From Andalucia godoyi And28 (lineage: Eukaryota > Protista > Jakobida), in assembly GCA_009859145.1 (NCBI GenBank), contig VRVR01000031.1, positions 1 to 64,000 on the forward strand: a stretch of 64,000 nt of DNA. The letters are read 5' to 3'. The position numbers and the translations under genes were made by a program. Below the pieces are notes generated by a model. That model had not been told where the DNA came from, ran no database searches, and saw only the letters and a program-made list of their open reading frames with translations. How positions within the stretch are numbered: the stretch's first letter is position 1; every line of letters begins with the position of its first letter. Below are positions 1 to 64,000 of this stretch, piece by piece.

Positions 1-400
1 GGGTTTTCAGAGAAGCTACAAAGAGTTTCCTGAGTTTCTTGTCATCAGGAAGGTGCTTCGCGCACGCGACTTCCGCTTTTTTTCATTAACTAATGATGAA
101 GTTCAAAAGAGCGTCTTTCGTGAACACCTTGTTCGTCATCGAAATTCTCTGGAAACGGTCCAGAGATTCTAAGACTGACACAGGAGCAAAATTGGACGAC
201 ACGGCAGTAATAAACTCTTCATCTGATTTCGTAGACATATCAACGCCCAGGAGCTCGATGATCTTCAGGGATGCAGCACTGATTAGCACCCTGACTTTCC
301 TGTCACCACCCCTTGCCGTGTACGTCTCAAAATCAGAAGTAAACTTACCCCATGACGCTGAATCCACCTTCTCCAAAAAGGGGGCCACCAATTTCTCCAT
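1..400 (-). pseudogene. Degenerate retrotransposon gag-like ORF running off the window's left edge
   Basis: The 104-aa ORF MEKLVAPFLEK...LLNFIIS ends in TAA TGA, but the same frame continues with protein-like sequence (KKAEVACAKHLPDDKKLRKLFVASLKT) to base 1. The helical pattern resembles protist Gypsy-type capsid N-termini; this is recalled similarity, not a search result. Confidence 0.45.
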
Positions 401-1346
401 TACTTACCTTAGTAATTACTGTGGTATCTGCATAGGCCTTTTTAAAGTAAACGATGTGTAAACTTTTATTAAAACACAAACAGAAAAAGAAACATCCCAA
501 TGTACCATCTGGTACTGTGGCGTCCTGAGGAATTCCTTGGTATTTCCTAGTCACGCATACCTCATTACGACCGTTACCACACTCCCAGAAACTAACAATA
601 CAAAACTGCCAGTTTTGTGTATAAACAGGGCGATATAGCACCCCAAGTACGTGTTCCGTGACATGGCGGTGCCAGAAACTCCAACGGCAGAGCGGAATAG
701 CGAATCTAGATGTTCGATGACAAAACGACTGTAGTCGGGAATTAGGTAATTAATATTTTACGTATAACTCCTGAACGACGTCGTCCCCAAGAGAATTTCT
801 TTTGGCAGATTGCTCGCCGTCCCCGACTCTACCAGTCCCCAGCAATACCTCAGAAAAAGTCGTCTGGCACACTTTCCTGTATTTATCAAAAACTCTCTCT
901 TGTGCCAAAATAAGCAAAAACAAAACAAAGAGACAACGTCAATTTTCAAACTTTTTGGTCGCTCTGCTGGTGCTTGCGGCACGTCCACGAGTCCATCAGA
1001 GTCGTCATTGCAGGCGGCCACTTTGCTTCGACACAAAGCGGTTTGATGTCAGCGACTTACGACACCCCAAGTTCCGGAAAAGCCGCTGCCCGCATTCATT
1101 CGAGCGATTGTCTGAGCAAGGATTCGGGACGGATCACGGAGAAATTGTCGTCCTTCCCAAGTGCAGTACCCCCGAGTTCGAGTGGATGTCGTTAGTTCCT
1201 CCGCAGTCCGCAAAACCGCCTCCCCACCCGGGTCCTCCCGCAGCCCTGCCCGAAATTTACCTGCTTTCATTACTTTCTCGTCGACGCCTTTTAAACAGGG
1301 TTTCCTCAAACATTTTGCAGTCATTATTGAACTCATTTCTCCTAAC

Positions 1347-3788
1347 ATGTCTGTTCTATTTTTTGGTGCTCGCTTTCGGGCTGAGAACTTCAAACTTCCA
1401 TTTTCTGCCTTAATTCTTGGTCACGAATGGTTTTCATCTACATGTGGAGGACTGTCTGTCGTTGGATTGCGTTGTGTCGGAGACGATCATCCTTTGTACG
1501 AAGTTGCCGTCCGGGTGACATCAGTGTCTTCTAACTCCGAAGAACTGGAAGGATGTATTCAAAACTATCTTACGAGTTTCTTTTCCAACTCCTGGATAAG
1601 AACTTGTGATGCATTGGCGGGCAACTTCAGTGGTTTACACGACTGTATTGTACCCACAGATGCTTCTGCTTTTGCAATAACCCCGCTGGGCGCTGATTGT
1701 CGAAACGTTGCTCCTACCTTGAACGAGATCAAAGAGGATCATTTTCTCTCTCACGCATTCAACCTGTGGGGACGGTTTATCCAGATCGGCAGCAATCTTT
1801 TTCTTGCGGGTGGTGTTTACTCGTTTTGTCGGAAGCTTGATTCCCAGTTGTCTGTTCTGGATATTAAAATGGGTCTGGAAGAAATAGGACGCGAACAACA
1901 ACATCCAATCACTTTCGAACAGTATATCGTCGATTCAAAATACCCTCTCGTCAGAATACCCCTTACTAGTTCAGGCTTTTCTGCAGCGGTTAGTCATTTT
2001 TCAACATTGCGAATAACAGGAGAGTTTATGAGGAATCAGAGACGCCTACTCCATATGTTAAACGCTCTCAAATTACGGGCTCCGAATTGGACGAAAACTT
2101 CGGAAGAAAAGAACGTTGATATGTTATTGGGGATGGACGTGAGCAGTGGCAGCAATGTCTCCTATGTCGGTCGTGTCATTTCAGACTGCAAATTGTTGAA
2201 AGAGGTTCCGTTTGTGGAAAATTGGCCATCCCAATCAATGGGTAGTATGTTGTTTGAATTGGACAATCATAGCACACGGGAACGAATCAATGATCTTTCT
2301 TCTCTGTTTCGCGCTCTTTTGGAAATGAGACAGCAGTACGTCACTCAAAATGAAAATGTTCGGCTTGCTATTGGTTCCGACCCCCGCGTGCATGTAGTTG
2401 GTGCCGGGGATCACTTGCTAGTGTTCGTCACTAAGCACACTCTTTCCGAGTTGGTGGCAGATTGGGCATCTTGCTACAGGCAGTTTTCATGTTCTCCAGC
2501 CGAGGGGTATGATCCATTGTCATTTTCCGTTAAATTCCAGAACGCAACTTCTACTCGCCGATTGAAAACACTTTTGTTGAACACTGGAGGGACAATCACT
2601 TCTCAGGAGATTCAGGATGGGGATGAGGGACGGGTTGTGTATGGTCACCGAAATCCCCTTAATTTCATGACGCATGAATCAATACTCAGGGCAGTGCCTG
2701 ACAGGTCCGCACTTGTTTGCTGTACTCGCTTCCCTACCATTGACTCGTCCAATTGCGATCCCGAAGACTGGTTCGTACTGGCGTCTTTGCTGGTGTATTG
2801 TTCCCCATACTTTATGAGTGCCGTTGTCCTCCACGGGACAGACACGTTACCATTTTGCGCTTCATTTCTGTCTTTTTGTCTTCGTCGAACACCGATGGCT
2901 GTAATTCTTACGGCGTCCCAGTTGAGCATTGACGTTGATCACAGCGACGGAGTGCATCATATCTATCATTCTCTGCGTCTTGCTAGAGGTGCTGTGGATT
3001 TCGATTCAAAAATTCAGTATCCGCGATTGGTTGGTGTTTTCGTTTTTTTTGCTGATCAAATCTTGTCGGCAACCAGGATTAAAAAGGTTGATTCCATAGG
3101 ATTGGATGCATTTGCGACACCGGCGGTTGCGAAGATAGGGATACTGAATACTATTGGTGTTCAGCTGAACAGGTCATGGCTGTGTGATTACAAGTCGAGT
3201 CTTCTTCAAAAGGCGCTTGCATTTGCTCCCGCCTCTCAGCTTGATGTTTGTCCACAGATGGTGCATTGTCGCAATGGGTTGTCCTCGATAGTACACCGAC
3301 ATGTCTTCATGGTTCGACTTTTCCCAGGAACGTCGCAGTCTGACCTGATGTTGCTGTGGATGGGATTGATTACGCAATGCCAAGCGTTGGTTTTAGAACG
3401 AAGAAATGACGTGTGGATTTTCGCGTTTGTAATTCAAGCCTTCGGTGTGGGCAATGCACCAGACTTCTTGGTTGATTTGGTTACAGCTCAACGCAAATCT
3501 GCGGAAGGTGATCCTTATTTTTTGTTTGCTATTTGCACTGACTGTCATCGAGGTAAGACGAATGTCTCGTACGCAACAAGCTTCACAAAGCTGCCTCATG
3601 TAGTCTTGTGTGGCGATATGACTCCAGAAGCAGCGTTTTGCAAATTTTCTTGTTTGTTGGGGAAACATTGCCAAAACGCAGATATGTTGGATGCGAGGGT
3701 CGGAACAGTAATGGTGGAAATGGGGTTTTCTCTTAACGGGGAGCTTACACTGAACGATTTTGCCAATGCTGATGCCGATTCTGATTAA
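1347..3788 (+). CDS. Type I L-asparaginase (AnsA/ASPG-like) domain at the C-terminus, preceded by a ~400-aa uncharacterised N-terminal region
   Basis: Canonical motifs in order from about 2562: LLLNTGGTI, IDSSN, VVLHGTDT, VILTASQ, RIKKVDS..DAF.TP, FGVGNAP, DMTPEAAFCK. First in-frame ATG is at 1347; the ORF track starts at the GTG at 1161. Confidence 0.85.
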   Translation: MSVLFFGARFRAENFKLPFSALILGHEWFSSTCGGLSVVGLRCVGDDHPLYEVAVRVTSVSSNSEELEGCIQNYLTSFFSNSWIRTCDALAGNFSGLHDCIVPTDASAFAITPLGADCRNVAPTLNEIKEDHFLSHAFNLWGRFIQIGSNLFLAGGVYSFCRKLDSQLSVLDIKMGLEEIGREQQHPITFEQYIVDSKYPLVRIPLTSSGFSAAVSHFSTLRITGEFMRNQRRLLHMLNALKLRAPNWTKTSEEKNVDMLLGMDVSSGSNVSYVGRVISDCKLLKEVPFVENWPSQSMGSMLFELDNHSTRERINDLSSLFRALLEMRQQYVTQNENVRLAIGSDPRVHVVGAGDHLLVFVTKHTLSELVADWASCYRQFSCSPAEGYDPLSFSVKFQNATSTRRLKTLLLNTGGTITSQEIQDGDEGRVVYGHRNPLNFMTHESILRAVPDRSALVCCTRFPTIDSSNCDPEDWFVLASLLVYCSPYFMSAVVLHGTDTLPFCASFLSFCLRRTPMAVILTASQLSIDVDHSDGVHHIYHSLRLARGAVDFDSKIQYPRLVGVFVFFADQILSATRIKKVDSIGLDAFATPAVAKIGILNTIGVQLNRSWLCDYKSSLLQKALAFAPASQLDVCPQMVHCRNGLSSIVHRHVFMVRLFPGTSQSDLMLLWMGLITQCQALVLERRNDVWIFAFVIQAFGVGNAPDFLVDLVTAQRKSAEGDPYFLFAICTDCHRGKTNVSYATSFTKLPHVVLCGDMTPEAAFCKFSCLLGKHCQNADMLDARVGTVMVEMGFSLNGELTLNDFANADADSD

Positions 3789-4119
3789 TCGCTGTCAGGG
3801 TCTCGGTTTTCACGCAGTCAGTGACGATTTTTGTTCGGTCGTCGATGATCAGCACCTCGTTCGATTGTTTCAGAAGTTTTGAAAGTAGGGATTAATCGAG
3901 CAACCTCCACATCTCATTAATGGAATGTTTTCTCTCACAACTGTACTTAACAATAAGAAAAGAAATACTAGCAAAAACACACTTTTTTTTTGTTTTTGCA
4001 CCGGCAAATTGTTTCGTGCTCAGGAAGATGCTGCAGTCGATTCAGAAATGTTGTTCATGGATCTTTGCGACTCTGAAATATGTAGACCGGGAATATTACG
4101 TTAAATTAAAAGAATATCG

Positions 4120-4952
4120 TTAAAACAACAAGAGTCCTGAAATACTCTCGTTGATCGAAACAACAGGCAGGAACGTTATTGAAGATCCTAAGAGAGAATA
4201 AATGCTGATAGCAAGCTCCTTTTGGGGTTTACCAAGCAGATCTTCCAGGTCGGTTAGAAAAACGGTCCCATCAATCGAATCCATCCGGCATCCTTCAATA
4301 TCAATTCGAGTCCTGAGCTGTTTCGGATGGTTCTTCCAAAGAATTTCCTGCTGAATTTCAAGAACTGATTCGAAATGATCAAGAGCATTCTTGAAATTAA
4401 GTTGTCTATGAAAACAGAGGCCGACACTGTGAAATGTATTCAATATCGATGAAATTTCTGGCCAGTAAGCTTTCTGGTACGTTTCAATCAGCCATTTAAA
4501 CAGATGCATCGCAATATCATATTTTCTGAAGCCCAGATGGCAGGTTGCAAAACTGTGCTTCACAGTGAGAATCAATGATTGATATCCGCCAAATTGATGC
4601 TGATTGTTAACATGATCGTTGAAGAAAGAAGAGCATCTTCATACTTCTTCTGAGTAAAAAGGCATGCTGCCTTATTGTGTCAAGATTTCAGAATGACGGG
4701 ATGGTAAGATGCCAGGGGGTGGTTTTGAATTTCGATCAAGGATTTGAACTCCATATGTACCGTTTCAAATTCTCCAAGCTCCACGTGACAAACCGCAATA
4801 TGACATCGAGAATATAGTGGATTTCGATGTTTGCGGCCAAGAATGTATTCTAGATGTTTAAGAAGTTCTCGAAACTGCTCAAGTGCATCGCGGAACTTTC
4901 CTAGCTCTGCAGCCCTCATGCAAATATCATCGTGAGATCCATTCTCAAACAA
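4120..4952 (-). pseudogene. Kinesin-light-chain-type TPR repeat gene, disrupted
   Basis: TPR-like units FRDALEQFRELLKHLEYILGRKHRNPL and FKNALDHFESVLEIQQEILWKNHPKQL. An in-frame TGA at 4680-4682 is followed by HNKAACLFTQKKYEDAL, then a frameshift near 4620 into the 4120-4575 frame. More in-frame stops lie upstream (about 4960-5100). Confidence 0.7.
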
Positions 4953-6014
4953 TATGCTTGAAGATTTAACAGTCTATCGAAGGGAAAGAGACTGATGCCA
5001 CACGAAGGCCGATTCGCTTCATATACGCCGATTGCCAAACGACAACGGTGGCGTAGATACTTCCCGGTATTTTTGCTCGATCGAGTCTTTCAGTACGGAA
5101 AGAGATCTTCCGCGAAAATCAAGCAAACAAGCTTCAGGATTGCGTTTGGACAAACAATTCAAGTCGAAGACAGTCAGGATTACATCCAGATCAAGGGATC
5201 TTCACAACCTGGAAAGCTGTCAGTCTGGAACATTCGTCAGAAGAGAAGAGCATCTCTGCTCACGGCATCAAAATGTCATTCAAATATTCAGCCACAGACG
5301 GAAAATGACAGGAGATTGGAGAATTACGCCAACATTGAAGGATTGTGCAATCAGCGGTTTTGGGTGAAAACAACCATAGCAAAACATGCCCCAAGCAGCA
5401 GGAATCGGATTTCTCTGTCGGTGCCTGATTTTCTTGTCGCTCCTTTTCTTTCTCCTGTTCTGACTATCGGAGTTGCTCTTGAAGCCTCTGAATGACCTGA
5501 TTTGGATCCATTGCTCTCGTACTTTAACAGGAGGAAATTTCATGAACTGAAAAAGAAAGAAGAGAGAAACGTGGTGGAGGATCAGGGATTTAATTGGAAG
5601 AATGGAATGATGTCAAGAGAGAAATGCATCAGTCTGGAAACTGCCCGATTCCCTTGGGTGCTATGCGTATCCATTTTCCAAGACTCGTGGTTGTGGATTT
5701 TTGGGAAATTTTTGTGCTTCTTGAAACATGGTCGATTATGCATATCTGCAGCTTTCTCTGACAATATCATCACTCATCGGTCACAATACGTAAGCAATTC
5801 GAAGCAATCCGAAGCAATCCGATGCTTGCTGGTGTGTGTGTATTCGAAGCTTCGAAATTTTTGGAGCAGACTGTTTCTTCTGTCGTACAGCCAATCAAGT
5901 CTCGATCCCGCCCTGTGACATTGAAAGCAGGATCTCTAAAATTGCATTCTCGCCTCGTTGCGGACGTCCGTGTTCACTCACTCAGGCTTTAATCCGCTCA
6001 AAACAGAAGACCGT

Positions 6015-6941
6015 ATGAGCATAGACAGATCGGAAGACCATTGGTTATACGGTACCTCGGCTGAAATGGGAGAATGGGAGCGCGGCTCCAGTTTGCGGAC
6101 GGATCTTCGAAACCACTCTGCGGTTGTTCGAAATCGATTCGTCTACACGATCGGAGGGCGAGATGTTGATGGACAGCCGGCGTCGTATGTCTATCATATC
6201 GATGTCGATGACATTCGCTCCGACATCCACGAATGGAATCACGGACCGAACATGTGCGTAGATCGAGATGGATGTGCTGCAGTCGAGCAAGGTGGGGTGA
6301 TTCTTGCTACAGGCGGGTATGCAGGTGATGCCAAGTATGATCTCTATTCTGCTGAGCTGCTTGACTGTGAATTGTCTTCAAAATGGAGAGTTCTGGACGC
6401 CCGACTCAACATTGGTCGAATGTTTCATTGTGCTGTTTCATTGAACACCAAGGTGTTTGTGATTGGTGGATTGACATTGCAGTATCAGAAAGGAGCGTCT
6501 GTTGAACAGTATGATTTTGATAGTGATCGATGGTTTATTGATCCACACTGGATGAATCAGGAACGATACGGATTTGCGTCTGTTGCACATTCGTCGTTGG
6601 GTTGCATTTATTCTATTGGCGGCCTGAAAGATGAGAACACGGAGCTGGACTCGGTGGAACGATTCGATCCGCGCCGCGGAGTTTGGGAATACGTCAAGGA
6701 AATGAGCAGGGGTCGATCTTGTCATGCAGCAGCCATTGGTCATGATCTGATATTTGCTATTGGCGGCACTGGGTCGCGGGACGACGTTGAGATCTACGAA
6801 CCGCGAATGGATCGGTGGTTCAACGGCCCAACGATGTTGACTTCACGGTCCATGTTTGCAGCCGTTCATGCTGGAAATGCAATCGCTGCAATCGGTGGCA
6901 TGGATGGAGAAACATCGACCGAGTATTTGGAATTGCCGTGA
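6015..6941 (+). CDS. Stand-alone kelch-repeat beta-propeller protein
   Basis: About six kelch repeats with GG pairs and Y/W spacing: VYTIGGRD, ILATGGY, VFVIGGL, IYSIGGL..VERFDPRRGVWE, IFAIGG..VEIYEPRMDRWF, IAAIGGM. ATG at 6015. Confidence 0.92.
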   Translation: MSIDRSEDHWLYGTSAEMGEWERGSSLRTDLRNHSAVVRNRFVYTIGGRDVDGQPASYVYHIDVDDIRSDIHEWNHGPNMCVDRDGCAAVEQGGVILATGGYAGDAKYDLYSAELLDCELSSKWRVLDARLNIGRMFHCAVSLNTKVFVIGGLTLQYQKGASVEQYDFDSDRWFIDPHWMNQERYGFASVAHSSLGCIYSIGGLKDENTELDSVERFDPRRGVWEYVKEMSRGRSCHAAAIGHDLIFAIGGTGSRDDVEIYEPRMDRWFNGPTMLTSRSMFAAVHAGNAIAAIGGMDGETSTEYLELP

Positions 6942-8350
6942 TCTCCCATTTCGTCGGAGGGTATGTGTCCTGCTCTTCAAAACCTTTCCAGAGCAACACA
7001 ATGGCATCGCATAAAACAAGCGGAGGCGGAGAATGCATGCGGTAGCAGGCAGCGGTCCAACTTCAGCATCGAGGGTGACAGTTGCTTGTTATGCCGTTCA
7101 GTGACTGGAAATTGGACTGGTACGCAATCATTTCGACGTAAAACGTCTTGATCAGATCCCTGCCTGACCGACAGGACAGCAGTTCTGCATAGAGTACGAG
7201 ATTCTCTGCGTACCTTTGCAGTGGAAGACGGGAATGCTAACTCTGATCCTCTCTGCGTTGCACACGAGAAACCCCGAGAGACCCTTCTGTGGTAGTGGAC
7301 TCTGCATCTCTTCGAAGGTGTCCATAGTCCTCATAGTCTTGGGGTGGAATTGATAGTTAACGCAGTAAATGACAAAGAAATCAAGAAGAACAACGAAGAA
7401 ACGGAAATGGGAAAGAACGACTGAGAAAATGGCCTGAGTCTGAAAACTGCCCGACTCGACTGAGCTCTATGAGTCTAGGAATTCCTCGACTCATATCATT
7501 CAAGGACTCGGGGATTTTCCAGGCTTGTACCCTTTTCTCCAGTCCTCTTTCCTTTTGAGGTTGCTCGGTTGTCCTGTGTTTTTCTGTTCGTTCCGTTTGT
7601 TTCTTTCAGAATCGTTTCCGTCCCCAAACTATGGGTAGCACGGATCAGCTCCGAGGGAATACAGACATTTCTGGCAGAACATTGTCCAGGAGTCTTACTG
7701 CGGCCAGACAGAATGGTCGCGTGATGTTCTTCTGAAAACTCCGCGGGGATGTCTGTGCGTGTTCCAACTGGCCGCACAGTGCACTTCGGCTTCTGGATGT
7801 AGACGATAGCACCGACTGCAGGCGTGTATGATGTCTCTGTTATATGTATTTTCTTGTCTTTACTGAAGTTATTCCCCTTATTTTCCTCGTCTCAAAGTCG
7901 GGATACTGCAGTGCACAATCAACTCGCTTGTCTGGATATCTCTGTGCGATCTTGCCGAGGATCGCCCTTCCTTCTATCGACCTCTTTATTTCAAGGCCTG
8001 CGCTGTTGTTGATACGAAGCCATTTTGAAGATTAAACTGGCTGTCTTCGAAAACGCTGAAACAATGGGATTGAGGAAACAGCAGAGCACCTGGACTTTGA
8101 TCTGCAACAGCAAATTGTCTTCAACAAGAACTTGGGGTTGTGGTCGCATTGCCTTTTGGTATTCTCTTTAATGGAGAAGATCCGTGAGGAGTGGAAAGCG
8201 TATATTCTGCACGTTGTATGGAGCTCTCCAGTGTCCGTCATGCGATTCTGAGTCGCTGTGTTGCAGCTCAATTCCATGACTTCTTCTTAGAAATCTGGAC
8301 ATCCATAAAGACTTGGCACACGACATGTTTCAAATCAATGGAGAAAAAGG

Positions 8351-9172
8351 TCACCGGCGGAATCTGGAGGAATAACTTCGAGCTCCATTGCGTCTCATCC
8401 CGGACGCACCCCCAAGATTGGGAGATCCACCACAGTAAGAGGCATGACGATGTGGCCTTGCAACAGTCTGCTGCGAAGGTCGTGTTCCGTACGTCATCCT
8501 GCTACCTCCACGATGCCATCGAAATTCCCTTCCCGCGATTCGCTGATCCTGACGTTCCTGGACACGAGCAAAGCAATCGGTTGCATAATGGCCACTCCGA
8601 CCACAGCGAAAGCAAACAATTACTTCACGAGGATGATTCACCCTCGCAAAACACTGGGATGAAACATGACCAGTCCGTCCGCACCGGTCGCACTCCACCA
8701 CCTCCTCTTCACTCTCACTCTCACTCTCACAGAGAACGGTTCGCGCGTAGCATTCATCTGTGCAATGACCAGTGCGACCACATCGTTGACAAGCACGATG
8801 AGATGCAGCGGTTCTGCTGGCAAGACGACAAACGTTCGCGAAATGACCGGATTCACCACACTGCCAACATCGATCGGTCGCAGTGCACAATTCCCGATTC
8901 AGAGTCTCGAGTGTTGACGTCGGTAGAACAAGTTGAGAATACGAACCACCACGGACATTCTCAACACCGTATTGCTGCATGTATATTTTGACATACTTGT
9001 CCTCGTCAAATGCATCAGTTCCGGGAATGACCTCCACAACCTCCAATGGTCGATACACAGCAGTCCACGCACTTGCCGACCGATCAACGTGATCTTCTAT
9101 CCGACAGCTCAAATTCGAGGTTTTGCCAACATAGTACTTGCCATGCTCGCATCGAAGAACATACACTGACAT
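8351..9172 (-). CDS. GIY-YIG endonuclease fused to four CCHC zinc knuckles and an Arg/Gly-rich tail
   Basis: VYVLRCEHGKYYVGKT..L..RIEDH, DEDKYV and NVRGGSY motifs. Knuckles: CWQCGESGHFANVC, CQRCGRTGHCTDEC, CDRCGRTGHVSSQC, CFRCGRSGHYATDC. Confidence 0.88.
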   Translation of the reverse strand: MSVYVLRCEHGKYYVGKTSNLSCRIEDHVDRSASAWTAVYRPLEVVEVIPGTDAFDEDKYVKIYMQQYGVENVRGGSYSQLVLPTSTLETLNRELCTATDRCWQCGESGHFANVCRLASRTAASHRACQRCGRTGHCTDECYARTVLCESESESEEEVVECDRCGRTGHVSSQCFARVNHPREVIVCFRCGRSGHYATDCFARVQERQDQRIAGREFRWHRGGSRMTYGTRPSQQTVARPHRHASYCGGSPNLGGASGMRRNGARSYSSRFRR

Positions 9173-9327
9173 ACATATCGACATTTAAGCACAATACCTT
9201 CGGAAATGAAGAAAGAAGACGCCTTGGAATATGGCAGAGAATTGACACAACGCACTGTTCTGTAAAATATTGGGTCAGCAATGAGTCACGGAGCCTGTTT
9301 GGAGCACCATCTACGACAGAGGATATT

Positions 9328-10491
9328 TTACAAAATGTCAGTTTTCTTGGATCCCATTCTCCGCATGTTACAAAGACGGTCGTCCCAAGGCGAGTTCATA
9401 AGGTTCCTTCCAAAAGAATGCACAAACGGTTTGACGGCCAACCCTTGCAGCATGATGTCTGGCCGTCCGTGGAGAGGAAAACGTCCGAACAGACGATCCA
9501 TGAAAAAATCAATCATTTCAGCACAACACTTGATCTCATGTTTCCGCCTCTTGCTTAGCTTGTCACGCAGTTGTGCATACACTCGAATGGTGTTGCACAT
9601 CTTGTCTCGCAATGACGCTTTCCGGTCAAAATCTGAACGCCTCTGACACTTGCCTTCCAGAAAGAATCCATAGGCTGGCTCCAAAAACAAAAACATGCAA
9701 AGAAGCGCCCGTTTCTGTGGATCGTTTTTCCACGATTCATCGACTGGCGAAAATAATTGGTTTGGATTCGTCGGGTCAAACATATCCTCGTCGCTCTGGG
9801 TATCGAAATGGGTGTTTTCCGCTATCCAGCTCCACTCGATGGGTTGAAACAGATCCTGAGAATGCTCTGCGATTTTCGCAATCTCAACAAGGATAAACGA
9901 TGGTGGGATGAGCCGTCCGGTCAAATTCGAGTTCGAAGAGGAAGCAAACTGCCGGCACACTTTCAAGGTCACGCGCGAAGCACAACGCATGATCCAATGC
10001 TCCTTCACGCCGGTAAATTGTTCACTCGCCAAAAACAAAAACTGACATCCTTTTTTCCCTGCCACAACCAGTTGAAAATAGTCGGTCGGTTGCTCTCTGT
10101 ACGGATCACATTGCTCGAAAATCGAAAACACGGCTTGTAGCAATGGTGCATAAGGCTCATTCCATCTCCTTCGATCCTTCACATACTGAGACGTCGCTGG
10201 AGCAGCCATGATGGGAAGCAACACTCGTTGTCCCTTGAGCGGGAATGCAACATTCATCGATACCCACACTTCAGCCATCAATGTCACGGCCAGGAGAGGC
10301 GAGATTTCAATGTCGGATGGATTGATGTGCGCGATCCCTGGCACAACCCGAGAAGATGTGGCAGTCTCGAAAGTCGATTGAGAGAAGCCGGAATCTTCCT
10401 TCGCACGGGAAACCTTGGACGGACGGAATGCAGCAGAGTGAGCAGCTGGAAGAGGGCGAGTCGATCTTGTCGGATACCTGTTTGTTGACAT
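9328..10491 (-). CDS. Hypothetical protein (~387 aa) with a disordered N-terminus and a helical C-terminus
   Basis: Long open frame with protein-like composition. Start placed at the ATG at 10491, after a pyrimidine-rich 5' region. No recognisable motif. Confidence 0.6.
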   Translation of the reverse strand: MSTNRYPTRSTRPLPAAHSAAFRPSKVSRAKEDSGFSQSTFETATSSRVVPGIAHINPSDIEISPLLAVTLMAEVWVSMNVAFPLKGQRVLLPIMAAPATSQYVKDRRRWNEPYAPLLQAVFSIFEQCDPYREQPTDYFQLVVAGKKGCQFLFLASEQFTGVKEHWIMRCASRVTLKVCRQFASSSNSNLTGRLIPPSFILVEIAKIAEHSQDLFQPIEWSWIAENTHFDTQSDEDMFDPTNPNQLFSPVDESWKNDPQKRALLCMFLFLEPAYGFFLEGKCQRRSDFDRKASLRDKMCNTIRVYAQLRDKLSKRRKHEIKCCAEMIDFFMDRLFGRFPLHGRPDIMLQGLAVKPFVHSFGRNLMNSPWDDRLCNMRRMGSKKTDIL

Positions 10492-10790
10492 TTCCTGGAA
10501 GAAAAGTTGAAACCGCGAGGAAAACCTATTGCAGTATATTACATGTTGAGAGCTGCGGAAAGTTTGCATTGTTTGCAAAACCCCAGGATTGCAAAGGAAA
10601 AAGAATAAAAACAGAATCACGAGTCGGGATAATCCGGAACTCATGGGAAAGTTGCGAGTTCGGGGATTTCCGATTTTACCGGGATTTTCCCATTTGCATT
10701 TCTTTTCTTCTTCCTCTTCTTCCTTCCTTCTTTCTCATTATGTGTATTCACATTCTTTATTTTCATTTCATTTCACTTCTGTATTGACCC

Positions 10791-12779
10791 ATGAGTTCGT
10801 CCGATCCAAATGACAAGATTCAGGAGCTGCTGAAGCAATTCGAGCAGTTGAAGCAGGCAAAGGAGGCTGCTGAAGCAGTCGCTGAACACGCTTTGAAGGC
10901 GAAGGAGATTGCTGAAGCAGTCGCTGAGCATGAACGGAAGGCGAAGGAAATTGCTGAAGCAGCCGTTGATCGTGAGAGACAAGAGAAAGAGGCGGAGCAT
11001 CAAAGAAGACTTGCTGCCGAAGAAGTTGCTGAGAAATCGCAACAACAAGCGAAAAAGTCCCAAGAAGCAGAAAAAGTATCCGATATCAAGTATTTCCTCT
11101 CCAAGTTGTCGCAGGATTTGCTGGCTTTGGGATCGTCGTCGCGCAGCCACACCACCAATTTGTATGCCACGGATGCTTCGTTTGACGATCTTTTCCCCTC
11201 CATTTCTTCAAAAATCCCCTTCTGGGAGGATTTCCAGGCAATGTGGAACGAGACAGTGGGAACGCTGCCTCTCGACTCATGCCCTGAGCCGCTCCTGCAA
11301 GACCAGCTCCGGTTGTTCATCACGAGATTCCTCTCCAAACACGGTGACATGCATGTGGTGGACTTCTCGCGGAGTGGTCTCTATGGACAGAGGCAACGAG
11401 TGGACTTGCTGCTTTACATCGGCCGTCTGGCGGTGCGGCGGCCCATGTATCATGGAGTGAGTCTCGTTGTGGAACTCAAGGCGTTCGATCAACACGACGG
11501 CACTGAAAAGTCGAAGCTCTCCGAGGCTATCTTGCAAGTGTACCAGCGATTTGCGCACATTGTTCAGGAGTCTGGCATTTCTCGACGTGTGTGTTGGGGC
11601 TTTGCGTGCAACCGGAATTTCATTGTCTTCATTTGTTTGCGCATTTTCGATTCCGAGTCTGGATGGGACTACGAACTGCTGGAAACTGAGCCCATTGCAC
11701 TTCACGAGGACGGTATGAAGGGGCTTTGCTTCTTGCTGGCCAGTGATCCGCATGCTTTGTGTGGGTGGAATGGCGCACCGCCTCCAGTTGTGTCTGCCTT
11801 TTCCTCTGGAATCGTGCGCTCACTCTCTGTTTCATCGAGACTGGAATTGACAGGAATGCTGCAGCGTGCACCGGTCCATGGAATCGGGAAAATGGATGCT
11901 GTGGAGCTGGCAACCGCGACTCTTGATTCAACAACCTCCGTCGTTGTCAAGTGCTTTCCGGCATCGAAGCAAGCGGAATGGACCACCGAACTGGGTGCAC
12001 TGCAGGAGCTTTCCCGAATCGACTGGGGCCACCATCGCTTCTGGGTGCCGACTCTCTTGCATTCCGAACAGTCCGATCATGGAGCAATTCTGTGCACAGC
12101 CCCTGTAGGAGTACCGTTGCCGCTTGCATCGTGTTACCCGGACCGCTCTCTCGTTTTCTGCACGAAACTTTTGCAGCAGTTGACCAGCATCATACTGCAA
12201 TGCAGTGAGCATGGCATCCACCACATGGATATTTGTCCGCAAAACATCGTGTTACTAGAGGAGGTGCAAAGCGACTTTCCGTTTCCCATCTGCTTGATCG
12301 ACTGGGGTGGTGCATCGTTTATCCAGAAACACGACAAGAAAGAGTTTCACTACCACGCCGCCTTCTCGCCCGACTGGCTGGACCTCGTGCGTTCTCTGAC
12401 GGATCTGACGGATGGCGAGCGACTCCAAGTGTGTCTGCAACAGGCTGTGCTCACCGCATTGTACCTTGCCATCGGCGATGTTCTCTCGTGGCTGCCGCCA
12501 GTGGCCATTTTCCTAAAGGAGTCGACCCATCGAGAAAAGCACACCCGGCTGCACAACAAAGATGCATTGTTTCGAATCCGGTCGCGTATTCTGAACGATG
12601 TGCTGAATCCATCTCTTCCGATCCAAGCGCTGGACACGGAGGAGCGGCGACCTCTGCGTTCCTTTTTGCAAAGACTGCATCGTGAGTTTCCCGGTTTGTT
12701 TGAATTAAAGAAACGGAGCAGCGCGAGTGAACGGTTGGTTAGTCGCATGCGAGACTTCTTTGAAACTGCGTCTGGGTGA
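10791..12779 (+). CDS. Coiled-coil + PD-(D/E)xK restriction-endonuclease-like domain + FunK1/Crinkler-type kinase
   Basis: N-terminal repeats AEAVAEHxxKAKEI. REase pattern RVDLLL...VVELKA...AILQVYQR. Kinase pattern VVVKCF, CTAPVG, HHMDICPQNI, LIDWGGA. Confidence 0.72.
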   Translation: MSSSDPNDKIQELLKQFEQLKQAKEAAEAVAEHALKAKEIAEAVAEHERKAKEIAEAAVDRERQEKEAEHQRRLAAEEVAEKSQQQAKKSQEAEKVSDIKYFLSKLSQDLLALGSSSRSHTTNLYATDASFDDLFPSISSKIPFWEDFQAMWNETVGTLPLDSCPEPLLQDQLRLFITRFLSKHGDMHVVDFSRSGLYGQRQRVDLLLYIGRLAVRRPMYHGVSLVVELKAFDQHDGTEKSKLSEAILQVYQRFAHIVQESGISRRVCWGFACNRNFIVFICLRIFDSESGWDYELLETEPIALHEDGMKGLCFLLASDPHALCGWNGAPPPVVSAFSSGIVRSLSVSSRLELTGMLQRAPVHGIGKMDAVELATATLDSTTSVVVKCFPASKQAEWTTELGALQELSRIDWGHHRFWVPTLLHSEQSDHGAILCTAPVGVPLPLASCYPDRSLVFCTKLLQQLTSIILQCSEHGIHHMDICPQNIVLLEEVQSDFPFPICLIDWGGASFIQKHDKKEFHYHAAFSPDWLDLVRSLTDLTDGERLQVCLQQAVLTALYLAIGDVLSWLPPVAIFLKESTHREKHTRLHNKDALFRIRSRILNDVLNPSLPIQALDTEERRPLRSFLQRLHREFPGLFELKKRSSASERLVSRMRDFFETASG

Positions 12780-12905
12780 AAACAATCGGGCTTGCACGAT
12801 GAGAGCGAAGACCGGGAATTCATTTCCACCGGGATCTCGAATTGTTGACGAGTATTTTTATTTCACTGCGGAAGTGACAGTGAACATCATCATGCTACTG
12901 GAGAT

Positions 12906-13595
12906 TTGTGTGATGCCAGCTTGCAGAAAGATCATCTCGGCAAATGCAAGGTTGCCGTCATCTGCCTTGCACAGACATTCTCTGCCCCTTCCTCATCGGT
13001 GAGAGATCGCTGGCCTGCTACATTCATGAACGCCAAGAGGAACAACAGATCGGGATCAGACTCCATTGTTGTGTTTTTTACGATGCGGGCGCTTGAAGAA
13101 ATGGGTCCTGAAATGGCCTCTGGCTTGGAGCATCCCGCGTTGGCAGCGTTTTGCAAGAAATTTTACGCCGACCTGAACGCGTTGATCGAGCAGGACGGAA
13201 TCCATTTTGCATTCATTGCCGAAGGATGGGCTGGAGCGCTGCTCAAGGCTGCCTTGTCGGAAAACGAAGCACTAATGGACCGAACAGCAGCCGTGTTCTT
13301 TTTCCAAGATGCGCTGCAAAGGATGGCTGCGGAAGCCAAAGTTGACGCCAAGTTCAAAACAGCGATTCTTCACAGATGCGAAACGCGTGAGATTTTCCCT
13401 TTTCATATATATTCCTACGTTGATGGCAACGACTCATCGCAGTCAACTCCTCTTGAAGCAGGAAGTGCGTCTGCAGATCTCATTCAGGAGGTTGAGACAA
13501 CAATGTCCTTGCCCTCCCCTTACAAGTCTCTGATGAGGATCGAGTCTTTCCGTCTTGAATTGCAGACCGAGTTGGGCAGAATTTTAAAGCCCTAG
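12906..13595 (+). CDS. Degenerate SesB/SERAC1-like alpha/beta-hydrolase; start uncertain, probably catalytically dead
   Basis: The frame is open upstream to 12849 (RVFLFHCG). It then shows RDRWP and FAFIAEGWAGALLKAAL...RTAAVFFF, which parallels IIFxxHSxGGLxxKxAL...TxGxxF but lacks the nucleophile Ser. No clear ATG. Confidence 0.35.
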   Translation: MCDASLQKDHLGKCKVAVICLAQTFSAPSSSVRDRWPATFMNAKRNNRSGSDSIVVFFTMRALEEMGPEMASGLEHPALAAFCKKFYADLNALIEQDGIHFAFIAEGWAGALLKAALSENEALMDRTAAVFFFQDALQRMAAEAKVDAKFKTAILHRCETREIFPFHIYSYVDGNDSSQSTPLEAGSASADLIQEVETTMSLPSPYKSLMRIESFRLELQTELGRILKP

Positions 13596-14075
13596 TTTGA
13601 TCTGGGTTGATTGGATGTAGGATATGGTTCTGGATTTTGATTCAATTTCACGTTGTCTTCCATCTTCTGATTCTGGTCCTTCTGGTCTGGTTGCTCTCGA
13701 AAGTCGAGACGTCTTGGGTCAAGCTATTTCAGCAATCGGTCTATCAGGAGCGATTCCATGTGGGCCAGAATCAACATGGGATTGCATTCCTGCAGATCAT
13801 GTGATCACGAGACGAACCTTTCTTGGAGGGGCCACAACTTCTCTCACTGCTCAGTTTATCCTCCTTTCATTGAAGCTGCCTACTGTGTACAAATGATTTC
13901 GCCGGCTGCCTATTGCCTTTGTAACCGACATCCGTATCAAACGGTGATTCTTCCCTTTTGCGCTCCGAGCTTGCCACGTGCGCTCACCACTGTCGGCTGC
14001 TGTGCTGGGTTGTCGGACACTGTTTCGAGAAGTTCGGGAAGCCGCCGACACTATATCGGAATCCAGAAGCGATTG

Positions 14076-15479
14076 TCACAGGAATGAACCCTGATGTCCT
14101 ATGAGGGTCAGTCCGAGCGTGAGCAGCAGTCCTCCGCCAAACTTTTGGAGAAACACAATGTCGACGGCGATTCCCCATCCTTCGATTCCGCCGCCCTGCG
14201 CGATCGATTGCAAGAACGCTGCCATTCCTCCCGTCCGGTCGAGGAGACAAACGACGCGGAGGTGCAATCTTGCAAAACGCCGGATTTGCGATGTGACCAA
14301 GGCACATATGCACAAGGTGAACAGCGACTCCAGGACAAACGCAAGATCGCCGATTAAGATCGTCTTGCCGGCCTCTAAAGAATCCTCGGTAATGAGGCGG
14401 TCCAGAACAAGACTTGTAAAGGCAACGACCATGACGATCGTCGACTTGACTACAACCCATCCCATCAAGATGTTCTCTGCCCGCCATTTCACTTGCACAT
14501 ATTCGAAGCACTCGAGGAACCGGTAGATGGAACCATCCGGCACCGTTACAACGGTAGCATCACCTTGAATCGACGATCTAATCTCTTCATAAATATTTTG
14601 TTGATTGGCTGTGGCTGTGGCTGTGGCTGTGGCTCTGGCTGTGGCTCTGGCTGTACCGCTCGTGTTCTTGGGAACGCCATAAAACCGGGCCGCATATTCG
14701 AGTACAGTGTAGTTGCGATGCGAGAACCGTCTTTTCAGAATCCAGAGTCGCGTGCACACGACCGAAAAGATCAGTGGCGTCAGAATGGCCCAACAGGAAT
14801 CATACGCAAAGCCAGAACCCATGTAAGATGCATCATCGCGTTTCCACTCTGGCCACGTGAGATACAGCACAGCAGCAATCACTCCGGCTCGTATAACGGA
14901 ATGAACGAAGAAGAATAGGAAGAATATACGCGTGAAGCGATCGGTTCCATTGGGTTTGGCCTCTGGTCCGCCACCGTTTCCGGTCTCTTCGTCACGAAAA
15001 CACGGTTTGGGGAGACCAAATGAGAGCAAATCGTGAAACGAAAATCGTTTGCTTTTGCGCTCCTCCCTGCGCCACGCGCGGTGCCGTTTCAAAAAGTAGA
15101 AAAAGTAGAAGAACAGGCAAACAAGATCCAGAACCAGCAGCAGAATGTCCAGGGCTTCGAAACCCACGACAATCGCAGACATTACGAAATCGAAAATGAT
15201 GGCAAATAAGGTAACGAACACGAGAGCATAGAGGAGAGGTATGCCAAACGTGCGAAAGAATCCAGTCTTTTCCGGAGCCGCGGGGTCGACGTTTGGAGGC
15301 GCGGGGTCGACTTTTGGAGCCGTGGGGTTGACGATTGGAGCCGCGGGGCTCAGGTCAGATGCAGACGACCCGTACGGAGCTTGTTGTGGCGAATTCTGCC
15401 CAGATTCTTGAGACAACAATGACTGGCCCTCCGACACACAGTCGTCTTCCGACTCTTGCTTCTTCGGTGACCCGCTCAT
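14076..15479 (-). CDS. Seven-transmembrane protein resembling the gustatory-receptor-like / DUF3537 (7TMIC) channel superfamily
   Basis: Six hydrophobic segments plus a split seventh, with a long loop between TM4 and TM5 and no signal peptide. The C-terminus FLQSIAQGGGIEGWGIAVDIVFLQKF..LLLTLGL parallels the GRL/DUF3537 TM7 pattern (YL....GITxFGFxLDxxxL). Confidence 0.6.
   Translation of the reverse strand: MSGSPKKQESEDDCVSEGQSLLSQESGQNSPQQAPYGSSASDLSPAAPIVNPTAPKVDPAPPNVDPAAPEKTGFFRTFGIPLLYALVFVTLFAIIFDFVMSAIVVGFEALDILLLVLDLVCLFFYFFYFLKRHRAWRREERKSKRFSFHDLLSFGLPKPCFRDEETGNGGGPEAKPNGTDRFTRIFFLFFFVHSVIRAGVIAAVLYLTWPEWKRDDASYMGSGFAYDSCWAILTPLIFSVVCTRLWILKRRFSHRNYTVLEYAARFYGVPKNTSGTARATARATATATATANQQNIYEEIRSSIQGDATVVTVPDGSIYRFLECFEYVQVKWRAENILMGWVVVKSTIVMVVAFTSLVLDRLITEDSLEAGKTILIGDLAFVLESLFTLCICALVTSQIRRFARLHLRVVCLLDRTGGMAAFLQSIAQGGGIEGWGIAVDIVFLQKFGGGLLLTLGLTLIGHQGSFL
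14607..14654 (+). repeat. (GGCTGT/GGCTCT)8 hexamer microsatellite encoding the ARAT/ATAT run in the 7TM protein's large loop
   Basis: Eight contiguous 6-bp units read directly from the sequence. Confidence 0.9.
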
Positions 15480-16252
15480 TGCCAGTCGTCAGAGTCAAAT
15501 GCTGAAGAAATAGAACGCTTGGTGTTGGACTTTGAAAAAAAAAATATTGTTGCGCAGAACACCGAGCAACTGGCAACTTGGCATTCGCGCCGAATCTCCG
15601 CACATCCCGGCTCTTTGGAAAACCGTCCGCTCTGCTCGCAACACTGCCCGCAGAATATCATGCTTGATGGACACATCCTCTGTGACGTCGGACTGGGGTC
15701 GTCGGGCGAGATGTCTCTTGTCGTCATGATTCGCGACAAGCTGATACATTCTTCGGAACCTGGGGTATATAGCTTTGGACCTTGGAAGACCAGACGTCAA
15801 ACATATCCAGAGGATTGCCGTCGACGCTCACGTTCCTCTGAATTTCCATCGGTGACCACTCAGTTCCGATGCAAGCAGGAAAAGCCTCTGAAAAGGGAAA
15901 GACGAATTTGTGTCCCACTGGCCGCTGCCAAGCTCTGACGATTTGATCCGACAAATCAGCACTTTGCACGATCAGAGCGGTAGGACTTGGCATGAATCTC
16001 CACTCACCAAAAAAATTCTTTGGGCGAAAATTCGATAAAAAGCCAACGACGCACGGATACTGGCGGAAGGTCGATCTTTCGAATGCCATTTTGTTCGCGA
16101 AGGTCTTTGAACGTCACCTAAGCCACAAGCCGGATCCGCCCCGGTGTGTCGCATTGTTTGAGAAGATCGTCTCTTCTTTTTTTTGTTTTTTGAAAGTGTT
16201 CGCTGTTTTTTTGTTGTTCGTTTGCGAATTGAGGTCTATTAAGCCCAAAAAA

Positions 16253-17485
16253 ATGCTCAGCCGCTTTCTTGCGTGTACGTGCTTCCTGGCGCAGGTCGGT
16301 GCTCTGGTTTGGTGCGCCACACCGCAATATGGGGTTGTGTTGTCGACAGGCTTTGAATCCTTTTTTGGATACCATTTGGTGCGTCTCAACTCCATTGATT
16401 TAGTGTCCGATTTCTGCAGTGGAATTCTTTCGACGACGACCTACACTTCTGACAAGGTTGTGGCGATGCCGCCAACCACTGAACAGCAAGCGCTGATCTT
16501 GGCCTGTTACATTGAAGCTCTAGCACCCGTGCGAGACCCGATCACGAACGTGAGCAGCTACCGCAGCGGAATCGACGTACAACTGGACATACCAGTGTTG
16601 GAAGGAAATCTGCAGCCTTTAACCGACTTTTTGGTTTCGAAGTTGGCATACGTGAAGGGCGTGACGCTTGTCCATGACTATCGGGATGATCTTTTTTCTT
16701 GTGTCGATCCATCCCGGATTGCTTCTTTCCAAGCGAATGTCGAAAAAGCTGCCAGCGCTTCGCTGTCGGGAAAAGCGATTGTCATTGCAGTGTGTGGAGG
16801 TTCCATTTGCACATCCACCATGCTGCAGCTCGTCGACAGTGGCTGGAAACAAAAGTACGTTCACCGTTTCGTATCCGTAATTGCCCCTCTTGGAGGAGCT
16901 CCGTCACCTGTCATTCAACTTCTGCAAACCAAATCCTCCATGCAAGGTCTATTTTCTGGGTTCTTTTCCCTGTTTGGAAGTATCGACAGCATTGTATCCA
17001 TGTCCTTGCTGAATCCTCTGGTGTTTCCGGCGTATGGAGTGTACTACTTTGACAATGGCCAGAGCTACGGGTCTCAGAATTACTGCGACCTGTTCGGCGA
17101 TATCCTCGATCTTCCTGAGCTCTCGGCAGTTTGCGAAGCCATGTATCATCTTCGTGTATCCTCCTTGTCATGGAACCCAGACGTGCCGGTGACAGCAATT
17201 TGGACTGTCCTCACCGATGCTTCCACCAGTAGTCCACTGATGGCCACCGACTATGCTCCGTACTTCGTTTCCCGCGATTTCAAAACAATCATCAGCTCCA
17301 AGGTGATTGGAGACAACTGGATTTCTCTGATTCCAGCAAGTCTTGTTTCTCGCTGGATTGCCGAAGGAGTTGACGGTGATGTCCACATTCTGGAAGGATC
17401 CAATGCGGGACAGTACCAACATGGATATGGTGTTCTGACAATCAGCGACGTTCAGGAGATTCTCAGCCAGGTTCTCACTTCGTAG
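16253..17485 (+). CDS. Secreted LCAT / lysosomal phospholipase A2-like alpha/beta-hydrolase with Cys at the nucleophile position
   Basis: Signal peptide MLSRFLACTCFLAQVGA. HDYR corresponds to YDWR. IVIAVCGGS...WKQKYVHRFVSVIAPLGGA corresponds to VLVAHSMG...WKDKYI..FVSLGAPWGG. GDNWI supplies the Asp and QHGYGVL the His. Confidence 0.8.
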   Translation: MLSRFLACTCFLAQVGALVWCATPQYGVVLSTGFESFFGYHLVRLNSIDLVSDFCSGILSTTTYTSDKVVAMPPTTEQQALILACYIEALAPVRDPITNVSSYRSGIDVQLDIPVLEGNLQPLTDFLVSKLAYVKGVTLVHDYRDDLFSCVDPSRIASFQANVEKAASASLSGKAIVIAVCGGSICTSTMLQLVDSGWKQKYVHRFVSVIAPLGGAPSPVIQLLQTKSSMQGLFSGFFSLFGSIDSIVSMSLLNPLVFPAYGVYYFDNGQSYGSQNYCDLFGDILDLPELSAVCEAMYHLRVSSLSWNPDVPVTAIWTVLTDASTSSPLMATDYAPYFVSRDFKTIISSKVIGDNWISLIPASLVSRWIAEGVDGDVHILEGSNAGQYQHGYGVLTISDVQEILSQVLTS

Positions 17486-17688
17486 CACAATCGCACGATT
17501 TCAGTAGTAAACACTCTTCTCCATACGGAATCTTGGATGAAATGGTGGAAACATCCACGGGTTGATTGCTCTTGGACGGAGCTGCATTGGCATGGATTTA
17601 TACGGTGTAATAACTGCACGGGGAACATGACATGGGAGACGTGGAGATACTCCTTTCCTTTTACCCTGTTCGAGGGCGTAACGTTGGG

Positions 17689-18570
17689 CTAGAACTGCGG
17701 CAGGGTCCAGCACAGCGACTCGCAGACAATCGTCAGATTGGGGCCGCTGCTCGAGGATTGCAAGGTCCATTGGCCGCCATCAGTGGTCAGGCGGCAGGTG
17801 AAATCAAACCCGGTGCCTTGGTACGCGGCCATGCGGGATGCCGACAAGACGCAGAATTTGGAATTGATAGCTCCAAGTTCTCTTGATTCTCCGGTGGTTG
17901 CCGCTTGCCAAAACTCGGCAGGCGCGCCAAGTACGGTGGAGAACCACCTTGTGAGCACGGCGTCGTTGGCCAGCAAAGAAGCAATGTCGTGCGCATTGCC
18001 CGCGATTGCACTCTGAAGCGTAGAAACGTTCGACGACAGCACCTGCACAGCGTCAACCAGCTGCTGGACCACGCCATTGATGCTCACCCAGTCTTCATAC
18101 TCGACACACTGTGTGCAGTTGGACGCGGGGTCGCAGAGCGGAAGGCACTTCTCGCAGTACTCTCCTGCCCAGTATCCGCGGGCATCGGAGGCATAGCATA
18201 CGCAGGGCATGTCCAGGAGAGCGCCGATCACCTGGAACACGCCGTTTCCATTACATGCGCGAGAAGAATCAGAGCCCCAACGATAAAGCAACGACGGCAC
18301 TGAACGGAGTGGATCGTGTGCCGTGTTCCAGGTGAACGAGGAGCAAACAAGACGGAATATGTGATGGACGAGCGGCTGACGTACAGGTCTACTGGAACCT
18401 GGAGCTCGGAGAGCGACCAGCTGATCCCCAGTATGATTGGTGGGAGCTGTTCGCACGAGCAGAACATCATGAGCAGCACAGCAGCTGATCTCCTCCCGCA
18501 GCTTGCTGCGATTCTTTTCATGTCTGCTGTCTCCCATGTTGAACGTCGCTGCATCAATTCCAATTTCCAA
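17689..18570 (-). CDS. EGF/laminin-EGF-like domain + coiled coil + Cys-containing C-terminal domain; true 5' end unresolved
   Basis: CNGNG...CVC...WAGEYCEKC..CDPASNCTQC, followed by the heptad stretch VQQLVDAVQVLSSNVSTLQSAI. The N-terminal ~100 codons look non-coding or intronic. Confidence 0.55.
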   Translation of the reverse strand: MEIGIDAATFNMGDSRHEKNRSKLREEISCCAAHDVLLVRTAPTNHTGDQLVALRAPGSSRPVRQPLVHHIFRLVCSSFTWNTAHDPLRSVPSLLYRWGSDSSRACNGNGVFQVIGALLDMPCVCYASDARGYWAGEYCEKCLPLCDPASNCTQCVEYEDWVSINGVVQQLVDAVQVLSSNVSTLQSAIAGNAHDIASLLANDAVLTRWFSTVLGAPAEFWQAATTGESRELGAINSKFCVLSASRMAAYQGTGFDFTCRLTTDGGQWTLQSSSSGPNLTIVCESLCWTLPQF

Positions 18571-18697
18571 CTCTCAGGTATTCGCAGCCGCCGCAATTAC
18601 CAAAGGTCATATTGATCAGTATCCAGATGCATCCATTGCTCATTGTGAAACGTGCCGACATCATCATACGCTGGGCCATCGGAGCATCGACCGGTCT

Positions 18698-21600
18698 TCA
18701 GAAGAAACGAAAGACGTGCATTGCGCTGCTGAGAATGGAGTCTGGTGGGATCCAAATGAGAAACGGGCAGAGGATGATGATCATGATTCTTGCAAGGCCT
18801 CCGATATCACCAGTCGGATGCATGTACAGATTGGAGTGTACGGTGTTGACTACGACGTCGGCAGAGTAGTTAATGACCTCGTCGATTGTAGCAAACTGGA
18901 GGGAAGTCGTTTCGTGCCAATGCTGGCTGTAACACACCGCAGAAGCATTTGCAATGAAAGAAAAGAGCATCAGATAGGGCCCCACAACAGGAATGACAAC
19001 CAGCAACGGAGCACAGTAGCCACCAAACAGATCGACAAGATCCGCCTTTGGAACACCGCGAATGGCAGTGAGGTGTGAGGCTGCAAGTTTCAGGCACAGC
19101 CACACGACAAACCGATCAAAGAGGCAACGGAGCTTCGTAAACCAGCTTGGATTTCTGTTTTCAATCTCACAGATTCTGTCATCGGCCCTGTGGAACTCGA
19201 CACAAATTGAAGTGTACAAGAATCGGTAGAACAACGAAATGGCCTCTTCGAGGAAGTTCCACAGTTCTTGCACAGTTCTTGCATCAACATCATCACGGCC
19301 TGATTTTTCCAGAAATCGATTCATTCGATCCAAAAACTGTGTGAAATCATTGCGGAACTGAACAGCAGCAGGAGATTCACTCTCAGAAACTTGAATCATG
19401 GAGACAAACAAACTTTCAATGAGCAAGACGATTTTCTCAACGTTGGAAGCTCGCGAATCTTGAATGTCATGCATCCGTCGCATATCCGTCACAGCCTCGC
19501 TCGGAACAGTCGACGGCATTATCAGCGGAGAGGTCTCACTCGGTGCCGATCTCTTCTTGGAAGCTTTAGAGGGGCCGTAATTCCTCGGATCGATGGGCTG
19601 GGCAGATGTGTCGACTTCTGGGATGAGTCGTGCTTCTGATTCGCTGAAAGACAATCCGCAAATCCGTCTTAGAATGTGATAGGGCAGCCAGACATAAATG
19701 GAATACAATGTCCGAAGAAACGTCGGCTGCGTTCCCAGTGGGACTAGGATGAGCGACAGACCATGCATCGACAGCATACACAAAAACAAAGGTCCTAAAA
19801 TCAAGATAAAGAACACAAGATACGCAATGAATGAAGGGTTGTAGAATTGGAAGGGTGCCACCCCAGCGAGAACCGCGAACTTGAAGATAGATCCGGTGAC
19901 CAACAACGAGAAGAAGCGGAAAATAACAAAGGGAATGCCTCTGGTGAAGTGCACAAAGATCGAATTGGAAGGTTTGCTCTTCAAGAGAAAGAGTTTCAGA
20001 GCCACATACGGAATGACAACATTGTACGCAATCAAGAAGACAAAAACAGTCATGAAAAAAACGAACGGAGACACGGCCTGATTGGCCGCAGGAATCGGAG
20101 ACACAAACGACGAATAGATTTGGCTGAATTGATGGTGCCAGTCTGGCAGTACCGCATACCGACCAACATTGGACGCAAACGACATTGCAATACCTGCGAC
20201 AGACACACCGACCAAAACAATGGATGGTATCGATCCTATCCCAAAGCCAATGAGAACACCAACCTTCCGCCTCTCCCATACCAAGACAATCGTTGACCCG
20301 ATGATGAACGACAAAATAATCATCCAAGAAAACACTTTTGCAGGAGTCATCTGGTCAGAAAAGTCTCGGCCGCTGTCTTGGATTCCGCACAGAGGGGCGT
20401 CGAGGCCCGGCAACATGTAGTTCCAATCTGACGGAAGAGCATCCGCAGAAGGAAGCCATGCACTCGTGACTGTCAAGCAAACCTTGGCATCAACATCAAA
20501 GATGCAATCCAATCCGCGGCCTTGAGGCTGCCACGCGAGACAGTGTGCACATTCGTGATCGAATCCTGCACAGGGGCAGTTTCCGCGATCAAAAACATTT
20601 GGACCTTGGAAGATGAAACGTGGAACACACGAACTGACTACTTCGAATGACGACGCACGCTTCGCCAGATCCGAATCGCGGTACCAGACACATCCAGCAT
20701 CGTAGGACGACGAAGCATTGGACGCATTTTGGTTGGTCACAAACGACAGCGTGCAAGACTCGCAGGTCGTGAAAATGCTGCATGAATTCGTTGGGCACAG
20801 GGGCAGTGCTCGATCCGCGCGGATACTCGGATCCATCGGCAGTACTCCCAACGGAGCAGCCGCATCCACGACACCAGGAATACAACCACCCAGAGACAAG
20901 GACATGGACAGTGTGGGGTCGTGCCACAGACAAATGCTAAAAAGATGATCTACAGAAATCAGTCCTCGACCGTCTGGAGAAACAGCCATGATCGGTTGGT
21001 GCGACCGGTCCATACACTGAATACACGGCGGCGCTTGCTGGGACGTTGTTGAATTGGAGCTGTCCCCTGGAGCTCCCGAAGTGATAATCAACGTGCCATT
21101 ATCAAGAAGTACGTCCAAAGAACAATTTCTCGGACAGACTGGAAAGCTTCGTGCGCCAATGCGGTTCGAAAAGACAACATTCCCTTGTGCGTCTACCGGC
21201 TCACAAGTGCCATTTACAACGCCGCGGTTGCTCTTATCCGGAACGTAAGCGCATCCGCTCAGAGAAGCAGAGGAATTGAATGGAACCGAAACACAACGAG
21301 TGCAGGCCAGCGAATTGGACGCTGGAAGAGACTGGCAGGAGAAAGGGCAAAATGGGTAGTAACGACGGACGTCACCTGGACCAGCAAAGATCGCCTGTGC
21401 GTTTGCATCAGTCGGAACGCAGTGGGGCTTCACCGTGTCATTGCTGAACGTAATGACCGCACACCCTGACAAATGCCGCACTTCATCAAAAGGATTGCCC
21501 AAGCAAGAAGAGCACGAAAACGATGAGCAATTTCTCGGACAAAAGTCCACAAGTCGATCAGGAAGAGGTCCTGTAATGAAAACGGGTTGACGATCTGCAT

Positions 21601-23251
21601 TGACCGTCACACAAACGGGAGCGAGATCATGAGGATTCTGCAGCGCTGGACTGCAGCCAGAGAGATGAAGGCTGTGGTTGAACGAAATTCCCAGGCAATC
21701 AGAACATGCCAAACCAGTGCAGTGATACGGACAAAAGTCAAACAACTGAGTTGGCGGTGCAGGGACGAACACCGGTATGCCAGTCTGGTCTATGGGAACA
21801 CACGAAAACGATGAATCTCCCGGCGATGCATTCGACTGCAATTGGGCCCACATGCAGCCGGAGAGATGAAGAAGCAGATCAAAAGACAAACGGACACATT
21901 GGGAACAGGTGTACGTCGAGCATGGGCGTGGACAATAATCAAAAAGAGCATCAGGTGGTGCATCATCCACGAAAACCGGGATGCCCTGGCCGTCAACAGG
22001 AACGCATATCGGTGCCACGTCAGACATGTGCTGGACAGCCGGCTTGCATCCCGAATGATGAGCCGATTCATTAAACATGACTTGCAAACAGGATTGGCAA
22101 CTTTGGGAGCTGCATGGATACGGACAAAAGTCAAACACGCGTGATGGAGCCTGACTCACAAAAACGGGATGCCCGGTATCGTCGACTGCGGTACAAGCAT
22201 ACGACATTTGTGCTGTACCAAACTGCGACCACAAACACCCAGAAGTTTGCGCCGTGTGGTTGAACGGTATTCGGACACAACTGTCACAGGAAACAATGCC
22301 AGTACACCCAGCTGGGCAGAAATTAAATATCTGAAGAAACTGGCCAAAGAAGTACACGGGTTGTCCCACAGCATCCGCAGGAACACACGTGGGTTGCAGA
22401 TCTCCTTGCTGCGCCAACGTCACTGCACACCCTGACAAATTCTGTGCTCTGTCGAACGGGGTTCGCAGGCATGAAGAACACGCCAGAGTGGAGCAAGCAG
22501 TTCTGGGGCAAAAATCCAATCCAAAAAACTCCTGCACGGGCGAATCAATTCGGTCACAGAGACTGCCATCCGGCGCAACGCGGTTGCAAATCTCCATGAC
22601 AGTGGCCGCATTCGATCCATAGTAGAATCCACAAAAGGCATTCTGATCTCCGACACAACGCTGCACACACGCGGCGCAGCTCGCGGACCTTTGAGGTGCT
22701 GTTCGAACCGTCACGGACCATTCGACGGTAGCATCCAACGTTGCGTCGAAACAAGAAAATGAAGCCGTCCACACATCGGTGAAGGAACAGGGAGTGTCTG
22801 CGGTCGACGATTTCGTATCGCATGTATATCCCTCGTACGACCCGATTCCAGACACCGTGAACGTCACGGGTGCTCCCGTGCTAGGAACAGAGCTGCCCGG
22901 TGGAGAAACAGGGTCGTCGGCATGCAGTGGGCAGGGGCTTGTCGAGACAGAAAGAGTGACGGAAGGCATCCACACTCCGGACTCGGAAGCAGGACCCATG
23001 TAACATATCAGCCAAGTCTTGGTCGACGCTGGCGGGATGCAGTTACTCTGAGGAGGAAGTGGATTCGCCACGAGGCAATTCGCTCCGGAGCCCGCGCAAC
23101 TCAACACAACCGAAAGCGAATCGGGAGAATCATTCACAATGGAGAGTTTGTTCAGCTTTGAATCCGAACACTGGGATTGTGCGCCAAGCACACTCTTCAA
23201 TACGCACGACAACCCAGCCACCCACAACAGCCAAACCAGTGTCGAGGGCAT
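18698..23251 (-). CDS. Large cell-surface protein: signal peptide, ~10 tandem 6-Cys PSI-like repeats, multipass membrane C-terminus
   Basis: MPSTLVWLLWVAGLSCVL signal peptide at ATG 23251. Repeat consensus Cx3-4CxxCxxxxF...SGC...CVPxDxxGxPVF...FDFCP. At least five hydrophobic helices after FSDQMTPAKVF, plus further ones near the end. Confidence 0.8.
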   Translation of the reverse strand: MPSTLVWLLWVAGLSCVLKSVLGAQSQCSDSKLNKLSIVNDSPDSLSVVLSCAGSGANCLVANPLPPQSNCIPPASTKTWLICYMGPASESGVWMPSVTLSVSTSPCPLHADDPVSPPGSSVPSTGAPVTFTVSGIGSYEGYTCDTKSSTADTPCSFTDVWTASFSCFDATLDATVEWSVTVRTAPQRSASCAACVQRCVGDQNAFCGFYYGSNAATVMEICNRVAPDGSLCDRIDSPVQEFFGLDFCPRTACSTLACSSCLRTPFDRAQNLSGCAVTLAQQGDLQPTCVPADAVGQPVYFFGQFLQIFNFCPAGCTGIVSCDSCVRIPFNHTAQTSGCLWSQFGTAQMSYACTAVDDTGHPVFVSQAPSRVFDFCPYPCSSQSCQSCLQVMFNESAHHSGCKPAVQHMSDVAPICVPVDGQGIPVFVDDAPPDALFDYCPRPCSTYTCSQCVRLSFDLLLHLSGCMWAQLQSNASPGDSSFSCVPIDQTGIPVFVPAPPTQLFDFCPYHCTGLACSDCLGISFNHSLHLSGCSPALQNPHDLAPVCVTVNADRQPVFITGPLPDRLVDFCPRNCSSFSCSSCLGNPFDEVRHLSGCAVITFSNDTVKPHCVPTDANAQAIFAGPGDVRRYYPFCPFSCQSLPASNSLACTRCVSVPFNSSASLSGCAYVPDKSNRGVVNGTCEPVDAQGNVVFSNRIGARSFPVCPRNCSLDVLLDNGTLIITSGAPGDSSNSTTSQQAPPCIQCMDRSHQPIMAVSPDGRGLISVDHLFSICLWHDPTLSMSLSLGGCIPGVVDAAAPLGVLPMDPSIRADRALPLCPTNSCSIFTTCESCTLSFVTNQNASNASSSYDAGCVWYRDSDLAKRASSFEVVSSCVPRFIFQGPNVFDRGNCPCAGFDHECAHCLAWQPQGRGLDCIFDVDAKVCLTVTSAWLPSADALPSDWNYMLPGLDAPLCGIQDSGRDFSDQMTPAKVFSWMIILSFIIGSTIVLVWERRKVGVLIGFGIGSIPSIVLVGVSVAGIAMSFASNVGRYAVLPDWHHQFSQIYSSFVSPIPAANQAVSPFVFFMTVFVFLIAYNVVIPYVALKLFLLKSKPSNSIFVHFTRGIPFVIFRFFSLLVTGSIFKFAVLAGVAPFQFYNPSFIAYLVFFILILGPLFLCMLSMHGLSLILVPLGTQPTFLRTLYSIYVWLPYHILRRICGLSFSESEARLIPEVDTSAQPIDPRNYGPSKASKKRSAPSETSPLIMPSTVPSEAVTDMRRMHDIQDSRASNVEKIVLLIESLFVSMIQVSESESPAAVQFRNDFTQFLDRMNRFLEKSGRDDVDARTVQELWNFLEEAISLFYRFLYTSICVEFHRADDRICEIENRNPSWFTKLRCLFDRFVVWLCLKLAASHLTAIRGVPKADLVDLFGGYCAPLLVVIPVVGPYLMLFSFIANASAVCYSQHWHETTSLQFATIDEVINYSADVVVNTVHSNLYMHPTGDIGGLARIMIIILCPFLIWIPPDSILSSAMHVFRFF
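21130..22505 (-). repeat. Seven clear intragenic tandem ~65-aa Cys-rich repeats, with diverged copies on both sides
   Basis: Recurrent SGC and F(D/N)FCP motifs in translation; related nucleotide segments near 21575, 21765, 21970 and 22160. Confidence 0.85.
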
Positions 23252-23952
23252 GTTTATTGAAACGCGGCAAATTTTACAGAGCAGAAACACAAAAATAGTA
23301 GACAACTCAGTCCACGGAGTTTTCGAATGAACGGAGGAGCGATGAACTATGCGGAGCATTCAACAAAGCACAAGTGGGAACTGTGAAGTGTTGCTCCATT
23401 GTAAGCATCAAGAGATGCAACGAAGTCGGCCGGACAAAGACAAAAACGGAGACGACAAAGCAGACTGTCCTCATTCATCTCACACACAAGAGCACTTGTC
23501 CGTCATTATTTTCCTAGGCGGTGACACGAACAGTAAGTTACTGCATCAAATCGCCGGTCCGACCAACCGACGGTTACACAAACAATTTGCACCAGATTCA
23601 ACCTTAACAACCCTCGGAGATTTCCAAACTTGTCTCAGTCTCATGATCAATGTTTGTTCCGGACGCAGAGATGCAAGTCCTGCTGCGATCGCAGGATGGA
23701 ACTGTAACGAAACGTTATTTCGCATGAATGATGAATCTCACTGCAGAATGCATAACACCATTCTTGGACATTGAGATCTGCTCACACTGCCAGCTGTTTC
23801 CCGCAAATGGATGGATCTCTGCAGAACTTGGGAGATTGCCTCTGCGAAAACAGCTGTTGATAGAGCTTGACGTCGTATCGACTGACCTACATCCCTCTCC
23901 TTGGATTGTTGCAAATTGAAAACTCAACAATCTCAAAGGGCCGACCGTCATA

Positions 23953-24027
23953 CATCTCTTCATGGTCGTTCGACCGGTTCTAAATTTACGGCTGCCAAGC
24001 CACGATTGCATGTGTCTCGCCTGCCAC
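23953..24027 (+). repeat. Left terminal inverted repeat
   Basis: Reverse complement of 26319-26393 except one base (aagcc vs gagcc). Confidence 0.95.
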
Positions 24028-24184
24028 TTGATGCTGTTCGAGTCGGGTGACGCAATGCTTCTTTTACAGCAATTTTGGTTAAAAAAATTCAAAACAGTCG
24101 AAATTCGAAACGCAACTTTGCGATCTAGTTAACATTTATTGCAGTTCGTCAATCAGCAAAAAGAAAAAAGAATAGAAGAACTGG

Positions 24185-26137
24185 TCAATCAGTCGTCATC
24201 ATCGTCGTCATTGCCTGCGTTGACATTCCGTTTGGATTTTGTTCAGGGGCATGCTTGTCGTGGAGAGTCGCCGCAATCTCCTTTGCTGGTCCCTGGCTGG
24301 ATTCTGCCTCTTTCACGGCTTCTCGCTCGGCGTCGAGCCCAGCATCCGCTTGTGCAGTGATCGCTTCGGGCAAATATTCGATGCCCCACTCTTTGAATTT
24401 CGCGATTGCTGCAGCTTCCTTCTCGTCGCCGGTGTGCACATGATCGAGTATTCTTCGGGACGAAACGGGGAGCTGATTGATTGAATCTCCAAAAAATGAC
24501 AGCGCGTGTTCCCAAGCCCCCCTGATCTGAGATTCCTGTATGAGTTCGAATGACTCACAAATCAAGTCTACTATGTCCTCCTTTTTGTGTGGGACGACAG
24601 TTGCCAACACCTGCGTGAAATAGTATTTCCATACGCTGAAAACTTCTTCGCAGGGGTCCAAAAACGGCGAATACGGCGGCAAGAAGCTGACTTCCAACTC
24701 GGGCGGAATCGAGGACAGCACAGCTTGTGACTTGTGTATCGAGCAGTTATCATGGATAATGAGCTGCTTCGTTCCATCTTTCCGCGGCAGTGCTCCTTTT
24801 TCATGAAGTTCGCTGCACATGTTTTTCAGAAAATTTGCGTAAGTTTGCCCATTGACTCCGCCCTCGAAGCATTCGAAATATACAATTCTCGTCCTGTTCA
24901 CCGCCGCAATCAATGAAACATTTGGAAGGGAGATGTGGCCGATCGGTAGAAGCGGTCTGCAACCACGAACAGTTATTTCCTTAGTGGGCAGGACGCACGC
25001 ATTGAATGGTGTTTCGTCGATGAAAATAGCATTGTCGTACGCCTGTCTTTTTTCAATGCACATCAGCGATGCGTACTGGAATCTGGCCTCGATGTTTTTG
25101 GGCAAATTTCTGCTGAGCGGAATAGGATAAAAGTCAGCTGCACGAAACCCTAGAGTACCATGCATCCAGTGTTCCAAGGTCTGCGCTGCGAGCTGAGGAT
25201 CATGTCCTCGGAGTTCTGGAAATTTGGATTGCAAGAGCAATACCATGTTTTTGTAGTGGAGCTTATTGTCAATTTCAAACTGTCTGGCAGCCCACAGAAG
25301 GTGGTCGTCCGTGAACGTTCGCGGACGTCGAGATTTTGGGTTTTCTGACCCGTGCGGCAGTTCTGTGGTGGGATCCTCACCACGCTCCCAGCGTTTTCGC
25401 ATGCGATAGTAAGTTCTTCTGAGAGTAGATTCCTTGTGTTGCAACAGAGCTGCAAGTTCCTTGACCGGCATTTTTTGTCTCGACAAACTGCGCCATATGA
25501 GCTCCTTGTCTCTCTGACAAATGGAGTCTTTCGGATTCGGTATCGCGCTCGATTGACCGCCTTCAGGTTTTGTGCTGGTTTCCTCATTCTCCTTATTCTC
25601 TTCCATGTCTTCCAGCGCTGTTTTCATGAGAAATTGTCTGACTCCAGCTTGAGACGTGTTATGCTGGGCTTGCATCACTGCTTCTTCTTTTTCACGGGCC
25701 TTCTGCTCGTGTTGAGCATCCCTTAACTCCTTCCTTTTCTGTGATCGGGATTTGAAGTCTTGCAATTGTGTGTGCTCAAGTTCTGGGAATTTATCTTGTA
25801 CAAGAGGCGGCACACGGTCTGGAGCTGAGTGACTGAGAAACAATTGTCGCGACGTACCGTGAGGTACAGCTTGCCGTTCCAGAACATCGATTTCCTTCAC
25901 ATTTTTCCTGTTGATGATCGGAGCTTTCACGGGATTGTTTGCGGAATCCTGGTTCAAAACAACAGGCGGAACACGCGGCATCCGGTTTTCGCGCTGCATT
26001 TGTTCTTGCAGAGCACTCGGAACATCGGGTATCGGAATCGTGGACAGCGAGCTTAGACCGTCGGTGAGTGCCATGGCTTTTTTCCATGCTCTGTATGGCT
26101 CAAATTTCTCGTTTTCCTGCGAAGGTTCCATGTTCAC
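24185..26137 (-). CDS. DDE transposase, IS630/Tc1 type, with a long N-terminal extension
   Basis: IFIDET, IIHDNCSIHK, FLPPYSPFLDPCEE; 33 residues lie between the second D and the first E. Candidate HTH at MPVKELAALLQHKESTLRRTYYR. Confidence 0.93.
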   Translation of the reverse strand: MNMEPSQENEKFEPYRAWKKAMALTDGLSSLSTIPIPDVPSALQEQMQRENRMPRVPPVVLNQDSANNPVKAPIINRKNVKEIDVLERQAVPHGTSRQLFLSHSAPDRVPPLVQDKFPELEHTQLQDFKSRSQKRKELRDAQHEQKAREKEEAVMQAQHNTSQAGVRQFLMKTALEDMEENKENEETSTKPEGGQSSAIPNPKDSICQRDKELIWRSLSRQKMPVKELAALLQHKESTLRRTYYRMRKRWERGEDPTTELPHGSENPKSRRPRTFTDDHLLWAARQFEIDNKLHYKNMVLLLQSKFPELRGHDPQLAAQTLEHWMHGTLGFRAADFYPIPLSRNLPKNIEARFQYASLMCIEKRQAYDNAIFIDETPFNACVLPTKEITVRGCRPLLPIGHISLPNVSLIAAVNRTRIVYFECFEGGVNGQTYANFLKNMCSELHEKGALPRKDGTKQLIIHDNCSIHKSQAVLSSIPPELEVSFLPPYSPFLDPCEEVFSVWKYYFTQVLATVVPHKKEDIVDLICESFELIQESQIRGAWEHALSFFGDSINQLPVSSRRILDHVHTGDEKEAAAIAKFKEWGIEYLPEAITAQADAGLDAEREAVKEAESSQGPAKEIAATLHDKHAPEQNPNGMSTQAMTTMMTTD

Positions 26138-26318
26138 TGCTGACTTCAGATGGGATATCCACCAGCACTAAATGAACGAACGCTGAGAAACAAGAAAAAA
26201 GAAGTTGTGGAATCTGGAACGTTTGTGATTGGACCACTTGGCGAGCGGCGGGAAGTCAATTTTAAAATAGAAAGAGGCGGGAACATAGCATCAAGTGGCA
26301 GGTGAGACACACGCAATC

Positions 26319-26393
26319 GTGGCAGGCGAGACACATGCAATCGTGGCTCGGCAGCCGTAAATTTAGAACCGGTCGAACGACCATGAAGAGATG
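26319..26393 (-). repeat. Right terminal inverted repeat, preceded by an extra 24-bp subterminal copy (26295-26318)
   Basis: GTGGCAGGTGAGACACACGCAATC is directly followed by GTGGCAGGCGAGACACATGCAATC. Confidence 0.93.
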
Positions 26394-26556
26394 TAACAAT
26401 CCATGATGTTTGGGTGTAAAAAGACTTGGATGTGGGCCGCGTGAGAGTGAAGGACTGTGGAAAGAGTGACTCAGATCCTGCTGCCTAGCACACTCTTCCT
26501 CTTGTATACGATTGTTGTGAAAAAGAAGACTCAGCTAACTACATATTTTGAGTGAA

Positions 26557-28356
26557 ATGCTAGCACGCAGTAGCGCTGGACAAGACGTTGGTCAATACGA
26601 TGAGCGTTTGACCCCACATCAGAATCGACTGCCTCGCACGGCGCAGATGCTGATGCCGATGCCACGGCCAGCGACATCCATAATCCCTGATCCCCCTTCT
26701 GTTACGAACGGTGATGAACCGGATGAACATGTAGAAATGAAGAGTCGTCAGTATCGAGCTTCTGTCCGTCGCCAAACAACACCACTTCGAAAATATCTTG
26801 ATTCTGATGAAGAAGATAGCGATGCCCCAGGTGTAAATACAGTTACTCAATCTGTTTCCGCAATACGGGTCGATGTTCAGGTACTTTCTCCAAAGCGGGC
26901 AAATGTCACGCACGATATTGTTGGGTTTCAGCGACAGTTAGCTATCCTGCAGCGATCAGTGCTGATGCAAAGCCACATGGAGCCGAATGTGAAAATATCC
27001 GCACAGCTGCTTCTACAGGAGGTGGATCAGATGATTGGCAATGTTTGTGATGCAGTTCAGTCTGCTGCAGAGTCGGATGATGTTATCACAACTTTAGTGG
27101 AGTGTGCTATCCGAACTGCTTCGGAGACCATGCGATCCGTTGCTGCTGTTGCAAGACATGATTGCAATGACGTCATTCACGAGGCCGAGCAACAAGCAAC
27201 CGAGAGTTGCGTATATGATGACAAGGACCATATGTTTAGCAGTATCGGATCGCGGATCCACCTGCGGCGCGGCCACGACGGTCGTCTGGAGACCGAATTA
27301 TCCACGATGTCGAGCATGCCGAAGCAATCCATCTGTAGACCAACGGAGCGTGTAGCAGATGTGTCGGCTGGATCGACGGTCCGGTTCGACGATGTGCTGG
27401 AGCTGTTCTCTGACGTCTCTAAGCTTAAGGAGAATCTCGTCGCTATCCGGTCTTGCGTGAATGCACGGTCCATTGAATGCTTTACAGCCGCACGAGCAGT
27501 GGTCGCCGAGGTGCGGCAGCAGTGCCAGTCCATCTTGGTGGACGTGCACTCTGCTGAGAAGGATGCGCAAGCGGCTGTTGTAGATGCTCGGAACCAGGCT
27601 TCGGATGTGCTACGCGCGCAGCGACAGTTGCGAGAAGAGAAAGAGCAGACCATTTGTGCTGCAAAAACGTTCATGGAAGTTTCTCATGGAAAACTTCTCC
27701 AGCAGTTGGAAGACATTCGACGGCTGGATGCGAAGTTCGCCAAAGTGAGGGCAGAACTCGGTCCGCGCTGCACGGTCTTTGTGATCGACTGCTCGGGGTC
27801 TATGATGGGTGCAAGCCTGGACGCTGTGAAAGAAGCTTGTCAGTCGTACTGCAAGTTCCGACAGAGCCTTGAGGAAGGAAATGCGGGGAAGGACTCAGTT
27901 ATGGTGGTGCGGTTCTCGCACGAAGCTGAAGTGCACTTGCCGTATGGGATGCTAGCAGACCTTGACAGAGTGGTTGCAGGATTGGATGCCGACGGAGGCA
28001 CCAACTTTGACAGCGCAATGGCAGTAACACTTGTGCAGATGTCGCGAATCAGTTTCAAGCTGCAGGACATGCGCACTGTAGTCATCTTTCTTTCGGATGG
28101 AGAGAGCAGCGTGTGCACGGCGGAAAGGGACGTGAAGGAGATCATGCGCTTGTCACCGCTTGCAGGCCGCATTCGATTCCATTCGGTGCTGTTTGGCACG
28201 GACACGGTCTCGTCTGCGCCGCTGCACAATCTCGCCAACGCCGCATTGGAAGTGGCGGCTGCCTCGTTGTCTTCTTTCGGTATGGCCAGTTCTTTCGAGC
28301 GCACCATCGACGGTGTCATGTTGAAAGATCTGTTCGTTCGCATGGCAGAATCCTGA
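26557..28356 (+). CDS. Coiled-coil protein with a C-terminal vWA domain and intact MIDAS site
   Basis: FVIDCSGSM (DxSxS), VVRFS, GGTNFDSAM (T), IFLSDGE (D). Predicted coiled coil upstream (AQRQLREEKEQ...LQQLEDIRRL). Confidence 0.88.
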   Translation: MLARSSAGQDVGQYDERLTPHQNRLPRTAQMLMPMPRPATSIIPDPPSVTNGDEPDEHVEMKSRQYRASVRRQTTPLRKYLDSDEEDSDAPGVNTVTQSVSAIRVDVQVLSPKRANVTHDIVGFQRQLAILQRSVLMQSHMEPNVKISAQLLLQEVDQMIGNVCDAVQSAAESDDVITTLVECAIRTASETMRSVAAVARHDCNDVIHEAEQQATESCVYDDKDHMFSSIGSRIHLRRGHDGRLETELSTMSSMPKQSICRPTERVADVSAGSTVRFDDVLELFSDVSKLKENLVAIRSCVNARSIECFTAARAVVAEVRQQCQSILVDVHSAEKDAQAAVVDARNQASDVLRAQRQLREEKEQTICAAKTFMEVSHGKLLQQLEDIRRLDAKFAKVRAELGPRCTVFVIDCSGSMMGASLDAVKEACQSYCKFRQSLEEGNAGKDSVMVVRFSHEAEVHLPYGMLADLDRVVAGLDADGGTNFDSAMAVTLVQMSRISFKLQDMRTVVIFLSDGESSVCTAERDVKEIMRLSPLAGRIRFHSVLFGTDTVSSAPLHNLANAALEVAAASLSSFGMASSFERTIDGVMLKDLFVRMAES

Positions 28357-28425
28357 TCCAAAACAATAAAAGAAGTGTACAACGAAAATCTTTTATCATC
28401 AATGCAACAAGAGCTGTGGTCTTTT

Positions 28426-31400
28426 TCATGCCATGTCGTCAAAATCATCCAGGACTTCCCTGCGAACGGTTTTAGGCTTAGTCTGTACTTTGGGCTTGCC
28501 CATTGGAGGTCCGGCGCGCGGAATACCTGGAGTATGCGAAAAAGAAGCAGAAGCAGAAGAACCAGGAGTAGGATGATTATTGCCTGAACCAACAGAAGAT
28601 GAGGATTCGGGATTGGGATCCAGGGAAAGAGAAGAGAATGCAGCCGACATGGAGGTTTCCGATTCGTGCAAAGCAACCGCGCCTTGCTGCTCAATAACTT
28701 CGTCGAGCAAAGCAAACGATTGTGCGAGGTGTCTCAGCAAGAGATTCCCCGGCAAATCCGAGAAGATACCGGCATCCGCATCTCCCGGCAGGAAGATTTG
28801 GAACGTCTCTGAAGCAAACACGTACGAAAGCGGCATGGTTGGCGGAATTGGGCACGGATCGGTGGACAGATATCGTACAGCAGTTCGACACATTCCCGAT
28901 TTGAGCATTTGCTGTTGCGCGGGTGTGAGACGACTGGTGAAGAATTCCGTTGCTGATAAACGGGCGTCCTCAGGGAGATCGTCACGCACCGCAGGGTTGT
29001 TATCCACAAGCGACAAACCAATCGTGTCTTCGATCAGCTCAAACAGCGACACGATCTTGGAGACGCTTATCAAGGCTACATGCGACGTCTGGAAGAAATG
29101 GTCTCGATTAGCTACAAGAATGTCTTTGGCGAAATCTCTCAACATCACGGAAGGATCGGGATTGACGCGAAGAATTGTCGCAAAGACAGTGGCGAAAGTC
29201 TCGATCAGCGTGGCTGGCACCATGCACTTTTTCGTGAACTCCTCCTTCACAAGTGCAACTTCTGTGATCGTTAAGGGTTCCTGTTTGATCTTACGTTGTA
29301 CGGCGCGAACCACATTCTGCGAACCACCGAAAATCTCATCCGAGTACTGCACCTTCGTCAGATCGCTGACGTCGATGATTGCCTTGTTGCTCAGCAGGCT
29401 GGCACCGCTAACGTCCTCCGCAACTTCCCATTCGTAGGTAGTCAGCCGCCCGGCACCGTATTCGAGTCCCTGGTGAGACCACTCGCGGCATACTACAGCG
29501 ACGTGCTCGAAGCCGTCGCAGTGGATGATGTGATCCGTCGTGTTAATCTTCGCAAGTGGAACAACGGGGAACTTGCCGCCGCCATCTTCCAGAGACAGCC
29601 GCGGGAGAGACGTGAGGAAGCGCCCGACAGGAGGATCGATTTCCTGCAGCTGACGCAGAACATCGTTCTGCAGGTCGGCAAGCGCTTGGATGACGGCAGT
29701 GAGCACGATGCCTTCGTCACGATCATCGAACACGGCAAACGCGATGGTAGAATCGATGGTGATCTCGGGGGGCACCGGCACACGGGCAATGCACTGGAAG
29801 CGACGGACGAGCGGTGCCGCCTCCTTCCAAGCATTGGCGAATTCGTAAAACTGACCTCGCAACTGCGGATGATCTGCAAGCAACTGATTGAAGGTCATCG
29901 CCTTAGTGACACGTCGACTCGTTTTCTGATGCACGATGCTAGACACGGCGCGCGCAAACTCCAACACAGGCTGCAGCGCGCTTATTGTCTCCAACTTTTC
30001 GCACTTCGTGAACAGCAAGTTCAGCACAGGATATCTTTCGCGGCAGCCGGTAACGTTCATGAAGGAAGATTGTACGGCCTCATCGGAAGGTGAGTCACGC
30101 AGGCGCCAAACGGCAGGCCACATATCGGCTCTATAGTCAACATCCGCGATGTCATTATGGTTGCACTCTGCAATCTCCAACGGCAGTCGGGACTCAAATG
30201 CACGGTCCGTAATCGCCATGCGGCTCGCTGCCTCGAAATCACCAACCGCGCCCTGTGCCGACCCGTCGGCCATCAACGTGGTAAGCTCCTGTGAAAGAAG
30301 CATTTCCAGGCGGTCTCTTTCCGCTGCGCGTTTCAGCAGAGTGCAAGGAATAGTCTCAGCAGTCGAAAGGAGTTGCCGAATTGCAGAATGCACGAACACG
30401 CATGTGTTTGCAGGGGAAAGGTTAAGCAGCTCCGGAAGAACCTGCATGTCAGAGGCAATGTGGGCGCACAGCGATTCTAGAGGGACTGCGACACCCAGCG
30501 TTACGACAGGACGGTCGAGAAGAAGAGTCGGGATACACATCGACATGTGCAACAGCAGTCGAATGACGCGGAACTGGATGGCATTCATCCCCCGAACAGC
30601 ATCGAATTTGAAGAGCTTGGTTGGATCGATATTGACGTAGCCGGGCTTGATAGCTTCCTTTCCGAGGATCGCTGCAGCATTGTCTCTCGTCAACGGCGCT
30701 GCGTCGATTCGCGTGACACCGTTGCGGACAGTTCCGTAGCCGTTCACTGCACCGATGGGCTCTCCGCATATCGGGCACGTGCCGGTCTCAACCTGGTTGC
30801 CACAGTCATACACGAAATAAAGTCCACCACAATTGCAACGGTACCGCGTCACGCGGTCCGTCTCTTTGGAAAGTTGCGCCAACACCGCAACAATCTCGTC
30901 ATTTTCGGCAGCTGTGGGGAGGAACAGATCTGCCAAAACAGCTGACGAAATTTGTCCGCGTGCTAGACAGGCAAACAGTGACTGTAATCCTGGCTCAAAC
31001 AGATCAGCGGCCAGACGGAAAATGAGAGACGCAACTTGCGAGGAGAACACAAACGACGTACCGTTTTCAGGCACCTGTCCAGAAACCACGGCGAGCCAAT
31101 CAAAGCCCACAACGCGCGGATACTTGCAATCCACAATGTAAGACAGTGCTTTTCGGTAGGACGGGTCCAGCGCGTTGCGAAGGCCCACATCCTCGTTCAG
31201 CAGCCGACGCACCTCGGTTACGAACATATCCATCTCTTGTTGCACAGTTGGCCAGACCTGACCAATAGACCAGGTTCCCGCGAGGAAGAGGAATGTGGCG
31301 CGAACTCGGTCCGGATGCAAGAGATCTGGGATTCTAGCAATACTGCGGGTGGAAAGATAGTCAAGGAAAGTCGAGAAGGCATCCGTCACACCCGGGAGCG

Positions 31401-34400
31401 AATTGAAGACGGGGCATCCCACAGGTCCAGAAGATTCATCGAGGACAGTCGTTTCTTCTGCCCACGGGACATCGAGGAAGTGCAAGATGTTGAGCCTGTC
31501 GCTGGCGAACTCCTCAATTTCGCTCGTTGTACCGAGACCCACACCTACTTGTTTTAATAAAAGAACCTGAACAGCGCGCAGATATCGGCAGTTCCCACTG
31601 GACCATGAGTTATGGACATCATTCAAGAGCCTTACCATGGCACTTCCGTTATCATTCAGCTCATTCAAGTGCACGTCGGCAACGTTCTTCAGAACCACGT
31701 ATACGCACGCCACGGCAGATGCAAGCAGAAGCTTCGAACCACAGTTGGCAGGGTCACGAAGAATCGCAAATGACCGCGCTGCAGCTCGCAGCCAGAGATT
31801 CTGATCGTCGTCGAAGTCAATGCCGACCTCGTCATCCGCAAGCACGTCGATCAACCGATCCACAACAGCGATGAAAAGTGGAGAGTCATAGAATGGCTTT
31901 TGTGCCGGAATGCGATTGAGTGCACGGGATAGTATACCCAGCCGAGAACCAGATCGGGTAAGTTCTGCATCGGCGAAACAACCAGCGGTTACAGCATCAA
32001 GGACTGATGTAACGCTAATCTTCTGAGCAATGTACTTGAGACATGGGATCACAAAAGGTACGAAGCATTCGCGGTCAGCTTCTTCAAGAAATTGCGCAAG
32101 TGAAGGCAACATCTTACCATTGCGGATAAAACGGTTCAAGAACATGACGTAATCTTCCAGCAAGGCGGTGTCTTGCCTGCCAGTAACATCCTGCAACAAG
32201 CTCATGGCAGTCTCCCAGAATGCTTCATCGTCGTCATCCAAAACAGAAAACGCAAGTATGACAAGATCGTTGCGCTCGAGAGACGGATTACGATGGAAGA
32301 GCGTGGCCAGCTCACGCAGGATGCGAACCGACGGCAAAAGTTTCCTATAGCCAGAGCGCTGCAGCAGGATGGTGACCTCGGTGAGATCTTGCAGCCACAT
32401 TTCGATATGAAAATCGGCAGCGTCGCGTTCCAGTTGCGCATCGTCCGAAGGACGAATTGCGGCAGTCAGCGCTGCAAGAAACTGATCATCAAAGGACACC
32501 TCAGCATCAAAGTCTGTCATCGAATCCGAAATCTCGGAGCGGAGTTTGGGGGATGAAAATGAGGACATTAATCGTAGGCGCATGTCAATCTGCCCGCAGT
32601 TTTCAACGTACAAGCGAATGGCAGTCGGTAACTCGCAGTCGCTATCGATGTGCACATCCTGCAGTACCCGTCTGACAATCACGCGATGTGCCTCCAGTTG
32701 CTGTGCGGACTGGGCGACGCCGCACAACGTGCTCAGATACGTCACAAAGTCCTCGAACAGCGCGAGTGCAGAATCGGAGCCAGCAATCAAGTGTTCGGGA
32801 ACGACGATGCTGGCTCCCAGTTCCTCGAATAGCCAATCAGCGATTTGAGAATCAGCAAGCGCATTGTCCTTTGCGTGGCTCTCAAACTCGACACGCGCCT
32901 GAGAAAACTTTGCGAACAAGACATGGGCAAACGGGAACCGATACGAACCGAGACGCGGGACATGTTTTCGATTCACCATCTGAGCATCAACGCGACCATT
33001 TCCAAGAAAGGGCTTCTGAATGAGAGGAAAGAGGACATGCGCACAAGTCCGGTCCAATATTCCGGCAAGCGAAGCAGGTAGAGCATCGTCGACATCGGAA
33101 GTGACAACCTCCATCATCGCCATATCCTCGAGGGCCTTGATGGCCAACACCATCGGCCACAGAAGATGTTTGCGGATAGTTTCCGCTCCTGTTTCTAACA
33201 GAGAGCCATTCATGAACATCTGCCCAGTTGCCCGAGCCAAGTCAGAAAACCAAGTGGCTGACTTGGCAGTCTGCGCCTTTTCGACAAAGTGGCGAGAACA
33301 GCGAATCAAGATTTTGCAAAACTGGGAAGAAGCTCTTGCACGACGACAGTGATCACTCATTATTTGTGACGGCACCTGAGCGTCTTCGGCAACTACCAGG
33401 TTTAGCGCTCGAGGAAGCGAAGCATACACGCGTTCTTCCAAAGTCGCATCGTCGGTCAGAATGATGTCGCGGATTGCCCGCTGCATCCACGGCATCAAGT
33501 CAGACGGCTGGTCTGTAGATGCAGTGCGGTGGAAGTGCAAGTGTTCCCATCCCGCGATGAAGACAGTGCGAAGCTCTCTGGACGACTCTTCCATATGGCA
33601 AGGCGCTCTGTGGCAGAGAACAACAACTCGCTTGCGGAGATGCGTACCGTGCTGTGCAGTCTCCCACTGTGACAGCATGTCTTCCAGAAGATTTAAAACA
33701 TTGAGGAAATGCTCAGCTTGATCAGTAGCGTGCATTCGTACGACGTATACAGTCTCGTGGATGGACCGCAGGAAATCTTGGAAGTTCTGGGCAAGTTCGA
33801 ACTCGGCCTTTACACCCGAGAGCATGATCACGTGCGCAGACTGTGGCATCACTTCAGACATGCTTGAGAACTGATCGAGGAAGCAGTGCGCAACCGCTAG
33901 TTTCGGCCTACTATCGTCGAGCAAGAATTCCTGTAAACTAGTGGGAAAGCAGTGATCTGCAACAAAGTGCAAATGGTTCGCGACTTGTTCTTGTGATTGT
34001 TGAGCCAGTTTCGAGTAGCGCATTCGGGCAACACCATCAAGAGTCATCAAACGGAGCATGGATTCCTTGCACGCCTCCATGAGAGCATGACCACTATGAA
34101 TGGAGTGCATCAAGAAGACAAGAGAGGGTACCGTCTCCGTGGGATCGTATCCCACAAAAGTAGAAGAAGCATCATGACCATCTGCGTCCGAAACGGAATC
34201 CACCCATCGACGAACTGTATCGCAAATGTTCTTCAGATCGTTCGAGGATTGCAGCACATCGGCAAATGACGCATTCTGCTTCTCGAAACGATTCAAAAAC
34301 GGTGGATCTGCGTTGCGTACGTCCTCCTGGTCCATGAGGACAACGCACTTAAAGCCATCAGCAACCGTGCAGACTGGATTGGAGAAAGCTCCGATGGCGA

Positions 34401-37400
34401 CACGGCAACTGCGACGCCCGCCGACAATGACGTAGTGTTGGTTCAGAACATCGTACAGTGAAGAGTAGATGCCGTCGTGCTTCCGTAACACCAGCACACG
34501 GCCTTGTTCCATACAAAGAATGATACGACTCAACACTTGGTACCGGTAATCGTCGCACTGATCTCCGGGCCACAGACTGCCCCGAAGAATGAGTGGATTT
34601 CGTTGATTGGAAGTTTGGATCACCGATTTGAGGATGGAAAGCGACGAATCAGATGACGTGATCATCATCAGATGCCGGGATAGCGAATCTTCCAGATTGC
34701 TTTTAATCAAATGCATGACGTCATGTGTTCGAAAATCGAATGCGAAAACAGACGAAGAGAACTTGTGGCGGAACTGATCAATAATCGACGGGCTGGCTGA
34801 AGGCATACCGGAAAAATTGCGCTGCACCGCTAATACGAATTCACGACTCACCTGGCCGGTCAACACAATATTACGATGCATAGCCTTGCAGAGCGAATAA
34901 AAATCACGCAGCCCGTGAAAGTTCTCTCGTAGCTGGTTTTTGTAGTAATGATTGTAGGCATCCGCCAAGTTGGGAACAATATCGTTGATTTGGTGCATGT
35001 GAACCGACGATGCGCCGATCAGCACCCGTGCGGTAACTTGCAAATCCCCCACCGACAGATCGGGCCGGGACAAATGGACCGCGCGGTTCATCTTGGCGGC
35101 ATCGAGTCCCCAGTTGGACACGCCAACGACGGCCACTTCGGGCATCTCTCCGGTACTGGGTTCTAGCAAATTGTGGAGGACCTTGAGCGGATTGTGAACG
35201 GAAATCTCAGCCAGCCCGACCTCATCGAGGACGACGACAGAAATCACAGAGTTGGCCCCGAACTTGCGTTGATAGTCAACTGCCTTGTCAAAAACCTTCT
35301 TGATGCCTTCCGATGTGGATGATTCGCTCCCTTGGTACGAGACAAACTGCAGCTGCGGAAACTTCTTGAAATATGAATGACTGGAATCCTTTCCCCTTAC
35401 GGACTGCTGGATTAAGGAGAGAGACAGTGACTTGCTGCATCCGGGTTTTCCAACGACAAACAGCGGAATCTTGTTAAGGATGCAGACAAGCATCACAAAC
35501 ACGTTCTCAATGAGTGCGGCGTTGGGGGCGACCTCCTGATCCAGCACCATCATAGACAAGTACGACAGGCCTTCGATGTGGATGATGTTCTGAAACAGAG
35601 TACCGTCAACCAACGACGCAATTTCTGATTTGTTCATGACCGCAACAATTGTGTCCGCAAACAGTTTGCGAGCCTCCACAGTGGGAAGCCGAGCATGATA
35701 TGCGTGTCCGAGAGCTAGCACAGTCGCCCGTAGCCAATTTGGAACATTACTCACACGATAGAAATGATGATAGTCATACCCCGTCATGAGAGCGCCGGAG
35801 CGAAGCAGCGGCACGAGATGTTCTGAAAAGAATTCTAAGAGAAGAAGGAACCTATTAACATCTCGGAGGCTGACTGCAGCATCTGCCTCCACCGCCTTGA
35901 CAAACCTTTGCGCCCTAATCACAAGTTGAACCACGAGATGGTTGCGATTGTCTTGGAGAAAGTCTGCGTTCTTCATAGCTTCCGAGTCAGCAATCTTCTT
36001 GAGCACCATAGCTTCAATGTAGCGCTCTTCCTCGACATCATCTAATCGGCCGAAATCCCACACATATTCCATCATTGTTTCCGGTAGTGGATGCACGCGG
36101 TACACAAGCTCCGTCGACTTGTCACGACGCTGCGCAAATTCTGGTCTTTCAAGACGCTTGATCCGGATATTTAGGCCAGCGGACACTGCTTCGCCGACTC
36201 GACGTCGATACGGGTTGCAGGCGCACAACAACGAGACAGGCGGCAAGATTGCCCGATCTCGGATCCTACGATGGCAAACGACATCGTTGAGCAGGCCGAG
36301 ATGGACGGATGTGTTGATTTCATCGAAAAACAGCCACACTGGTACCCCTCTTTCTATCGATATCTTCTCCGCGTTAAGAACTTGGTCTTCGATATCTGCC
36401 GCCGATATTCCAGCGTGGACAAGAAAAACGATGAACTCGACAGCGGATACCAATGCCAAGTAGCGGATGAGACTTGTCTTTCCGCAGCCTGTCTCTCCCA
36501 TCAGAACGACTGGCACGTTTGCCTGAATCCTTGCACTGATTAGCATCATCTTGACAAAATTGTCCAGCGTCAGTGCGTATTTTCCGTCATCAGGCTGGAC
36601 AAGACGTGGATTCTTGCAACAAATTTCAATCAGGCGAGTTCGCAGCTCCGTTGCAGTGGCATTGGCAAGCGCATTTGCATTTGCACCCTGTGCCTTTAAC
36701 AGCTCCACAAGTCCCTGCGGCATTGTTTCCTGCCGTCGCGCAACTATCGAGACTACGCTCGTGTTGGAGTTGTGGAAAAGGATGAGCAGTTGGTCTGTTT
36801 CCTCCCATTTCTTCATGCCGTTGAACCGGGCGTCGGCGACAGACATCGACCCATGTTGCTGTCGCTGCACAGCCCGGAGCGTCTTCGTGTTACGCTGCGC
36901 AAGCCCGCGGCACATTTTGACCATGAAAGCGACCAGGTCGCTACGCGCGGTAGTTGCACCGCGAGAAGACGCTTTGATTGTACTCACTTTCCAGAAGACA
37001 CTCGTGGACATTTTGCGTAGCTGCACGGCGAGAGTGTTGACGAAAACGCGCACTGTCGCGAAGGTGAAATCGTGATGTTCACCTTCGACAAGATATCTGC
37101 GTAAAAGAGCGCGACATTCGTCAGCAGACAAGGCAATGGCGGCTTTGGGACCGGAAAACAACACGTCGACGGTGTTCAAGGTGTCGGCGCTGAGAGCGTG
37201 AAGGTATGCACACACTACTTGTGTAGGGTTCAGCACATAATTGGAAACCTGCAGACGGTCCCACTGAAGAGTGGGAATTTCCAGGCTCCCAAGCATGCTC
37301 AAAAGCGGAAGGTCCTGCAGTTGCTTCTCATGGGTATTCGAAATCTCGACGTAAACGTATGGGAATGGGCAGAAAAGGGGGCGAATGTCGGAATCAGAAA

Positions 37401-40400
37401 GAAGACACCGAGAAACCAAGATCTGGTAGAGAAACTGATGTACCTGTGCAACATTCTCCACGTGGTGAATGACAACATGCAATGCAACTTGCTGAGGGCC
37501 CGCTGCCATAGAGACAGCACGAGCAAGAGAACGCATCACATCTTCTTTGCTGACCAGCGCTCCCAGAGCGATTGACACCAGCCGCAACTCACGACTGGTT
37601 GCGTCAATAGCTATGACTTCAGACTTTCCGAGTGCCGGCAGATCGCTCTTGACTACCAGGGTCGAGACGTTGTCTGCCGTTGCCATTGCCCCAGACAGAG
37701 CTCTCTTGATCGCAACACTTGTGAGTCTTGGAGGAACAAAGGCTACTTCGAGTTTGAGACTGATCATCACGCTCTGTGCAGAAGTTCCGCATATGATTCC
37801 CAACGTGAACGGCTTGACCATCTGCGTGACAACTGCAGTACTCTGCAATCGGATTTGGTCCAGCGCAAAATTAAGCAGCTGCAATTGAAGGACGTGCGGA
37901 AGAACGAGAAGATACGTGGCAGGCTTTGAGGGGTTGCGAAGGTTGTCCGAAAAGCATCTGCGTAGGAAAAGTAATAGCTCCTCGAATCGCGTCTGCGGCA
38001 TGCAAAACAGAATGTTGGCCGTAGGCAGGGGCCGAAACTCTTTCCGTTCATGAGAATATTGTACTTCAATTAGAGTTGAAACCAAAGTTTCTGGAGTCCG
38101 CGCCTCTATGACCTGGATACCAGTGAAAGAAATGGGAGTCTCCCTTTGCTGTCTTCCTGTAATACCGTGCAGCACACGCTGGTAGAGCATCTGCATCATC
38201 TCCGACACAGATGCAATGCGCTTGCAACAGTGTTCGCGGAAACGATCACGTGTCAACAAGTCTTGTACATCGAGTTGAACGGTTTCGAACCGTGGAAGAC
38301 CATCGACATGGAAGGCCACATCGGTAGGAACCGGACACATGAATGCCATAATCGACCGAACGAGATTCACGTCATCTTGCTCGCATCGGTCCGAGAAGAA
38401 CCGTTCGATGACATTATAGAGGCTGGGATGCACAAAACTGAGAAGGTGATGAGCGTCACTGCAGAGAGCATCCTGCACAGCTGAGGACCATTCTTCCATG
38501 GTCTGACTGCATATGTCCTTGGCCTGGAGTAAACTGTCATGCTGGCCATCGCCAAACGAAATCATTGGTTCGATGCATCTCAGTGCCTGTTCCAGCGGGC
38601 CGCCAAATGCAGAAAGGCGGTTCAGATTGCGCACAATCTCCTGCATCGCACCGACGACTTGAATGAATCGCTGCATAGCACCGAAAGTTGCGCCCGCATT
38701 CGCACCGGGGCTGGCAAGCGCCTCAATCTCCGCCGCTTGTTGATGCGAATTGACTAACAATAATGCCCGACTGCATAAATCTGACAGTTCTTCTGATTTC
38801 AGCCGGAATTGCGGTCCTTCGGCGTCGTACGACACGACATGTGTTGTGTCGTCTGCTACAAGACGTAGTCTGCCGTGTTTGACACAGTCCAAGACAATGG
38901 TCCTGGTCGCCTCCGCACGGTTTGCAACGCCGGTGTAGATGCGCAAAAGTCCGTGAGCATGCAGTCGACACTGGTCCAGCTTGGCGACAATGTTTAGCAG
39001 AATATTGCCGGCGGAGTCCAGCAGTGGAAACAGCAGCCGGAAGAATGAGTCGGCGTTCCGAAGAGCTCCAGTGTTGAAGTCTGTCGAGAAATTGAGAAAG
39101 AACTCGTGGATCTCCACCGCATCAGCAATGGTCTGCGCTCGGAGAAACTGGTCAGCATGTTGGTCTACACTATCAATCAGATTTCGGGGATTACTGTTTT
39201 CGCGTTGGAAACGGAAGCACAACTGCAGAAGATCTGAGCTGAGAGCCATCTTCTCCAACAGCAGCCACCCAGGAAGACTCTCCAAGGAGTTCAGGCTGTC
39301 GAGACAAAATCCTGAAGACCACGCTCGCACTCGATGGAGAAGAATCAGAGTTTCATCAAGCGCGGTGCAGTAAGTCTCGAGTGACGTATCTTTGGATTCA
39401 ATGACGCCAATCATTCTCAAAATGTGCTGGAAAGTTGACCCAGCAAAAACCGTGTCTTCACTATGTAAGACTTCTTGAACAATGTCACGTAGTGATCGAC
39501 AGCGGCAATCCACGAGGTCGACAGACAAAACGGCTTTCAGAGCATCAACGAATCGAACTTGATCCGGCTTTTTCACAAACGATTTGTTAAAGCATTCGTG
39601 ATTCAACTTCGCCAACGATTCGTACGCTGTATTCAATGCATCTACAGAATTGATTCCTTTCAAAATCTCACGCAGAAATGCAAGTTTGGCAGATCTGATC
39701 GTTTCTGTTTTAAAGAAGCACTGAATAGCGGATTCGAACTCTTTCAAAGTCGGGCAGATCACATCCTCCAACACCGTCGCACACGATCGAGGCGCATCCT
39801 GCTGCAGAGGCGCAGTCTGTCGATCGCCGACATATCGCAGATAATTCTGAAAAATGCGAGTGGAGTAGAGTTGGCGGAAGGTATCACAATACGACAGGAA
39901 TCCATCATGGCATTTGTCGAAATGCGGAGAATCAACCATTTTCAGTGGAAGGTCGTCCATCTCCTTTTGCATACGATCAATGTCCTGCACGTACACTAGC
40001 GCATCCTGAGCGTCTTGTTGTCGACAGTACTCGTACATGGAACGAAGGGCGGAGACCTGATCGCAAAATCGATTCAGAGTGGCATCCAACTCGAGCATAA
40101 CATGTTGTGGGTCCCTCTTGGCAAAACCAGCAAGTCCGAACAAAACAATAGCGTTGGACGATTCAGTCTTGGCAAATGCAGAAAGACAGCGGATGTCGCG
40201 GGCGACAACGGTCATGTGTTTCATGGAATCGCCGATGGTGCGGAAGGCACTCAGCACCGGCATGAGCCAGTTTACACGAGCACGCAACGCATCCAGCAGC
40301 AACGGATTGTTATAGAGAACAAGCATGCATTCATAAAATCCGGAAATCCGAAAGAGATCGACAGCACTGTTCACACTGGCAGACGCGTGGACTACCGTCG

Positions 40401-42873
40401 CAAACGTCATTACGCAAGCACAGACAGTCAGAAGTGCGTCTCGCAGTCGCGGTTCATTCGCGGGATCGAATCCTCGAATATCTGCTGCAGAACTTGCACA
40501 AAAGGAAAAGATCGCTTCAAGCGCTTCGCGAATCGTTATTGTAGTGTTGGAGATGCTTGTGGTGATGCAGTGGCATGCAACGTCCGAGACAAAATTGTCA
40601 AAAGAAGACGGTTGTAAAGAACTGTTTGCTGGCTTCGCATTGCCCAGGGAGCGCAACAGGGCATACGTCTTCGGTTGGAGCTGCTCAACTACAATATCCA
40701 TCGCTATTTCACGAATGCGATCACGCGCTACAAATGGGTCATAGTTGTCGGCAACGTCAATCAACATCTCCCAATAGTTCGCCTTCGGATCCGCGAAACG
40801 GAACTCCAGGTCAACTCTCAGCAGGTGCAACAGCATAGGGAGCATCTTGGCGCTGTTCAATTCATGCGATAGAAAGCCCATGAACAGTGGACGCAAGTCC
40901 GTCACCGTTGCGAGTTTTCCTCCGACAGCACGTACCAGTGACTCAGTAAGAACCGGCCGACACCCTTGGAAAACGATGTGAACGCATGCATCAAATGCGT
41001 TCACTGGAACACGACGGTGTTGAAAATCACGACAGTGTGCTTGAAAAACGATTTCAAATCGGTCACAAATTTCCTTAAGCAGCGGATTATCGCTTTGTGC
41101 AGCCTGCACCGCCGCAGCCCACACTCCCTCAATCATCCCGTCCAACCGACGGATAATGTCCACTCGGCGTTGGAAGAATTTGACCGCATGTCTGCTTGGA
41201 AAAGTCAGTCCAGTAGAAGCCAGTGCAGAGAGGAACTGCATCATTTCATCGACGGACGTGGCGCCAAACGCCAGCAGCGAAATGACGCAATCACAAAGCT
41301 GAATAGGAGAGTTCTTGATATTCTTCAGTAGGTTGACGACAGATTCTGAGGAAAACTGCTGATAGTTTGGGACGCTGCCCAGTGCGGGGGGTGGAAGGGT
41401 TGAATTCACAGCGAAATCCGCAATCCGTTCTAGTACGCTCAGATCAACACGCATTCGCAGCATGGCAAGAACAACATTTGCGAAGAAGGAAAGAGATGCT
41501 TTGCTTCCCCGCAATGAACTTTCAAAGAATGTGCAAAACATGCGTTGCAGTGTCGTTGATTTTGAAAGGTCAGTATCGGCAGAACTGGCGATGACCCATT
41601 TAACCACTGGCGATGTCTCTGCTTCGGAAGTGGGAGGAAACCATCCAGGCGTCTTGTGCAACAGCGGTCCTGTAATCGAGAGGTAGAGATAGAATCCACA
41701 CACCCCGGCCAACGCACTCGTGTCACTTGCACCTGCGACTTCGTTAAGGAGAGTAGACTGAGCTTTCAGAAATTCATTGTCACGAGAATACCCACCACTC
41801 ACCTTCCACCTACGAGTCAAAGCGCGCACAAACTCGTCCATGCTCACAATGCATTGAGGAAATTGGCGATAGCAGATCGCAGAAACAAAATATCGTAGGT
41901 AAAGAGATGAAGCGATGACAAACCGGTCTGCAGTCTGGTCCAACAGAAATTTGTCACGGCGCATTCCAATTGCAATGGAGGTCGTTCCGTCGCTTATAGA
42001 CAATGAGCGATTATGGTTAGATTCCCCTTCCCAACACTTTCTCTTACCATACAACTTGCCCGATTCCTCCCAATAGAACGTGAAACTTGCCACTCTCAAT
42101 GTAGGGTCTACATGAAGGGTGCCATGAAGAAGAGAATATCCCCAATCTGTCGCAATACACGACATCTCTACAGATGGCCATTCTTTGCGGTTGCGAGTGT
42201 CAGGGTCGTAGCAACACCGCACTTCCAAAACGTCGGAATACTCTGAATCATCTAGCAAAAGATAAACGTCAATTTTCAGGAAATCTGCACTCAGAACATT
42301 CGTTGCGAATGAAGATGAGATGTGGGGATCCGGGTAGGCACTTGTCAAACGTACAGATGGATTCGCCTCGTTCCCATCTCGATAACCAGCAGCAACATCT
42401 GGCTTCATCGTATCTCGTGGCAGAGAATTCTCAGTGCTCCGCATCGGCGATTGCGTTGTTGCCCCCGAGTTGACAACACTGGCAAACGAGGCCGTTGAAG
42501 GAAGCGAGACGTGCGACGATCCATGAACATCACGATGAGTTGGACCAGGAGACATTGAACGGTATGACGAGCGAGAGGATGCGGAATCGTTCCCTTTGGA
42601 ACCTGACAAATCCGACTCATTCGAAAAGGGTCCTGAGCCACCTTTCTGTCGATTGACTCCGTCCCCATGAGAAGTCGCAGCTTTTAACGGAGCTTCATCA
42701 ACGGCAGACGAAGGTTCACGTACATCGTAGGACGGACTCATAGAAAACGACGTGTATGCTGCACCATGGCTGCGGGAAGAACCGACAGCAGATGACGGAC
42801 CCGCAGGAACCGATGACATGGAGTTGGGTGCATCAGCCTTTCTTCCTTTTCCAGATTTATTGTTCTTGCTCAT
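28426..42873 (-). CDS. RNF213/mysterin-like giant dynein-type AAA+ ATPase with an RZ finger (~4,815 aa, single ORF)
   Basis: VVLMGETGCGKT / LFFDEINT / ACNPYRRR / YRVHPLP...VWDFG. FVVGKPGCSKS / VLDEVGLAE / NPLKVLH / SNWGLDAAKMNR / HGLRDFY. RZ-like CNC...DCG...CPICGEPIG at about 30751-30843. CBM20-like WEGESNHNRSL near 42020. Start placed at MSKNNK (42873). Confidence 0.92.
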   Translation of the reverse strand: MSKNNKSGKGRKADAPNSMSSVPAGPSSAVGSSRSHGAAYTSFSMSPSYDVREPSSAVDEAPLKAATSHGDGVNRQKGGSGPFSNESDLSGSKGNDSASSRSSYRSMSPGPTHRDVHGSSHVSLPSTASFASVVNSGATTQSPMRSTENSLPRDTMKPDVAAGYRDGNEANPSVRLTSAYPDPHISSSFATNVLSADFLKIDVYLLLDDSEYSDVLEVRCCYDPDTRNRKEWPSVEMSCIATDWGYSLLHGTLHVDPTLRVASFTFYWEESGKLYGKRKCWEGESNHNRSLSISDGTTSIAIGMRRDKFLLDQTADRFVIASSLYLRYFVSAICYRQFPQCIVSMDEFVRALTRRWKVSGGYSRDNEFLKAQSTLLNEVAGASDTSALAGVCGFYLYLSITGPLLHKTPGWFPPTSEAETSPVVKWVIASSADTDLSKSTTLQRMFCTFFESSLRGSKASLSFFANVVLAMLRMRVDLSVLERIADFAVNSTLPPPALGSVPNYQQFSSESVVNLLKNIKNSPIQLCDCVISLLAFGATSVDEMMQFLSALASTGLTFPSRHAVKFFQRRVDIIRRLDGMIEGVWAAAVQAAQSDNPLLKEICDRFEIVFQAHCRDFQHRRVPVNAFDACVHIVFQGCRPVLTESLVRAVGGKLATVTDLRPLFMGFLSHELNSAKMLPMLLHLLRVDLEFRFADPKANYWEMLIDVADNYDPFVARDRIREIAMDIVVEQLQPKTYALLRSLGNAKPANSSLQPSSFDNFVSDVACHCITTSISNTTITIREALEAIFSFCASSAADIRGFDPANEPRLRDALLTVCACVMTFATVVHASASVNSAVDLFRISGFYECMLVLYNNPLLLDALRARVNWLMPVLSAFRTIGDSMKHMTVVARDIRCLSAFAKTESSNAIVLFGLAGFAKRDPQHVMLELDATLNRFCDQVSALRSMYEYCRQQDAQDALVYVQDIDRMQKEMDDLPLKMVDSPHFDKCHDGFLSYCDTFRQLYSTRIFQNYLRYVGDRQTAPLQQDAPRSCATVLEDVICPTLKEFESAIQCFFKTETIRSAKLAFLREILKGINSVDALNTAYESLAKLNHECFNKSFVKKPDQVRFVDALKAVLSVDLVDCRCRSLRDIVQEVLHSEDTVFAGSTFQHILRMIGVIESKDTSLETYCTALDETLILLHRVRAWSSGFCLDSLNSLESLPGWLLLEKMALSSDLLQLCFRFQRENSNPRNLIDSVDQHADQFLRAQTIADAVEIHEFFLNFSTDFNTGALRNADSFFRLLFPLLDSAGNILLNIVAKLDQCRLHAHGLLRIYTGVANRAEATRTIVLDCVKHGRLRLVADDTTHVVSYDAEGPQFRLKSEELSDLCSRALLLVNSHQQAAEIEALASPGANAGATFGAMQRFIQVVGAMQEIVRNLNRLSAFGGPLEQALRCIEPMISFGDGQHDSLLQAKDICSQTMEEWSSAVQDALCSDAHHLLSFVHPSLYNVIERFFSDRCEQDDVNLVRSIMAFMCPVPTDVAFHVDGLPRFETVQLDVQDLLTRDRFREHCCKRIASVSEMMQMLYQRVLHGITGRQQRETPISFTGIQVIEARTPETLVSTLIEVQYSHERKEFRPLPTANILFCMPQTRFEELLLFLRRCFSDNLRNPSKPATYLLVLPHVLQLQLLNFALDQIRLQSTAVVTQMVKPFTLGIICGTSAQSVMISLKLEVAFVPPRLTSVAIKRALSGAMATADNVSTLVVKSDLPALGKSEVIAIDATSRELRLVSIALGALVSKEDVMRSLARAVSMAAGPQQVALHVVIHHVENVAQVHQFLYQILVSRCLLSDSDIRPLFCPFPYVYVEISNTHEKQLQDLPLLSMLGSLEIPTLQWDRLQVSNYVLNPTQVVCAYLHALSADTLNTVDVLFSGPKAAIALSADECRALLRRYLVEGEHHDFTFATVRVFVNTLAVQLRKMSTSVFWKVSTIKASSRGATTARSDLVAFMVKMCRGLAQRNTKTLRAVQRQQHGSMSVADARFNGMKKWEETDQLLILFHNSNTSVVSIVARRQETMPQGLVELLKAQGANANALANATATELRTRLIEICCKNPRLVQPDDGKYALTLDNFVKMMLISARIQANVPVVLMGETGCGKTSLIRYLALVSAVEFIVFLVHAGISAADIEDQVLNAEKISIERGVPVWLFFDEINTSVHLGLLNDVVCHRRIRDRAILPPVSLLCACNPYRRRVGEAVSAGLNIRIKRLERPEFAQRRDKSTELVYRVHPLPETMMEYVWDFGRLDDVEEERYIEAMVLKKIADSEAMKNADFLQDNRNHLVVQLVIRAQRFVKAVEADAAVSLRDVNRFLLLLEFFSEHLVPLLRSGALMTGYDYHHFYRVSNVPNWLRATVLALGHAYHARLPTVEARKLFADTIVAVMNKSEIASLVDGTLFQNIIHIEGLSYLSMMVLDQEVAPNAALIENVFVMLVCILNKIPLFVVGKPGCSKSLSLSLIQQSVRGKDSSHSYFKKFPQLQFVSYQGSESSTSEGIKKVFDKAVDYQRKFGANSVISVVVLDEVGLAEISVHNPLKVLHNLLEPSTGEMPEVAVVGVSNWGLDAAKMNRAVHLSRPDLSVGDLQVTARVLIGASSVHMHQINDIVPNLADAYNHYYKNQLRENFHGLRDFYSLCKAMHRNIVLTGQVSREFVLAVQRNFSGMPSASPSIIDQFRHKFSSSVFAFDFRTHDVMHLIKSNLEDSLSRHLMMITSSDSSLSILKSVIQTSNQRNPLILRGSLWPGDQCDDYRYQVLSRIILCMEQGRVLVLRKHDGIYSSLYDVLNQHYVIVGGRRSCRVAIGAFSNPVCTVADGFKCVVLMDQEDVRNADPPFLNRFEKQNASFADVLQSSNDLKNICDTVRRWVDSVSDADGHDASSTFVGYDPTETVPSLVFLMHSIHSGHALMEACKESMLRLMTLDGVARMRYSKLAQQSQEQVANHLHFVADHCFPTSLQEFLLDDSRPKLAVAHCFLDQFSSMSEVMPQSAHVIMLSGVKAEFELAQNFQDFLRSIHETVYVVRMHATDQAEHFLNVLNLLEDMLSQWETAQHGTHLRKRVVVLCHRAPCHMEESSRELRTVFIAGWEHLHFHRTASTDQPSDLMPWMQRAIRDIILTDDATLEERVYASLPRALNLVVAEDAQVPSQIMSDHCRRARASSQFCKILIRCSRHFVEKAQTAKSATWFSDLARATGQMFMNGSLLETGAETIRKHLLWPMVLAIKALEDMAMMEVVTSDVDDALPASLAGILDRTCAHVLFPLIQKPFLGNGRVDAQMVNRKHVPRLGSYRFPFAHVLFAKFSQARVEFESHAKDNALADSQIADWLFEELGASIVVPEHLIAGSDSALALFEDFVTYLSTLCGVAQSAQQLEAHRVIVRRVLQDVHIDSDCELPTAIRLYVENCGQIDMRLRLMSSFSSPKLRSEISDSMTDFDAEVSFDDQFLAALTAAIRPSDDAQLERDAADFHIEMWLQDLTEVTILLQRSGYRKLLPSVRILRELATLFHRNPSLERNDLVILAFSVLDDDDEAFWETAMSLLQDVTGRQDTALLEDYVMFLNRFIRNGKMLPSLAQFLEEADRECFVPFVIPCLKYIAQKISVTSVLDAVTAGCFADAELTRSGSRLGILSRALNRIPAQKPFYDSPLFIAVVDRLIDVLADDEVGIDFDDDQNLWLRAAARSFAILRDPANCGSKLLLASAVACVYVVLKNVADVHLNELNDNGSAMVRLLNDVHNSWSSGNCRYLRAVQVLLLKQVGVGLGTTSEIEEFASDRLNILHFLDVPWAEETTVLDESSGPVGCPVFNSLPGVTDAFSTFLDYLSTRSIARIPDLLHPDRVRATFLFLAGTWSIGQVWPTVQQEMDMFVTEVRRLLNEDVGLRNALDPSYRKALSYIVDCKYPRVVGFDWLAVVSGQVPENGTSFVFSSQVASLIFRLAADLFEPGLQSLFACLARGQISSAVLADLFLPTAAENDEIVAVLAQLSKETDRVTRYRCNCGGLYFVYDCGNQVETGTCPICGEPIGAVNGYGTVRNGVTRIDAAPLTRDNAAAILGKEAIKPGYVNIDPTKLFKFDAVRGMNAIQFRVIRLLLHMSMCIPTLLLDRPVVTLGVAVPLESLCAHIASDMQVLPELLNLSPANTCVFVHSAIRQLLSTAETIPCTLLKRAAERDRLEMLLSQELTTLMADGSAQGAVGDFEAASRMAITDRAFESRLPLEIAECNHNDIADVDYRADMWPAVWRLRDSPSDEAVQSSFMNVTGCRERYPVLNLLFTKCEKLETISALQPVLEFARAVSSIVHQKTSRRVTKAMTFNQLLADHPQLRGQFYEFANAWKEAAPLVRRFQCIARVPVPPEITIDSTIAFAVFDDRDEGIVLTAVIQALADLQNDVLRQLQEIDPPVGRFLTSLPRLSLEDGGGKFPVVPLAKINTTDHIIHCDGFEHVAVVCREWSHQGLEYGAGRLTTYEWEVAEDVSGASLLSNKAIIDVSDLTKVQYSDEIFGGSQNVVRAVQRKIKQEPLTITEVALVKEEFTKKCMVPATLIETFATVFATILRVNPDPSVMLRDFAKDILVANRDHFFQTSHVALISVSKIVSLFELIEDTIGLSLVDNNPAVRDDLPEDARLSATEFFTSRLTPAQQQMLKSGMCRTAVRYLSTDPCPIPPTMPLSYVFASETFQIFLPGDADAGIFSDLPGNLLLRHLAQSFALLDEVIEQQGAVALHESETSMSAAFSSLSLDPNPESSSSVGSGNNHPTPGSSASASFSHTPGIPRAGPPMGKPKVQTKPKTVRREVLDDFDDMA

Positions 42874-43733
42874 TTTTCGTTTTACCAAGTTAGAAACCAA
42901 GATCAAAGTGAAATGCGAAAGAAAATAGGGAGAAACAACAGGAAGCGGAGGAAGGAGACCGAAGAGAGAACTGTGTGAGAGACTATGAGGCACTGTGAGC
43001 TCGTGCAAGTGAGAGGTCGGCACTCAGTAACCGGCAGTGCTGACATCCGCGTGAACTTGATGGACGAAACCGGATGTCCGGAATTCTGGAACACCCGGAT
43101 TCTCCATCTCGCATCGTTCCTTCGTTTGCTCCTCCTCTGACCAAGTCGTCCGTGACTCACTTTGCAAGTCACTCAAAGAAAAGGCGCTTCAAATCCGGGC
43201 TCCATCCTGCTCACACGCAAGGCTGAGAACGGACCGACTGCTGAGACGGATGCTATGCGACAGTAACGGAAAGCGCATCTTCGCCCAAAAGCGCTCTTTC
43301 AAGCAGGCAAGCACGACAATCATTCACCCAGTGTGTGATCGGACAACCAGGGATCTGCTCGTCTGTAACTTCTTTATTTTCCCAAACTCCCGCGACGATC
43401 AAACGCGATGGACAAACGAGCAGAATCAAGTTTTCATCTTGCAATCCTTCAATCCCCATCAAGCAATGTTAGAGCAGATCATTTGTTTCATTCATGTGTA
43501 ACGTTACTGTCAACGGCACAACACACAAACTCGAGAAATGGCAGGCAGAAGGGGAGTCGGTGAATCGGAACAAAGGGAGCTTGTTTTCTGGCCCCGCCGA
43601 CTTCTTGCGTGAGACAACATTCACTTCAATTTATTTTTGGCTTTATGTGAGATGCATGTACAGTTCAGTTTTATTATGGAAATTCGTTCATTCTTCTGAA
43701 TTCAATACAAACGCACTTACCACTCTCTGCTGA

Positions 43734-44945
43734 ATGAATAAAATGGCTTCTAGTGTGATGCCGTTCCACTGTGGACATTGCAATCTCAGCTTGACTTCCG
43801 AAGATTTTCCATCATTCGCGATGACGTCCGAGTGCAACCACGACCCGATTTGTTTCATGTGCTTTCACAACCAATCTCGTCACAAATTCGATGATGAAGA
43901 GGAAGAAGATGATGATGACGAGGATGAGGAAGACGACCACGACAATGGCGCTCCTATTGCGTGTCCGATGTGCAAAAAAGCGGTTCATCCGCTCCTGGCA
44001 GCAGCTGCAGACATATATGCGCGTTATCGTGCTGCTGGCGGTCTCCAAACCGGACTGGATATCGGCGTCGCTGCCCACGCACAGAGTGATGATAATATAC
44101 TGTTCCCAGACACGTACGACTTGTATGTATCCACGCTGGACGGCCGGCGCAGCATGTGTTCTGTCACGTCGCTGTGGAAACTGCAAGACTTGTTGGAGTG
44201 GTGTCGGAAGAAGTTCGGTTTTCGCCCCCAACAACAGCGTTTGTACCTAGGAGACCGCGAATTCTCCGGTAAGGACGCGGAGACGTGTACCAAGCTGCTT
44301 GGCGCCGATCTCGGCGTTGGCCCTGATGCAGAGCTGAACCTGGTGTTCGTGTTATTGGAGGTCGGAACGGATGGTGGTGACATCCGCACCGTTGTGTTCG
44401 ATTTGAAATGGGGCTATCCTGCAGCTGGCCGCGACTACTTGGACGGTTCGTGCCTCATTTTCGCTGGCCACGATTTTCGCATCCCTATCGATTTCAATAT
44501 GCAGGTGATTCCGGATGAAGCAGGTCTCGATTACATTTCTCATTCTGGTGACATTATGGACGACTCCAAGAGGCTTGGTCATCATAAAATCCAAGTCAAC
44601 CTACAGGCCACGCCCCGTGATGTGACTGCAATGTTCTTCACGCTCAGTGCCTACAACTCCAGCACTATTGCGAGCTTTCCGACAGCAGCAGTCTCCATGT
44701 TCGACGCTCGGCGCCCAGAGGATCAACTGTGCGAGTACGCAGTATTGAAGGAGGCAGGTGCGCATCAGGGTGTTGTCATGTGTGCCCTCGTGCGTGTTCC
44801 TAGTGCCAGAGCTGATCCGACGCACTCGCCCTGGACGGTGGTGGCGTTGGGCACGGTTTCGAAGGGCAACGCGAAAGACTATGGACCCTTGGTGCAGACA
44901 ATTAATGGTCGGTGTATGCGTACGTGCGAAGCAGCTGCACATTGA
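43734..44945 (+). CDS. RING-HC + ubiquitin-like + TerD-family domain protein
   Basis: RING ligands CGHC, CNH, CFMC, CPMC with an acidic insert. Ubl LYVSTLDG...FGFRPQQQRLYL. TerD-like DLKWG...DYLDGSC, HSGD, HKIQVNL..TP.DV..MFF.LSAY, WTVVALG. Confidence 0.8.
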   Translation: MNKMASSVMPFHCGHCNLSLTSEDFPSFAMTSECNHDPICFMCFHNQSRHKFDDEEEEDDDDEDEEDDHDNGAPIACPMCKKAVHPLLAAAADIYARYRAAGGLQTGLDIGVAAHAQSDDNILFPDTYDLYVSTLDGRRSMCSVTSLWKLQDLLEWCRKKFGFRPQQQRLYLGDREFSGKDAETCTKLLGADLGVGPDAELNLVFVLLEVGTDGGDIRTVVFDLKWGYPAAGRDYLDGSCLIFAGHDFRIPIDFNMQVIPDEAGLDYISHSGDIMDDSKRLGHHKIQVNLQATPRDVTAMFFTLSAYNSSTIASFPTAAVSMFDARRPEDQLCEYAVLKEAGAHQGVVMCALVRVPSARADPTHSPWTVVALGTVSKGNAKDYGPLVQTINGRCMRTCEAAAH

Positions 44946-44996
44946 TCGATCTCTGGGGAAGTGGATAAATAACCGTTTATGACTGTTAAGAAACGT

Positions 44997-46549
44997 CTAT
45001 CCAAAATATTCCACAAAGCACAACCACACTGCGGCATTCGAAATGTAGCGGGCGGTTCCGGCTGTGGACTGGAAATACGCCTGAAACAGCTTAGTGAAGC
45101 CATTGTCGATCAATATGCGTCCGCAGGGAGTCGGACCGTCTAGAACCGCGTCCGCAATTGAGATTAGCGGATGGTCGTCAGTCGAAGTCGCGAGAACTTG
45201 CATTCGTCCCGTTGCATTGGGGTAACAGATTGTATTTCCCTCATACAGCTGCTCAATTCCGGTCAAGATCAGATGCATGCCAAAGAAACCCTTTTGGCGC
45301 GGGTCGCCTCGACGCAGCACTTGCATTCCTGGTGTATTGCCGACGAGTTGTACTGGGGAACCTCCAGTTCCCAAGTCCAGTTTTGCGAGAATGAAATTTG
45401 CGTGCAAAAAGTATGGATCATTGTCACCCCATAACATTACTCCTCGAAGACTCCGACTAAAGTCCACGACAGCTCGAACGAATTCCTCCTTATCAGAAAA
45501 GGGGTCCCGGAATGTGCAATGACTAATGACCCACAGGACGTCATAGTCCACGCGTGCGCCAGGCTGCAAGCTCTGCCGTACCATGCGAGTAAATTCTTTC
45601 TCTGACTCAGTAACCTCAATCTGAAACCCTTTAATCGTCTTCAAGGCATGCACGGCGCATGACCGCAGTTCATCGGGTAACATGTAAGGACAGAAATTGC
45701 CCACAAGTACGCGGAATTCCGAGAATGCACCGTCAGCGCCCAGATCGAACTCCGTGCCTGCGGCGTTTCCAAACGCATCCTTCTGATAGTAAAACTGCTG
45801 CTGTTCCGCTGAAAGTTTGTTGTAGTACGTCACCACGAGAGAAAGCCGCAGATGATCGAGGCCTTGGTTTTGCGCATTTCGAATCACATCTGGGGTAATG
45901 TACTGATCCAGAGTCATCTCTTTGTTGGCTGAAGCCTCCTGTGTATACGACAGCATGAGTATTCAAAACAGGACTTAAAAACAGGAATAGGTACAGAGAA
46001 TGCATACCACAAACTCGGTCTCGCCGAGAAACAGCTTCTGCAGTCGCGGACTCGGATGCTTCGAGTGCATCTTCTGAAGCGCAGATTTTAATTCGAAAAT
46101 AGACGTCTGCGGAGTTGCTGTCAACGAAAACTCGATGCCGCTCACGCACGACACAACAACCATCGACGTAAAGTCTTCTACGGCGATTTCGTTATGGTCG
46201 AATGCTGCACTTGCGCTCAGCTGCTGAACGCAGATGCCTCCATCCCGGAGAGAATGTGTCCAAATGCGCCACTGCTGGAGCTCGCCTTCGGAGAGGGCTC
46301 TGTGGCATGACCGACACGATTTGCAATCATCATCTACTATGCACTGGACATGCAAGGAAAACAAACAGATGTGAACAACATGTGCGTGTGCACAGCAGAT
46401 CTTCTCGCTGTTGCGAATGAGAACAGATAACATACGTTAACGCACAGACCGGCAGGGTGGGTGCATCCGACATGAACCGCACACTCGAACGTCAGATAAG
46501 AGCTTTCCACTCCGCAGCGGAGACACGTCAGTGCACTTCCTGTAAGCAT
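44997..46549 (-). CDS. Three-exon RING-HC + ubiquitin-like + class-I-GATase-like (GIFT/ThuA-like fold) protein, 463 aa
   Basis: Exons 46549-46436, 46343-46008 and 45938-44997 join in phase 0 across GTATGT..CAG (92 bp) and GTATGC..CAG (69 bp) introns. This restores the RING CLRC..CTH..CVN|C..CRSC and the Ubl VSCVSG...QKLFLGETEFV|EASANKEMTLDQY. C-terminal motifs: FDLGADGAF, KGF, YDVLWVIS, WGDNDPY..AN, LYEG.TI, GRILIDNGFTKL, AGTARYISNAAVWL. Confidence 0.78.
45939..46007 (-). other. Spliceosomal intron 2 (69 bp)
   Basis: GTATGC donor and ACAG acceptor; removal joins the two halves of the Ubl in frame and removes a stop. Confidence 0.82.
46344..46435 (-). other. Spliceosomal intron 1 (92 bp)
   Basis: GTATGT donor, pyrimidine tract, TCCAG acceptor; removal reconstitutes a RING Cys pair. 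Confidence 0.8.
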
Positions 46550-47038
46550 CGCGAATGCAGTTGGATGAATCCGCGGGGTTTGACGATTTGCAAGTAGCAA
46601 TATACTGACATGCGCAGAATGGCAGTCCGCTCTCCGCAACAGGATTTTCGAAGTCTTCTAGCGATGCTTTCCAAATGGGACTACAGACGCTGAGCATCGA
46701 AATCCGCTGGGAGCAGATTCGAAGACAAGACAGAATATCCACTTGGTTCCCAGTAGAGTGATATGAACGACTTCCAGGACGCATGCTTGCAGTCTTTAGG
46801 TTTCCTCAGAAGCATCCCAACATGTTGTTACCACGTTCTAGACAAGCAGTAAGCCTACATTGCGTACGTACAGTATCTCTCTCACCATGCTCACTGGCTG
46901 TACTCAGCATCAGAAATAGTCTCAAGGGCTTTCCTTCACAATTCGAATGCCCAACATTAACATCGATCCGAGTTTGTTGCAGGGCGGTGCTCTTTTCGAT
47001 TGATTTTGGGACTCTGCGTTTCCTTCCAAAGTCCGTAA

Positions 47039-49336
47039 ATGGTTTCGTTTAACAAATGCCCTGCCGCCGATGTCTCTACTGGTCTTCACCGCAGCAGCGG
47101 CTCTGTGACATCACTGACGCTACAGCTGTGCAGCGATCTGCGTAAAGGAGTAGATGGGATCTTGTTGCTTGTACCGCGTTTGAGAGAACTGAAAATTTCT
47201 CGGCTTCCTGCAGATGATACCGGGACCACGGACGAAGTGATGGAGGCTGTAGCCAATGCACTACGGCGTGTGCCGCAACTGACACACCTGTCCATTCAAC
47301 AAGTGCGCCTCAGCGACCGCGGAGCGAAGTCTCTCAGCATCCAACTGCAGCAGCTTCCTCGTCTTACGCGCCTCGACTTTTGTCACAACAATATCGGGGA
47401 CGACGGAGTGCGTGCTCTTATGTTAGGAGTGAAGCACTGTCGCAACTGCGTCCATCTCGATTTGCGAGATAACAGGTTCGGTGACCGGGGATTGTTCGAG
47501 CTCTACCGTTTTTGGGCCGAGGGTGGTCAATTCATGAGCTTCAATTCTTCCGGCGACGAAGACGAAGACGAAGTTGGGTCAGACAGCTCCGCTGTGAAGC
47601 TGTGGATGTGTCGTGCTAGAGGTTTTCCAGAAGTCCTGTTCAACACGGCATCCAACAGGAAGGTGTACGATCACGCACATGCTGCGTGGGAGCAACAGCC
47701 GTCTGTTTTCGATGGAAATCAGGGCGTGCAGCAGACTATCATTGCTCTCTCTTCTCAAGTTCCCATTTCCACTCTCCCTGTGCTGTCTGTTGACCACACC
47801 GCAGCGCATCAACTTCATTCCGATATGCGTGAGGAGTTAGCTCAAGAACACATTCGTATGCAGCAGGAATTTGATGCTATGCGGGAAAATATGGCAAAGG
47901 ACTATGAAGACCAGTTGAACGCGATGCGGCAACAACTGGATGTCGAACGCCGCGCCAAGGTCGATCAGCTGACAAACTTTGAAAATTTTGCACAGTCGCT
48001 GATGGAGGAGATTTCATTGATGGGATCGACTTCCAAGTCTGCGTTGCGAGAAGAAACAAGAGTTTTGGCTCAACGGCTCGGCAGTTCGGCCCAGAGCATG
48101 GCCGAACGGATACTTCAACTCGAAGCAGAAGTAATGGGTCGCATTACACAGATGTTTGATGAGCGAACGTCGCAAAGCGAGGACCGGTTTCGGCAGATGC
48201 GTGAGGAGATCGAAGCGCTCCGGCACGAGATCGACTACAGCGTGCTGGTTCGTGAGAACAGGGGTGAGAGCGGATCAGTCGCAGTGCCAGAGATTCGGCT
48301 TCAGGACTTGGAGAACGCAACCGACGCGGTTCGGGACGGAATGCCTGCTAGCTGGGCGCAGCTTGGCTCTGGTGCGTTTGGCCGAGTGTTCAAGACGACA
48401 TGGACAAAGCCCGGTGGTCGCAAAGTGGACGTGGCCGTGAAAGTACCTCTGTCTCCTGATAACTTGTCGAAAGCTGAACGAGACAGAATCACCCGGGAAG
48501 TGCGGATTTTGGCGGAAGTACGACATCGGAACATTGTTGCGTTACATGGCTTCTTACCAAAGCGCGGGTGGATTGTCACGGAGCTCATGGGACTCGATCT
48601 TGGAAACGGTGCCACCATTCCGTGCCTCTGGCAATTCTTCAATCGGATGACGCGCTGCCATTTGGACATTCCTGTGGCCTGGCGGTTGCAATGGGCGCAT
48701 CAGATAGCGGAAGGTATGCGCAAACTTGCGGCGACGTCTATTCTCCATCGTGATCTGAAGAGCAGCAATGTCTTGCTTCGACGTGATGTAGACTGCCCTT
48801 CCGAGGAGTTTCAAGTGTTTCAGGAGTGCCTTCTCCAGAGCGAAAGCGATGATGCGAATGCCAAGGAGCTTTCAGAAAAGCTTGCTAGTCTGTGCTGCCC
48901 GGCTCTAGCCAAGGTATCCGACTTCGGCGAGGCACGATTGTCCTCGTTACAGACCCTCAATACGGAGGGAGCACTGCACGGCCCAGTAGGAACGTGCGCC
49001 TGGGTTGCGCCCGAGATCTGGCAACGCACAATCTCTCCATCTGAAAAATCCGATGTGTTTTCATTCGGCATGATGCTTGTTGAACTGTGTCACCCGGAAT
49101 GGGGCCACCCCTGGTACACCATTTGTGAACATGATGCGGAGCGGATGAAAAGGCTTGTGTGTGATGGTCGTCGTCCACCCGTTACACAGGATGCAGTGAA
49201 TCGCATGCCTCCTGGTTTCGGAGCGCTCATGTCCGAGTGTTGGGACGCGAACCCGGATTTGCGACCGTCGTTTTCTGGAATTGCGGACAGGCTTCAGGAG
49301 ATGCGCCGACAGTCTCTTCTCAGAGAGAACTTGTGA
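47039..49336 (+). CDS. RI-like LRR + coiled coil + TKL protein kinase; an upstream exon is possible
   Basis: 28-residue LRRs (LTRLDFCHNNIGDDGVRAL, VHLDLRDNRFGDRG). Long heptad region. LGSGAFGRV, VAVK, HRDLKSSNVLL, DFG, GTCAWVAPE, DVFSFG, CWDANPDLRPSF. Confidence 0.9.
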   Translation: MVSFNKCPAADVSTGLHRSSGSVTSLTLQLCSDLRKGVDGILLLVPRLRELKISRLPADDTGTTDEVMEAVANALRRVPQLTHLSIQQVRLSDRGAKSLSIQLQQLPRLTRLDFCHNNIGDDGVRALMLGVKHCRNCVHLDLRDNRFGDRGLFELYRFWAEGGQFMSFNSSGDEDEDEVGSDSSAVKLWMCRARGFPEVLFNTASNRKVYDHAHAAWEQQPSVFDGNQGVQQTIIALSSQVPISTLPVLSVDHTAAHQLHSDMREELAQEHIRMQQEFDAMRENMAKDYEDQLNAMRQQLDVERRAKVDQLTNFENFAQSLMEEISLMGSTSKSALREETRVLAQRLGSSAQSMAERILQLEAEVMGRITQMFDERTSQSEDRFRQMREEIEALRHEIDYSVLVRENRGESGSVAVPEIRLQDLENATDAVRDGMPASWAQLGSGAFGRVFKTTWTKPGGRKVDVAVKVPLSPDNLSKAERDRITREVRILAEVRHRNIVALHGFLPKRGWIVTELMGLDLGNGATIPCLWQFFNRMTRCHLDIPVAWRLQWAHQIAEGMRKLAATSILHRDLKSSNVLLRRDVDCPSEEFQVFQECLLQSESDDANAKELSEKLASLCCPALAKVSDFGEARLSSLQTLNTEGALHGPVGTCAWVAPEIWQRTISPSEKSDVFSFGMMLVELCHPEWGHPWYTICEHDAERMKRLVCDGRRPPVTQDAVNRMPPGFGALMSECWDANPDLRPSFSGIADRLQEMRRQSLLRENL

Positions 49337-49896
49337 ATGCACTGTGAATTTTGACGGTCGTTCCAAGCAAGATCGTGAATTCCGTTCTCTCTCATTGCCT
49401 CCCAAGTGACGTGTTCTCAGAATCTCTGTTGAACATGTTTTTTTCATTTTGTTCTTCCTCTTCCTCTTAATTCGTCCATCATCTCGGTAAAAAGGATCAA
49501 AGTATTGTCACCAATTCCTCGTACAGACTCTTGCAACAATCGTTTGCGAAGGTGCGAATGCACGAAAAACGTTATCGGAACTTGTCATCGAAAAGGAGTC
49601 CTTCACATCTGGAGCCGCGGAGTTCAGCACATAGATGTTGCAGAAAACGTTTCTCAATATCTGCTGCGTCGAAAAAAGAAGGCAAACAGGCAATGATGAC
49701 ACTCGTGGTCAGCAAACGATGCGAAACAAACGATAAAGCGCGATATGACGTCGCCAAACGATTGTTTTATTGTAAACAAGACAGTTCATCATTGAGGACT
49801 GTCCGCTCCAAGAATTTGCTGCCGAACATCCATCTGATTCACCGTTTCTGTTCGAATTCTGTGGTGGTGCCCACACGAATTGCATCCCAGTTGCTC

Positions 49897-51861
49897 TTAA
49901 TCGAGCACGACCATCGTGAGCATTGGCACGCCATCCAACTCTTCGACGACAACACGGGTCTTCTTGATTTCAGTTCCACCCACACGATTTGTAATGAATT
50001 CAAGGACGCGGTCGCGGGCCATCTTGATGGCACGGGCACCGGACATTCCTTGACCGTCCTTGTACTCTTTGATCATAAAGGGGCGCATGTTGTCTTCTTC
50101 ATACTCGAACTCGAAGTTACCCACGACCCGGACTTCGCTCTGGGGGCCCGTCATGACAGGTGGTTTGAAAAGCTCGGCCTGCAGCTCGGCCAGGAATTCA
50201 CATGCAATCAGCTTCGCCTCCTCGTCAGTGAACCGCACGAACGGCACGATACGGCTGAACCGAGATACGAGAGCATCGCGCTTGACCGGAAGCAGTTCCT
50301 TGCGCACAAGTGGATTGACGATTGCCGTGACCATTGTCGCCAGGCGCTCCACCGCCTCGGGGCCCTTCGTGAGGTCGAGAAAGTTTGGTTTTTCGCGACA
50401 GAACCGATCCAGCTCTTCTTGGCCCCAGTTGCACGTCAGCAAGAAAATCGCGCCGCGGCAATCAATCTCCTTGTCTGTCACTTGGTTGATGCACCGACCC
50501 TCCTCGAAGATGGGATACAATGCATCGAGGTCTCCGGGGCGGAACTTGTCGATTTCGTCGAGCAACACAACAGATCGCTGACAGTTGAATTTGCTCAAGA
50601 AGGTCACCAGACTGGTTTCGCGATCGGAGCCCACATAGCCACGAGACGACCCCAGCAATGCGTTGCGGTCCGAAATCTGCGAGAGATCCAACCGCAGGTA
50701 CACATCTTTGCCGTCATCATTTGACTGTGCAATTGCGGTGCCAATGGCCTCCGCTAGTTGTGATTTACCGTGACCCGGAAGTCCCGGCAACAGTGCGACT
50801 AACGGCCGCGACAACAGCGCGGCCGAAGCATATTTTGCAAAAATGGCATCAAATAGCATCGTCTGCGCCGCTTCTTGGCCGATGGCGCACAAACGGATTG
50901 ACGGCAGCATCGATAACTGCAGCGATTCCAAGATGTCCCACTTTGTTTCCGAAATTGGGAACAGTCGTTCAGCACGTTGTAAGTAGTACAACATCAGGCG
51001 GCTGCATGCGACGTCTTTTGCGCTGCGACCGTCGGGAAGGGTCATGTTCGCATCAGCACCCATTGACAAGAGGAATCGAACGACCTTGTGGCACTTGCGG
51101 CTCTTCAAGGCAGAAAGAAGCGGCGTGGCAGATGCGCATCCGTTACCGTCCGCACTATGCGTGTTCACATCGGGTTTGAACCGATTCATGTACGACATCA
51201 GTACCTTGAGCATGGCATCGCCGCTGAGTGCCAGCGCCATCAGAATGGACCTGCCTGCCGAGTCGCGCTGATCGCAAACCTTCTCCGCAGGAATCCTTGT
51301 CAGGGCCTTCCAAAACCGCACGGCATCCAATTTCGTGGCGGAGGCCGTCGCGTCATCGACATCGGACTGCATACCGCCTTCATTGGCCGCGGAGGGGCCC
51401 CCAGCAGTCTGGTTTTCCTGCACACACTTCTCGAGCACCGCACAAATACGCTGAAGTCTCTGAATGCGTACGGAGTCATGGGGAGAGTCCTTTGCAACTG
51501 CCCTGAGAACTTTCTTCGAATACGAGAAAAGCTGCGGAGGCGCGGGCGGTCGTTGGTAGTCAACCATGAATCGGATCAGTGACTCATGGGCAAGGTTGAT
51601 CGCGATCATGCACAGCGACTTGTTGACATGCTCAGTGGGGATGCCAGGGACAGCAGACAGATCGCGGTGAAAATCTACGAGATCCCGCACTTCGTACAGT
51701 TCCTTGTGAACTTCAGGCATCGCGAGTCCACCCTGGTGAGCAGCGGTCAACAACTGGAAGACACGAAGCGTCTCCTGGTTCTCCGTCATTTCTCGGGGAG
51801 TGCGCATCGAAGTTAGGGGAGAAGCGGAGAAGTTTTGTTGCGCTCGCAAGTTGGAGGACAT
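49897..51861 (-). CDS. Ankyrin repeats + ClpB-D2-type AAA+ ATPase (Skd3/CLPB-like architecture)
   Basis: ANK-like TPLLSAL...VVRFLLSMGADAN. Walker A GLPGHGKS, pore loop GYVG, Walker B LLDEIDK, sensor-1 LTCN, Arg finger SRF, and GARAIK in the small domain. Confidence 0.85.
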   Translation of the reverse strand: MSSNLRAQQNFSASPLTSMRTPREMTENQETLRVFQLLTAAHQGGLAMPEVHKELYEVRDLVDFHRDLSAVPGIPTEHVNKSLCMIAINLAHESLIRFMVDYQRPPAPPQLFSYSKKVLRAVAKDSPHDSVRIQRLQRICAVLEKCVQENQTAGGPSAANEGGMQSDVDDATASATKLDAVRFWKALTRIPAEKVCDQRDSAGRSILMALALSGDAMLKVLMSYMNRFKPDVNTHSADGNGCASATPLLSALKSRKCHKVVRFLLSMGADANMTLPDGRSAKDVACSRLMLYYLQRAERLFPISETKWDILESLQLSMLPSIRLCAIGQEAAQTMLFDAIFAKYASAALLSRPLVALLPGLPGHGKSQLAEAIGTAIAQSNDDGKDVYLRLDLSQISDRNALLGSSRGYVGSDRETSLVTFLSKFNCQRSVVLLDEIDKFRPGDLDALYPIFEEGRCINQVTDKEIDCRGAIFLLTCNWGQEELDRFCREKPNFLDLTKGPEAVERLATMVTAIVNPLVRKELLPVKRDALVSRFSRIVPFVRFTDEEAKLIACEFLAELQAELFKPPVMTGPQSEVRVVGNFEFEYEEDNMRPFMIKEYKDGQGMSGARAIKMARDRVLEFITNRVGGTEIKKTRVVVEELDGVPMLTMVVLD

Positions 51862-53175
51862 TATGAAAAAGTGGCGATATCGTCCCACAGGCTGTTTCAA
51901 AAAGGATTGAAAAAATACTCAGATCTGCACGCCAAAAAAAAAAAAAACTGGAGATATTTAAATGTAAAAATCACATACTACAAGTCTCCAAATGAAGGTT
52001 TTCTTGCCCCACGAACGCGATAGCACGGTCACTCAGCGGTCAGCAAGCGATCTTCTTCTTCTTCAAGTCGTCCCTTGTGGCCAATTTTGGTTCGAATCAC
52101 ACCTTCTACAACCGGGTTTCTTTTTGAAGTGTGAAAACGGGAAAAGCCAAAAATCAGTGCGACTAGACATGGAGCTGAAAGAAATGACATTTTTTTGACT
52201 AACATTTTATTCTCCCTAACAGAAATCCTGCATGGCGTTGTTGAACGAAATCCATGCCAGCCCGACGAAAATTACCACTTTCATCGGAACGCTGAGATGA
52301 TATATCACATTTTCCGAACTCCAGCGAAAGAATTTTCCTCCACGGGTTCGGAATCCAGTGAATCGTTTAGAACCAGCGGCAGAATTTCGCTGAAATGCCA
52401 GTAGTGATGTCTCGGAGAGCAGAAAATAGTGGAATTATTTGGGACTCTGTTCAGTATTCCAAGTGTTCTGGTTTTTTTTTTGACCTCACGGTCTGCCGTC
52501 ACTTGATGTGACACCAACACAGACGGCTAGATATCTCATGGGAAATAAAAACAAGTGAAAAAACAATGAAACTGTACGCAGTTTTCATCTCTGCTTCGAA
52601 ACGGAAGGCACCCCAAATTCAGCTTCAAATCCGCTCACAACATTCAAAAGGCAACATCGTTTTTGGATTGATCAACGCTGATTATTTTATGAGGAAAGAA
52701 CCTAACCGTTGCAGCGTAAGATACGACTGCATCTTCTTCAGTACGAGAGTTTCAGTTCAAAGATGGCTGTTGAAGGAAAACATGCGGATTGCTGGCAGCT
52801 CGGGACACTCCAGCCGGGGGGAGGGGCGGGTCGGGGGTTTTCTTCACGGCAAGTCATCTATCAGAATCCCAGAAACCCAGAAGGAGCAAGAAAAGCGAGC
52901 CATTTCTCCAGGGTTAGCCGATTACGGATGCATTATGCCGTCGCGATGTGCATCGTCTTCTGTAGAGGTCTTCTTTTACCGGACAGGTGTCCTGCACACT
53001 GGTGCATTGGTTTGAGGTTTCCGAATTCCGAATCCTCAAGAAGCTGACTGTAGAAGTCAATATTTGAAATGTTGAATATTGAAATTTTCAATTTTGAGAA
53101 CTGGAATCGAGCAATGTTGTTCTTGATTTCGAAGCCGGGACAAGTCAGCAACTCCTATTCGTTCTAATAAGAACA

Positions 53176-54981
53176 ATGGCGCGAGGAAATGTCAAGGTTG
53201 AAGACTACTCGCGTTTTCTGCAGGACAGTGACGACGAAGAAGACAGAGACATCAGAACAATGACTGAGAAGGCTGCAGCATGCCGGTCGCCAGTTCCGTT
53301 AGATCTGTCCTCAGCCCTGGATTTCCAGACCAAGAGCGTCTATGGAGTATCATCAGACTCTGCAGATGTTTTCGATGATGTTGTTGCAATGTCTTCAGTA
53401 TCTTCACCTCCCTGTGCTGCCGTACCACCAAAATTCTTGCACATTGTCTCTATTGCTTCGGATAGTCAGTGTCGCGACGATGAGGTCGTGCATTGTAGAC
53501 CAAGACTCCCTCCATCTGACAGTTTTCATCCCATAGCTGACACTGTGCAAAACAGTGGACTCACTTCCCCTTCTGGCACAGTAAAGTGGACATCATCGTC
53601 CACAGGATTGTTGAAGATCGTGAACGTCGAACACTCTTTTTCCGATTGGGAGGAGTCTTCCCATCCTCCTCATTCCTTCTCTAATAGGAAGCGCAGCACC
53701 GGAAGAATTGCCCCCACCGACAACAGTACACCACATGCACACGTTTTTTTGTTGCACGGTCAGAACAAGCATGATCGCTCGGCGATTCCGTTAGTATCGT
53801 TGACAATGTTGAAGTCTACTTTTCCAGCGACCTCGCAGTTCGTGCAACCCGCGGCACCTCAGCCGGTGCCTGTTTTCGATTCAATCAACAGTGATACCTC
53901 CCGTCGCGAAGATTCCTCTGATATTTTCCTTCCCCTTGGCATTGCTCCTGCAAATGCGGGTATCGGCGTCACCAAGTCACGAGCATTGACTGAACCCGGT
54001 GTAGCACACGTCGCACGTCTTTTTTTGCCCTTGGATAGTGATACAGCCGATAATGATTCACAGAACGGCGACGACTCTGAACGATCATCTCCACTGGAGT
54101 GTTGTTCGCACGTTCTACCGATTCGCATTGTCAATGGTGTTGTCCAAGATGATGAACTAGGGCACTGCAAATTGTCGAGTGTGGGCGAACGGTTTGGGAC
54201 CACTGTGAATTCCGACTTTCCAGCCCAACAAGCACATAAACAAGCACGGCATGCTCTCGCGGACCGTGATTGGGGTGCTGAAATGGCCGCGTTGTTCGAT
54301 TCTGAAGAAATTTTCGATGATGATCCGATGCGATGTTTCACGGCAGGCCACGCAGACAGCTCGCGAATGCAAGTTCATTTTGAGGATGCCAAGGCAAAGT
54401 TACGAGCGTCGAACGCTGCTTTGGCCACGTCACTGACAAGTCGGTATGGTGAGCTAGATCGGTTCAAGGAGCGCATTGCACAGGAATCCGCGCATTCACA
54501 CGAAATGCTGATGCAAGACGATGCTTCCACTAAACTGAATGCCACGAGAGCGAAGCAGGACATGGACAACATACTCATGGAAGTGCGGAATGCCATTGAA
54601 AGAGCAGCAGAAGAAGTAGCAGGCAGAGATCAGATGATCGCGCAGAGTCAACAGAGCATTGTGCTGCTGCAGAGGGAATCGGAGGACAAGATGGCTGCCG
54701 TTGAACGGCAGTTTGCGCGCGACAGCGGAGACCAGAAGGCGCAGCTGCGAATGATGGAGGCCCGTTATGCATCGGCGCAAAGCGAAATACAATGGCTCCA
54801 CCTCCAATTGCAGCAAGCTGCCGCAGATCATGTGGTGACCCGTGGATCAGTGGAAGGATTAAACGCCCAATTGAACGAAGCCTCTGCTCTGTTCGAGACA
54901 TCAGGGGCAGAAAAAGCGATTCTGGTGGCTGAGCTGGATCAGGCGGATGCTCGCATGCGTCGTGCTATGGCTAGACAGTAG
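53176..54981 (+). CDS. Ser-rich low-complexity protein with a C-terminal coiled coil; function unknown
   Basis: 601-aa ATG-initiated ORF with heptad-rich last ~200 aa. Confidence 0.7.
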   Translation: MARGNVKVEDYSRFLQDSDDEEDRDIRTMTEKAAACRSPVPLDLSSALDFQTKSVYGVSSDSADVFDDVVAMSSVSSPPCAAVPPKFLHIVSIASDSQCRDDEVVHCRPRLPPSDSFHPIADTVQNSGLTSPSGTVKWTSSSTGLLKIVNVEHSFSDWEESSHPPHSFSNRKRSTGRIAPTDNSTPHAHVFLLHGQNKHDRSAIPLVSLTMLKSTFPATSQFVQPAAPQPVPVFDSINSDTSRREDSSDIFLPLGIAPANAGIGVTKSRALTEPGVAHVARLFLPLDSDTADNDSQNGDDSERSSPLECCSHVLPIRIVNGVVQDDELGHCKLSSVGERFGTTVNSDFPAQQAHKQARHALADRDWGAEMAALFDSEEIFDDDPMRCFTAGHADSSRMQVHFEDAKAKLRASNAALATSLTSRYGELDRFKERIAQESAHSHEMLMQDDASTKLNATRAKQDMDNILMEVRNAIERAAEEVAGRDQMIAQSQQSIVLLQRESEDKMAAVERQFARDSGDQKAQLRMMEARYASAQSEIQWLHLQLQQAAADHVVTRGSVEGLNAQLNEASALFETSGAEKAILVAELDQADARMRRAMARQ

Positions 54982-55341
54982 ATTTCTCATTTTCTAGATG
55001 TGCAACAGGCCCTGTATCTGCTGTCGATAATTAGTCCGTCTCGCAGATTCTCTTTTCACCTCGTATGGGTATGTACACTCAAATCCCATCTCAATTGCCG
55101 TCAAACACGAATCAATGTTGTGGCTTGTGAGCATTCTCTTGTTCGAAACGTATGATGTAAACATTAAAACAGGCTTGAATTTGGAAAACAAAAACAAGAG
55201 ATGTCTTTGACGACCATGCAACGAGCTTGCGAATCACCATGCATTACGTTTTTTACAAAAACATCGTTTTGAGAAAGACAGCAATCATAGAGAGCACCAA
55301 TCTACCAAGAGGTTGGTGACAGGGATGCTGTTGCAATCAAA

Positions 55342-56034
55342 TCACTGCTTGGACTCGCGAACCACAGCTTTCGAGAACTTGTCCGCCGGCACTTCATGGC
55401 CACAGGACTTCCGAACGCTAACCATGCTTGACGTCACCACGAGCTCGAAGAAGTCCTTGGCGTGTGCTGTTCCCAGTTTCAGATCACGAAACACCGGAAG
55501 TCTTCCTCGGACACCTTGATGTTTCATTTCACTGACAACTTCGTCGTAGATATCGCAGCACACTTTTCCATACTGATCCGTACTCACGATATCCTGTTCA
55601 GAATCTCCACAGCGCACCATTGTATAATCCACACGCTTTGTCGCAAGGTCTTTGATCACAGCTTTGAGATCGATGTTGTTAGGGTGCGGTGCGTCGTAGT
55701 AATTGTCATTTCGTGCACCCATTGAATGAAATTCGCGACCATGGGGGGGAGCATCCAACACATGCACTAACACACGATTTGCATTGTGCCAGTCCAGCTT
55801 GGAGACAACATTCAGTCCACCGGCGACGTCCTCTGCAAAATCACCACCTCCTGATGCAGTCACTGACAGCAACAATCGCGCAACCGGACTAGGGTCTTCG
55901 GAGAATTCAGTAGACTGTAAATGATCAGCCTCGCCAATGTCCTTGTAGGAGACGAACGCACTCCGGAATGCAATAACCTGTTGTGGAAAGAGACGATGAT
56001 ATTCCGATTCAATGTACAGGCCAAGTTTCACCAT
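55342..56034 (-). pseudogene. vWA domain of the VwkA/alpha-kinase-associated type lacking its N-terminal MIDAS strand (5'-truncated, or an upstream exon is missing)
   Basis: AFVSYKD, ASGGGDFAEDVAGGL, LDW, LDAPPHG. No DxTxS upstream: an in-frame TAA lies three codons before the ATG. Confidence 0.65.
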
Positions 56035-56054
56035 CTGCTCTTATTCAAACCAAA

Positions 56055-57605
56055 ATGCCGTGCAGCAACTGCGGACGAAGTGGGCACAATATTTGGACTT
56101 GCCCAGAGAATGCTACTGCCAGTTCGCGGTCCGTGCGACACTGTTCACTGTGTGGTGAGACGGATCACGACAAGCGGACCTGTCCACGAGCAGATACTGT
56201 GAGCTGCTCTGGTTCTTCAAGGAGCAGTATTTCGTCTGGTCGCTGCTGCGGAATTTGTGGAAGAGAGGGTCACTATCGCACTACTTGCCCTTATGCGGAC
56301 ACCATTAGTCAGCACAGCTGCGGCAGCTCCGCAAGTTCGAATCGTTCACGTGGCACGAAAAATCGGAGCCGCGAATACGGATATCCATCTGATGGCTCAG
56401 ACTCGGACGATTCCTCAACTGCCTCACTTTCTCGTGCGATTCCGACTATTGTTATTCGTGATCGTTTTCCGTCCAATGAATCTTCGGATTTACAGAGGCA
56501 GCTGTTCGAGATGCAAGAACAATTTCGTCAACGTGAAGAACGGGAACGTCGGGAGCGGGAAGAACGGGAACGTCGGAAGAGAGAGACATCCGCCCGAACT
56601 TCTTCCGTTCGTAGTGGTGCAGGTTCTCTCGCTATTGGTGGTGACCGTGCCTCGGACTTTGAAGTACTCGAGAAGCTTGGTTCTGGCGGGTTTGGACAAG
56701 TGTACAAGGTCAAGCGCTACCGTGATGGTACGGAGTATGCGCTCAAGCAGATCCCAATGAATCGAGAATCGAGTCTGCTGGTCAATGAGGTTTTCGTCAT
56801 GAAAACCCTGAACCACAAGAACATTCTGAAATTCGAAGACGCGTGGTTGGGTAACAAGGAAATGTATCTCCTGCTGGAACTGTGCAGTGGAGGATCATTG
56901 TATGACTTTTTTGATGCTGCCTACGAGGCAGCATCCGTTTGTGCGGATCCGAAATCGTTTCAGAACCCTTTCCTTTTGCCAGGAAACTTGGAAGCAATGC
57001 TTTTTGATCTCGTTGGTGCTATTGCTTACTGCGAAGCCAAGAATATCGTTCACGCAGACATCAAACCGGACAATATTCTCTTGTCGCAGATTCCTGCCGA
57101 TGGCGGCAAAACGATGATGGAAATCCCAAAACTTGCTGATTTTGGTCTTGCCAATATGATTTCTCTCACGAAAACTCATCTTTCCAAACGACTTGGAGGA
57201 ACTTCTGGATACATGGCTCCAGAAGTGCTTCTGGGGGAAACGGCAGACACTCGTGCAGATGTGTACTCCCTTGGAGTAACCTTCTGGCAGTTAGTGACCT
57301 TGCGTCATCCCTTTCAAGGCAAGACTGAAGTTCAAATTCACGAATTTCTCAAAACGAGCCAACTTTCGCTTTCTTCGGCTGATTTGCCAAATCTCGTGTA
57401 TCGAAACATCATTAATTCAATGTTGTCGAATGACAAGAAAAACCGTCCGAAAGCTTCACAGATTTTGGATCAACTGAGCCGGAACGGTTTGTCACGACCA
57501 GCAGCTGCAACAACGTCTACTTTTCGAGTGAGTGCAGCAAACTCTTCAATGAAAGCTTCAGGATCCGCGCTGAATACCAAGAAAGTTGCGTCTTTCTTTG
57601 GTTAA
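56055..57605 (+). CDS. Three CCHC zinc knuckles + charged coiled coil + Ser/Thr kinase (NEK/eIF2alpha-kinase-like subdomains)
   Basis: CSNCGRSGHNIWTC, CSLCGETDHDKRTC, CGICGREGHYRTTC. LGSGGFGQV, YALK, HADIKPDNILL, LADFG, GTSGYMAPE, DVYSLG. Confidence 0.9.
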   Translation: MPCSNCGRSGHNIWTCPENATASSRSVRHCSLCGETDHDKRTCPRADTVSCSGSSRSSISSGRCCGICGREGHYRTTCPYADTISQHSCGSSASSNRSRGTKNRSREYGYPSDGSDSDDSSTASLSRAIPTIVIRDRFPSNESSDLQRQLFEMQEQFRQREERERREREERERRKRETSARTSSVRSGAGSLAIGGDRASDFEVLEKLGSGGFGQVYKVKRYRDGTEYALKQIPMNRESSLLVNEVFVMKTLNHKNILKFEDAWLGNKEMYLLLELCSGGSLYDFFDAAYEAASVCADPKSFQNPFLLPGNLEAMLFDLVGAIAYCEAKNIVHADIKPDNILLSQIPADGGKTMMEIPKLADFGLANMISLTKTHLSKRLGGTSGYMAPEVLLGETADTRADVYSLGVTFWQLVTLRHPFQGKTEVQIHEFLKTSQLSLSSADLPNLVYRNIINSMLSNDKKNRPKASQILDQLSRNGLSRPAAATTSTFRVSAANSSMKASGSALNTKKVASFFG

Positions 57606-58181
57606 CACTTTCAACTCTATTTTCGGATTTGCATTTATGTATGTTTCCTTCCTAATGCTCTCGATTTTCGTAAAGTGTGTGTTATTTTTGACAAACCCAT
57701 ACTGCAACGATTCCATATTTTTATTCAAAAACACCTTGGTTTTCCGAATTTTACCAACAATCTTTCGTTCGTTGATTGTCGAGGAAATCCACAAGATATG
57801 AATCGGAATGCTGGATTCCGAGTCTTTGAATCTGCAGTAAAGAGAGGGAGAGAGAGAAATGGATCGAGGAGCGGTGTTGGTTGTTGGTTCTGGGGTTTAC
57901 CATCAAGCTGGAACAAGCGTTCGGGGCTCGCCCAGTGCTACTTGCGGATATCGCTCTCGAGCAACTGGAGAGAAAATCGCCCACACTCCGTGTTACAACA
58001 CCTAGACCCAGTATGAAACATACGGCAAGGAAAAGCAGTGAAGACATGACGAAGACACAGTGCAGGAAACTTGTAGAGTCCAAAGAATTCGATTGGGTGC
58101 TGTTAGCTGCTTGAGCCGATACTGTGCTGTCGAGTCGCCCAAGCGGCTGTCGCGAAGCAGTCGGCGGCAAAGGCCACACCT

Positions 58182-59800
58182 TCACGTCAAAGAATTTCTC
58201 GATGCGTTCGGCGGAAACCACTTCACGAACCTATTTCCGGACTTCGTCCAAAATGTTCCGCTGCAGGAATTTCTCTCAATGTCTCGATGCGATAATGTAA
58301 AATAACTGGGGCTCCGGAAGATGGGTCGATGACGCAAATACGGAAACGCTTGCATTACGAATGCACCATACAGGTTACCGGGTCCTTTCAAAGGATTTTG
58401 GGCGTTTTCATCGTCGACGAATTCGGCTGCCATCAGTTTCACACGCTCTGCACTGTCCATCGTCCGGTGGAAGCAATTGATTTTCGTAAAACAGAGTTCG
58501 AACACATCCATCATCCACTTGGCTGATCCTTCCTTCAACTCATCGAGAAGAGATTCTACGACACAAGGACGTGCTGCGAGGACTTCCTTAACATCTGCTG
58601 ATTGCTCCATCAAAGTCTCGAAACGGTGGAGGACAAAGGCAGCTCGGACATAGCCTGCGAGAAAGCCCTTTGCTTCGAATACCGAACACTGCGTTCGAGC
58701 TTCTTCAAGCTGGCGAACAAAGTCTGTTCGTGCCTCTCCAAAGCAGCAGTTCTGTTGGGCAGAAGGAATTGCCGCTTGGCGTGCAGTAAAAACCGAGCAA
58801 TCACATCGAAGCTATCAAATGGAGAAAATGAATTGTCCTTGTCTCGGAGAAACAACGAAGAAAGCGATCTCTCTGAAATTTTCTGCGCACGGAACCAGTA
58901 AAGAACATCTACCAGGTCCGAAGCCGAACCAGAGTCGATAACTTTGAGGATCTCTGGGATTCCCAGAAAATTTAAGATCTCATCAAGCACTGGAACCGAA
59001 GGGGGCAAGCGATATGCACTGGGAAACTTCACATCGACGATGCGCATGACGTCGTCGAGGCGAATAGCAGTACTTTCCTGGACAAAGAACTTCTCGACTT
59101 GATCGCAAGAATAAAACATTTCAGGTTACAAGATTTCTCTGAGAAATTGCTCAAATTCTGCTTCCGATAAAGACCCAGCCAAGTTGAACTTCTCCGATAT
59201 GTCTTCAATCAATTTCAGGCAGTCATCGAACATTATAATTAACAGTCTGTGAGATCTCAGTCGGAAATTCGTTGGAAGCGATTTCAGTGGAACGCGCTCT
59301 GCGCAACAGCAAAGAAGATCAAAGAGTAGAAGACCACGAAGATGCCAAGACTGACATAAGACATGCAGGGGGGAAACAGAGAAAAAACAAAAGCGAAAAA
59401 CAACCCAGCAAAGAAGAGCGGGTGCGGAAAAGCACATATTCCTGCTGGGCTGTTGGACTGTGGGTGCGCCCAACTGCAGTTGTCTGCGTGTGTAACATGT
59501 AGAGCCATCCAGACACCGAATCTTGTTAGGATTCGCGATATCGGCAAAAAGTGCACGATGCATGTGGTTGTCAGTGGCTCCGGTGATCTGCTCCCACGGA
59601 CCCTGAGGAGTAGAAATAACACGGAGAAAAAATCGGGAATGTCTCTGCAGTTCTGGTCGCTGCAGCATCCAGTTGCGGCATTGGCGTTGGTGGTGACCAT
59701 CAAACCTGTCATGCATGGGTGAATACATCTTCGATGCAACCAGTTGAGCGAAAGCTGGAACGTGGCAATGTCTGAACTCTGAACATCCATCCCAACTCCG
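58182..59800 (-). pseudogene. Interrupted gene of unknown family (pseudogene or unresolved splicing)
   Basis: The 59126-59803 and 58610-59119 ORFs are in the same frame, separated by one TAA (REIL*PEMFY). 58182-58613 continues after a frame change. A pyrimidine-rich, intron-like tract lies at about 59290-59430. Confidence 0.35.
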
Positions 59801-59913
59801 CATAGCCGCAGGCTCCGCATGCAGGGACTGTTTCTTTTCTTTTTCAAGAAAACTGTTTTTTTCTTCGCTTTCAAACTGCGAAATCGGCGTTGGAGGTTTT
59901 GCAAATCTTTAAC

Positions 59914-62900
59914 ATGGAAAGGATGGAATCCATTACTTCCGTGAAGTTAGAGTTTTCAAAATGGTCGTTTCATACCGACACCTATATGTGCCTGCATCTC
60001 ACTGTATCTTCGTCAGAAGGCAAACAGCCTGATCTGGAGAAATTTTCTTTTGAGCTGGGCCCGGATTTCACCGATGACTCTGTTCACATTCGAACGAGGA
60101 TCTTGAGCTGGCTTTCACGCCGATTTCACTCCTTTTCTGATTTGTGGAAAGTTGATGTTTCGGAAATTCTCATCCAGCATCACGTCAATGAAGCGATGTT
60201 CGTCCATTGGTGGTCGAGATGCCAAGCCTGGGACGGGGCTCGCGTCTGTGTTGTCTTTTCAGAGGCCGCTACACAACGCTCTGTTTTCCGTAGACCTGCT
60301 TATCTGATTAATTCGAATTCTCCACGGTGGACATCGTTGCGCGACTGTCAGCAAGGAGCTCTGGTGAGCATCGTGCAAGAGTTTTTCAGTCATGGGACGC
60401 GAAATCCGGAATCGATGGTCATGCCGATTGTTTCACTGCCAACAGGATCTGGCAAGAGCCGAGTCATGTTCTATGCGCCGTTTATGCTGCGTGTTCCAGG
60501 GCCGTGCTTGATTGTGACACCGAATCCAGCTGTCTCGGAATCCGTGTATGCGGATTTGCAGAGGGAATCTGCTGCTCAGGGGATGGAGGTTTCCGATGAC
60601 CGTTTTCGACCAGCGCGCGTGATCCAACTATCGGAGACCGTTGCTGCAGCCAGCCGAAACTCGAGTGAGTTGCAAGACTGCGACTTCATTGTTGGTAACA
60701 TCCACCGAGTGACTTCCGATGACAGTAAGAAATGGGTTCAGAGGTTTGGTCATGTGGGCCTTGTGTGCATTGACGAAGCTCATCATTTGAATGCTCAGAT
60801 GTGGAATGACATTGAAGCCCGTTGCGGCGAATTAGGAATTCCTGTAATCGCTCTTTCTGCGACACCTTTCCGTTGCGAAGACAGCAAATTGGTGGAGATC
60901 GAAGACCTTGTTGATCGAGCCAAAATGGTATTCACGTACGAACTTGGAAATGCAGTCCAGAATGAATATGTCAAACAGATTGAGTGTATACAGATATCTC
61001 CGGAAAAGGCGAAATTTTCCAAACAGACTCGTAGTGCAAACAATGATGATGATGACGACGACGATGATAGCGATGATGATGAAATCGTGTTCAGTCGCAG
61101 GCAACTCCAAGAACATTCTCATCGCGCTCCTTTCTGCAAGATGTTTTTGGAATCGGAGGAAGTTCGTCGAGCTGTGGTGCTTGCCGCATGCGAGAAGTTG
61201 CATGAACTTCGAAGTCTCGCGGAGAGGGTTCCACACAAAGCTTTGATTTTCCTACCCTCCGGCGGTCCCCCAATGGACGAGTGGGTCGAATTGGTGGAGT
61301 CGTGGATTTGTGAGCAGGGATACAGCAACCTGCGAGTCACTGGTATAGATTCATCAGTCTCTTCCAGTGGGGAACGAAATCTTCGACTGGGAAGGTTTGA
61401 ACAAGACAGATACCAAGTGCTGTTGTGTAAGGAAATGATTTCGGAAGGATACGACCATCGTTACATTAGTGTGATCTGTGTCTTGGAACGGGTGAATCCA
61501 ACCTCGGGGCTTCGGAAATTCATCCAGCGAGTGGGACGTTTGTTGCGGCGCATTCCGAGCCTGGAATCAGCAGATTCTTCACGCCGAGCACTGCACAACA
61601 CCGGGTACATTATCGGACATGAGTTCAGTAATGTTAAAAAGGGTCTTAAAGTGATGGAGAACAGTGTTACGAACTGGGTGACTGACACGTTTGACGAAGT
61701 TGGCAACCTTGTCGCTGCTCTCAGAGGTCTCAAACTTGTGGAAGCGTCAAAAACAAAGGTTGTTTCTTATAGCCCAAAGTTTCACTCCGAAAATGTCAAG
61801 CGAGTTTCTTTGGACGGCAGGGACATGCGGTCATCACCCTTGAAACCGAATGCGTTCAGACTTCTTTGGTTTTCGTCCCGCTTCCAGAATGGGGATTCAA
61901 GATTTCCTTCGGATTTCAGCGTTGCGCTTCCGGACATGATTATTCCAAGACTGCCAGAACGTACTGTGACGCAGTCGTGGTCCGCAACAGTTGGACTGCT
62001 TCTGGATCAATTAAAAGGTTTGCTGCGGTCCTTGAGTCCAGCCTTTTTCGGTGTTGCTGCTGCTGATGTGAATGGTGATAGCGGTCTGCACGTTGCGTAC
62101 GGTCGTGATACGAGAACTCGGTTTCCAGTTTCCCAATTGACAGCAGAAAGCCTTGGCCAGTGGCTGTTGGAGAATGTCACAGACCTGAGGCAGGTGACCG
62201 TGTTCGTTTGGCATCCGCAATTCACAGAAGTACCAGAGCGTGCAACATCGGCCTCTTCGAACCCTTCGGCAGACCAGCAGGAGTTCCGGAACATCAGTAA
62301 TTCATGGTACGCGCTGTCGTCATTGGAACTTATGGAACGAGTGCTTCGTGATCGAGAAGAGTGGATACGATACCATGAGCTGTTTCGAAACCTTCGCCAA
62401 ACATGGTCCAGTAGCATCGTTCCATATCGAATCATTGCTGATGAGATTTTCAATAGCAGCGTATATCAAAAAGCAAGAACGAGTAATCCTCCTGTCGTCT
62501 ATGACTTTGGTTGCGGTCCAGAATTTCGTTTGTATCGAGAATTTCAGACGAGAAATATGTCCATTGACTATCACGGCTTTGACCTGATCGACATTCGACC
62601 CGAATTTGATGTGCCGCCGATGGTGCAGTTCCATTTAGCCAATGTTGCGGAGTCAGCAGGCATGCCCCATGAGACTGCCAACTTTGTGGTCCTTTCGCTT
62701 TCTTTCATTTGTCGGGATTGGCGTTTGATGATACAGGAGGCCATCCGGCTTCTGAAGGTTGGTGGCCGCTTAGTCGTGTTTGATCTCCAACATTTGTCGG
62801 GGCATATCGTTGAACATTTGTCCGCTCTTTCGGAGGGCTCCTATTGCATGGAGCAACATTTGTCGACCGTCAACCACGGAGAAATGTTCTCTTCGCTGTC

Positions 62901-62922
62901 GTTTTGGAAAGCAAGCGTCTGA
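59914..62922 (+). CDS. SF2 (type III Res/DExH-like) helicase fused to a C-terminal Rrp8-like class I SAM methyltransferase
   Basis: LPTGSGKS, IDEAHH, LSATPFR, EMISEGYD and FIQRVGRLLR helicase motifs. MTase: VYDFGCG, HGFDL, NFVVLSLSF, IQEAIRLLKVGGRL. Confidence 0.85.
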   Translation: MERMESITSVKLEFSKWSFHTDTYMCLHLTVSSSEGKQPDLEKFSFELGPDFTDDSVHIRTRILSWLSRRFHSFSDLWKVDVSEILIQHHVNEAMFVHWWSRCQAWDGARVCVVFSEAATQRSVFRRPAYLINSNSPRWTSLRDCQQGALVSIVQEFFSHGTRNPESMVMPIVSLPTGSGKSRVMFYAPFMLRVPGPCLIVTPNPAVSESVYADLQRESAAQGMEVSDDRFRPARVIQLSETVAAASRNSSELQDCDFIVGNIHRVTSDDSKKWVQRFGHVGLVCIDEAHHLNAQMWNDIEARCGELGIPVIALSATPFRCEDSKLVEIEDLVDRAKMVFTYELGNAVQNEYVKQIECIQISPEKAKFSKQTRSANNDDDDDDDDSDDDEIVFSRRQLQEHSHRAPFCKMFLESEEVRRAVVLAACEKLHELRSLAERVPHKALIFLPSGGPPMDEWVELVESWICEQGYSNLRVTGIDSSVSSSGERNLRLGRFEQDRYQVLLCKEMISEGYDHRYISVICVLERVNPTSGLRKFIQRVGRLLRRIPSLESADSSRRALHNTGYIIGHEFSNVKKGLKVMENSVTNWVTDTFDEVGNLVAALRGLKLVEASKTKVVSYSPKFHSENVKRVSLDGRDMRSSPLKPNAFRLLWFSSRFQNGDSRFPSDFSVALPDMIIPRLPERTVTQSWSATVGLLLDQLKGLLRSLSPAFFGVAAADVNGDSGLHVAYGRDTRTRFPVSQLTAESLGQWLLENVTDLRQVTVFVWHPQFTEVPERATSASSNPSADQQEFRNISNSWYALSSLELMERVLRDREEWIRYHELFRNLRQTWSSSIVPYRIIADEIFNSSVYQKARTSNPPVVYDFGCGPEFRLYREFQTRNMSIDYHGFDLIDIRPEFDVPPMVQFHLANVAESAGMPHETANFVVLSLSFICRDWRLMIQEAIRLLKVGGRLVVFDLQHLSGHIVEHLSALSEGSYCMEQHLSTVNHGEMFSSLSFWKASV

Positions 62923-64000
62923 ATGAAAACGGGGATTCATTCGAGTTGCAAGAGCAGGTTGTAGCTTCAGGAAGTTTTTGAGTTTAATTGATTGTCAGAG
63001 GCATTTCAGATTCTCCGACGGTCCAGTAAGCATGTTGTTTCTGTACCAGGTTTCTGCGTCCCTTATTTGTAAAAGAGGTTTTGTGTGTTGATTCTTTCGC
63101 GTTATCAGCAGACGAATTCCCATCTTGGTGAACGTTTCTATTCTCTTGTGTACTTGTCACCGAGTTTCACACTCTCATTTTCCAGATTGTACGATCCACA
63201 TACACTAAAGGGTTGTCTGCACAATCGTCGACGGGCAGATTCATTGGAGCATTTTGCAAGAGCTGGAGGGCAGAATCTCGGTGGATTCCCACGAGAACTT
63301 GTCCATCCTCCGAACTGCAGTAGGTTTTGAACTCATCTCCGAGGGCAGTGACACTTTTGTGTGTCGTCCACATGTGAAGTGATTCCAAGATACTCGAATC
63401 GATCGCCATGGCACTTCCATGCTACTGCACTTTTGACAGACACCCTTCAACACCCAAGAGAGAAAACCGAAAATCGGCTTAAAAGACTGCACCCTAGATG
63501 AGCCGGTATGACTTCAGAACTGATCAGTGCATCCTCCCAGGCCATTGCTTTATAGGTACCAGTGTTGTCCTTTGCAGCTGCAGTGGAGACTCGTCTTCAT
63601 CCACCAAGTCCGGTGCATTCACGTCCGTCCTTGTTAACTGATCACTATCGTACGCAGTGCAATTTATTCATTGTAACAAAGTAAACAAAAGTTCAACGAC
63701 GGAAAAATCTCTACAGTAAATCGTCAACAAAACCAGTAGATAACATAATAGCCTCGGAGGGACGAAAAAGAATGCACACGAATTCATTCTTTTGGTCTGT
63801 CGAGGTTTCAGTAGGAACCAAAATTGGAAGAATCATAAACAGCCGGTATGTCTCCCTGCATTTTTTGCTGCCACCCAATTTCTCACGAAGGCGAGTGCTG
63901 GCAGGGGTCGATGGGCTTCTTTTCGATCCGCTCACTGTGTCGCAAAATCAAGCATAACGTTGGACATAAATCCTGTGTTCATAGGATTGCAAAGGCACGT

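Follow-up and report, generated by a model that had tools for sequence, protein, structure and literature searches.

MoxR-clade AAA+ proteins are well known to associate with vWA domains, and midasin uses its MIDAS to bind the Ubl domains carried by Ytm1 and Rsa4. The bacterial Ter system and TerY-P triad are built from TerD paralogues and from the vWA protein TerY together with a PP2C and a Ser/Thr kinase, TerD being a Ca2+/metal-binding β-sandwich. Ter components were reportedly recruited to ubiquitin and Ca2+ systems in some eukaryotes, a view ascribed to Anantharaman, Iyer and Aravind (2012). Mammalian RNF213 (mysterin) is an antimicrobial ligase (PMC11549300). Prokaryotic NTP-dependent conflict systems (vWA-MoxR ternary; DO-GTPase/GAP1/Hsp70) combine chaperone-like NTPases, vWA domains, Ubl conjugation and variable effectors (Kaur et al. 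2020, PMC7159879).

Gene order and spacing at the Andalucia godoyi locus

The region studied here is nuclear DNA of the jakobid Andalucia godoyi (genome 20 Mb), and was analysed within a 64-kb stretch (the window). All six genes of the initial annotation, which had read them as a candidate ubiquitin-based defence pathway, were found at its coordinates using ORFs, translations, Pfam and gene models. Its outer limits coincide with the first ATGs of genes 1 and 6, and its domain calls were correct. X denotes the C-terminal domain of gene 4.

26557..28356, + strand: gene 1, vWA protein (Pfam VWA_2, VWA)
28426..43023, − strand: gene 2, RNF213-family AAA+/RZ protein (ORF of 4865 codons)
43024..43733, no strand: divergent intergenic region between genes 2 and 3, a possible shared promoter
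43734..44945, + strand: gene 3, RING-Ubl-TerD (Pfam TerD, ubiquitin)
44997..46549, − strand: gene 4, RING-Ubl-X (three exons, two introns)
47039..49336, + strand: gene 5, LRR (RNI-type), coiled coil and TKL-like kinase (Pfam)
49897..51861, − strand: gene 6, ANK and ClpB-NBD2-type AAA+ (Pfam Ank_2, AAA_2)

The gaps of 69 and 51 bp between convergent pairs had been measured correctly, but such tight spacing is no sign of linkage. According to the A. godoyi genome paper, spacers normally measure 44–691 nt, with a mean of 217 nt, and most of them separate genes of opposite orientation; the spacing is therefore uninformative on function. No RING or B-box ORF was found in the intergenic region 43024..43733, and no convincing promoter motif common to it and the other upstream regions was detected. 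Gene 4 and the kinase gene 5 form a divergent pair with a 490-bp spacer. The window also contains two further ORFs with a kinase domain, of which one scored strongly (171.7 bits) and the other fell short of the Pfam cut-off (21.8 versus 31.7).

Gene 1 carries a C-terminal vWA domain (aa 409–575; Pfam VWA_2, 46.4 bits, 7e-12; VWA, 34.9 bits, 2e-8) behind an N-terminus of ~400 aa that is helical or of low complexity, and its translation shows an intact MIDAS motif (DCSGS...GGTNF...SDGE). The domain had only generic similarity to ITIH4, BchD and a sortase-target vWA. Its likeness to TerY-like vWA and to X-fused vWA domains was equally generic, and it is not specifically TerY-like. The vWA domain is promiscuous, which weakens the case for a link to gene 1, and this gene is tentatively seen as loosely tied in. 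Like the bacterial Ter and TerY-P systems, the A. godoyi locus combines TerD, a vWA protein and a kinase, here within 25 kb. However, no PP2C was found among the scanned window ORFs and the window showed no TerB, TerC or TelA; in addition to its not specifically TerY-like vWA, the locus has its TerD inside a RING-Ubl protein and a kinase of the eukaryotic LRR-TKL type. The giant multi-AAA protein, the MIDAS-intact vWA and the two Ubl-bearing proteins encoded side by side recall MoxR/midasin systems, although here the vWA forms a protein of its own, the searched flanks of six other RNF213 homologues contained no vWA, and the locus has no ribosome-biogenesis context.

Gene 5 matched Pfam LRR_6 and PK_Tyr_Ser-Thr (139 bits), with the kinase motifs VAVK, HRDLKSSN, DFG and APE. 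Gene 6 has a single AAA+ module (Walker A GLPGHGKS, Walker B LLDEID, pore loop GYVG), and its best PDB match was human mitochondrial CLPB/SKD3 (E 6e-21), in an alignment covering ANK and NBD. Both proteins consist of ankyrin repeats followed by one ClpB-NBD2-type AAA+ with the GYVG loop, although their identity is low; published work traces Skd3 back to an origin in choanoflagellates. This match thus provides an independent housekeeping explanation for gene 6. No fusion, conserved neighbourhood or paralogy was found tying gene 5 or gene 6 to the rest, and both are probably bystanders.

The RNF213-like protein and the two RING-Ubl proteins

Gene 2 is 100% identical to EukProt ANDGO_08381, for which the annotated model has 4764 aa. 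Among its 93 homologues are proteins from Branchiostoma, Pelomyxa and Symbiodinium that bear the name RNF213, and the human and mouse RNF213 structures (PDB) matched aa 1965–3023 with E about 1e-121. BLASTP against three homologues gave two blocks, 1255–3160 and 4020–4820. Pfam detected AAA matches and an RZ finger above its cut-off of 27 bits, and searches for a RING finger by Pfam, regex and Cys/His scan were negative.

36475..36498, − strand: first P-loop, GETGCGKT (aa 2176–2183), then Walker-B-like LFFDEINT
35428..35451, − strand: second P-loop, GKPGCSKS (aa 2525–2532), a variant Walker A
30751..30855, − strand: RZ-type zinc finger (aa 4057–4091; Pfam PF20173, 36.6 bits)

The same variant Walker A occurs in the RNF213 homologues P0009, P0019, P0060 and P0020. 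Gene 2 is homologous to mammalian RNF213 in its stalk, in its dynein-like AAA core, which has two P-loop modules, and in its C-terminal region, whose RZ finger keeps the nucleophile Cys. It differs in having neither the RING finger nor a CBM20 match, in a hinge and E3-shell region (~aa 3160–4020) that is not alignable, and in being flanked by a RING-Ubl-TerD gene; we found no description of such a partnership for animals. Alignment with mouse RNF213 and six homologues showed that the RZ finger is a CxC variant in which the nucleophile is retained (YDCG) and the His equivalent to human H4537 is missing, with GAVNGY in place of GGxNH (residue roles from PMC11549300). The lack of this proposed general-base His was counted against reading the locus as a module.

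Gene 3 begins with a RING-like finger (aa 13–82; C3HC4 spacing with an acidic insert), seen in the translation and kept in homologues, followed by a Ubl (~aa 128–210) and a TerD domain (~aa 215–395) that retains the conserved acidic motif HSGD.MDD. The Pfam score for TerD was 25.4 bits (cut-off 25.3) and the ubiquitin match was weak. This TerD family is rare, with only six homologues in a word-indexed search, and the complete RING-Ubl-TerD arrangement is retained in P0002 (Cetraspora), P0003, P0004, P0005, P0007 and a Pelomyxa ORF.

Gene 4 was resolved as follows.

46436..46549, − strand: exon 1 (38 aa), first part of the RING-like finger (CLRC...GCTH...CVN)
46344..46435, − strand: intron 1 (92 nt; GTATGT...CAG)
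46008..46343, − strand: exon 2 (112 aa), end of the RING-like finger (C..CKSC) and most of the Ubl
45939..46007, − strand: intron 2 (69 nt; GTATGC...CAG), with an in-frame stop inside
44997..45938, − strand: exon 3 (313 aa), X domain

The exons total 463 aa, the exact length of the database model P0101/ANDGO_08350, and both intron lengths fall inside the published A. godoyi range (55–756 nt, all GT...AG; genome paper). The Ubl begins in exon 2, extends into exon 3 and resembles that of gene 3 (BLASTP E 0.002; 12/33 identical around LQKLFLGETEF versus QQRLYLGDREF), the RING-Ubl N-terminal layout being common to both genes. Tandem duplication alone could explain why they lie side by side, and this was counted against a module.

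The X domain had no Pfam or NCBIfam match; it has 677 homologues, two of them with weak Pfam matches to ThuA. In a Foldseek search, its AF2 model (pLDDT 90.9) retrieved STM1381, STM3548, the IFT52 N-terminal domain and HisH, bearing out the earlier 'GATase-like' call at fold level. The model, which superposes on class-I members such as ThuA, the IFT52 N-terminal domain and STM1381/STM3548 with E 3e-5 to 1e-4, probability 1.00 and modest TM-scores of 0.42–0.48 on the query, indicates a class-I glutamine-amidotransferase-like fold without the catalytic Cys. In contrast with those proteins, X has no conserved Cys, its nucleophile elbow reads WGDNDP, and it has distinct invariant residues (H222, E233, R274, D278 and N301).

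Neighbourhoods and fusions in other organisms

No A. godoyi relative near enough for a synteny test was present among the search results, where the best RNF213 match was 41% identical. In the distant eukaryote Pelomyxa schiedti, a full-length RING-like/Ubl/TerD ORF (L002:5226-6419) shares the strand of RNF213 and lies 1.5 kb upstream of it; this ORF matched gene 3 with E 5e-30 (tblastn) and 3e-34 (BLASTP, aa 13–383). The adjacency therefore occurs in both Discoba and Amoebozoa. Linkage to TerD was seen at two of the seven RNF213 loci with searchable DNA, the window and L002. The proposal that the genes stay linked in other RNF213-bearing organisms thus holds for TerD in Pelomyxa but not for the five other sequence-checked loci (L001, L006, L007, L055 and L056), where tblastn detected neither TerD nor vWA nor X up to 10 kb from RNF213. 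A further locus, assessed from gene calls alone, showed HECT fragments and two unannotated genes, with no TerD, vWA or X call, and no RNF213 was found within the flanks examined of the Cetraspora TerD gene. One search per family gave a single A. godoyi match each for the RNF213-like, TerD and X families, which makes a chance adjacency of all three unlikely.

X is joined to TerD in X-TerD (P0108) and EF-hand-X-TerD (P0147) proteins, and to vWA in X-vWA (P0230, P0233) and vWA-X (P0161, bacterial P0216) proteins; a giant ORF of >3800 aa (L049) also ends in X then vWA. EF-hands are the commonest fusion partner (16/87 members), and the eukaryotic fusions include microbial-type PARG, WWE and Hsp70, one PARG-X gene adjoining a GBP gene. 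In the ubiquitin-X proteins P0106, P0109 (Stenamoeba), P0255 and P0256, the N-terminal canonical ubiquitin could be a precursor that is cleaved off, in which case it would not serve as a signalling domain.

The prokaryotic contexts of X are single examples each. The bacterial vWA-X gene has a vWA/PP2C/kinase trio, the TerY-P layout as defined in PMC10542128, five genes upstream in the same same-strand array, with integrase and transposase genes alongside. The proposed Ter-like ancestry gains from this array and loses from the generic nature of the gene 1 vWA. A prokaryotic Hsp70-X gene closes an array that includes three DO-GTPase-like genes, such arrays being predicted conflict systems (PMC7159879), and another X protein adjoins a GerE/NB-ARC/TPR STAND protein. 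These arrangements resemble the known conflict systems, whereas the eukaryotic version has RING-Ubl proteins and an RNF213-type AAA+, and amidotransferase-, GATase- and ThuA-like domains are nowhere mentioned in that account (PMC7159879). Of the X loci, L005 had housekeeping neighbours only.

Alternative readings and a proposed mechanism

Our preferred reading, to which we give a probability of roughly one half, is that the RNF213-like AAA+/RZ, RING-Ubl-TerD and RING-Ubl-X proteins are partners, that the vWA protein may be a fourth, and that the LRR kinase and SKD3-like ANK-AAA+ genes are unrelated neighbours in a gene-dense genome; the partnership of the three and the exclusion of the last two are the most likely interpretation of each set. 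Chance could instead have placed six unrelated genes together in a compact genome, leaving the RING-Ubl tandem duplication as the sole historical link. The ordinary spacers, the missing promoter motifs, the five RNF213 loci without these neighbours and the fact that few eukaryotic domains are commoner than vWA, kinase, ANK and AAA+, with two more kinase-domain ORFs in 64 kb, all agree with this, but the Pelomyxa pairing, the X-TerD fusions elsewhere and the apparently single-copy state of the three families make it rather unlikely. That all six genes form one defence module, with the LRR kinase as sensor and the ANK-AAA+ as unfoldase beside the vWA, RNF213 and two RING-Ubl ligases, appears very improbable. 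Contiguity, the divergent gene 4–kinase pair, the union of vWA, kinase and phosphatase in bacterial TerY-P modules and the fusion of X to another chaperone, Hsp70, speak for it, against which stand the unlinked kinase and ANK-AAA+ genes, the absence of PP2C from the scanned ORFs and the housekeeping explanation for gene 6. Thus the single pathway first proposed is retained for the recurrent RNF213/TerD adjacency and for the gene 3 and gene 4 C-terminal domains fused elsewhere, and not for the kinase and ANK-AAA+.

The RNF213-like/TerD/X module might also be real and serve Ca2+-dependent stress signalling or proteostasis, for instance the quality control of membranes, lipid droplets or aggregates, rather than antimicrobial or antiviral defence. 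The lead of EF-hands among X partners, metal binding by TerD and the X-Hsp70 fusion fit such a role, as does Arabidopsis RGLG1, which PMC7155146 describes as a Ca2+-regulated E3 ligase with a vWA domain in hormone signalling. We consider it quite unlikely, however, given that prokaryotic X occurs with a TerY-P-like trio, DO-GTPase genes, or STAND NTPase and mobile-element genes typical of conflict systems, that the PARG and WWE fusions and the GBP neighbour point to conflict, and that mammalian RNF213 is antimicrobial.

If the three proteins and perhaps the vWA protein are partners, the two small RING-Ubl proteins would be RING-type adaptors recruiting E2, with C-terminal domains acting as small-ligand sensors. 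The TerD part, with its retained acidic loop, would sense as a Ca2+/metal-binding β-sandwich, and the X part would use a Cys-less amidotransferase-like fold that is elsewhere repeatedly joined to Ca2+ (EF-hand, TerD) and ADP-ribose (WWE, PARG) modules. The Ubl domains may dock on the giant AAA+ machine, on the vWA MIDAS site, or both, on the model of midasin with Ytm1 and Rsa4. The RNF213-like protein, having no RING and an RZ finger without the general-base His, could then be an ATP-driven scaffold, possibly with a transthiolation Cys. We infer physical interaction, ligand, substrate and any defence role, and homology and context are what suggest an immune one; the output would be ubiquitin tagging triggered by stress or infection.

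Gene models and the RNF213-family protein

The initial annotation had read six adjacent genes as parts of one ubiquitin-immunity pathway:

26557..28356 (+), gene 1, vWA protein
28426..43023 (-), gene 2, giant RNF213-like AAA+/RZ protein
43734..44945 (+), gene 3, RING-Ubl-TerD
44997..46549 (-), gene 4, RING-Ubl followed by a C-terminal domain, hereafter X, in three exons
47039..49336 (+), gene 5, LRR-coiled-coil-TKL kinase
49897..51861 (-), gene 6, ANK-ClpB-type AAA+

Its end coordinates coincide with the first ATG of gene 1 and with that of gene 6, its 69-bp and 51-bp gaps are exact, and Pfam agreed with its domain calls for gene 1 (vWA), gene 2 (AAA plus RZ finger), gene 3 (TerD plus a weak ubiquitin match), gene 5 (LRR_6 plus a Tyr/Ser-Thr-type kinase) and gene 6 (Ank_2 plus AAA_2). 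The 4865-codon ORF of gene 2 was 100% identical to EukProt ANDGO_08381. The gene 4 product was matched by ANDGO_08350, its ANDGO annotation naming a Dictyostelium purpureum protein, and an exact look-up returned no identical record for gene 3. These identities make the window nuclear DNA of the jakobid Andalucia godoyi. The initial annotation had pointed out the tight spacing. It is not evidence of linkage, because such gaps are the norm in the ~20 Mb A. godoyi genome, where intergenic spacers of 44-691 nt (average 217) mainly separate oppositely oriented genes (PMC7050145). Introns occur in ~12% of 864 genes surveyed in that genome, all of them GT...AG and 55-756 nt long (PMC7050145), and the supplementary files of the same paper mention neither ClpB, ankyrin, TerD nor the gene ids.

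GC content was uniform along the region (0.50-0.54), and on the strength of this evenness, together with spliceosomal introns and eukaryotic homologues, an integrated virus or a horizontally acquired island was rejected. No tRNA genes were found in the region, and the four upstream regions had 19 10-mers in common (shuffled sequences: 7.4 on average, 20 at most), yielding no convincing promoter motif. Immediately left of gene 1, an uninterrupted ORF of 650 aa (24185..26137, -) encodes a DDE_3 transposase domain of the Tc1/mariner type; a DDE_3/Tc3 transposase is also present upstream at L001, an unrelated RNF213-homologue locus, and a DDE_1 gene upstream at another, L056. Elsewhere in the window, a 1010-aa ORF (59890..62922, +) combines a ResIII/DEAD helicase core with a C-terminal Methyltransf_8 domain, and an 875-aa ORF (1161..3788, +) carries an asparaginase domain at aa 471-840 behind an unannotated N-terminal extension of ~470 aa.

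RNF213, the major gene for susceptibility to moyamoya, encodes an unusual ubiquitin ligase with antimicrobial activity. The AAA core of gene 2 (aa 1965-3023) matched the human and mouse RNF213 structures in the PDB at E about 1e-121, and the P-loops GETGCGKT and GKPGCSKS and the Walker B LFFDEINT were present, giving two nucleotide-binding modules. Collinear blocks at aa 1255-3160 and 4020-4820 were shared with homologues from Branchiostoma, Cymbomonas and a metagenome. A C-terminal RZ-type zinc finger was detected by PF20173 (36.6 bits; cut-off 27) and could be aligned with the mouse RZ finger:

30751..30855 (-), RZ finger of gene 2, with a CxC pair at the position of C-P-x-G-H in mammalian RNF213

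In an alignment of mouse RNF213 and six homologues, the CxC variant was also seen in Cymbomonas, Mesostigma and Branchiostoma. In the human RZ finger, C4516 is the proposed nucleophile and H4537 the proposed general base (PMC11549300). Gene 2 keeps the Cys equivalent to C4516 (YDCG) and has Gly at the H4537 position (GAVNGY); the Cymbomonas homologue likewise lacks the His. No RING was found in gene 2 by Pfam, a consensus regex or a Cys/His density scan, nor was a RING or B-box found in the spacer upstream of it. Gene 2 truly belongs to the RNF213 family but shows departures: the AAA+ and RZ parts of the ligase originally proposed stand, but no RING was detected and the RZ His is absent.

The RING-Ubl-TerD protein and its adjacency to RNF213 genes

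Gene 3 has a finger of spacing C-x2-C-x17-C-x-H-x3-C-x2-C-x35-C-x2-C, which includes an acidic insert. Its TerD domain scored 25.4 bits with PF02342 (cut-off 25.3); precomputed TerD matches accompanied every listed homologue of gene 3, with a conserved HSGD.MDD motif. The RING-like finger, Ubl and TerD were collinear over the full length in the alignment of gene 3 with its homologues P0002-P0007, which includes Cetraspora and four other eukaryotic sequences, showing that RING-Ubl-TerD is a conserved architecture in its own right. The family is rare, with six homologues in a word-indexed search, and a scan of viral contigs with the TerD alignment gave zero matches.

Seven other RNF213-homologue loci were inspected, and the six available as DNA were searched by tblastn with the window proteins; the flanks examined came to ~140 kb in total. 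In Pelomyxa schiedti (L002; JAHLWZ010000957.1), an unannotated 397-aa ORF at 5226..6419 comprised a RING-like finger, a Ubl and TerD and aligned with gene 3 over its full length (BLASTP E 3e-34, aa 13-383 vs 35-379). It precedes the Pelomyxa RNF213 gene by 1.5 kb and has the same orientation, unlike in A. godoyi, in which the RNF213-like and TerD genes diverge from a spacer of about 0.7-0.9 kb. Adjacency of RNF213 and RING-Ubl-TerD is thus common to Discoba and Amoebozoa. Given the rarity of the TerD family and the ~140 kb examined, a chance match is unlikely, a judgement to which we attach no exact probability. Linkage in another genome was seen for TerD in Pelomyxa, but the flanks of the five other searched loci (L001, L006, L007, L055 and L056) contained nothing detectable with the window proteins.

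Other neighbours were recorded at these loci. Within L002:5226..7578, at least five B-box-like zinc-finger ORFs come after the Pelomyxa TerD gene, in the 1.5 kb leading to the RNF213 start, with a Schlafen-type AlbA_2 gene farther upstream, and a B-box gene lies 3' of the RNF213 homologue in L007. Three of the loci (L006, L055 and L056) belong to one metagenomic eukaryote (ERZ25074155) with at least three RNF213-like paralogues bearing RZ fingers on separate contigs, their neighbours including RhoGEF, RhoGAP and Costars.

Gene 4 and the X domain

At first sight gene 4 consisted of two ORFs, and its exon pieces were used as individual queries. A 92-nt intron (GTATGT...CAG) and a 69-nt intron (GTATGC...CAG) could be read from the DNA, and the exons of 38, 112 and 313 aa joined in frame to give 463 aa, exactly the length of the protein model P0101, in which X spans residues 151-463. 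With intron 1 spliced out, the N-terminus contained a RING-like finger (CLRC...GCTH...CVNC...CKSC), and the Ubl showed weak similarity to that of gene 3 (E 0.002). X itself had no match among Pfam and NCBIfam models, and a search of 1.84 billion representatives retrieved 677 homologues with E <= 1e-3; members occur in Euglena, Ploeotia, Stenamoeba, Cyanophora and Tetrahymena and in a few bacteria.

The pLDDT of the AF2 model of X was 35.8 from a single sequence and 90.9 from an alignment of 87 sequences. Foldseek matched the model with a probability of about 1.0 to STM1381, STM3548, the IFT52 N-terminal domain, HisH and CTP synthase; a GH42 trimerisation domain was also among the matches. X is thus predicted to have a class-I glutamine-amidotransferase-like (GATase1-like flavodoxin-type) fold, upholding at the fold level the 'GATase-like' call made for gene 4. 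A canonical amidotransferase, with its Cys-His-Glu triad, was rejected: no Cys was invariant or near-invariant in alignments of 87 and 12 sequences, and the nucleophile elbow, after strand 166-170, is filled by WGDNDP. The invariant residues were N58, D65, H222, E233, R274, D278, T282 and N301.

Pfam analysis of 87 X members revealed EF-hand (16), WWE (8), TerD (3), ubiquitin (2) and vWA (2-3) domains and also Hsp70, and the longer members carried a microbial-type PARG, a SecA-like helicase or Hsp70.

Fusion architectures of X-domain proteins
P0108: X-TerD
P0147: EF-hand-X-TerD
P0230, P0233: X-vWA
P0161 and bacterial P0216: vWA-X
P0106, P0109, P0255, P0256: ubiquitin-X

Gene 3 has a TerD domain recognisably similar to those in P0108 and P0147. 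These fusions tie X to the domains of neighbouring genes in the window. Three metagenome contigs (L049:2..11521, L053 and L054; GC 21-22%) contained ORFs of >3800 aa, cut by the locus edge, that carry an X-like domain and then VWA_4 at the C-terminus; their N-terminal 3300 aa had no Pfam or PDB match, and the N-terminal part of the L049 protein showed no similarity to gene 2. On a eukaryotic metagenome contig (L010:6238..13747), a 1248-aa PARG-X fusion lies immediately 3' of a 1132-aa GBP (guanylate-binding-protein) homologue.

In prokaryotes, a vWA-X gene was located five genes downstream of a vWA/PP2C/kinase trio, in a same-strand array of a Nanopelagicales MAG:

L003:1777..11551 and L004, in order: DUF4407, unknown, vWA, PP2C, kinase, two unknowns, TraG/VirD4-like ATPase, unknown, vWA-X; then an integrase and several transposases

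The trio has the layout of TerY-P, a predicted metal-sensing phosphorylation switch of vWA, PP2C and kinase with related modules that are antiphage systems (PMC10542128), and the array as a whole resembles a mobile TerY-P-type island. At L042, Hsp70-X closes an array containing three DO-GTPase-like genes; DO-GTPase/Hsp70 systems are predicted conflict systems (PMC7159879). A YhcG PDDEXK nuclease follows Hsp70-X at L041, and a GerE/NB-ARC/TPR STAND protein is encoded near an X protein at L036. The single locus returned by a GTDB scan (Oligoflexales) had housekeeping neighbours only.

Membership of the cluster and its possible meaning

The vWA gene has an intact MIDAS (DCSGS, GGTNF and SDGE) and its end is separated from that of gene 2 by 69 bp. 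As in MoxR/midasin pairs, a MIDAS-intact vWA gene adjoins an AAA+ gene, but the pairing is not conserved: no vWA was found within 10 kb of the RNF213 homologues at L001, L002, L006, L007, L055 or L056. Gene 1 gave generic VWA and VWA_2 matches and none to a TerY-specific model; its vWA was 24% identical (E 0.001) to that of the bacterial vWA/PP2C/kinase trio and reached E about 0.08 at best with X-fused vWA domains in a 150-sequence set. Similarity of this generic kind did not support a specific TerY assignment. The window shares TerD with Ter systems, but PP2C, the partner of the kinase in TerY-P, was absent from the 17 window ORFs scanned. The case for gene 1 as a member consists of two elements, the X-vWA fusions and the fact that vWA is generally associated with AAA+ proteins of the MoxR/midasin type.

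Gene 5 is predicted from its sequence to be an LRR-TKL kinase with intact catalytic motifs, and two further window ORFs have kinase domains, one strong and one under the Pfam cut-off. The best PDB match of gene 6 was human CLPB/SKD3 (E 6e-21). Because this alignment covers both the ankyrin repeats and the NBD, and the single NBD2-type AAA+ module shows Walker A and B motifs and a GYVG pore loop, gene 6 has an ordinary, independent explanation as a putative disaggregase. Skd3 is said to originate in choanoflagellates (PMC7343390), and an SKD3-like gene in a jakobid would indicate either an older origin or convergence. Nothing was found connecting gene 5 or gene 6 to genes 1-4. The six-gene pathway is thereby narrowed: comparative evidence independently backs each of genes 2, 3 and 4 and is looser for gene 1, and none was found for genes 5 and 6.

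We infer that the two RING-Ubl proteins could act as ligand-gated E2-recruiting adaptors for the RING-less RNF213-like AAA+ machine. TerD would sense Ca2+ or metal and X a ligand, its fusion partners suggesting Ca2+ or ADP-ribose-related signals, and the Ubl domains would be candidate docking elements, binding either the RNF213-like protein or, on the model of midasin with Ytm1 and Rsa4, the MIDAS of the vWA protein. Mammalian RNF213, the conflict-system contexts of X and Ter-system biology indirectly suggest a role in defence; a Ca2+-stress or proteostasis role instead is a live alternative. Anantharaman et al. (2012) reportedly noted that some eukaryotes had recruited Ter components to their ubiquitin and Ca2+ systems. 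The fullest reading, to which we give a tentative probability of about 0.3, is that RNF213 has an ancient dedicated partner, a RING-Ubl protein whose sensor is TerD or X, in a partnership predating the Discoba/Amoebozoa split. The locus would then correspond, in a eukaryote, to the defence islands of bacteria: a Ca2+/ligand sensor derived from Ter would gate ubiquitin tagging by an ATP-driven machine, with X as an effector/sensor module shared by prokaryotic and eukaryotic conflict systems. The initial annotation knew of no description of such an RNF213-centred cluster, and our literature searches turned up none either, nor any description of an RNF213/TerD partnership or of X.

X, widespread (677 homologues) and absent from Pfam and NCBIfam, is a promising candidate for a new domain of conflict systems or stress signalling, because its fusions join ubiquitin, TerD, vWA, EF-hand, ADP-ribose-handling and Hsp70 modules in eukaryotes and bacteria. 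A conserved RNF213/RING-Ubl-TerD partnership in two distant protist lineages would suggest an ancestral RNF213 co-factor, possibly triggered by sensing of Ca2+/metal or a nucleotide-like ligand, an idea open to examination in amoebae. If the linkage is true, the locus would represent a rare functional clustering of genes in a free-living protist.

Follow-up and report, generated by a model that had tools for sequence, protein, structure and literature searches.

Convergent RING-ubiquitin-like genes with TerD and GATase-like C-terminal domains in Andalucia godoyi

RESULTS

Two convergent genes of one RING-Ubl family

In a 64,000-nt stretch of the genome of Andalucia godoyi And28 (VRVR01000031.1:1-64000, hereafter the window), we found two convergent genes that belong to one conserved eukaryotic protein family, whose members have a C3HC4 RING at the N-terminus and, after it, an internal ubiquitin-like (Ubl) domain. 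Gene A ends in a TerD domain (RING-Ubl-TerD), and gene B ends in a class-I-GATase-like domain, which we call X (RING-Ubl-X). The two genes represent a conserved RING-Ubl protein family of microbial eukaryotes with bacterial-type tails, the tail being either TerD or an uncatalogued GATase-like domain. The features of the locus, numbered from the first nucleotide of the window, are as follows.

28426..43023, minus strand: RNF213 homolog, 4865 aa, AAA core plus RZ finger, no RING (phmmer, Pfam)
43734..44945, plus strand: gene A, RING-Ubl-TerD, single-exon coding sequence (ORF, 403 aa)
43770..43973, plus strand: gene A RING, aa 13-80; ligands C13,C16 / C34,H36 / C40,C43 / C77,C80 (alignment A4)
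43887..43940, plus strand: gene A insert rich in Asp and Glu, aa 52-69, second loop of the RING (sequence)
44106..44372, plus strand: gene A ubiquitin-like domain, aa 125-213 (Pfam ubiquitin, E=0.0058; Foldseek)
44379..44927, plus strand: gene A TerD, aa 216-398 (Pfam, Foldseek)
44946..44996, no strand: 51-nt spacer between the convergent stop codons of A and B (sequence)
44997..46549, minus strand: gene B, RING-Ubl-X, three exons and two introns, 463 aa when spliced
44997..45938, minus strand: gene B exon 3, aa 151-463 plus stop (splice model, same as annotated protein)
45006..45785, minus strand: gene B domain X, class-I-GATase-like, aa 202-461 (structure model, Foldseek)
45420..45425, minus strand: Asp322-Asn323, at the amidotransferase nucleophile elbow position (invariant in alignments A1 and A3)
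45900..46163, minus strand: gene B Ubl, profile-supported core aa 99-163, interrupted by intron 2 (profile)
45939..46007, minus strand: gene B intron 2, 69 nt, GT..AG, phase 0, splitting EFV/EAS in the Ubl
46008..46343, minus strand: gene B exon 2, aa 39-150 (splice model, same as annotated protein)
46305..46525, minus strand: gene B RING, aa 9-51, interrupted by intron 1; ligands C9,C12 / C29,H31 / C36,C39 / C45,C48 (alignment A4)
46344..46435, minus strand: gene B intron 1, 92 nt, GT..AG, phase 0, splitting C-V-N/C between RING ligands 5 and 6
46436..46549, minus strand: gene B exon 1, aa 1-38 (splice model, same as annotated protein)

The product of gene A is identical to P0019 in our protein collection (403 aa). 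The first-pass annotation, made from the sequence alone, had joined several minus-strand ORF pieces into one gene by removing two GT-AG introns, and this reconstruction held: the spliced product matched the annotated EukProt protein ANDGO_08350.mRNA.1 with 100% identity over 100% of its length. The exons are 114, 336, and 942 nt long, so both introns are in phase 0, and each intron starts with GTATG and ends with CAG. Both intron positions fall in the same aligned column and in phase 0 in the RING-Ubl-X gene of Paratrimastix pyriformis, where the counterpart of intron 2 splits EIT/NQV. A pseudogene or a set of misassembled ORFs was ruled out by the match to the annotation and by the conservation of the intron positions in another phylum. 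An exact-protein look-up returned no gene B transcript on record in the assemblies. The sequence also bears out the 51 nt given earlier for the distance between the two stop codons, and the 3′ UTRs of A and B are predicted to overlap. No further RING-Ubl copies were found in the window, and a gene encoding an LRR kinase follows gene B.

The RING and ubiquitin-like domains

The eight zinc ligands, C-C-C-H-C-C-C-C (C3HC4), were invariant in eight members across both families (alignment A4), which agrees with the spacing first claimed for both RINGs. The spacing of the ligands conforms to C-x2-C-x(9-39)-C-x(1-3)-H-x(2-3)-C-x2-C-x(4-48)-C-x2-C; the spacing from His to Cys is 3 in gene A and 4 in gene B and P0017, one above the classical range. 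When searched against PDB, the RING profile of the family matched RING E3s best (RNF4, 3.6e-4; BRCA1, 6.9e-4; RING2/BMI1; TRIM32; RNF8). Single RING sequences scored 9-18 bits against the Pfam RING models, below their cut-offs of 21-30, and gene B scored 15.5 bits (E=7e-7 for a single target) against a RING profile built without it. The final ligand pair reads C-R-S-C in gene B and C-P-x-C in gene A and most relatives, and gene A retains C-P-M-C-K-K, resembling C-P-T-C-R-K of RNF4 in the profile alignment. The Asp/Glu-rich insert of gene A was modelled with low pLDDT, and its homologs in alignment A4 are devoid of it. Loss of RING ligands was seen in two relatives (P0165 and P0170), so some lineages can dispense with the RING.

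The Ubl of gene A was supported by both fold and sequence, since its model matched ubiquitin chains with a TM of 0.8-0.87 (Foldseek) and the Pfam ubiquitin model matched six of the seven gene A family members (best, 3.6e-13). For gene B, aa 99-163 matched a family Ubl profile built without B (20.4 bits, E=2e-8), and the Ubl region was the only part of A and B to be aligned by BLASTP (E=0.003). The structure model of gene B had a pLDDT of <50 across the RING and the Ubl, so that its Ubl is supported by sequence and not by structure.

Common origin of the RING-Ubl module

Profile comparison by hhalign related the RING-Ubl halves of the two families, as had been proposed, with 98.4-99.2% probability over about 150 columns spanning both the RING and the Ubl, whereas 30 column-shuffled controls reached at most 1.2%. 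The two families also have in common a KLSxEFP motif before the third zinc ligand. Moreover, intron 1 of gene B recurs at the same column and phase of the RING not only in the P. pyriformis RING-Ubl-X gene (C-L-R/C) but in a fungal RING-Ubl-TerD gene, that of Cetraspora pellucida (C-L-K/C). This shared intron between ligands 5 and 6 is independent evidence, at the level of gene structure, for one putative ancestral RING-Ubl module, and it provides a clean marker of an old module that was recombined with different tails.

Both architectures were found in other eukaryotes and recur in distant ones: RING-Ubl-TerD in P0020-P0025 and P0169, and RING-Ubl-X in P0017, P0097, P0112, P0126, P0149, and P0165. 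A word-index search turned up only TerD and two X subtypes behind RING-Ubl, and no third kind of tail. Of the earlier view of a duplicated RING-Ubl chassis with different tails, then, the common origin stood. The duplication behind A and B was probably ancient rather than local, because both architectures are present in other eukaryotes and the front halves of A and B are only 19% identical. A recent tandem duplication is likewise unsupported by the identities of 17-30% among all RING-Ubl modules compared. A neighbor-joining tree of these modules pairs A with B, but on long branches and with no support values. A-type and B-type genes were adjacent only in this window, and the pair was absent at five other loci, four eukaryotic (L002, L003, L004, and L007) and one bacterial (L001). 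P0112 and P0108 were seen only on short transcript-like contigs, and a look-up of P0097 and P0149 returned no record of a genomic context.

The TerD domain of gene A

The C-terminus of gene A proved to be TerD-like, as it had been called, by a marginal pass of the Pfam TerD model (PF02342; 25.4 bits, gathering threshold 25.3) and by fold matches to 3ibz (E=5.6e-9, TM 0.73), 2qng (TM 0.79), and 2qz7 (TM 0.71-0.75) in Foldseek. All seven members of the gene A family matched Pfam TerD (best, 2e-11), and gene A reached 40 bits against a TerD HMM made from X-TerD fusion proteins. The motifs D-x-LD-x-S and HSGD, which we take to be the calcium sites of TerD according to the Klebsiella TerD structure, are invariant in the TerD family of gene A, and calcium binding by this domain is predicted from them. 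The tail of gene A therefore resembles the bacterial TerD family of tellurite-resistance and stress proteins (Streptomyces 3ibz and 2qz7; SCP2) in sequence, albeit marginally by Pfam, in fold, and in these motifs. It differs in its setting behind RING-Ubl in a eukaryote, and it forms a divergent subfamily, scoring 25 bits against the Pfam model, where the TerD of the X-TerD fusions reaches 98.

Domain X, a GATase-like family

Domain X of gene B (aa ~205-460) was modelled with a pLDDT of mostly 80-95. The best fold matches in PDB (Foldseek) were class I GATase-like proteins that include non-catalytic or orphan members, namely STM3548 (2gk3; E=4e-6), HisH (2.9e-4), and the glutaminase domain of CTP synthase (4.5e-4), all with a probability of 1.0 and a target TM of ~0.5. 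X has in common with this fold the flavodoxin-like beta-alpha order and the strand-turn-helix at the elbow. In the model, the LWGDND motif of gene B lies in the turn between the strand at 316-320 and the helix at 328-336, which would make Asp322-Asn323 equivalent to the catalytic Cys of class I amidotransferases. X lacks a Cys-His-Glu triad, the elbow turn being an invariant G-D-N-D-P with no Cys, so X is GATase-like in fold but not an amidotransferase. The fold matches and the invariant Asp-Asn thus confirmed that gene B has a GATase-like tail with D in place of C at the elbow. X differs from class I GATases in these respects, as well as in the TM of ~0.5 and in having no sequence-level match.

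On the other hand, the tail had also been called GIFT-like, and this part of the assignment was not supported. Like X, the GIFT domain (GldG/IFT52) is considered to have a GATase-like fold that lacks the catalytic Cys. However, 10 diverse X domains had no match to the Pfam ABC_transp_aux or related models even at E<=10, and neither IFT52 nor GldG structures were among the top 50 Foldseek matches. ThuA (PF06283) matched 2 of 58 long X proteins (best, 3.4e-6), either on X or on another part of the protein, and none of 10 isolated X domains.

No sequence match to X was found in Pfam or NCBIfam, or in PDB with either a single sequence or a profile. With homologs in 1,423 clusters at 50% identity, X is a large family covered by neither a Pfam nor an NCBIfam model. 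Its conserved polar residues are D322, N323, N331, H372, E383, R424, D428, R447, and N451, and polar conservation of this strength could mean an enzyme rather than a sensor.

X has two subtypes, X1 and X2, and the X2 sequences of bacteria share 47-50% identity with those of eukaryotes. Outside the RING-Ubl proteins, X is fused to TerD, EF-hand, HSP70, WWE, VWA, and TROVE domains. EF-hands occur in 14 of the 58 long X proteins, and this frequent fusion points to calcium control. The X-TerD fusions make up four protein clusters (P0006, P0009, P0090, and P0133), and their X is of the same subtype as that of gene B. Together, the fusions of X with these various domains tie it to calcium-linked stress and conflict pathways, a first clue to the function of this large orphan domain.

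A scan of prokaryotic genomes with a narrower X alignment located X at 71 loci (70 bacterial and 1 archaeal). TerD being a bacterial family as well, the description of both tails as prokaryote-type was upheld. Bacterial X occurs in secreted proteins of ~300 aa, which stand alone in tandem arrays, and in HSP70 fusions. At the 71 loci, we failed to find any conserved operon partner, no neighbor cluster being present at >5 of them, or any TerD gene within 8 kb. One X-HSP70 fusion lies inside a bacterial GrpE/HSP70/VWA/DO-GTPase cluster, a type described as a conflict system (Kaur et al. 2020, PMC7159879). The bacterial family NF041916 of NCBIfam (MXAN_6230/SCO0854 family RING domain-containing protein) weakly matched the TerD part of P0006 with its model region 572-663 (E=3.7e-5), suggesting that a RING-TerD combination may pre-exist in bacteria. 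However, neither gene A nor gene B matched this model at E<=0.01.

A RING-less RNF213 homolog next to gene A

Gene A is arranged head-to-head with a giant gene across a 710-nt divergent spacer (43024-43733). The giant protein matched the RNF213 of PDB (phmmer, E=1.8e-121) and the Pfam ZnF_RZ-type model (36.6 bits), and the AAA core and the RZ finger are common to it and RNF213 (mysterin). It differs from RNF213 in having no RING, because its sole CxxC, at aa 4083, is inside the RZ finger. A giant protein of P. pyriformis, compared without its C-terminal half, where a RING would be, is 29% identical to the Andalucia homolog over 1581 aa, and its gene is head-to-head with the RING-Ubl-X gene P0126, about 375 nt apart. 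An LRR-like ORF follows this RING-Ubl-X gene. The linkage to RNF213 was seen in two genomes only and was absent at L007, L002, and L003. RNF213 is a ligase of human disease and innate immunity, and this neighborhood gives access to its history before the metazoans.

DISCUSSION

On balance, we lean toward a functional coupling of A and B, which would be paired RING-Ubl ligases or adaptors whose tails sense calcium or a ligand. Judging from the sequence, the RING would recruit an E2, which makes A and B putative E3 ligases or ligase adaptors, and the C-terminal domains, TerD and X, would be their sensing or target-binding ends. TerD and X may act in the same pathway, because they are fused in one polypeptide in other protists, and by this coupling A and B would most likely work as a pair. 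They could pair by RING-RING heterodimerization, by analogy with RING1B-BMI1 or BRCA1-BARD1, and together they would link ubiquitylation to a stress or defense signal carried by calcium or a small ligand. Both genes are probably coexpressed with the divergent RING-less RNF213 homolog.

One of the closest parallels to such a pair is PRC1, in which RING1B and PCGF (BMI1) have an N-terminal RING followed by a RAWUL Ubl and form obligate RING-RING heterodimers. The order of RING and Ubl, the paralogous partners, and the presence of RING2/BMI1 among the best PDB matches of our RING profile all favor the comparison. However, A and B have no Pfam RAWUL match, the Ubl of gene A matches canonical ubiquitin, and neither TerD nor GATase-like tails are known from the PRC1 proteins. 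An A-B heterodimer is hypothetical. Ligases such as Parkin and UHRF1 likewise have both RING-type zinc fingers and an internal Ubl that is non-conjugatable, but in these the Ubl comes first, the other modules are RBR or PHD/SRA, and none is known to carry TerD or X.

Other readings of the pair were considered. A and B might be independent of each other, their adjacency being a relic or a coincidence, with A a calcium-regulated E3 and B an enzyme with a catalytic X, for which RING-Ubl would serve only stability or localization. The many invariant polar residues of X and its lone, secreted, tandem forms in bacteria fit an enzyme or a binding effector, and the low identity of the front halves and the failure to find a second genome with adjacent A- and B-type genes point the same way. 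We nevertheless regard independence as rather unlikely, given that X and TerD are fused in four protein clusters and that a common RING-Ubl module and a convergent spacer of 51 nt suggest more than coincidence. It is highly improbable that the N-terminal zinc module, instead of being an active E3 RING, is a treble-clef with a structural or binding role, with A and B being non-catalytic scaffolds or proteasome shuttles that act via the Ubl. The Pfam RING models not reached at threshold, the ligands lost in some relatives, and the missing Pro of C-P-x-C in gene B would agree with it, but the eight ligands keep RING spacing and are invariant in eight sequences, the top PDB matches of the profile are almost all catalytic RING E3s, and C-P-M-C-K-K of gene A resembles the RNF4 sequence.

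The neighboring giant gene raises the alternative that A and B serve the RNF213 homolog in trans, as RING subunits or substrate adaptors. The three would form an ancient, immunity-like module for ubiquitylation centered on RNF213, with TerD and X as its sensors of calcium or a ligand. In its favor, the homolog has an RZ finger but no RING, it is divergently arranged with gene A and similarly placed in P. pyriformis, and LRR genes lie beyond the RING-Ubl-X gene in both genomes (an LRR kinase in Andalucia and an LRR-like ORF in P. pyriformis). However, we consider it unlikely, as the linkage was seen in two genomes only, the P. pyriformis giant was seen only outside the half where its RING would be, and the RING of mammalian RNF213 is reportedly not needed for LPS ubiquitylation. 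A bolder form of this idea would make the RING-Ubl-TerD and RING-Ubl-X proteins dedicated partners of the RING-less homolog that supply E2 recruitment and sensing in trans. The head-to-head pair in Discoba (Andalucia) and Metamonada (Paratrimastix) would then be what is left of an ancestral state in which the antimicrobial or stress ligase RNF213 was split, with TerD and X drawn from bacterial stress and conflict systems, a scenario that we find quite improbable.

Gene models and N-terminal domains of the RING-Ubl pair

The two convergent genes encode a RING-Ubl-TerD protein (gene A) and a RING-Ubl-X protein (gene B), Ubl being a ubiquitin-like domain and X the C-terminal domain of gene B.

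43734-44945, plus strand: gene A, a single uninterrupted ORF of 403 aa
46436-46549, 46008-46343, and 44997-45938, minus strand: gene B, exons of 114, 336, and 942 nt

The protein collection contains gene A's 403-aa protein with the same sequence, and the spliced product of gene B is identical (100%, full length) to EukProt ANDGO_08350.mRNA.1 of the jakobid Andalucia godoyi, the source of the window. The gene B introns (92 nt and 69 nt) are both in phase 0, starting with GTATG and ending with CAG, and the two stop codons are separated by 51 nt. The coordinates, the two-intron model, and the 51-bp stop-to-stop spacing given by the first-pass annotation were thus correct.

The RING-then-Ubl order proposed for both genes was recovered as well. 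In gene A, the RING ligands lie within the first 80 residues (C13,C16/C34,H36/C40,C43/C77,C80), and the AlphaFold model matched ubiquitin chains with TM scores of 0.8 to 0.87. Its Pfam ubiquitin match was under threshold (E = 0.0058) and its TerD match just over the cut-off (25.4 versus 25.3 bits); across the seven-member family, TerD was detected in all seven and ubiquitin in six (best E = 3.6e-13). The model also matched TerD crystal structures (3ibz, E = 5.6e-9, TM 0.73; 2qng, TM 0.79; 2qz7, TM 0.71-0.75), so both sequence and fold place the C terminus in TerD, as first read. The second loop of this RING carries an 18-residue insert, nearly all Asp/Glu (43887-43940, plus strand), that is missing in all aligned homologs.

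The whole gene B protein matched nothing in Pfam or among PDB sequences. Its RING ligands are C9,C12/C29,H31/C36,C39/C45,C48, and exon 2 opens with the codon for ligand six, so that the RING is whole only once spliced. Against profiles made without gene B, the RING (aa 8-62) reached 15.5 bits and the Ubl (aa 99-163) 20.4 bits. Because this half was modelled poorly (pLDDT <50), both are predicted solely from sequence. All eight zinc ligands are invariant in an eight-member alignment spanning the A-type and B-type families, and nearly all top PDB matches of the RING profile were RING E3s (RNF4, RING2/BMI1, BRCA1, TRIM31/32, RNF8, and COP1); no Pfam RING model matched single family sequences above threshold. 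We accept the N-terminal zinc module as a probable RING by pattern and profile, with putative ligase activity. Two RING-Ubl-X relatives keep Ubl and X but have lost several zinc ligands (P0165, L007 10001-11209) or the entire RING (P0170), so some lineages can do without the RING.

Common origin of the RING-Ubl modules

BLASTP of A against B aligned the Ubl alone (E = 0.003). Profile-profile comparison of the N-terminal halves, by which the first-pass annotation had proposed to judge their relatedness, gave 98.4 to 99.2% probability over ~150 collinear columns covering RING, linker, and Ubl, versus ≤1.2% for 30 column-shuffled controls. KLSxEFP, a motif of RING-Ubl-TerD proteins, also occurs in RING-Ubl-X proteins of other species, e.g., P0126 (MLCQKCRVLKLHDEFP...) and P0165.

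The introns are evidence independent of sequence profiles. Intron 1 of gene B (46344-46435) cuts the RING between ligands 5 and 6 in phase 0 (C-V-N|C), and phase-0 introns fall in the same alignment column in the RING-Ubl-X gene of Paratrimastix pyriformis (C-L-R|C, L004 10100-10147) and the RING-Ubl-TerD gene of Cetraspora pellucida (C-L-K|C, L003 4914-4975). Intron 2 of gene B coincides with the second intron of the P. pyriformis gene. From the profile match, the motif, and the common introns, it follows that the two families descend from one ancestral RING-Ubl gene module, whose introns were lost by the intronless gene A. Pairwise identities of the modules are 17 to 30% throughout, and the A/B-type split is therefore old. 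A neighbor-joining tree of the modules, which lacks support values, paired A with B; a local event may additionally link the two.

Fold, spread, and fusions of the X domain

The C-terminal ~260 residues of gene B were modelled well (pLDDT mostly 80-95). The top fold matches, all of the class I glutamine-amidotransferase-like fold, were STM3548 (2gk3, E = 4e-6), HisH (2.9e-4), and the CTP synthase glutaminase domain (4.5e-4), followed by GH42 β-galactosidase and the catalase C-terminal domain. An invariant G-D322-N323-D-P lies in the turn that links strand 316-320 to helix 328-336, with the Asp in place of Cys noted at first reading; in the model, this turn appears topologically equivalent to the site of the amidotransferase Cys, and X would thus keep the fold without the triad. 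X belongs to the GATase-like fold class but is not an amidotransferase, since the defining catalytic triad is missing. A specific GIFT relationship found no support in the fold matches or the Pfam search: with ten diverse X domains, no Pfam model matched even at E ≤ 10, nor did any NCBIfam model. ThuA, a GATase1-like Pfam family, matched 2 of 58 long X proteins (best 3.4e-6), in a region that may overlap X.

Taken together, the first-pass observation is confirmed, and its interpretation, a duplicated RING-Ubl chassis with different captured C-terminal domains, is supported, with three adjustments: the chassis is ancient, the GIFT label lacks support, and the function is putative. Beyond that annotation, our analysis adds how large the X family is, how widely it occurs in bacteria, and which domains it is fused to, as well as the common RING intron and a recurrent RNF213 linkage. 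We found no paper on RING-Ubl-TerD, RING-Ubl-X, or the X family in open-access text.

Searching 1.84 billion representatives with an X profile returned 1,423 clusters at E ≤ 1e-3, of which 507 reached E ≤ 1e-30. In a set made up of the top 150 proteins and earlier matches, the RING-Ubl-X architecture sought by the first-pass annotation was found in P0017, P0097, P0112, P0126, P0149, and P0165, besides ten cases of Ubl-X and four X-TerD fusions (P0006, P0009, P0090, and P0133). Pfam detected EF-hands (14), HSP70 (10), WWE (6), VWA (3), and TROVE, alpha-kinase, and microbial PARG (one each) in 58 long X members. X splits into two subtypes: that of gene B groups with X-TerD, Ubl-X, and EF-hand proteins (40-43% identity), and the remaining RING-Ubl-X proteins belong to the other, 47 to 50% identical to bacterial X.

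Across genomes of bacteria and archaea, a scan located 71 X loci, in Bacteroidota, Myxococcota, Actinomycetes, Firmicutes, cyanobacteria, Planctomycetota, and one archaeon; no conserved neighbor of X was found across them. Bacterial X proteins are mostly ~300 aa long and have a clear signal peptide at the N terminus (L009, L013, L020, and L052), and several Bacteroidota MAGs (L018, L020, and L042) carry tandem triplets of X paralogs, as is typical for secreted proteins undergoing diversification. Other bacterial members are full HSP70 fusions; one HSP70-X gene is clustered with GrpE, a second HSP70, HSP70-VWA, and two DO-GTPase genes (L001 5875-22226), adjoining transposase and T4SS-like genes. 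This cluster is of the GAP1-N2 DO-GTPase conflict-system type (Kaur et al. 2020, PMC7159879). The TerD part of the P0006 fusion (aa 283-373) weakly matched NF041916, the NCBIfam MXAN_6230/SCO0854 family RING domain-containing protein, which hints that the RING-TerD combination may already be present in bacteria.

Possible joint action and genomic neighborhood

In other protists, four clusters combine X and TerD in a single polypeptide, with X of gene B's subtype, and the TerD profile from these fusions scored gene A at 40 bits, above the generic Pfam model. This classic "Rosetta stone" evidence would place TerD and X in a common pathway. The EF-hand fusions of X point to calcium, as do the D-x-LD-x-S and HSGD motifs conserved in TerD of gene A's family, presumably its calcium sites. 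Paralogous RING partners often work as heterodimers; by analogy, A and B, having the same RING-Ubl module, may work together as a RING heterodimer. No second genome with adjacent RING-Ubl-TerD and RING-Ubl-X genes was found among five other loci inspected. The nearest known proteins by architecture are RING1B/PCGF of PRC1, which form RING heterodimers and have the same RING-then-Ubl order, with a Ubl-fold RAWUL; unlike these, the A/B family has a canonical Ubl with no RAWUL match.

Two further genes flank the pair.

28426-43023, minus strand: RNF213 homolog, a 4,865-aa ORF with AAA core and RZ finger
47039-49336, plus strand: LRR and TKL-kinase gene, 765 aa, comprising an LRR_6 repeat, a long central part resembling a coiled coil, and a protein kinase domain of the TKL type

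The RNF213 homolog, which matched the RNF213 structures of human and mouse at E = 1.8e-121, lies upstream of gene A, head-to-head across a 710-nt spacer. It has one CxxC in 4,865 aa, inside the RZ finger, and is therefore without a RING. A linkage of this kind recurs in P. pyriformis, which belongs to another eukaryotic supergroup lineage: P0126 (RING-Ubl-X) lies head-to-head, ~375 nt apart, with a 4,594-aa giant homolog (JAPMOS010000036.1, L004 1-11435; accession assignment, PMC10703272) that aligns with the RNF213 homolog at 29% over 1,581 aa plus 36% over 311 aa. The linkage was missing at three other eukaryotic loci inspected. Its presence in two genomes suggests RING-Ubl proteins as possible partners of a RING-less RNF213 homolog. 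After the P0126 gene comes an ORF with RNI-type LRR-like repeats. The LRR and TKL-kinase gene lies directly downstream of gene B and, with the RNF213 homolog, gives the region an "innate-immunity-like" domain set.
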